DNA of 63,309 bases, the filler included, from Octopus bimaculoides (lineage: Eukaryota): the NCBI RefSeq assembly GCF_001194135.2. It is 5 parts of 5 records of this genome, joined end to end, with 100 filler letters (N's around TTAATTAATTAA, not from the genome) between each part and the next. Parts side by side here need not be neighbours in the genome. Positions count along the whole stretch, not along the records: positions 24,158 to 38,958 come from NC_068999.1; positions 39,059 to 49,352 come from NC_069005.1; positions 49,453 to 63,309 come from NC_068982.1; 2 more parts are not named here. One strand, given 5' to 3'. The number at the start of each line of letters is the position of its first letter. Position 1 is the first letter of the stretch. The translations under genes were made by a program, and so were the position numbers. A model generated the notes under the pieces. The model had not been told where the DNA came from, did not search any database, and saw only the letters and a list, made by a program, of their open reading frames with translations. This document shows positions 1 to 63,309 of this stretch, one piece after another.

Positions 1-12339: not shown

Positions 12340-13943
12340 GTATAGTGTATGTGTATGCTTTCATGTATGTGTGTGTGATATAATTAAGTAATACACATGG
12401 TGTTGTCTTTTAGTAGTTTGCGTGTGTGTGCATGAATTTTTTGTTTCTTACTTCATCAAATATTAACCTTCTTTTCTAACGATTAAAAAACTACAACACA
12501 AAGAAGACAATACACAGCCACCCATATCTGAATACATTCAAGCTGACACACATTATCACCAAACACTACTTTAGACACACCCACACACCTCTAACTCCGT
12601 GCAGCAATACCTAAATTAGAAGCTGGAATAAAGAGACTCTAATAAAATGTCAGTCGGAAGCTATGAGCCTTCTAAGAATTCCAGTTTAAAAGTAGAAATT
12701 TTTGTTTAGATTTTTTCTAATTTATTGGATTCCTTTTTGCGACACAGAATTTCTAAAGATTAGTCTTCAGATCAGAATATATACTAAATACACAGACGGA
12801 CCAAATCGTTAACAAGTTTCCACCCAACTTCTGGTGGCTTATGGATTTTATGTAAGAAATTATTGGTGTTGTGGCATTGTAGTTAAAAACATGATACAAA
12901 TACATATTTTTGATAAGCCTCTGTGTGTGTATATATATGTGTGTGTGTGTGTATAAATCTGTGAATGTACATGTATATTCTGTAAAAATATAAACCACAT
13001 GCAAGTAGTGTGTTTGTGTGTGAGGTGAAACATCTTGTGTTGTTATCTGCACTTAGCATTCAATGTCTACACATCTGTGGGACAGCAGTCTAGCCGAAAT
13101 TCTTTCTATAAGACAGTCTTAAATGAGAGAGAACAATCCTATGAGAGTCTTTGACAAATTAGAACAATCCTACAACACAGTCTTCAACAATGGAGAAAAA
13201 GCAATTTTTTTGTTTTTATCATATTCTTCATATTAAAAATTTGATGAAAGAAAGAGAAATCTGGCTAAAGTGGACAAGAAAAGAAATATTCTAATGTGAC
13301 CAGTGTAAAAACCAGTAATCACTAGTTGACTGATTGACTAACGACTAATTACGAGAAGAAGAAATAAGCTTCCAGCAAGTGAGATTTTTTTTCAAGATAC
13401 AGGTGAACTGTGACAATATTGTGGTGAATAATAGCGAAGGTATAAAGACAGATGAATGTAGATGTGTGTGTATGTGTATGAATGTATATAGATGTCTTTC
13501 TGTGTGTATGTACGTGTAAAGATGTGTTGGAATGTGTGCTAATTATGAACTGTTTAATTATTCTCTGTACATACCTTTGAAATTACTTTGATACACATTT
13601 GTGGTAGAGTTTGTGTACATGTATGCATGTATGTATGTGTGTGTGTGTGTGTGTGTGTAGACAAGGATTTTAAACCTCTACCCTAGATACTATGTAAGAA
13701 CATCCGCAACAATGTGACTAATGCACAGTAATGTGGATACTTTAGGGGTTAAAGCACATCTGTATAAGATGAGCTTAAGTAAGCCTAAGGTTTGACATCC
13801 TAGTAATCACACAAACACACACACACAAGTTATATGTAGTATGTATAGTTGAAGGAGGGAGAGAAAAAGAGAGAAAAGGATATTGGAGTAGTGAAGGGAT
13901 GGGTGGAAAAGAAGGCAGTTAAAAAGGCCAAAATGTATGTTTT

Positions 13944-13986
<43 letters not shown>

Positions 13987-14150
13987 AAGAGTGCAAAAGA
14001 GGGGAGCATAGGCAAAAATAGTTAAAGAATGTAATTTGTTAGAATATTGCAGGAATCAAAATGGCTTTACAGTGTGTGTGTGTGTGTGTGCACAGGAGGA
14101 GCTGTGAAGAATTGGCTTTGCAGTGTATGTATGTGTGTGTGTGAATGTAT

Positions 14151-14250
14151 NNNNNNNNNNNNNNNNNNNNNNNNNNNNNNNNNNNNNNNNNNNNTTAATT
14201 AATTAANNNNNNNNNNNNNNNNNNNNNNNNNNNNNNNNNNNNNNNNNNNN
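14151..14250. other. Assembly linker 44N-TTAATTAATTAA-44N
   Basis: Exactly 100 bp with a 12-mer that has stops in all six frames; identical at four places. Confidence 0.95.
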
Positions 14251-14337
14251 TATATATATATATATATATATATATTTAAGTGTATGTATATTTGTATATG
14301 TTTCTATGTACATGTCCGTATGTATGTATTGTAAGTA

Positions 14338-14370
<33 letters not shown>

Positions 14371-14398
14371 GAGGAAGTATATATGTTTTGCTTATATA

Positions 14399-14442
<44 letters not shown>

Positions 14443-15682
14443 GTCGTATATATTTTATGTATGTACATATGTATTAAATGAATCTGTTTGTACATATTGT
14501 ATCTGTATGTATGTATGTATGTATGTATGGTGTGTATCTGCATGCTTTATTATATATGTGAATGTATATATGAGTGCAACGTATATGTTTTTGTGCATGT
14601 AAGTAGATGTGTATACGTGCCAGTGTGTATATGTGTTTGTATGTATGTGTGTATGTTTTTAAGCTGTCAATCCAACAGTCAGTAAAACGCTGTTGGGTGG
14701 GGTATACGTACGAATACATAGGTGTTTTGTATGTTAATACGTATGCTGATGTATGTATGTATGTATATATATATATATNNNNNNNNNNNNNNNNNNNNNN
14801 NNNNNNNNNNNNNNNNNNNNNNNNNNNNNNNNNNNNNNNNNNNNNNNNNNNNNNNNNNNNNNNNNNNNNNNNNNNNNNNNNNNNNNNNNNNNNNNNNNNN
14901 NNNNNNNNNNNNNNNNNNNNNNNNNNNNNNNNNNNNNNNNNNNNNNNNNNNNNNNNNNNNNNNNNNNNNNNNNNNNNNNNNNNNNNNNNNNNNNNNNNNN
15001 NNNNNNNNNNNNNNNNNNNNNNNNNNNNNNNNNNNNNNNNNNNNNNNNNNNNNNNNNNNNNNNNNNNNNNNNNNNNNNNNNNNNNNNNNNNNNNNNNNNN
15101 NNNNNNNNNNNNNNNNNNNNNNNNNNNNNNNNNNNNNNNNNNNNNNNNNNNNNNNNNNNNNNNNNNNNNNNNNNNNNNNNNNNNNNNNNNNNNNNNNNNN
15201 NNNNNNNNNNNNNNNNNNNNNNNNNNNNNNNNNNNNNNNNNNNNNNNNNNNNNNNNNNNNNNNNNNNNNNNNNNNNNNNNNNNNNNNNNNNNNNNNNNNN
15301 NNNNNNNNNNNNNNNNNNNNNNNNNNNNNNNNNNNNNNNNNNNNNNNNNNNNNNNNNNNNNNNNNNNNNNNNNNNNNNNNNNNNNNNNNNNNNNNNNNNN
15401 NNNNNNNNNNNNNNNNNNNNNNNNNNNNNNNNNNNNNNNNNNNNNNNNNNNNNNNNNNNNNNNNNNNNNNNNNNNNNNNNNNNNNNNNNNNNNNNNNNNN
15501 NNNNNNNNNNNNNNNNNNNNNNNNNNNNNNNNNNNNNNNNNNNNNNNNNNNNNNNNNNNNNNNNNNNNNNNNNNNNNNNNNNNNNNNNNNNNNNNNNNGA
15601 TAGATAGATAGGTAGGTAGATAGACAGACAGATAGATAGATAGATAGAATGAAAGATAGGCATGTGCATATATATATATATT

Positions 15683-16090
15683 CTTTTACGTCTTTCAGTC
15701 ATTAGACTGTGGCCATGTTGGGGCACCCACCTTGAATTTTAAACGAACGAATCCACCCCAATACTTATTTTCTGTTATTTATTGTACCACACCCTTTTGT
15801 CGAACTGTTAAGTTATGGAAACACACAACCCAACACAGGTTGTTAATAGGTGAAGGAGGACAAACACACTCACGCACACACACGCACACACACACGCGCG
15901 CGCGCGCGCGCGCACGCACACACACATCTATGTATGTGAACAATACTCTAATGTCTTATTTCAGTTTCTATCTACGAAATCCACTTAATCGGCCCGTGAC
16001 TACAGTAGAAGACACTTGACCAAGATGCCACGCAGTGGGACTGAACCCGAAGCCTAATGGTTGGGAAGCAAGCTTCTTATCGCAGCGCAC
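15683..16090 (-). mobile_element. SINE family A copy with internal (CA)n(CG)n microsatellite
   Basis: Reverse-complement tail (tctttcagtcattagactgtggccatgttggggcacc) through head (gatgccacgcagtgggactgaacc...gggaagcaagcttctta). Confidence 0.75.
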
Positions 16091-16266
16091 TCAAAAATGT
16101 TTCACGTAAACGAACTTAAAGGATGGACATATATGTATATATACAGGCATACCAACACAAATGTATCTCCCCGCCTATTTTATTGCCTCATAACTTCTAG
16201 AAATATGGATATCTTCTAACAAAAATTTCTACAAATATGCTTCAGATGGTGTAGATTCCGACTATA

Positions 16267-16499
16267 TAGTAATCTCTCGCCATATCGCGGTTCACCTATC
16301 GCGGTTCACCTATCGTGGTTTATTATTTAAGCTTATGTCAATTCCTCCGTGGTGTTGTTTTCCATTTATGATAGAATAAATATATACAAATTATAAAAAT
16401 AATAAAATAATATAATACAGTACTGTTTCTACTTCGCGAATTTTCACCTATCGCGTGGGGTTTTGGATCGTAACACGCGTGATAGTCGAGAGATTACTG
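16267..16499. mobile_element. pogo/Tigger-like MITE
   Basis: TA-flanked TIRs (c/t)agtaatctctcg ... cgagagattactg; internal repeats of ttcacctatcgcg. Confidence 0.75.
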
Positions 16500-17002
16500 T
16501 ATTGGAATTTATGGTGAAAACTTTTTATAGTGGTGTGTTTACGTCCCCGTAACTTAGCAGTTCGGCAAAAACGACCGATAGAATAAGTACTAGGTTTNNN
16601 NNNNNNNNNNNNNNNNNNNNNNNNNNNNNNNNNNNNNNNNNNNNNNNNNNNNNNNNNNNNNNNNNNNNNNNNNNNNNNNNNNNNNNNNNNNNNNNNNNNN
16701 NNNNNNNNNNNNNNNNNNNNNNNNNNNNNNNNNNNNNNNNNNNNNNNNNNNNNNNNNNNNNNNNNNNNNNNNNNNNNNNNNNNNNNNNNNNNNNNNNNNN
16801 NNNNNNNNNNNNNNNNNNNNNNNNNNNNNNNNNNNNNNNNNNNNNNNNNNNNNNNNNNNNNNNNNNNNNNNNNNNNNNNNNNNNNNNNNNNNNNNNNNNN
16901 NNNNNNNNNNNNNNNNNNNNNNNNNNNNNNNNNNNNNNNNNNNNNNNNNNNNNNNNNNNNNNNNNNNNNNNNNNNNNNNNNNNNNNNNNNNNNNNNNNNN
17001 NN

Positions 17003-17034
<32 letters not shown>

Positions 17035-17379
17035 TGATAACTTATAAGCATTTTGTAACTAGCTAATTTGCTTTGTCATTTAAATCTCTATGTATTTCAA
17101 CATGCATATACTTAGATACACATATATTGTCATTGATAATGTCTAAAACGCTGTGATAAAAATAAAATTTTGTCGATTTAAAAAGAAACAGGCATGTGAA
17201 CTATAACGAAAAAAGCGGGTAACTAACAATAGTTTCAAATCTATTTATAAATCAATTATACTAAATATAAAACTTGCTTGGCCTATAATGCACGGTCAAT
17301 TTTCCCAGGCACGCTTTCGATCACGTTTTGTCAGTTATCTGGAATTTCGTTCTTGCAATTTTTACATTACTTCCTTTTG

Positions 17380-17675
17380 TCATTAGACCGCGGCCATTCT
17401 GGGGCCCAGCTTTGGTGGGTTTTAGTACTTGTTTTTTGTTCAGCCTTGTACTTATTCTATCCTTAACTTATGCTGAACTGCTAAGTTACGGGGATGTAAA
17501 CAAACCAGCACCAGTTGCCGAGCGGTGGGAGGGGACAAACGAAAACACACACACACACTCGCGCGCTCGCGCCGGGACTTATAACAAAAGACATTTGCCC
17601 AAGATGCCGCGTAGTGAGATTGAACCCAAAACTTCAAGGTTGCAAAGTGAGCTTCTCAACCACACAGCCATGCCT
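17380..17675 (-). mobile_element. SINE family A-related copy, diverged
   Basis: attagaccgcggccattctggggc...ctaagttacggggatgtaaacaaaccagca...acatttgcccaagatgccgcgtagtgagattgaaccc. Confidence 0.65.
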
Positions 17676-17917
17676 GACACTGGATTTCTTGTGGCAAAAC
17701 TGAAGTCTTTCTGCAACTGACGTGTCATTGTCTTAGTGCTTCATTTTGCAATTGCAGGCAACATCTTTTCTACGATTCCGGCTAGATGTGTGTAACTAGG
17801 GAAGCGACACTGAGGCCATGAATCATATGACCATTTTTTTCAACAGCTGTAGCACGGGGCCTCTGCCTGACCTGCCAAACGATTCGTACCCATCTATCTC
17901 TTATAAATACTTTCTTT

Positions 17918-18102
17918 TTTCTTTTACTTGTTTCAGTCATTTGACTGCGGCCATGCTGGAGCACCGCCTTTAGTCGAGCAAATCGACCCCAGGACTTATT
18001 CTTTGTAAGCCTAGTACTTATTCTATCGGTCTCTTTTGCCGAACCGCTAAGTTACGGGGACGTAAACACACCAGCATCGGTTGTAAAGCGATGTTGGGGG
18101 GA

Positions 18103-18146
<44 letters not shown>

Positions 18147-18147
18147 C

Positions 18148-18178
<31 letters not shown>

Positions 18179-18445
18179 TCTTTCCTTTCCCGAGCGTCTA
18201 ATAACACTATCCGTATCACGTCCTCACGTTGTTGTTTTTTGTCTTTTCATTGAACCTATATATATATATATGTATATACATATATATACGACGGGCTTCT
18301 TTCAGCTTCCGTCTACCAAATCCACTCACAAGGCTTTGGTCGGCCCGAGGCTATACTAGAAGACACTTGCCCAAGGTGCCACGGAACCCGAACCCGGAAC
18401 CATGTGGTTGGTAAGCAAGCTACTTACCACACAGCCATTCCTACG
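17918..18445 (-). mobile_element. SINE family A, full length with ~200-bp internal microsatellite-rich insert
   Basis: Both halves closely match the reverse complement of 5986-6340; 18095-18290 is a (CA)n/(TA)n-rich insert. Confidence 0.88.
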
Positions 18446-18688
18446 CTTACAGTAATGTTTACTGAAATAAGAGATGAAAGCCCCAAGTCAGCCTTCATGA
18501 AACAGACCTATGATGAAAGACATTGCAACTGGAACCACGCTATCTTTTTCTTGTTCCGAAAAATACAAGACCTCAAGTCCAATGTGTATCATGTCGTTTA
18601 AGAGGGATTTTGTATGCGAGTTAAGGACAATTTAGCGGCAAAAAAACCAGGGTTCGATTGGTGGAGCCTGAAGTCTTGTTGCTGTTCT

Positions 18689-18734
<46 letters not shown>

Positions 18735-20214
18735 NNNNNNNNNNNNNNNNNNNNNNNNNNNNNNNNNNNNNNNNNNNNNNNNNNNNNNNNNNNNNNNNNN
18801 NNNNNNNNNNNNNNNNNNNNNNNNNNNNNNNNNNNNNNNNNNNNNNNNNNNNNNNNNNNNNNNNNNNNNNNNNNNNNNNNNNNNNNNNNNNNNNNNNNNN
18901 NNNNNNNNNNNNNNNNNNNNNNNNNNNNNNNNNNNNNNNNNNNNNNNNNNNNNNNNNNNNNNNNNNNNNNNNNNNNNNNNNNNNNNNNNNNNNNNNNNNN
19001 NNNNNNNNNNNNNNNNNNNNNNNNNNNNNNNNNNNNNNNNNNNNNNNNNNNNNNNNNNNNNNNNNNNNNNNNNNNNNNNNNNNNNNNNNNNNNNNNNNNN
19101 NNNNNNNNNNNNNNNNNNNNNNNNNNNNNNNNNNNNNNNNNNNNNNNNNNNNNNNNNNNNNNNNNNNNNNNNNNNNNNNNNNNNNNNNNNNNNNNNNNNN
19201 NNNNNNNNNNNNNNNNNNNNNNNNNNNNNNNNNNNNNNNNNNNNNNNNNNNNNNNNNNNNNNNNNNNNNNNNNNNNNNNNNNNNNNNNNNNNNNNNNNNN
19301 NNNNNNNNNNNNNNNNNNNNNNNNNNNNNNNNNNNNNNNNNNNNNNNNNNNNNNNNNNNNNNNNNNNNNNNNNNNNNNNNNNNNNNNNNNNNNNNNNNNN
19401 NNNNNNNNNNNNNNNNNNNNNNNNNNNNNNNNNNNNNNNNNNNNNNNNNNNNNNNNNNNNNNNNNNNNNNNNNNNNNNNNNNNNNNNNNNNNNNNNNNNN
19501 NNNNNNNNNNNNNNNNNNNNNNNNNNNNNNNNNNNNNNNNNNNNNNNNNNNNNNNNNNNNNNNNNNNNNNNNNNNNNNNNNNNNNNNNNNNNNNNNNNNN
19601 NNNNNNNNNNNNNNNNNNNNNNNNNNNNNNNNNNNNNNNNNNNNNNNNNNNNNNNNNNNNNNNNNNNNNNNNNNNNNNTGACTTTAAGAGTCCCTCCTAG
19701 CGTGAGGCATTTATGTATAGTAATGCCCTTAATATAAATAAATAAATATATATATATATATATATAGGGAATAATTAACAAATTTTTCCTTTATGAGGTT
19801 TTTCACGCTAACTACTTGATAAATTCTTATAAAGATTTTATTCTATATTTAAATTATATATATATATATACACATATACAGAAACAGACAGACAGAGAGA
19901 GAGAGAGATAAAGGGAAATCCAGTGGATTTTATAAGAATTTAAGCACATACTTTCTATACAACTGATGCGCAAGTAAAAGTGGGAGGAGTTTCCTAACGG
20001 AGTGCTTCACAGTTTGTTGAAGGCACTTTCAAAAAATCATACCTGGCTTCATTCTTCAATCTGTAGCACAATCATCTACTTATAAACAGCTATGAACTAC
20101 GTAAGTACAATGGTGGCTAACCTGATTAACATATTTTGCTTTTCACTGCCCATCATGAATTAAACAATATCTATTTTTTGCATAGCACAATGTAAATCAA
20201 GAAGAACTAAAATA

Positions 20215-20445
20215 GATTGTTATGTTTAAAATTAGACGTGGGAAATACGCAGGTTGTGGACAATGAAGACAGTGCACGTGATACCAGTAGTAATTGGCAC
20301 ACTTGGAAGTATCAGCATTCAACTATCAACAAAGCTCAAAAAGACTGATACAAATTTGACGATTGAACACCTACAAAAATCAATCACCGTTGCTTGGAAC
20401 TGCAAGAGTTCTCCGCAGTGTTTTTTGACGCAGGATTAGTAAGTA
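20215..20445 (+). mobile_element. RLE-type (R4/Dong-like) LINE C-terminus, decayed
   Basis: WTMKTVHVIPVVIGTLGSI...IEHLQKSI, then frameshifted LLGTARVLR; an (AAT)n tract follows at 20527-20570. Confidence 0.75.
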
Positions 20446-20694
20446 AACAAGTATCATCTTAGTCTGCTGTCTTGGACAGATGACTTTCCATCATACCCAG
20501 TAAAATAAGCCGATAGTTTTCATCAAATAATAATAATAATAACAACAACAATAATAATAATAATAATAATGCAGAACCAGGCAGTGGCTCTCTTGGCTTT
20601 TGATCTTAACTGATTGGAAGTGTTATCATGTACATATTTTGTCTTGGTATAAAAGATAGGCTACAACCAATATTCTGCTCAAGTAAGTTATTGC

Positions 20695-21455
20695 TTGGCG
20701 AATACCCTAAAAGGGCCAGTGATCCGGATACAGGAACAAATATAACCCATCAATAGTTGGCTGCATCTAGACTTAAATAAGAAACACAGGGCTTCATTAT
20801 ATAGCAGCTCAAGATCAATGTTTGCCCGCCAGAAGCGGGAATTCTTTAAAATGGCGCAGACCTTGCCTGCCGCTTTTGTGATGCAGCCAAAGAAACAATT
20901 GACCACTTCATTTCTGGTTGCTCTGTACTGGCCTCAAATGAAAACATTATTCGCCATGAAAGACTTGGCCAGTATATGCACTGGCTCATATGCAGTAAGT
21001 CTGAACTCCCATATGAAAAGAATTGGTAGGAACATAAGCCTGCCAAAATTGCAGAAAATAAAGATATCACCGGTCTTTGGGTATTCAGACATCATGTTAT
21101 ACATGACACTAGACCAGATATTTTTTTTTCTTTATTACCCACAAGGGGCTTAACATAGACAGGACAAACAAGGACAGACAAAGGGATTAAGTGGATTAGA
21201 CCGACCCCAGTGCGTAACTGGTACTTATTTAATCGACCCCGAAAGGATGAAAGGCAAAGTCGACCTCGGCATAATTTGAACTCAGAACGTAGCGGCAGAC
21301 GAAATACCGCTAAGCATTTCGCCCGGCGTGCTAACGTTTCTGCCGGCTCGCCAGATATTGTGGTAAAAAAAAATTCACGTTGACAAAACATCTCTGCTCA
21401 TAGATATATCAATCCCAGAAGACTCGTAAAAATCATTTGAAAAATTAAGTGAATA
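20695..21455 (+). mobile_element. R4/Dong-like LINE fragment (CCHC knuckle and start of RLE) interrupted by a SINE
   Basis: ETQGFIIAAQDQCL...CRFCDAAKETIDHFISGCSVLAS...IRHERLGQYMHW, resuming after the SINE as KTSLLIDISIPED. Confidence 0.82.
21140..21352 (-). mobile_element. tRNA-derived SINE family B
   Basis: Reverse complement ggcgagccggcagaaacgttagcacgccgggcgaaatgc...gagttcaaattatgccgaggtcgactttgcctttcatcctttcggggtcgatt; related copies at 25990-26150 and 39195-39325. Confidence 0.82.
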
Positions 21456-21509
21456 TAGGACCTTGAAATAAGGGGATAAAAAATGTGGCATCTAAAAACA
21501 TTTGTACTT

Positions 21510-21995
21510 GTAATCCTCTATAATGAAATCCATCGGAAGGATGACTCCGACGACAAAGAAATGAGAACCCACAGTATGGTAGAAGCCATAATAAAAACTA
21601 GTACTGGCGGAATGTCCCAGTAAAAACCTCGATAACATGTAAGCACTACAGACCTGATATAGTGATTTGGGAAAAAGTAGAGCAACTGTGTACAGTTGTG
21701 GAAATCAGCTGCCCAGCGGATGTTAATATAAAGCTGAAGATCAGTGAAAAAGAGAACACCTACACTGAACTGTTGAGAAATCTGCAGTTACTCTATCCAG
21801 ATTACAAGTTCAGGCTTATATCTGTGATTATTGGGGCCCTGGGATATGTAATACACTGCCTAAATACCAATCTTGAGAAATTAGGTTTCTCAAAACAACC
21901 AGAAAAGAGAAAGCTAATTCGAAGACTACAGATCTAATCCACCATTGGAACTGTAAAAATTTGTATAACTTGCCAGAATGTTTATCATTTAAATA
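21510..21995 (+). mobile_element. Second RLE LINE subfamily, endonuclease domain and 3' end
   Basis: YWRNVPVKTSITCKHYRPDIVIWEKVEQLCTVVEISCPADVN...KENTY...VIIGALG; a PD-(D/E)xK restriction-like endonuclease signature. Confidence 0.85.
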
Positions 21996-22164
21996 AATAT
22001 ATATGAGCATGTCTTAATATGCAACTATATGCATGGGAATACATACATAAAACAAAACATACAAATCTGCACATATACATACAAACAAAAATACCGTTAT
22101 TGATATTGAAATTCCAATGAAGGAGCCTTGGATCTAAGTTAGAAACCGGCTCTTTCTCTATTAC

Positions 22165-22415
22165 TCTTTTTTTTTTACTTGTTTCAGTCATTTGACTGCG
22201 GCCATATTGGAGCACCGCCTTTAGTCGAGCAAATCGACCCCAGGACTTATTCTTTGTAAGCCTAGTACTTATTCTATTGGTCTCTTTTTACCGAACCGCT
22301 AAGTTACGGGGACGTAAACACACTACCATCGGTTGTCAAGCGATGGTGGGGGGACAAACACAGACACACAAACACACATACATACATATACATATACACA
22401 TAGACGACGGGCTTC
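22165..22415 (-). mobile_element. SINE family A, 3' half, cut by a gap
   Basis: Near-identical to 17925-18095 and continues into gacgacgggcttc. Confidence 0.88.
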
Positions 22416-23052
22416 NNNNNNNNNNNNNNNNNNNNNNNNNNNNNNNNNNNNNNNNNNNNNNNNNNNNNNNNNNNNNNNNNNNNNNNNNNNNNNNNNNNNN
22501 NNNNNNNNNNNNNNNNNNNNNNNNNNNNNNNNNNNNNNNNNNNNNNNNNNNNNNNNNNNNNNNNNNNNNNNNNNNNNNNNNNNNNNNNNNNNNNNNNNNN
22601 NNNNNNNNNNNNNNNNNNNNNNNNNNNNNNNNNCATACATACATACATACACACATACATACATACATACATACATACATACATACATACATACATACAT
22701 ACGATTCCACACCGTAGACACAAATACACCCACTCGCTCAAATTTTTCTATCTTCAGTAACACACTAAATAGCACCGGCATTAACACAGCAGACATTCCC
22801 CTACACCAACCTACACCAACCAACCAACCAGCCAACAAGCAAACCAACAAACCAGCCAGCCAACCCTCCAACCAGTCAACCACCCTACCAGCCAGCACAT
22901 AATTTAACAACAGAGGCATCTGACGTTAAAATAATATTGGGACCATCTGTCACGTGTCACAGAATTAACACGCTATATTCCCCACCGCTGCTCCTCTTCT
23001 GTTTCTCTCTCTCTCCCTCTCCCTCTCCTTTTCTCTCTCTCCCCCTCTCCCT

Positions 23053-23094
<42 letters not shown>

Positions 23095-23211
23095 ATCGTC
23101 TACTTCCGCCTTAAGTCTCCCTTTACATCTAATGTCTCTCAGTTCAACCAGGAATCTGCGTATTTGCTCTAATTCTAGACACGTGCCCATATATATATAT
23201 ATATACCCAGC

Positions 23212-23257
<46 letters not shown>

Positions 23258-23504
23258 GCACACATATATATAAACAGAGAAAGAAAAACAGAGAGAAAGA
23301 GAGAGAGAGATGTGTAAATAATACTCATAGGCACAGACACATACATATATATTAATGCCGTGAGGTATTATTTATACCCATATACCCAATTAGATGTGGA
23401 TGTTCTGAAAGAACAAGCTGTACTGCGCAGATACCATGAGAGAAACTGTCATACTGGATTTTGGTGCAAAATGCACTTTTTACCGCTAGCGAGGAGATAA
23501 ATCC

Positions 23505-23720
23505 CCGCCTTGCTTTAGCCATTAGACTGCGGCTTTGCTGGGGCACCACCTTGAGGAATTTCTTTTAGAATGAATCGACCTCAGTTCTTCCTTTTGTAAG
23601 CCTGGCACTTTATCGCTCTTTGTAGCCGAGCTGCTAAGTTGCGGGAACGTAAACACACCTACACCAGTTGCCAAGCAGTGGTGGTGAGGGAGATTAACAC
23701 AGGCACACACATATACATAC
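23505..23720 (-). mobile_element. SINE family A, diverged 3' half
   Basis: gccattagactgcggctttgctggggcacc...ctaagttgcgggaacgtaaacacacc. Confidence 0.65.
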
Positions 23721-23731
23721 ATAAATACAGT

Positions 23732-24057
23732 GGAGGCGCAATGGCTCAGTGGTTTGGGCAGTAGACTCACGGTCAAAGGATCGAGGTTTCGATTCCCAGA
23801 CCGGGCATTGTGAGTGTTTATTGAGCGAAGACACCTAAAGCTTCACGTGGCTCCTGCAGGGGGTGGGTGGAGAACCCTGCTGTACACTTTCACCACAACT
23901 TACTCTCACTCTTTCTTCTTGCTTCTGTTGTGCCTGTAATTCAAAGGGTCAGCCTTGTCACGCTCTGTGTGCATCTTCCCGAGAACTACGTTATGGGTAC
24001 ACGTGTCTGTGGAGTGCTCAGCCACTTGCACGTTAATTTCACGAGCAGGATGTTCTG
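23732..24057 (+). mobile_element. tRNA-derived SINE (head similar to family C), cut by a linker
   Basis: ggaggcgcaaTGGCTCAGTGGtttgggc...gagGTTTCGATTCCcagaccggg, followed by a non-tRNA body. Confidence 0.75.
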
Positions 24058-24157
24058 NNNNNNNNNNNNNNNNNNNNNNNNNNNNNNNNNNNNNNNNNNN
24101 NTTAATTAATTAANNNNNNNNNNNNNNNNNNNNNNNNNNNNNNNNNNNNNNNNNNNN
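24058..24157. other. Assembly linker 44N-TTAATTAATTAA-44N
   Basis: Same 100-bp layout as at 14151. Confidence 0.95.
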
Positions 24158-25066
24158 TATATATATAAAGGGCATTATTACAGAAAAATAATAACGCCTT
24201 TTTGAATTTATTTATATATATATATATATATAAACCCATATATATAAACACATATATATGTATGCACGTTCATTTCCCCCTTGATATTCTGATTGTTTTC
24301 TATAGTCGGTTAATACTGCTACTACAAACACCAGAAGATTATAGGAAGCATGGCAATACTTCTGATATTATAATATGCAATATTGTACAAGTGTAAAAAA
24401 TAAACGTTGGAATTTCATTGACTAATATACCTACTTGTACAAGTGTCTCTGTATATATGTATTATACTAATACACACGTACCTGGATACAAACACAAATA
24501 CGCGCGCTCGCACACTCACATACACTCACATATATATCTACGTATATACATACGTACATTTCGGCTGTCGGAATATTTGATGTACAGCGCTTACATGAAT
24601 CATTTATTGAAGTCACTGCACTGAAGTGGCGCCACATATAATTTAGTAAAAATATTGAACAATACATCATACTATTAAGATAAAAGAGCCTGGAGCTAAC
24701 GGAAAGAAATGCACGTTATATCAAGAAACCGTCTTTTAATTGAAATATTAATTAAAACGTATGATTCGATATCGCTCTAGAATGGCAAACATACTGAAGA
24801 TCAGTATGGGGTAGACATTTTACGTATTCTTATAAAATCATGTCGCAGACCTTGATCTTAATTATATTGCAATTATCAACTTGTTATTGCAGTGCAATTC
24901 CTATCTGCACTTTCCAACATTTGAAGAATGCGTACCGGTAGGCTAGTTCGAATTATATAACTAACTATGTTACAATTTGTGGTCTAGTATTTAGAGTCAT
25001 ATGAAAGACAAATAGAGACATATGTACATCCATGCGAGCACATTTCTACCTGCTTCCGAGTGTGTG

Positions 25067-25103
<37 letters not shown>

Positions 25104-25989
25104 ATGCACGAAGAACTTAAGCGTACTGCTCAAAAGCGCACTGCTGGTGTAGTGATTGGGGAAAGCTTGGTTTGCAATGTTTGTATTCGGGTATGATTGT
25201 CAAGAGCAGGGCTCATTAGCCACCAACGGAGCCGCAAATGCAAAATATAAGTTAGCCCTAGAGCGCACAATGTTCCTGAAGGTCAGCAATGGTCTTCTTA
25301 GGTCACGAGTGGACGGCCACCATATGTATACACACACGGTGTGTATACATACAGGCAGTCCTTTTTTAACAAAAATAAGGTGACAAAAGAGTTACCGTTA
25401 CTTATCGTTTGATTACCATACTCTAGACCTAACATAACGCCAAGTTTAACACCCGGCCATCGGTCATTGAGGGTATTTAGCCATTTGGCTATTGTTGAGA
25501 GCTTTTGAAAAATGAACATTTTCTCAGCTCCCACTCCACCCATTTTGTTTTCGTTTGCCTGCAGGCATTGAAATGCAGATATTTACGATTGGTATAGGTT
25601 GCGTTCATCGCGCTAAAGTGGGAGAGAAACAGTTAAGTTTGAGACTTCTCATCAATGACTAACTTAAACAAAAGCAAAGAAACTATCAGATACCTACCTC
25701 TCTACACTCATCATTGTAAGCGTCATAACAGAGCAAATCATGGAGACATTTTGTACATAGTGAACCATTTTACACAGCACGAAACCCATTGTCCAGGTAA
25801 ATGAGAAAAAGGCGATTCCCTGCAAAGAATACAAGAAAAGTTAAAAGACTGAATAATTTTTGATACTAATTAGCAATAGTCTCTTTTACAAATGAACAAA
25901 GGACATCATCAAAGCAGAAGTCAATTGACGCAAGCTGAGATACAGAAGTATATACAGGTTAGAGCATAAATTAGGATGGAGAATATTCT

Positions 25990-26150
25990 TTTCTACTCTA
26001 GGCACAAGGCCCGAAATTTTAGGGGAAGGAGCCAGTCGATTAGATCGACCCCAGTACGCAACTGGAACTTAATTTATCGACCCTGAAAGGATGAGAGCAA
26101 AGTCGACCTCGGCGGAATTTGAACTCAGGACGTAAAGACAGACGAAATAA
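25990..26150 (-). mobile_element. SINE family B copy
   Basis: agtcgattagatcgaccccagtacgcaactgg...gaaaggatgagagcaaagtcgacctcggcggaatttgaactcag. Confidence 0.8.
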
Positions 26151-26277
26151 GACGGAGGATATTATAAGAGTACTTTACAGGTTATAAACGGTATAAATAA
26201 TTTTCTTAAAGCCCAAAACAACGCAAGTTATAAGAAAAAACCCTAAAAATATAGATCGTTGATGAGTACTATTATGC

Positions 26278-26359
26278 GGTATTTCAATATTTTAGGTTTA
26301 AGACCCCTCCTCAGGAAATTACTAGAGAAGGGGTCTTGACTATGAAATATTGAAATACC
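26278..26359. ncRNA. 82-nt palindrome made of two head-to-head damaged minimal hammerhead motifs
   Basis: Minus strand: ATTTC CTGAGGA GGGGTCTTAAACCT AAAA TATT GAAAT. Plus strand: ATTA CTAGAGAA GGGGTCTTGACTAT GAAA TATT GAAAT. Confidence 0.55.
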
Positions 26360-27645
26360 AGGTAAAATAATATAGTTAAAAACATTTAAATACATCAGAC
26401 AATGCTTCATGAAAACTGTACAACTCTATGATAGTGTACATCAAATTAAAAAAATATTGTAATGTATATTATATAATGTACTTTACAGTATCTTTACGAC
26501 ATGATAAAATGTAATGAAAACATAAATATTTACACTATTTTTCCACAAGAATTTCTGGAAATTTTTAAATGAGTTGACAGTATTGAAAAGTGATTATCTA
26601 TACATTGATTACAGTAGACTGCTTCCACTTACAAAACCAGTAACAGTAGATGAACTGAAGATGGTGATTGAACGAGGAATCGCATGAAGAGCAAAAGGAA
26701 TGGTTCTTCAAGTTTTCCATCCCACTGTTTCGCGTTATCAGTAAATGTCTAGATCAGAACAGTCGTCAGTTTGAAAGCAGATGTTCATAAAATGATTAAA
26801 ATTCTGTTTGTAGATTCTATTAGCTTTTGAAAATGAAATAAATTTAAGAAACAGTTGGAAGTTATGTACATGGTATTGCCATAGGCCGTAATGGTGATGT
26901 TGGTGTTGATAACACCGATAGAAGATACCGTGTGTGTGTATGTGTGAGAGAGAGAGAGAGAAATAAAGAGATAGATGAATAGATAGATAGATTGATAGAT
27001 AGATAGATAGATAGATAGAGAGGAGATTGGGATGTGAGCAGAGACAAAGTGTGATTTGGAAATAGTGGAAACACATTAAATAAACACGTTAGATAAAGAA
27101 AAAGAGACAGAAAGTATGACCAGGTATTCTAAGATGGAAGAGGAGGAGGAGGAGAGTAAGTTACAATAAACAAGTGAAAGAGTGGGAGAAAATTGGGAGA
27201 TTTGAATTTGAAGATGGAAGGTGACATAAAGAATTTGAAGATGTAGCAAAGTGTTTGATGTCACTTTATCTTTAGTTATCGCAGTGACATAATTAATCCT
27301 CTCTTTAATTAATTAATTAATTAATCCTCTCTTTGAGTTGATTTGAAGTGTTTGTGAAGTGTATTAATGCAGTCTCATCTAAAAATATTTTTTTCATTAC
27401 ATAACGGAAAAATGCTTGCAGCTTCCCTATAAGTATAGTAATGTTTGCATGTGTATACACACACACATACACACAGACACATAGACACACACGCACAAAC
27501 ACAGACACAGACACATATTTGCATGCATGTATGTGTAACTAAGTATAAATCCATATTTAAAGAGTATGCGAGTGTCAGTGAGTAACTACGGATGGAGTCA
27601 TGTCAAAATTCTTGCTACATTAGCAGATAAATTGTTTGGCATTCT

Positions 27646-27695
<50 letters not shown>

Positions 27696-28944
27696 GACAT
27701 ATACATACACATCCACACACACACAAACACACTCACACGTAGATGTAGCTATGTATATATGTATGTATCTATCTATATACACGTACCTACATACACTCAT
27801 ACACACACATACACACACATGCACACATGTTCATTTAGTGTTTTTCCTGGTTACTGGATTGTGTTATGTCGGGGAACAACCTCCAAAGTTTTTCACCCAA
27901 TAAGAATTATTTTTGATCTTGGTACCTATTTTATCAATGATTATTTATCGAGCCGCCATTTTAATATACACGAACAACATCACCGGTTTGAAGATTTTGC
28001 AAATGAAATTCCTTTGATCACAAGTCTGTTCCATCAGGGTTGAACTGATGCTAATTTATATAATCAACCTTAAGTAGATGAAAAGCAAAAAATCGATATC
28101 TGAATACACTAATTTGTTTACTTCTTCCCGTCTCCCTTTCGGCTGTCATTATTGATCACATATCTTTTTATGTTTACTAAACAACACCACTCCCATATAG
28201 TATTACGTCAAGTGTGTAGCTAATCTTGACATAGCCTTAACCTATTGATAAAACTTTTTTTTTTTATCGAAGGAGTAAATAGAATCTCTTTATGTGTGTT
28301 TGTCTGTCTCTTTCTCCCATTGTATGTCTTTGGTTCTTCTTTTCTTTCTTGGATCATGCGATGGATTAAGTTTTAATATGCAGCACTACCGCAATTTGAT
28401 ACAGCGGAGACATTTCTCTTCATGAGATATACTTTGGATCTTGTAAAGAGTAAAAATGAAAAGACAACAAAGAGATAAATTAGAAATATATTATTTCGGT
28501 AGAAAATCTGCATTATCAGTAAGCTGTGGCATAACCGTCTATAACCTGAAATATCAACGTGATAATGAAGAAGACTGAACAGTAAAGCTTGTAAAAATAT
28601 GAAATGACGAAAGTTAATACGTTTGTTACAGAGTACAAGTTCATATGTAAGAGATATGAGCGATTAGTTATTCAATTGTTGGTTGATGTACAAAATGTTT
28701 ATTGTTTCAAGCATTCAACTAGATATGATCGGTTAAAAAGTCGGCAAAAAGGAAACACTTTTGTTGATGTAGCAATGTATAAATATTAAAACACTATGTA
28801 TGTGTAAGGAAACCAGCAAAAATTAGGACTAATGGATTTAACAAGAGATTGTGGCTCTATGTTATAATGAAAAAGAAAAACCAAAACAAAAACAAAACTA
28901 CCCGAATTATTTGCTGATAGGTACATTATTAGTCTAGGATAGCT

Positions 28945-28979
28945 TAGGTTGAAAAGAGACCAATGTCGAAACGTTGCTT
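28945..28979 (+). ncRNA. Degenerate minimal hammerhead-like motif (U3-A8 core)
   Basis: TTGAAAA GA GAC-CAAT-GTC GAAA CGTT; stem I is poorly paired. Confidence 0.35.
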
Positions 28980-29499
28980 GTCCCAAACTTCCCTTATGTT
29001 AATGAATGTAGTATGTTGTGAGGATATATAAATATCTTTATTAGAGAATTTATTTATCACATCAGATCTCCAGGCTAAAGCTAAACATTGGTGCCATCAA
29101 GTAGTCGCTAAATCAAAACACACAAATATCATTGTTAGATTCCTTTCAAGCACAAAGCAAAACAAAATACGAAGAGACACGAGGGTATACTTCCTTTTAT
29201 ACAATGATGTTTCTGTGTATTCATGATTTTGTTTAGACTGCGAGAGACATACAAATCTTGAGTGATTCTAATCGCTTGAGCATTTGAGGTTGCGAGTGCC
29301 TCCTACAAAATGTTTAATGATGTTCCTTCTGACTCTTTATGCACTGAGTTCAAATGCTGCCGAAATCAACATTGCCTTTCGTTACTTCAGGTTCCATAAA
29401 ATACACAGAAAAGGAGCAGTCAGGTATTGGAGTCGAGGTACTTGAATAGCCCTTCCCTCACATATACATATACACGTATGTATGTATAAATATATATAT

Positions 29500-29556
<57 letters not shown>

Positions 29557-31629
29557 NNNNNNNNNNNNNNNNNNNNNNNNNNNNNNNNNNNNNNNNNNNN
29601 NNNNNNNNNNNNNNNNNNNNNNNNNNNNNNNNNNNNNNNNNNNNNNNNNNNNNNNNNNNNNNNNNNNNNNNNNNNNNNNNNNNNNNNNNNNNNNNNNNNN
29701 NNNNNNNNNNNNNNNNNNNNNNNNNNNNNNNNNNNNNNNNNNNNNNNNNNNNNNNNNNNNNNNNNNNNNNNNNNNNNNNNNNNNNNNNNNNNNNNNNNNN
29801 NNNNNNNNNNNNNNNNNNNNNNNNNNNNNNGTGTATGTGTGTGTGTGTTTGTGAGTGTGTGAATGTGTGTGTTTGTGAGTGTGTGTGTTTTATACCTTAA
29901 GGTCAATATGACAAAAAAACATATGAAAAAAATACCAAAAATTGTAAATAAATATTCGATACGTGCTAGACATGTCAACATCGGTAATTAAGAAATTTGA
30001 TTTCAAGTACTACGATTTTCAAAATGTTACATTTCACTTAAATTATCGGAAGCGTATGAAGTTGGTGACATTTGACTTTCAGTCTCCACGAAAGTCAAAA
30101 AAATTTATTATTTTTCTAAAAGTAGATTCTCAGGAAGTTGGCCTTGTACAATTTACAATGTTCCACAAAAAAAAAAAGAAAAAGAAAAAAATTCTTCTTT
30201 GTATCAGGTTTTTAATGACAATTTAAAATCGAAAACATTTCAAAACAATATTATATTTATTTATATATATTTGTGTGTGTCTGTCAGAATGCATGTATTG
30301 GTTTTGATTTACTGTTAGGTGACTATTAGCCAATACGGTATATNNNNNNNNNNNNNNNNNNNNNNNNNNNNNNNNNNNNNNNNNNNNNNNNNNNNNNNNN
30401 NNNNNNNNNNNNNNNNNNNNNNNNNNNNNNNNNNNNNNNNNNNNNNNNNNNNNNNNNNNNNNNNNNNNNNNNNNNNNNNNNNNNNNNNNNNNNNNNNNNN
30501 NNNNNNNNNNNNNNNNNNNNNNNNNNNNNNNNNNNNNNNNNNNNNNNNNNNNNNNNNNNNNNNNNNNNNNNNNNNNNNNNNNNNNNNNNNNNNNNNNNNN
30601 NNNNNNNNNNNNNNNNNNNNNNNNNNNNNNNNNNNNNNNNNNNNNNNNNNNNNNNNNNNNNNNNNNNNNNNNNNNNNNNNNNNNNNNNNNNNNNNNNNNN
30701 NNNNNNNNNNNNNNNNNNNNNNNNNNNNNNNNNNNNNNNNNNNNNNNNNNNNNNNNNNNNNNNNNNNNNNNNNNNNNNNNNNNNNNNNNNNNNNNNNNNN
30801 NNNNNNNNNNNNNNNNNNNNNNNNNNNNNNNNNNNNNNNNNNNNNNNNNNNNNNNNNNNNNNNNNNNNNNNNNNNNNNNNNNNNNNNNNNNNNNNNNNNN
30901 NNNNNNNNNNNNNNNNNNNNNNNNNNNNNNNNNNNNNNNNNNNNNNNNNNNNNNNNNNNNNNNNNNNNTATATATATACGCATATATGTATATATTTAAT
31001 AAGTGTATACAAAGTATATATGTTTGTGTGTGCGTGTGTTTCTCTGTGTGTGTGTGTGTATATGTATATGTATACGCACACACAACCCATAATCATTTCC
31101 TGGACTCAGCCAATTGCCTGCAGTTATTCAGAAGTATTGGCTTGAATGATTTTGCTTGCTCATATCTATTCTGAGACTTATTTTAAAGTCTGGTGCGTAA
31201 CATAGCGATTATTATCAGTGGTTGCGCCACTAAATTACGTACATAAACAAAAATGAAGGATTTTTTTTTGCCATGTGATATGAAACATATTGAATATGGT
31301 ATCGAACGATATCAAATGAATTGAAGACAGACATATAAATAGACGTTTACTGATTTCCGACAGATGCGATAAAATAAGTACTTAGATTTCAATCACATAC
31401 AAACAGACACACCTACACACTCATGCAAACACATACATACCTACTACTAGCTCCCGCAAAGTTTTCGTTGATGCATTTCACTCTCAGATTTTTTGCGACT
31501 TAGCAGAAGACACTGGTTAAATGTACCCACGCGTCGGGGTTCAATCCGAGAGCATACAGTGGCGAAGCGACCTCTTACTTGCACAGCAATATACATACAT
31601 AGATACGTATATACATACATATGTATACA

Positions 31630-31800
31630 CACTATTGGGGCACTGGTATATGTAACACACTGCCTAAATGCCAAGCTTGAGAAATTAGGCTTCTTAAAGC
31701 TAGAAAAGAGAAAGCTGATTCGAAGTCTACAGACCCTGGCCATCGTTGGAACTGTGAAAATCTGGAAAACTTTCCAGAAGTTTATCATTTAAGTATATAT
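31630..31800 (+). mobile_element. 3' end fragment of the RLE LINE subfamily seen at 21510-21995
   Basis: IGALVYVTHCLNAKLEKLGFLKLEKRKLIRSLQTLAIVGTVKIWKTFQKFII* aligns with 21830-21990. Confidence 0.85.
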
Positions 31801-32459
31801 GAGTATGTCTAGACATACAACAGTATGCATGTGATTAAAAGATATCTCATAAAAATACAGGGACAATTTTTATCTTTCAAATCTACAGCACTCCAAAAGA
31901 TGTATAAATGATTACGGGGCAAACAAAGAAAAGAAAAAGGGTGGACGGACGACTCCTCTTTGAAGTGTCGGCATTTTCGACTTGAGTTTTTTTTTTTTCT
32001 TGAAGGAAGAAATGACTATTTTATTTGTAATCTTTATCACCTTAATGAAATGGCAGGAAAACAGACATTAATTTGAATTTTAGTATAATATAGATGGGAA
32101 GACGTAGTTTGTAGCATGACTGATCTCTACGGAACGGGTATTTATTTAACAAAACATTTCGTTCGATCTTTAGGTTGCTTTCTCCGAGAATCAGAAAAGC
32201 GAGTAAGCGCAAGTAAAGTCGGAATTATTTTGTATAAGTTTTGCGAATTTGATGAGAAGGAAACTGATCTGTTTGACAATGGCATTTATAACGGTATTAT
32301 ATAAATTGGCTTCGCTGCCTTTTCGCTTTCATTTCTGTCAAAATCTGTCTACGAGGTGGTAATTATGAAATATCGTTTCCTTCGTCTTTTGTTCTCTATA
32401 TCACTTCAAAATGAAAGCGGCCAGGCAAATAACTCTGTTGTAACATAGATGATAATCCG

Positions 32460-32669
32460 TATATTTCTCGCGCCTTCTCTTTCTATCTCTCCCTGTCTCT
32501 CTCTCTGTCTCTCTTTCTCTGTCTGTCTCTCTCTGTCTGTCTCTCTCTGTCTGTCTCTCTCTGTCTCTCTCTCTCTCCCTCTCTCTCATGCTCTCTCGCT
32601 AACAACAACAACAACAACAAGAACTACAGCAACTACAAAAACATCGAAATAAAAACAACAACACTGAAG

Positions 32670-32718
<49 letters not shown>

Positions 32719-33129
32719 GAAGAAGAAGAAGAAGAAACGGAAGAAACAAGTAGAAGAAAAGGAAGAAGAAATGGAAAAAGCAAGAAGAAAAAGAAAAAAA
32801 GCAAGAAGTAGAACAGAAGAAAAAGAAGAAGAAACAAGAAATAAGAAGAATAATAAGAATGAGAAGGAAAAAAAGAAGAGGAAGTAACAGAAAAAGCAAG
32901 AAGATAAAGAAGAAACGAAGTTTAATNNNNNNNNNNAAGAAGAAGAAGTAAAACAAGAAGAAACAAGATGAGGAATGTCTGGGGAAGAGGAGAAATACAT
33001 GAAACAAAGAAGGAAGAGAAAGAAGAGGAAGAATTGGAGGGAGAAGAATTAGGATGAAGGAAGAGTATGAAATAACGAAGAGCAACAACAGATGAACAGC
33101 ATCAGTATGAGTAAAAGTGGCATCATCAT

Positions 33130-33170
<41 letters not shown>

Positions 33171-33300
33171 GCGATTCAGCCACCACCAGCACCACCGACA
33201 ACAACACCAGCACCTCATCAGCACCACTACCGCCACTAACATTAAAGCCTCCACCACCACCAACAACAACAATTACAACCACAACAACAAAAACGATACT
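32460..33300. repeat. Compound simple-repeat block: (CT)n, (AAC)n, (AAT)n, AAG-rich, (CAT)n(CAG)n, (CAC/AAC)n
   Basis: Read directly from the sequence; source of the poly-amino-acid ORFs. Confidence 0.9.
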
Positions 33301-33551
33301 GAGTAATTATTTGTAAAATCTGAATAAAGAGAGACAATCCAATCAACAAATTGTATCATTTTCGATAAACAAACGGAATTGAAACTGCAAACATGGCTGA
33401 ACAACAAAGCTGGCGACGAAGACTGATAGAAAACAAAATTCTGAGATAATTTTGTTCGCGTCGTTTTTTCCATTCATTCAACATAACAATTGCCTTACAA
33501 AATGTATCATTATGATAATAACAACAACATTAAAATAATAACCACCATCAA

Positions 33552-33629
<78 letters not shown>

Positions 33630-33834
33630 CATTATTATTATTATTATCATTTACATTCTCCNNNNNNNNNNTCATTAGTATTCAAAAAAATCAAAAATTT
33701 ACAACCAAAAAAAAAAAAGAATTGCAAAAAAAAAACACATCCTTTTCTGGAACGAAGAAGACTATCAATCTGTTAGTAATATTATCATCATCATCATCAT
33801 CGTCATCATCATCGTTATCATCATCATCACCCCA

Positions 33835-34210
33835 AGGCACATATAGAACGACTTTACCTGCCAAGAAAATCGGGTGGCCGTGGACTTTTACAACTGGAAC
33901 TAAATTTGCCACAGTTGGGCTAAACATCTATCTGAAAAACTCTGAGAACTGGATGTTAAAACTTATCTTAAAGCATGAAAATAGAAAAGCATCATACTCA
34001 GTAACAAAACAGGCAAAGAAATATCTAAGTGAATTCCAAATACAAGAAATCCCTGAATTAGTCTTACTGGAAACAAGCACAGAAAAAGCTAAGCGTATGA
34101 AAACCCGTGCTAAAACTGATGCCTTAGATATTCTGACTGATAAATGACAAGAAAAACCTCTCAATGGCAAATACCCAAAGAGAGCTAATATGCCAATGTT
34201 GACAAAGCCC
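33835..34210 (+). mobile_element. R4/Dong-like LINE post-RT region fragment
   Basis: RLYLPAKKIGGRGLLQLELN, then WMLKLILKHE...KQAKKYL...QEKPLNGKYPKRAN, which overlaps the peptide starting the 20695 fragment. Confidence 0.75.
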
Positions 34211-35114
34211 AAAGTGTTAGTTTAGGGTGCTGTTTAGAACTCCTCCAACNNNNNNNNNNNNNNNNNNNNNNNNNNNNNNNNNNNNNNNNNNNNNNNNNNN
34301 NNNNNNNNNNNNNNNNNNNNNNNNNNNNNNNNNNNNNNNNNNNNNNNNNNNNNNNNNNNNNNNNNNNNNNNNNNNNNNNNNNNNNNNNNNNNNNNNNNNN
34401 NNNNNNNNNNNNNNNNNNNNNNNNNNNNNNNNNNNNNNNNNNNNNNNNNNNNNNNNNNNNNNNNNNNNNNNNNNNNNNNNNNNNNNNNNNNNNNNNNNNN
34501 NNNNNNNNNNNNNNNNNNNNNNNNNNNNNNNNNNNNNNNNNNNNNNNNNNNNNNNNNNNNNNNNNNNNNNNNNNNNNNNNNNNNNNNNNNNNNNNNNNNN
34601 NNNNNNNNNNNNNNNNNNNNNNNNNNNNNNNNNNNNNNNNNNNNNNNNNNNNNNNNNNNNNNNNNNNNNNNNNNNNNNNNNNNNNNNNNNNNNNNNNNNN
34701 NNNNNNNNNNNNNNNNNNNNNNNNNNNNNNNNNNNNNNNNNNNNNNNNNNNNNNNNNNNNNNNNNNNNNNNNNNNNNNNNNNNNNNNNNNNNNNNNNNNN
34801 NNNNNNNNNNNNNNNNNNNNNNNNNNNNNNNNNNNNNNNNNNNNNNNNNNNNNNNNNNNNNNNNNNNNNNNNNNNNNNNNNNNNNNNNNNNNNNNNNNNN
34901 NNNNNNNNNNNNNNNNNNNNNNNNNNNNNNNNNNNNNNNNNNNNNNNNNNNNNNNNNNNNNNNNNNNNNNNNNNNNNNNNNNNNNNNNNNNNNNNNNNNN
35001 NNNNNNNNNNNNNNNNNNNNNNNNNNNNNNNNNNNNNNNNNNNNNNNNNNNNNNNNNNNNNNNNNNNNNNNNNNNNNNNNNNNNNNNNNNNNNNNNNNNN
35101 NNNNNNNNNNNNNN

Positions 35115-35160
<46 letters not shown>

Positions 35161-36938
35161 TACCATTATCGAGAAGTTGAAACTGTTTAGTCATAGATCA
35201 CTAACTAAAATGCATGCCTAATGATCAAGGGTAGTGTAACCGAAGCATATGAAGGAAATTAATTGTTAGTAGCGATGAGGTGCCGTGGTTTGATGGATGT
35301 GTGGGTCTGTAGTCTCTTTCACTCTCTCTTTGCCTCTCTTGCAATATGACTAATACAAATAGGAGCTCCTCTTAGGGACACCTTAATCTCCTATTTATCT
35401 GTGCATATTACTTCAAAATGTGATAACTACAAAATGAGGCATGTTTACGTTTTTGGAGGATGAGAATAACAAACATAAAAATAAAAAAAAGCAGTGGTAC
35501 GGCAGTAACGTGAAAGCGGTATGTGCGAAACATTTCATTCATTCTGTTTTCAAATTTTGTTACTGCTGTCTTTACATTTCATTTCTCCGGGGAATGATAT
35601 ACAGATTATGTATTGTGAGCAGTTCAGTCGATTACACTAGTTCATTTGTTCCAATGTAATAGATCGTTCTAATTAATATTGAAACAAGCAACGTATATAG
35701 CGGAGGAGATTATCAACTTTGTGATGATCGAGTTTTCCAGACTAGTTTGTTGCTGGTGCTGTCGATAGTTTAATGAATTTTATTTTAGCTGACACTATTT
35801 TGGGAAGAACTGTTGCGTTATGAAACAATTATTTGGCTATAATTTACTTTACATTTGAAGCCTGAAATACAAGAACTTTCTCGAATATTAATCAAGTTTG
35901 TCGAGGCAATGTTTGTACAGTTGCAAGTTAGGAGAAAGTTAGAAGATTGATAAAAGAAAGTTAACAGCAGAAAGAGCTATGGAGAAATTAACAATGACTG
36001 CATGCTTCCTATTATTTCGTATTTATCCGTATACGTCTAGCTGCAAATAATTTGTTTTTGTAATTACTCTAACAGTTTTACGTTGTTGTAACAAGCTTTA
36101 CTGTCTGGAGTTATCAACTAGACATTTTAGAAGGACAATCCGTTACAGGCAAAGACTGGTTATAACCTACCACAATCGCATTCAACTATTATGTTCCGTT
36201 ATCATCTTGAAGCGCTCATTATTGTCCTTGTATCTCACATCAGCGTTCGTTACGCAGGTCAACAAGAAAGCATTTCAGCGATCGCTCTACGTGGTGTACG
36301 ATAGATTTCTCTGTTACTCTCTTAAAATATTAAGAGCAGGTCTGTAAGTAAACATTCAATTGATCATTGAACATAGGTGTTTTCTGGGCGGGAGTCACCC
36401 AGGCTTAAACAAAAACTATTGGTCAGTGTATTCAACTGGTATTATATTTTATCGGCAACTGAAAGGTTAAGGCGAATTCCAAGGACATCATGCTCGATAA
36501 TGACTTGTCCAACAATGAACAACTTCTGAATGCAGTTTGACTTCAACGAAACATTCCCTTCACTGCTACAGTTGGAATAATTTACTCAAGGTACAGCGCA
36601 GTGGAATTGAACCTAAAAACACATGGCTATTACAAAGCGAGCTTTTTAACCACACATCTATCTATCTATCTATCTATATATATGTATAATTAACATAATA
36701 TGGTAAAAATTCGATATTAATTAATATCAATTTAATACCAGGAAACTAGCACATTAAAAGATTATAGTACTTGTGTATATAAGATTGACCAGTGACCGGT
36801 CTGTCAAAATGCTAGAAGAAGCTCACTTAAGTGAGCTTATGTATATATGTATATATATATATATTTACATATACACACACATTCATATGTGTATATGTAT
36901 ATCTATATATCTATCTATCTACCTAACTACCTAACTAC

Positions 36939-36975
<37 letters not shown>

Positions 36976-36985
36976 NNNNNNNNNN

Positions 36986-37021
<36 letters not shown>

Positions 37022-37256
37022 GTTCTTTTCAGGCAGTAATTTCCACACTGCCACTTGCGTGAAATTCTATATTCCTTCTATTTTCTTTTTTTTTATATTG
37101 TTCTTATATATATTCTCTTTCTGTAATTCTTTATTATGTCATCATTCTCTAAACATTCAGACGTACATACATACACACGTACATACATGCATACATACAC
37201 ACACGTACATACATACATACATATATATATATATGTCTATATATACACACACACTT

Positions 37257-37311
<55 letters not shown>

Positions 37312-38200
37312 TACATATACATACATANNNNNNNNNNNNNNNNNNNNNNNNNNNNNNNNNNNNNNNNNNNNNNNNNNNNNNNNNNNNNNNNNNNNNNNNN
37401 NNNNNNNNNNNNNNNNNNNNNNNNNNNNNNNNNNNNNNNNNNNNNNNNNNNNNNNNNNNNNNNNNNNNNNNNNNNNNNNNNNNNNNNNNNNNNNNNNNNN
37501 NNNNNNNNNNNNNNNNNNNNNNNNNNNNNNNNNNNNNNNNNNNNNNNNNNNNNNNNNNNNNNNNNNNNNNNNNNNNNNNNNNNNNNNNNNNNNNNNNNNN
37601 NNNNNNNNNNNNNNNNNNNNNNNNNNNNNNNNNNNNNNNNNNNNNNNNNNNNNNNNNNNNNNNNNNNNNNNNNNNNNNNNNNNNNNNNNNNNNNNNNNNN
37701 NNNNNNNNNNNNNNNNNNNNNNNNNNNNNNNNNNNNNNNNNNNNNNNNNNNNNNNNNNNNNNNNNNNNNNNNNNNNNNNNNNNNNNNNNNNNNNNNNNNN
37801 NNNNNNNNNNNNNNNNNNNNNNNNNNNNNNNNNNNNNNNNNNNNNNNNNNNNNNNNNNNNNNNNNNNNNNNNNNNNNNNNNNNNNNNNNNNNNNNNNNNN
37901 NNNNNNNNNNNNNNNNNNNNNNNNNNNNNNNNNNNNNNNNNNNNNNNNNNNNNNNNNNNNNNNNNNNNNNNNNNNNNNNNNNNNNNNNNNNNNNNNNNNN
38001 NNNNNNNNNNNNNNNNNNNNNNNNNNNNNNNNNNNNNNNNNNNNNNNNNNNNNNNNNNNNNNNNNNNNNNNNNNNNNNNNNNNNNNNNNNTAAAATTAAC
38101 GTCAACCGGATTTGAAATTTGAATGTAAGGAACGGTCGGAAGAAATACCACCACAAGTAATTTTTTCCGACGCTCTCATGGCTCTGGCAGTTAACTGTAC

Positions 38201-38257
<57 letters not shown>

Positions 38258-38264
38258 GTAATAA

Positions 38265-38815
38265 GCCGGCTATCTCCGTTGCTTTTCATTCTCTGCATGA
38301 TAGCCCTGACTCTGGTACTCAGGAAAATGAAGCTGCGGTACCAACTAAAGGAACATTCTCAAACAATCAACCACCTCCTCTTCATGGATGATTTGAAACT
38401 GTATGGCAAAGATGAGGCCAAAGTGAGTTCCTTGGTGAACACGGTCCACTATTTTAGTAATGATTTTAGAATGGAATTTGGACTCAAGATGTTCAGAGTA
38501 ATCTACCTAAAAAGAGACAAGGTACAGTCCCTGGCAGGGATAGAATTACCGAATTATGCAAATTGAAATGGAAGGATACAAATACATAGGTGTAACGTGA
38601 TAATGAAAGAGCAGCTGAGGATGGAGTATTTCCGAAGACTGAGGTTGGTGTTGCGCTCAAAATTGACTGGATGGAATAAAATCCAAGCTATTAATACGTG
38701 GAGGACAACATCACTTCGGTACAGAGCGGGAATTATAAAATAGCAAATCAGAGAAATGAAGAAAACGGATACCAAGACCAGAAATATGTTGACACTACAC
38801 GGAGAGTGACTCCGA
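38265..38815 (+). mobile_element. R4/Dong-like LINE RT core fragment
   Basis: SPLLFILCMIALT...INHLLFMDDLKLYGKDEAKV...EFGLK, then YKYIG, RLRLVLRSKL, KIQAINTW; preceded directly by (AAT)n. Confidence 0.88.
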
Positions 38816-38958
38816 TAGGCTGTAGTTTTCCAGAAGAAAGGGTGGGGTTTCAACTCATTAATAAGTGAATATTTCATGCCATCCTTTATGTACATTAGCT
38901 GACTTATGTATGTACACACAAAAATATGTATATGAGTCTACACACACACACACACACA

Positions 38959-39058
38959 NNNNNNNNNNNNNNNNNNNNNNNNNNNNNNNNNNNNNNNNNN
39001 NNTTAATTAATTAANNNNNNNNNNNNNNNNNNNNNNNNNNNNNNNNNNNNNNNNNNNN
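38959..39058. other. Assembly linker 44N-TTAATTAATTAA-44N
   Basis: Same 100-bp layout. Confidence 0.95.
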
Positions 39059-49711: not shown

Positions 49712-52700
49712 AACATAATATGCTTCAACACACGAACTCACATAAAGAATCTTGCAAACCAAATCAAAAACGAAATAAAATAACGTAAAATAACATAAAT
49801 CTGATAAATGAATAAAATTAGAATTATACGAAATTCCTCCTAAAAATTTTGCTTCTAAATTATATCAACATAATTGTAATCAACATCCTCGAAAGCGTGT
49901 CTCTGCAACACCTCATAAATACGAATTTTTCAAACAGATGAGGAAACAAATTCGGGGCGAGCACCCTAACTGTAAATTACGACTTAATGAAGAGGAAAGA
50001 GCAGTAAAAACCCACAAATATTTCAAAACATTCGACAGGTATCGCGAGGGGGGGGGGGACCCTGCTGATGTCGCTAGTGAATAAATTTGCAGCGTCCTTT
50101 GTCTGTGGTATAATCTGTACTAGGATAATTTATGGGGTGCTTAATTCTGAATCCCGTCTCATTCACACCTCACCATTCAATTATTTGCAAACATGAGCCA
50201 CAAAATATTGCTCATCAGAGTCGAAAAATGACCTTTAAGTAGCGCTTACGATCAAGTAGGTATCATCAGTGGAAAGACCACAGTTTTCAAGCAATTGGTA
50301 GTGACATGGCTTTCAGAAAGTTGATATTGAATATCAATCTTGGAACACCAACTGGTAATTTTTTGTTCGTTTATGATGAATTTTAATCTGATATTAAAAA
50401 TAAATGTAAATTTAACCTAATATTTATTAACTTATCAACTACTTCACGTCGAGAAGTCTCCTACCTAGAATGAGGAGCTAATAAAACAGTTGTTTTTTTT
50501 TTTGTTCTTTTACTTTGATCCCTATTTTACTCTACTCGCCTCAAAGATATTTGATGTCTAAAACGTCTTATTATATTTTTATAATTAAAAACTATTAGGA
50601 ATTGCATTTAAAACATTAAAATATTGTGAATAATCAATTTATTGCACGTAAACTTAAGCAACAAAAGTTGACAAGACAACATGTGGTCAGGAAAACCACC
50701 GAATTCATTGTTTACACATTTTCGAAAAATCTTGTACAGAGACATTTTATTTTAAAGACCGAAAGGATTTTTTGTTGCACAGCATATTTGTATTAACACA
50801 AAGAACATTGTAGGTACAATTAACTTTTTTGAATCGTTCAGATTAATAGGTAAATTCAGCGGTATGTTGTAACAATGAACAGATGCGTTTAGTAAATCGC
50901 CACACTCACTGCCTTGTACAGCATATGTACTGGTGGTTATAATTTGGAGTTTATAAATTTGGAATAACTGCATAAGATCTCAAGACAACCAAACGAAAGT
51001 AGAGAATCCATCAGGAAATTGTTGAAATAGTTTAAGGCTATATTCATGTCAAGAACCTATTGTTGAGAATCGTGAATGTGTAAAACCTAAAACAATAAGA
51101 ATTTGTAAACAGATTAAACGTAAGAATTTGTAAATTCTTATTTTTTTAATATAACAATTTATCAAACGAAAAACTGTTTCTAGTAGTTGCAAGCATTCTT
51201 TAAAAGTAAAAAATTGTTGTAAGCCATGTGCATACAAAAAACACCCATAAAATTCCGAATAGATAAAAAAAATTTCAGAATCTTAATTTCCGGTGCTCCA
51301 GCTTGGCCGCAGTCAAATGAGTGAAACAAATTAAAGAATATTTAAAACGAGAAATCAAAAAGAATATTTCGTAAAGAAGCCTTTTTAGTTTGTGATCACA
51401 AACGGAAAGAACCCCTCCCACCCAAAAAAAACGCAGTTATGTCCCTTACATCTTCATGTACTAATACCAACTATGGCTGCTGATGACGATGATTGTAATA
51501 ATGAAGAAACTCCTTTCTGGGATTTCATCACATGGGGTAAATGTGCTCCCTTCAAATAAAAGCGACAGTGAATCAAACTAAAAGTATTATAAACAGACAC
51601 GATGAAGGACTGATAAGTACTACTACGTAAGGTATGCAGAAGAATCCATGTAATCTCAGATGATTTCAAAACCAATAGGAATCGGAGAAATTTTTTAAAA
51701 ATTTTCCATCGTAATTTTATGTAAAGATTTAACACTATCAAGTCAAAGGTTACTAATTAGATATATGGTAACGTAAATTGATCCAAGAATTCCTGCCACA
51801 TAAATTCTATCTAAGTGACTTAAAAAAAAGCAAAAACATTTTTGCATCTTACAGATCCTTGTAAAACTAACACTGAAGTCGATATCATTCCCAATGTTCG
51901 ACAAAAGAGGATTAAATAATTTTTCGTTTCATTTGTAGTTTTCAAAAGTGGTTAAACCATGATTACCTCTCCTTGAGTTTTGTAGGGATTTTAATAACAC
52001 ACAGCTTCTGGCCAGCATGTCTGGAAGAGACGTGCAATTAAGAGGAGTAGCAATCAATATTCAACACGAAACTGATGCTAATATTCTCATCAGTTTAGAT
52101 GCCACAACCAGTAATACATATATTGTACTTTTGTTGCTTCTGACTCATGGACAACTGACTTAATGAGGTTTTTCTTTTACACACTCCAAAATTTAAGATG
52201 TTTTCTTTGTCTTCTATAGCACCAAAGGAATTTTGCCTGCTTTTCATACAAATAATATATAAAGACACTATAAGTTATTGATTTTGTTTTACAAATGTTT
52301 TTAAATGTGCAGATTATAGTCATTCAAAAAATTTTCTGATAATGTATTCCTACAAGGTATTTTTCGTAACGAAAAAATACCTACTCCAGAATTAAGTCAT
52401 TCTTTTTCGCTTACTTTTACAATTTTTAGCTTTTTTTAAAAAATCAATTGGAGCTGTTTTTATTTTCCATTCATTTTGGTGGAGTTATTACAAACATGAT
52501 AATTCAGTAATTAAAGATCCAAATTAATGTACAAATTTAAAAGAAATCATTAAAGTTCATAAATCTAAAACTAAATCAATTTACAAAACGATATACACGT
52601 AAGATGCTATAAAGGGAATAGCCTAATTGGTTTGGTTCCCCAGCACCATGTTGTTTCCTCATAACTTTTTGAAAAAAAAAAAATGCCTATTTTTTTTAAA

Positions 52701-53884
52701 TGAAACTTCGCAGACAAAATTTGGAGGGTGTAGTTTGCGATTATGTCGACAATATTTTTTAAAGGTATTTTGAATCATTCCCCCTTCATCCCGACAGTGT
52801 TATGCCCCACTTGTTTTTTTCATTCCATTATATTGGATTTCTTTTCTTTGTGTTAAAATAAATCAATTAAAAAAATTTTTTTTTGTGTTTTTAAATTCGA
52901 TTGTTAAAACAATTTCTGTATCGTCACGCGCAATTTCCTTTCCGATCTGTTCGATTAACCACTGTAGATTTTTCCCCATTAACTTCCTAATTTCAACTGG
53001 ATGCACACGCGTTATATCATGTATTCCCAAAAAGAATGGAAGGGAGAGTACAGAGACTAAGCATGTCGATAGGTGGGGAACGAGGACTGAGAATCGTGTG
53101 ATATTTTCATTGTAAAGGAAGGCAACATGGAGGGAGACCAGTGAACAGCAATAAAATACAGTAAATCGGTAACGGACAATGAAAACGAATGAAGAACATC
53201 AGATTTATAGTATAGAGTTAATTTTTTTTTTTAACTCAATAATAGAAATCTAAGATGAACGGGAGAGGGTATATTTAAAACTGAATCCCATTTTTAAAAC
53301 ATTTGAATAAAACTAAAAAAAAAGAAAAAAAACCGGAAAAGAATTGCGCTGACTTTCACCTTTAATAATCGAAAAAAATGATAGACTATTTAATTTATTC
53401 GATGTTCAGATGTATATAGAGAAATGTTCGCTTAAAGAAAAGGGAAACAGTAGTTTTGGACTATAATTAGTGTCGTATTAATGAAGAAAATTTTCCTATT
53501 TTCTTGGTGGAAGATGAACCACGAGGTAGAGAAAACGAAGAGACGGGTTGAAGGAAAATTCTATTTAAAAAAAAAAACGACAGAATAATATATAGAGATA
53601 AGTGTTGGTCACAACAATTTCGATACTAACAGAAATATTTCCATGAATTATTCATTTGCTAAAATATAATTCAGAGAAATAATAGGAAGGAAAAAGTGGA
53701 GAGTGAGCGCCTGGCTGGCTAACATCACCATAATGGCTAACGTGGTTGATCAAGGCTTTTTTGATACACGGAAATTTCACAGACGATATAATGATAATTT
53801 GTGAAGAAGGAAAAGTAAAATATAGAGGTCATAGAAGGATAATTGAAGAGAAGTAAAATCTAATAGCGATCGTTTTACTCTTAC

Positions 53885-53935
53885 CTGTCTTGCTCGGGCG
53901 ACAGCATCAGCAAAAGCTGACTGAGTGGGTTCCAT
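53885..53935 (-). CDS. FUBP: Coding exon 1 of a far upstream element-binding protein (FUBP1/KHSRP/Psi family) homolog
   Basis: ATG in strong context (aaagcATGG) with an in-frame TAA two codons upstream. Encodes MEPTQSAFADAVARARQ followed by CAG|gtaaga (phase 0). Matches the family N-terminal box AFADA.QRARQ-IAAK; as I recall, vertebrate FUBP1 exon 1 also ends at RARQ. Confidence 0.85.
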
Positions 53936-54014
53936 GCTTTAAACACTGAGAATACTTCTCCTCCGCTTATACAATGGCGACTGGTCTGAGCGAAGGAGAC
54001 GGCGAATGTGGGTT

Positions 54015-54055
<41 letters not shown>

Positions 54056-54260
54056 TTTATTTTTTTTTACCCCTTACTCAACGAGAAATTTGCAAAAAAA
54101 AAAACAAGGAGGGCAAAAAAATTGGTCTTTGTTCTGTTCCGATATATTTGCTTTTTTCTATTAATATATCTCTTCTGTTCCGTGAGTAAAGAAGAGAGGA
54201 ACAGAGACCATCCAAATACGTCTGACTGACTGCTGCTGGCCAACTGATAGCGGCGACCTG
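53936..54260 (-). promoter_or_regulatory. Putative core promoter and 5' UTR of the FUBP-like gene
   Basis: Inr-like TCAGTC at 54229-54224, a CpG-enriched patch, YY1-like AATGGCG at 53973-53979, an A36 run (54052-54017) and a 16-aa uORF (54211-54161). The TSS is inferred, not observed. Confidence 0.45.
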
Positions 54261-56393
54261 TCGCTCTCTCTACATCTTCTACTCATACCACTACTCCCTC
54301 AATATGGCTGATCTGCTACCACTATGTTTTATTCATGCTTGTAGTGATGACGGGAACTAGCCGACACGACCATCACTCCTATAACCAATTACAACAAACT
54401 ATTGCACTGGCGTTATTTTTACTTTATGTACAGTCGTTGCTATTTTGTTGCCAGTGCAGCTGCTCTGAATAAAACTTTTCTTAATCGATCATCTCCTTAC
54501 CATTTTATTCGTCATGTAATAATTATCAGTCATCAAACTACTACTACTTTCTGAAACATCACTCCATATGGCGACATATATATTTCTCCCCCAGTAATTC
54601 TTCATTATATTTGTTTTAATTCCATTTTATCTTCAAAATAAGCTACATAAGGGGGGTTTTTTCTGTATAAAATTTTGTCTCCCTTCCTACTATTTCCCTA
54701 TATCATCTCTTACATTGCATTTTGCTTTACAGCGCTTAAAGCTCTCTGACCTTGGAGTTATTTTCTTCCCCAAAAGTCATTTATTATGTAGACTGTAGTA
54801 AACTTCAATTTAGAACCATTGCTATTTAGACAAAAACTAAATTTCCATTTTTTTTTTACTTCTTAATGGCTAGTACGCCGTTATTAAAATCATTATTATT
54901 ACTATAAATAAATCATTGTGTACATTTGTTGAGTTTCTTTGTGAGGAAGAAATAGGTCGCATGATACTTCAGACGTCACTGCTTACAGCTACTTGTAGAC
55001 CTCATTAAACATGTTTTCAGTGTTTCGTGAATTAGGTGATTACCTCTAAATAAACTTCTGGAAAAAAATTAAAAATCTATTTCCTCTACAGACACTTCAC
55101 TACACTAAGTAAATGGAATTTTATTAATGTAAAAAGTATCTAATATTTACATAATTTGATGCCATGGCGTAGTAGGAAATAAACAACATGGCAGCTTATT
55201 TAAGCCATAAAGACAGCTACTTTTGCGTACACACACGAACATATATATATATATATATTGTGTGTGTGTACACACGAATTTTATCAGTTTTAAACTCAAG
55301 TTTCGATATATAGTATATTAATTGTATATGGGGAATAATTGACAATTTAATATGGTAAAGTTAACATTAATGGAGTAAAATACAAAAATGAAATATTTTT
55401 CGAACGTATATAAAATACTAAACATGATCAGAGAGAAGGAAGAAATATTTAGAATTTGACCACTTTCTTCGTTTATTATGTACATAATCGTTTCTTTATT
55501 CATGATTATAATGCGAACAATTTAATCTGGTTGGACCACTAATGTGAATGACGTAAAATGCATCGTTAGGTCTATGTGGGAGACATTATACTCGTTCTAA
55601 AACTGTTCTACGAAGAAATTGTTGCAGTTCTAGCAAATTATTTTGTTTATCTTAATAGAGAATATAGACACTCATGCTACATAACTTTTTTGAGTTAGCT
55701 TATTGCATTTAATGTTAGATATAAACCGTTTTTCACTAGTGATATGACGAAAATGCCATTTTCTGTGTATTCCTATCAACTTTTTTTTAAAATATAAATA
55801 TTACTTTACACTTTAATTATTCAACCTCAAATATACTGTAGGAATGTCTTTCTAGATTCTTTTAATAGAAGGAAAAATGCTTCGCTAAAATGGTCCTACA
55901 AGACTACAGCAGATAAAACACGCATTGATTAGTGGGTGTGAGATAGACATTAGTACCCTTACAAAAAACAAATGCTGAAGCAACCCCTGGTCAATCCTCA
56001 TTGAGCAGACATTTTATGTGTTATAGTGCTTACAAAAACATATTCGTGCCTTCAAAAATGTTTCCACGTGTCAAAATTAACATCCCTGCCTCAACAGATA
56101 ATTGTGAATGATTCAATCCATTTAAAATTTCAGCAAGTGCATCGTTATCAAATAGCATATTAAACATTATGTCGACTAAGTTTATACATTACAATCGAGC
56201 CAGCACGGGAGTCTGTCGATCCACAAAATGTAGTAGCGAAATTCCCCCAAATCACATCTACTGCCTTAAAACAAGAACGAATTAGTAAAATTTAGTCCTA
56301 TGAGTATGCATGTGTATTTCTGTAAACGAGACTTTAAAACCGGAGTGCTTTGATTATAAAGCCTGCTCAATCAGAGCTGTTTTTAGTCTAAAA

Positions 56394-56642
56394 CAGCGGT
56401 TCTTAACCATTTTTTACCTATGGATTCCCTTGATGCCTATTTTGTTCTTGGACTCCCATAGCCATTCGATGTTTTAAAAAATCCTATTATATTTTTATAT
56501 TCAAATATTATTAGGAATCGTATTAAAAAATTGTTAAAATATTAATGTATTGTTGAAGTATACTCTATTTATTGCACATAATTGTTAACAAAATCTTACG
56601 TGGACCATCAAGGGTCATATGAACCCTGATTGAGAACCGCTG
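56394..56642. mobile_element. hAT-superfamily MITE
   Basis: TIRs cagcggttcttaa ... ttgagaaccgctg; 8-bp TSD gtctaaaa / gtctaaac (7 of 8 match). Confidence 0.9.
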
Positions 56643-56680
56643 GTCTAAACAATACACGCACGCACCATCTCTCTCTCTCT

Positions 56681-56712
<32 letters not shown>

Positions 56713-57414
56713 CCTACAGAATATGAAACTAATTACATATACAGAGTTGATTCGCATATTCTGCACCCAAAGAAAACAATCTTTCATATAATACACATTG
56801 GGGCAAGAAGAATCTTGATCAGTTGTCTTGAAGCAATTTCTCTTTCAAACTATCATTAAAGATTCCCATGCAGAATACTTGTGGGAGCTTACGTATTCAT
56901 ACAATATTAATTCAATATCTGTAACAGTGGCAACTTGAAACCTAACTGCAAGATACTTGAGCAGACACCACTAGCGAACCACCATAGTTTCACATGACCA
57001 GTCTTTGAATCAACCAATCTGTGAAGCTATGGCATGATATGGTTTTCTCAACTGTTCATGAATAAAACCTCTAATCCTCTGTAAAAATCCATTTGGTGTG
57101 TAGCTTAGAGTGCAGACACCTAATGCACCTCTGTTGCCATGGAGATTTGCACAGATGACTTTGTATATTTTTGGACCATATGTTGTCACACAGGTCGCCT
57201 TCTATAATTTCAGAGTAGTTTTTCTCTCTCCCAGTTGGCAGTCATTGATATTGTTCGTTGTAAATAGCCAACACCAAATTTCCTTATGTCCTGCAATAAA
57301 TATTCAGTAAAAAAAATTACAAGTTTGCTTCTGTTATTTTTCACACAGCCAACAAAATATATTTTCATTGACCAGCCCAACTTGAATGATGGCAAGCAAC
57401 CAGTGATCCTCTTT

Positions 57415-57830
57415 TACCTTTTATCTTTTTCTTGTTTCAGTCATTAGACTGTGGCAGTGCTGGAGTACATCTTGAAGAATTTTAGTTGAATGAATAAACC
57501 TCAGTCGTAATTTTCTTAAAGCCTGCTACTTATTCCATTGGTCTCTTTTGCCAAACTGCAAAGTTATGGGACATAAGCACACCTACACCAGTTGTCAAAC
57601 AGTGGCGGGGGACAAACACACACATACACATGCACACACGCACACACATGCGTGCACACAAGTACACACGCACATGACAGGCTTCTTTCAGTTTCCATCA
57701 ATCAAATCCACTTACAAGGCTTTAGTTCATGCTATAGTAGAAGACAATTGCTCAAGGTGACATGCAGTGGCACTGGACCCAGAACCATTTCATTGGAAAA
57801 CAATCTTCTTACCATACAGCCACTCCTGCA
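57415..57830 (-). mobile_element. SINE family A, diverged full-length copy
   Basis: Tail tcttgtttcagtcattagactgtggc, internal CA-rich run, head ...gcagtggcactggacccagaacc...cttaccatacagccactcctgcacct. Confidence 0.75.
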
Positions 57831-58722
57831 CCTCTATTTGCAGAAGTTTGGAATGGATGATGAGCAACATGATCAAAATGAAGGTATTTGTTAAAGTATC
57901 TGAATCTGAATCTCATTCATGAAAATGGGCTGTAGTCAGTCAATATTTTGAAATTTGGTTTCTAGGACTTCACCATTATATAAGCACTAGCTACAATAAC
58001 TATTACTTTATGTTTTTGGGGGGAGGAAGGTTCAGTCTTGCATTTTGTAGAAGGAACATAAGAGGTTGTTTCCTAAGAACATTAGCAACCAAAAGGAAAC
58101 AGTTCCATAATGATGATGATGACATTAATAACAACAGCAATACTTCAACACTATTGAGATTCCTTTTCAGTTGATATAAAACAGATTTGTCAAAGCTGTT
58201 AACAATAAAAAGTAGGTTTTATCATTGAAACTGTTAGTTAAGTGTGTATACAATAATGAAAGAAGGAATTGTAAGACTACTCAGTTCAACAGACATGTGT
58301 AACTACCTAACTGTAGATATTCTTCTATCCATACATTCATGCGTCCCAACTGTTAGATCCTACATCAAAGAATTTTAGCCAGTTCTCTCTCTTTAGTACT
58401 CAGAAAGACTCCTCTAAAGTTTTCTCTTTATCTACATCTTTACAGCAGAGTTATGCACAAATCCTCTCAGTCCCAATCAATCATAGAGTATAGCCTGAAA
58501 ATTCATGGGTACTACCTCTTCTCCTCTGACTAACAAATGAAAGCACTCAAGAACTAAAGAGATATGTTGTAGGAGAAAAACAAAGAGAATGTTGAGTGTT
58601 TTCAGGAAAATTAAAGGCACAGGTTGGCTGTGTGGTAAGAAGCTTGCTTTCCAACCATATGACCTTGGGCTGACCAAAGCCTTGTAAATGGATATAGTTT
58701 ATAGAAACTGAAAGAAGCCTGT

Positions 58723-58770
<48 letters not shown>

Positions 58771-58864
58771 GGTGCGTGACTTAGTGGTTTATTCGAAATC
58801 AAGATAAACAAAGTTCATTTNNNNNNNNNNTGCGTGACTTAGTGGTTTATTCGAAATCAAGATA

Positions 58865-59500
58865 AACAAAGTTCATTTTTAATCTAAAATATACTCTCCC
58901 TCATTTTCTACAATGCTCTTCTATCTATCTGGTAGACTTGCAAGGCTCTTCTTCCAAAATTCATTTGTCTGTGATGAAAAATATTCCTCCAGTACTGTTG
59001 TGACCTCATCTACAGAATTCATGTTTTTTCTGTTCAAATGATTTTGAAGACTATGGAATAAATAATAATCAGATGGGGCAATGTCCGGCAAACATGGTGG
59101 GTGGGGCATCGTTTCCCATTCAAACTGTTCCACCCATTGGAATGTCATCCTTGTTGTATGTGTCCAAGCATTATCCTGATGGAAGAACCCCTTTCATCTT
59201 GAAACCAAAGGTGGTTGTTTTTCTTCTAGCACTGACTTAATCTGCTCAAGCTGCTGGCTGTAGATTTTCTTTGTTATCGTTTGGTTTGGGTTTAAAAGTT
59301 CAAAGAGGACTAAACCTTTCATATCTCATCAAACAGATACCATCACCTTATGTGGGTGAAAAACTTCTTTAGCCTGGGGTGCCAGTGTTTCTCCTTTCCC
59401 TACCCACTGTCTTCAGTGCTTCACATTTTTATAGAGAACCCATTTCTCGTCACCAGTCACTATTCAGTCCAAAAATGGTTCCTTCGTGAGATGTGGCAGT
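58865..59500 (-). mobile_element. mariner transposase pseudogene, same family as 45803-46140
   Basis: EPFLD*IVTGDEKWVLYKNV...HKVMVSV...ILHQDNA...MPHPPCLPDIAPSDYYLFHSLQN...SLASLPDR*KSIVENEGEYILD. Confidence 0.9.
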
Positions 59501-59689
59501 ATCATTATTATAATATATATATATATATAAATTCAACTTATGATAAAAAACAAACAAACAAAGTTTGTTTTAGAAGCGTTGAGATGTATTGAAAGAGAGA
59601 AATAATTTTTTTTTTAATTCTTAAATGATAATGCTAATAAATAGCGTGATCAGGATAAATTATCCATACATTGCAGAAAATATGTTACC

Positions 59690-59762
59690 GGCCAGCCATG
59701 AGACTCAAACTCACATCCCTGTGATTACGCGCTAAGTGCTTTACCATTAAGCTAAACTGCCC
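59690..59762 (-). pseudogene. tRNA-derived sequence (Thr-CGT-like pseudo-tRNA or SINE head)
   Basis: 73 nt GGGCAGTTTAGCTTAATGGTAAAGC...GTGAG-TTTGAGT-CTCAT-GGCTGGCC; acceptor, D and T arms partly pair, the anticodon stem is broken and the T loop is mutated. Confidence 0.5.
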
Positions 59763-59859
59763 AGTAACAAATTCTGCATCTGGGGCACACCTATCCAAAC
59801 TGACAAGGTGGTCAAAACAAATCAACCAGGTATAATTATTAAGGACTGGGACAAAAATT

Positions 59860-60120
59860 TCTGCAGCCTGATGCATATCTCCACCCTTTCTGACTAAAAT
59901 ATCACTTCAGAAGAGGTGGAGAAACTATCAAAATACAAATATCTTGAAGCTTAAATAAGAAGGATATGGGTTTGAAAGTGAAAATAGTATCAATAATAGA
60001 TGGAGCACGAGATATAAAAAGAAATATGAATGAATAGAAACATAAAAATCTTTCCAGAGCACACAATTTTACACAGTTAAAATGTAGTCCTGCTTGGCAC
60101 AGCCTCCATCCTTCATGAGA
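59860..60120 (+). mobile_element. Highly decayed RLE LINE C-terminus
   Basis: EVEKLSKYKYLEA*IRRIW..KVKIVSIIDGA...VLLGTASILHET. Confidence 0.6.
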
Positions 60121-61700
60121 CATTTTCAATTTAATTGTGTAATTTAAGCAGTATGCACACTGTACAGAACATATACTCTCTACAATCACCACCAAAAAAC
60201 ATTAAAAAAATAGCACAATTCATGCAATCATGCACAACAGATTTCTCTAAGCAATCAAACCAGTATCACTATATTATTTATAATAATGCAACTCACATCC
60301 TGATATAATCAGCACTGTGTGTATCCCAATTTTAGAATAGATACACCACATCACTGCATGTCATAAGAAGTGACTAAAATGGTTCACATCAGGAATATAT
60401 TCAGTATAAAACATTGTTGCAGTAAAACTGTCCGACGCATGCTAGTCCAGAAATAATGTAAAATAATAATAATAATGATACTCTAACACAAAGGCCATTA
60501 TAACACTGACAATTCAAACAATTGACACTGTAACACCCACCAACACCATCTATTTCAATATTACCAACAACTTGTACAACATACACTCAACAAAGCTATC
60601 ACTCAAGAATGTAACATAACTCACGCTCTGCCGTACTCTGCACAATTTTAATCTGAAACTAAAACACACAACACTAGTCATACAGTACATACAAAACACA
60701 AATACCAACCAATATAATAAACGACTCACATTGTACATGCTCCACACAACAGACAAGACATTAAAATAACATCAGAAATAACAAAATAAATCTCACAAAA
60801 AAGTAAAAAACTGATAATGTTTTTAAACAAAATATAACATCCCCCAAAAAGATAATAATGTACATACCTCTGAAATATAATAGTGCACCTGATAGTGGAA
60901 TAGAACCTTGCATAAAACACATGATAAATAAAATAATGAAATTGCAATTATTAAAAGCAATGTGAATATTAAAATGGTGTATCAGAGATAAAAGAAAATT
61001 TGTATGGAATGCATTGTAACCACACTAGTAGTTGTAATTGTCTTCTGGAGGCAAGAGTCTTTGGCATATTGTCTTGTAAAAGAGAAAGGAAATAATCACA
61101 TAGAATTTTTTAAGAATAATAGTAAGTTTTTAAAAAAATTAAAGCCATAATAGCAGTAACAATAAGATTCAAGATATTAATAACAAATATAATTGGAATC
61201 TATTCATTAAGTTTGAAATGAGTATATCTCTTTCATCCTAATGAAATGAAAAACTGCAAGTTGCATACAATTTAATGTCACATCTAGTTATTAACTGATA
61301 TCATTTTCTTCCATTTTGAAGTTGGAATATCTTGTTGAATATTTTCTATTTCTTTAATGTTTACAGTTCAGTTGCTAGCTGCCTCATTACCCACTGTTCT
61401 CAGTCGATTTACTTCATTCTTGCAAAGTCTGGAGCTCAATAAGATATGTCAGAGACTTTGATAACAACAATGTAAAAACCAAAAAAGGTAAAATAACAAA
61501 ATGAAATTAAATCAAATAAAGCAACTTCTTCAACAGCTTTCATTCAAAAAATGATAAACGATAAAAAGAAACTTCTAAGAGTTTTAATTGAGCTAATAAC
61601 TGTATAAATAAACAAGTAAATACATATAATTCCGATGACATTTTCAGATTGGTTCAGGAGAATACATCATTATAATCACCACCAACATCAGCAATGTCAT

Positions 61701-61746
61701 CAACAACGTTTCGGCTGATATACCCTCCAGCCTTCATCAGGCGTCT
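61701..61746 (-). ncRNA. Minimal hammerhead-like motif in the Penelope 3' region
   Basis: gacgc CTGATGA A GGCTG-GAGGGTATAT-CAGCC GAAA CGTT gttg: intact core, 5-bp stem II, ACGU palindromic stem III, eroded stem I. Confidence 0.7.
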
Positions 61747-61795
61747 TGGGAAAATTTCGAACCTGGGTTCTCATTCCTAAGGTGTTTTTCGATCA

Positions 61796-61868
61796 GGTCA
61801 CTGCCTGGAATCGAACTAGGAATCTTGGGGTTAGTAGCCCGTGCTCTTAACCACTATGCTATATGCCC
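61796..61868 (-). pseudogene. tRNA-like Pol III promoter segment within the Penelope 3' region
   Basis: 73 nt with A box TAGCATAGTGG, B box GTTCGATTCC and T arm CCTAG/CCAGG; the acceptor stem pairs only partly. Confidence 0.6.
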
Positions 61869-61897
61869 GTTGGCAATTATGGAGTGAATTTTAGGGC

Positions 61898-62905
61898 TTA
61901 TAAATCTAATATTCTCCTATCCTTCCTTAATACCAGTTCCCGTATGCTGTTCATATCTGCACTCGGTCTGCTTAGAAGGTTCTTGTGTCCTACCATATGT
62001 GCTGCTTCTTTTAGTTTTTGTATTTTCCAGTGGTGTTCTCTGTCTATTATTTTAGCTTCATTCCACAGGGGGAAGTGGTCTCCATTTTTCCATACATGAT
62101 CAGCTATGCCCGATTTATCAATATCTCCCCATGTCACAGCTTTGCGATATTCCTTTACCCTTATTTTGAGGGGGCGACATGTTTTGCCTTTGTATAACCT
62201 ACCACAGCTGCATAGGATGAAGTACACGCAGTTCTCAGTCATATTCTCTTCTATTGGTGGTTTTACTCGAAGGAGATATTTGCGAAGTGTTGTATTACTC
62301 TTGAATACTGTCCTGATGTCATATGGGCCGCATATCTTTTGTATCTTTTTGGAGAGGCCTTTAAGATAGAGTAGACAGACTGTGGACAGTTTATTGGTTT
62401 CATCCTCTCATTTCTTCCTAATTGGAGTGGAGAGTATGCTTTTGGGATAGTTGTTGCTTAATAGATTGTTACTGAGCTTGATCATTTTTTCATGGTAGGT
62501 ATTATGATCGCTACTTATATTCTTTGCATGATGTTTTAGGCACTGAGCAATCCTACTCTTTACACTGTATGGATGGTGGGAGTTGAAGTTGAAATATCGT
62601 CCAGTGAAGGTTGGCTTACGGTATACGGATGTCCTGAATCCATACTTGGTGCATGTTATTAATACGTCCAGGAATGCTAGCTGAGTGTCTTTTTCTTTTT
62701 CCATTGTGAACTGTATGGATGGCTTTATTGAGTTCACATGATCTAACAGCACTTGGACATCTTCCTGGTGGGGCCAGAGCACGAAGGTGTCATCAGCATA
62801 TCGCAGCCATAGGGTTGGTTTTATTGGTGTTGATCCTAAAGCCAAATTCTCTTGAATCATCGATAGTGCTTTACAAGTTGGGACTTTGGTGAACAGACTT
62901 ACCAC
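61898..62905 (-). mobile_element. Penelope-like retroelement (RT plus GIY-YIG endonuclease), 5'-truncated and frameshifted
   Basis: VSLDVVSLFTKVP...WLRYADDTF...FTMEKE...LAFLDVLI...YRKPTFTGRYFNFNSHHP; then VYFILCSCGRLYKGKTCRPLKIRVKEY...SGIADHVW...REHHWKIQKLKEA. Confidence 0.93.
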
Positions 62906-63259
62906 ATCTAGACTCACCATTTGGTTGGATTCAATGGGGGGTATCCTTGATCAATTCTGTGATCAAGGACACTTGGGAAAAAAAAAAATAAGAGTTGGCA
63001 ACAAGAATAAGCATAATTATCATCATCATCTTTTTAAGATCCACTTTTCTATGGGTTGGATGAAGTTTATTGAAACAGATTTACTTGTCAGATGTCTTTC
63101 CTGTTACCAGCCCTCGCCTGTTTCCAAGCAAGGTAATATTTTCACATTGGAAATTAATGTCACTGCTAATAAGTCAGTGATACTTATTTTAGAATTATCA
63201 TGCGATGTCAAGGCAAGGAGACACAAACATATACACTAACACACACACACATACTTAAA

Positions 63260-63309
<50 letters not shown>

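Follow-up and report, generated by a model that had tools for sequence, protein, structure and literature searches.

The window analysed here, a stretch of 63,309 nucleotides joined from five parts of the Octopus bimaculoides genome assembly (GCF_001194135.2), carries six hammerhead-like motifs, L1 to L6, one of which lies behind the broken frame of a Penelope-like element (PLE). Five of them correspond to the published minimal hammerhead ribozyme (min-HHR) and one to a type I hammerhead with an extended stem III. The features are:

26281..26319 (-): L1, min-HHR remnant; C3-G8 core, one extra nucleotide, A at position 12, stem III AUAU, stem II of 4 bp with a closing G.U, stem I of 5 bp; AUU site, N17 at 26286
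26322..26359 (+): inverted, 5'-truncated twin of L1, which keeps GAAA and lacks CUGA
28945..28979 (+): L2, the weakest remnant; U3-A8 core, two extra nucleotides, stem II of 3 bp, ACGU, first stem I pair broken; GUU site, N17 at 28975
40204..40240 (-): L3, min-HHR remnant; C3-G8 core, two extra nucleotides, stem II of 2 uninterrupted bp, AUGU, stem I of 4 bp; GUU site, N17 at 40208
40749..40800 (-): L6, type I hammerhead; stem I of 5 bp, one extra nucleotide, stem II of 5 bp, extended stem III (A15.1-U16.1 plus three pairs), loop with CCGG; GUC site, N17 at 40754
49456..49711: head-to-head inverted repeat, 256 bp, 91%, containing L4 and a second copy
49541..49577 (-): L4, intact min-HHR; U3-A8 core, one extra nucleotide, stem II of 5 bp, AAUU, stem I of 3 bp; UUU site, N17 at 49544
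61701..61746 (-): L5, min-HHR of an apparently Penelope/Poseidon-like element, placed in its 3' terminal repeat; C3-G8 core, one extra nucleotide, stem II of 6-7 bp, ACGU; GUU site, N17 at 61705
61794..61870 (-): between L5 and the ORF stop, a tRNA-like stretch that includes A- and B-box-like motifs
61898..62950 (-): Penelope-like ORF, 5'-truncated and broken; C-terminal RT (YADD), then a putative GIY-YIG-type endonuclease region

Hammerhead motifs of the window

An earlier note had described L1 to L5 as hammerhead-like motifs sharing one covarying, ultra-minimal architecture. All five lie where it placed them, each with U17 and each with a self-complementary A15.1-N-N-U16.1 segment (AUAU in L1, ACGU in L2 and L5, AAUU in L4 and, by way of a G.U pair, AUGU in L3). 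Its descriptor, taken literally with stem II directly after CUGANRA, then GAAA, and unbroken stems, matches none of the five with G12 and one of them when A12 is permitted. Every motif needs unpaired letters inserted after position 9 and before 10.1 (one in L1, L4 and L5; two in L2 and L3), and the literal descriptor was replaced by a version permitting the published extra nucleotide. With position 17 free, a loose descriptor finds exactly five loci in the window; over 300 local dinucleotide shuffles it averages 0.36 and never gives as many as five. The P value of this enrichment is optimistic, because the descriptor was composed after the loci were known. Further matches at 17133, 26710, 44418, 51132, 54473 and 56124, which have no stem I, no palindrome or no G12, were dropped; they arise at loose settings only, where shuffle means are about 1-3. 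No hammerhead appears among the best 150 of 179 Rfam matches to the window (E <= 5), nor in 61600-62000.

Stem II is paired in all five, with 4, 3, 2, 5 and 6 uninterrupted pairs in L1 to L5; in stem I, less evenly kept, the corresponding counts are 5, 0, 4, 3 and 2 compared with about 3-5 bp in the min-HHR class; the zero belongs to L2, in which the core-proximal pair is a G-G opposition. The closing pair 10.1-11.1 is G-C in four of the five and G.U in L1. The catalytic core (CUGANGA or its U3-A8 form, followed by GAAA and UH) is likewise intact in all except L1, whose A12 is a G in the inverted twin. Self-BLAST finds no similarity among the five, and unrelated single copies such as these cannot show the covariation that the note described. 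Nor was the set complete: L6 had been overlooked, a better-formed motif with 5+5 perfect pairs and C17, a level met in 2 of 200 shuffles. The density is six motifs in the 55,772 non-N bases of the window.

Two of the motifs are part of fold-backs. L1 and its twin form a head-to-head structure at 26278-26359 (folding z -7.75), and the arms of the inverted repeat around L4 each extend about 85 bp beyond the motif; in the second copy, with its core from 49594 (+), 2 nt are missing from the GAAA/stem III segment. The head-to-head inverted arrangement is the most frequent one for Penelope (Arkhipova 2013, PMC3846280), and from their layout both fold-backs are probably the usual Penelope junction. 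For L2, neither a twin nor a nearby PLE frame was found.

The L5 family and its relatives

L5 follows, by about 150 bp, the stop of a frame encoding RT and a GIY-YIG-type region, itself interrupted by a single in-frame stop at 62408-62410. This frame has 88 relatives at E <= 1e-3, and tblastn with the relatives gave 66% identity over 315 aa to P0011. In a Pfam search of 15 chosen frames it gave a sub-threshold RT match (E 0.0056) and no match in the endonuclease part; the putative GIY-YIG label is drawn from alignment with the relatives and from PF01541 in 3 of the 88 homologues. Around L1-L4 and L6, neither tblastn with the 88 proteins nor profiles run against six-frame tiles detected a PLE coding remnant; all queries are relatives of the L5 protein, and other PLE clades may escape such searches.

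Foreign PLE loci were taken from relatives about 30-60% identical to the L5 protein, with the closest proteins (60-74% identical) left out. A strict hammerhead stands just 3' of the ORF in 17 of the 36 loci with room, several of them near-duplicates, whereas none of the 36 has one on the other strand. Each of the 16 distinct loop-less foreign motifs has exactly one extra nucleotide, and among 13 foreign motifs two-sided changes occur at all four stem I pairs, stem I having played no part in their selection. A covariance model built from 13 foreign Penelope hammerheads, independent of the window and containing no U3-A8 row, ranks L5 first (E 6e-4) and L3 second (E 0.011) of 13 matches in the window; L1 has an E of 9.3, and L2 and L4 are not listed at E <= 10.

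The window copy of L5 has two stem I pairs only and diverges from its family at 61703; with the family's 3' letters in place of its own, stem I reaches 5 bp. The family runs at least 30 nt beyond the end of this copy, an extension that we liken to the optional 30-40 bp tail of PLEs (PMC3846280; Craig 2021, PMC8557442). Abundance was measured for the L5 family alone. RNA-seq reads on 61000-63200 reveal a very abundant family with a depth gradient biased to the 3' end: summed contig depth in X1 rises from 0.05M near 62850, through 0.9M where the ORF ends, to 2.3-3.4M across 61666-61887, with 0-100 in the flank. In two RNA-seq runs (about 6% of each) read ends pile up at no place, the L5 site included, although fragmented libraries may hide such ends, and many reads span the L5 site uncut. 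Mate directions in two runs are about equal and 74-81% of aligned reads continue into unlike sequence; the RNA of the L5 family suggests passive co-transcription.

The tRNA-like segment scores 18.8 bits against the Rfam tRNA model, under the cut-off of 29, and ARAGORN calls no tRNA in it. A 2.3-2.5-fold step in the depth of the L5 family falls exactly at the head of this segment, and the family seems to contain a branch deleted in stem III. Tentatively, we consider it possible that this Penelope family has a tRNA-derived, Pol III-type promoter that heads its terminal repeat and precedes the hammerhead by about 50 nt, and that the short unit of tRNA head, (AAT)n and hammerhead may be a very abundant SINE-like element moved by Penelope, with a side branch that lacks 3 nt of stem III and would be unable to act as a ribozyme. 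If true, this would pair a SINE with a Penelope element and would offer a natural live-versus-dead test of the ribozyme's importance for spread. Among openly readable full texts, we found none that deals with hammerheads of cephalopod PLEs or with Penelope repeats headed by a tRNA.

Origin of the motifs and the meaning of U17

The five motifs are of an already known kind, the published min-HHR of PLE ends. We hold with considerable confidence that their core and stems are those of this minimal type I hammerhead, that one of them immediately follows a broken Penelope frame, and that the remaining four are likely left-over 3' ends from other Penelope families, by now mostly decayed. In the earlier proposal that several Penelope families are represented, the minimal type I hammerheads and the several unrelated families are borne out and the Penelope link is demonstrated for L5; for L1-L4 and L6, a PLE origin is argued from architecture and fold-backs, because no PLE coding remnant was found near them.

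The min-HHR monomer is inactive, and the dimer and trimer are weakly active in vitro (Cervera & de la Pena 2014, PMC4209133). Following the literature, each pseudo-LTR would bear one hammerhead whose stem III, a palindrome of just 4 nt, could not form within a single copy; two copies in a tandem or multimeric transcript would pair by the palindrome and swap stem I strands, and the resulting double hammerhead would cut slowly after position 17, freeing or shaping the element RNA. Reverse transcription would begin at the 3' end and usually stop early, so that the genome would fill with lone or fold-back 3' ends, one motif each. The single copies of the window are predicted to be mostly inactive because they have no partner, are damaged in core or stem (L1, L2, L3) or lie in long hairpins (L1, L4). 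In none of the five does the double-hammerhead fold match the stability of the computed dimer optimum.

Some of L1-L4 might instead be non-autonomous hammerhead elements, SINE-like or non-LTR retrozyme-like, and not the ends of protein-coding Penelope families. That no PLE frame was found near them agrees with such an origin, as do the depth step at the tRNA-like head of the L5 family and the Pol III SINEs with hammerheads known in Schistosoma (PMC6765202). However, the ~300-bp tandems of the retrozyme type (PMC7229834) are absent around the motifs, lone min-HHRs of truncated PLEs are the published norm (PMC4209133), and fold-back joints at 61853-61870 can explain the depth step as a pseudo-LTR duplication, which makes this origin unlikely.

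The earlier note had also taken U17 as a shared hallmark, and the five as a distinct, perhaps undescribed NUU-cleaving variant. Fig. S3 of PMC4209133 already contains ACGU-U, AUAU-U and AAUU-U, and position 17 varies both among the relatives of the L5 protein (12 C, 2 U and 2 A of 16) and in the window, L6 having C; U17 is an ordinary permitted state of the NUH site. A selected, lineage-specific U17 variant on which the Penelope families here would have converged, its palindrome of six bases (A14 to U17) perhaps seeding dimers or slowing cleavage, is a very unlikely account. It can draw on the 6-nt self-complementary stretch that accompanies U17 in all five loop-less motifs, and on the three mollusc rows of Fig. 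S3 (Lottia, Crassostrea), all with U17, against 2 of the 16 foreign relatives. On the other hand, our hand count makes U17 the commonest state in the published set, with 20 of 41 loop-less rows (15 ACGU, 2 AUAU, 1 AAUU, 2 AGCU) ranging from cnidarians to fish, a frequency at which five of five needs no particular cause in roughly 3% of cases, and in a larger share of them where the genome is AT-rich. Moreover, U17 was required by the original descriptor, though the count remains five with the position free, and it is missing from L6.

That the whole set consists of chance matches in AT-rich, repeat-rich DNA is scarcely credible: the core alone is common (13 observed, shuffle mean 6.9), L4 is the one window copy of the five that folds better than its own shuffles, and 44 of 300 shuffles reach the level of L2, but the levels of L1, L4 and L5 are reached in 0 of 300 and that of L3 in 1 of 300 (levels fixed for each locus after the fact), and L5 has both a PLE context and the independent support of the covariance model. 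For L2 taken by itself, a chance match is plausible, if still the less likely origin.

Comparison with known systems

A decayed Penelope origin adds one animal genome to the long list of those with thousands of Penelope minimal hammerheads. The L5 family, abundant, well covered in RNA-seq and seemingly with its stem III-deleted branch, could suit the question of what role the min-HHR has in vivo (PMC4209133, PMC8557442).

The closest likeness is to the PLE min-HHR of PMC4209133, with its loop-less palindromic stem III, extra nucleotide at 9/10.1, U3-A8 core and opposite-strand pairs. Common to that class and the motifs described here are type I topology, G10.1-C11.1, a short stem I (broken at its first pair in L2), a C3-G8 or U3-A8 core, frequent U17, a genome with many unrelated families, copies that stand alone or on opposite strands and, in the case of L5, a site 3' of the RT-EN frame. 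The two differ in that Fig. S3 has no cephalopod row and that L2 and L3 require two extra nucleotides; for the tRNA-like segment upstream of the motif in the L5 family, we found no description in PMC4209133. The small PLE-associated hammerhead variants of Lunse, Weinberg & Breaker (cited through PMC6765202) have a very short palindromic stem III, as here, and cleave in a dimer-dependent manner; that set may include these very variants.

Penelope/Poseidon-type EN+ PLEs (PMC3846280, PMC8557442) share the order of RT and C-terminal endonuclease, 5' truncation, the inverted pseudo-LTR with head-to-head palindromes, the optional 30-40 bp tail and a hammerhead near the 3' end. Unlike them, L1-L4 and L6 have no coding remnant among those sought with relatives of the L5 protein. 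In the non-LTR retrozymes of animals, canonical type I hammerheads recur in ~300-bp tandem repeats (PMC7229834); identity with these was rejected, as no tandem repeats of about 170-400 bp surround any motif and the motifs are minimal. Finally, in the hammerhead SINEs of Schistosoma (Sm alpha / Sj alpha, PMC6765202) a Pol III-type promoter is followed by a hammerhead, much as the tRNA-like segment is followed by L5; the Schistosoma hammerheads are canonical and lie in non-coding tandem units, whereas the L5 unit is attached to a PLE frame and its motif is minimal.

Hammerhead motifs and their condition

In this analysis, we sought to determine what the hammerhead-like motifs of this AT-rich, animal-like window, which has many microsatellites and contains 7,537 N, represent. 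All five motifs described in the earlier note (L1-L5) are present where it had placed them. The formula it proposed, read literally and with G12 required, fits 0/5, because one or two unpaired bases stand between A9 and stem II in every motif. A loose descriptor, allowing 1-2 unpaired bases before stem II and leaving position 17 free, returned exactly 5 loci; 300 local dinucleotide shuffles of the window averaged 0.36, and none of them (0/300) reached five. The enrichment therefore holds, as does the sequence diversity of the motifs, no mutual similarity having been found among L1-L5. Given the per-locus shuffle counts, the stem pair counts and the A at position 12 of L1, we grade L4 as intact, L5 as almost intact, L1 and L3 as damaged, and L2 as doubtful.

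Hammerhead motifs (uninterrupted stem I/stem II pairs; equal-quality matches in 300 shuffles, levels set post hoc)
26281-26319, minus strand: L1, 5/4 pairs, 0 matches
28945-28979, plus strand: L2, 0/3 pairs, 44 matches
40204-40240, minus strand: L3, 4/2 pairs, 1 match
49541-49577, minus strand: L4, 3/5 pairs, 0 matches
61701-61746, minus strand: L5, 2/6 pairs, 0 matches
40749-40800, minus strand: L6, type I hammerhead; stems I and II each 5 bp and perfect, stem III extended, site GUC

L6, overlooked earlier, is the best-formed type I hammerhead of the window and may be active as a monomer.

Surroundings of L1-L4 and L6, and other repeats

The earlier note derived the motifs from Penelope-like elements (PLEs). 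This stands for L5, which has a reverse transcriptase (RT) and endonuclease frame upstream; for L1-L4 and L6 we infer it, because searches of their surroundings, with relatives of the L5 protein as the only queries, found no PLE coding remnant, nor was a PLE frame found in the neighbourhood of L6. L1 and L4 each make up one arm of a head-to-head inverted repeat; on the opposite arm the motif recurs in damaged form. By predicted folding (z -7.75 for the L1 hairpin), both motifs would lie buried in hairpins within a read-through transcript. Passages of two papers describe head-to-head as the most frequent Penelope arrangement (PMC3846280) and record opposite-strand pairs of minimal type I hammerheads (min-HHRs) (PMC4209133).

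Other repeats
9393-9619, 9668-9868, 11002-11158, 11349-11504: further long, local inverted repeats that lack a hammerhead core and may be MITEs
6148-6342, 17913-18150, 22153-22400, 43806-44042, 57409-57660, and others: SINE-like dispersed repeat of ~200 bp, many copies, ending at CA microsatellites
5981-6147, 18290-18449, 57672-57837: second repeat family
21188-21306, 25982-26149, 29334-29403, 39192-39328: third repeat family
3753-4487, 38195-38566, both plus strand: LINE-type RT fragments (Pfam RVT_1)
21602-21937, 31472-31792, 39442-39720: resemble C-terminal pieces of LINEs, by eye
45857-46130, 58859-59132: two copies, 87% identical, of a transposase-like fragment, putatively mariner-like by its motifs; Pfam gave no mariner match

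The L5 element and its family

Features around L5
62950-61898, minus strand: broken reading frame with one internal stop; C-terminal RT half (YADD), then endonuclease region
61794-61870, minus strand: tRNA-like segment between ORF stop and L5 (Rfam tRNA 18.8 bits, cut-off 29)
63072-63145: further high-copy repeat piece directly upstream of the truncated PLE; loose ends and a peak in depth lie at 63091-63141
59690-59761, minus strand: other tRNA-like sequence (Rfam tRNA 28.5 bits, slightly below cut-off), bearing only a loose resemblance to the 61.8 kb segment

L5 starts ~150 bp past the stop of the PLE frame. A search with the RT part gave 88 relatives out of 348 candidates; PF00078 and PF26215 occur in most of them, PF01541 in three. 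The frame is 66% identical over 315 residues to one relative, P0011 (tblastn), and its C-terminal part can be aligned to the relatives' endonuclease region; judged from its sequence, the layout is that of Penelope/Poseidon.

When metagenomes were scanned with 8 aligned relatives, 79 loci were found. In 36 of these, several of them near-duplicates, the ORF end was identified and enough sequence followed it; a strict hammerhead lies directly downstream in 17 of the 36 (opposite strand 0/36; shuffle mean 0.02). The distinct loop-less motifs carry one extra nucleotide in 16/16 and ACGU in 14/16, with C, U and A at position 17 in 12, 2 and 2. Thirteen of 17 distinct motifs, selected with stem II but not stem I pairing required, were aligned, the four left aside being three near-copies within a single family and a motif whose stem III is looped; stem I has two-sided changes at 4/4 pairs. 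The resulting covariance model placed L5 (E 6e-4) and L3 (E 0.011) at the top of 13 window matches and gave L1 E 9.3; L2 and L4, whose U3-A8 core is absent from its training rows, were not listed. One foreign locus, L011, has identical min-HHRs (189-237 and 2980-3028, 2.8 kb apart) in both terminal repeats, the textbook layout of a full-length PLE.

Abundance was measured for the L5 family only, by mapping two DNA runs (two organisms) and two RNA runs onto 61000-63200 at 80% likeness. The family is huge, with a 3'-biased depth gradient: summed depth in run X1 is 0.05M at 62850, reaches 0.9M where the ORF ends and stands at 2.3-3.4M in the terminal region (flank 0-100). Copies likely number in the order of tens of thousands, the summed depth itself not being a copy number. 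The window copy departs from the family at 61703, past which the family extends at least 30 nt further; these letters would pair with the 5' strand of L5 into a stem I of 5 bp and are consistent with the optional Penelope tail of 30-40 bp described in passages of PMC8557442 and PMC3846280. Loose ends also fall into a second class, at 61709 (449 versus 1,553 reads in run X21; 341 versus 1,262 in X22), whose consensus suggests an abundant branch that has lost 3 nt from stem III and would be unable to form the ribozyme.

Between 61741-61793 and 61853-61870 there are fold-back joints, in line with what inverted pseudo-LTRs of Penelope would produce. Family depth rises 2.3-2.5-fold at the start of the tRNA-like segment, and many copies have an (AAT)n run attached at 61793. 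The tRNA-like head and the depth step could be read as a tRNA-headed hammerhead SINE mobilised by Penelope, a loose parallel to the hammerhead SINEs of Schistosoma; we consider this rather unlikely, and pseudo-LTR duplication can explain the step. Our literature searches found no description of such a unit riding on Penelope, and it lies outside what the earlier note claimed.

Cleavage and relation to published hammerheads

In active tandem elements, two motifs would join via the palindrome and the precursor would then be cut; the scattered window copies would be by-products of 5'-truncated insertion and mostly dead. According to the literature, one Schistosoma min-HHR failed to cleave as a monomer and cleaved weakly as a dimer or trimer (PMC4209133), PLE hammerheads likely work as dimers within tandem transcripts (review PMC6765202), GUU is among the active NUH sites and substitution of G12 abolishes catalysis (both PMC3138052). 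For each of L1-L5, forcing the double-hammerhead fold costs 7-21 kcal/mol in stability relative to the computed optimum of the dimer, which, as a nearest-neighbour estimate only, would fit decay. At L5, the 1,553 X21 reads run beyond 61703 across the predicted cut, strand being unresolved in that table, and two RNA-seq runs had no pile-up of ends over 61000-63200; these data neither show nor exclude cleavage.

The five motifs are a real feature of an already known class. The sections of PMC4209133 consulted define the min-HHR by the lack of a helix III loop, a palindrome at 15.2-16.2, a nucleotide placed between positions 9 and 10.1, and G10.1-C11.1, and describe a U3-A8 variant and many heterogeneous families per genome, mostly single copies. 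The NUU-cleaving variant, which the earlier note thought possibly undescribed, is already in print, since Fig. S3 of that paper has rows with the same stem III forms and U17. By our hand count of the PDF text, in which the GAAA column is printed apart, 41 of its 56 rows are loop-less, with U, C, A and G at position 17 in 20, 18, 2 and 1; the U17 forms include ACGU-U (15), AUAU-U (2) and AAUU-U (1, Crassostrea), and U17 occurs in 3/3 mollusc rows. Our literature search found nothing specific to cephalopod PLE hammerheads. In PMC4209133, S. mansoni family 4 shares with L2 the U3-A8 core, ACGU and U17.
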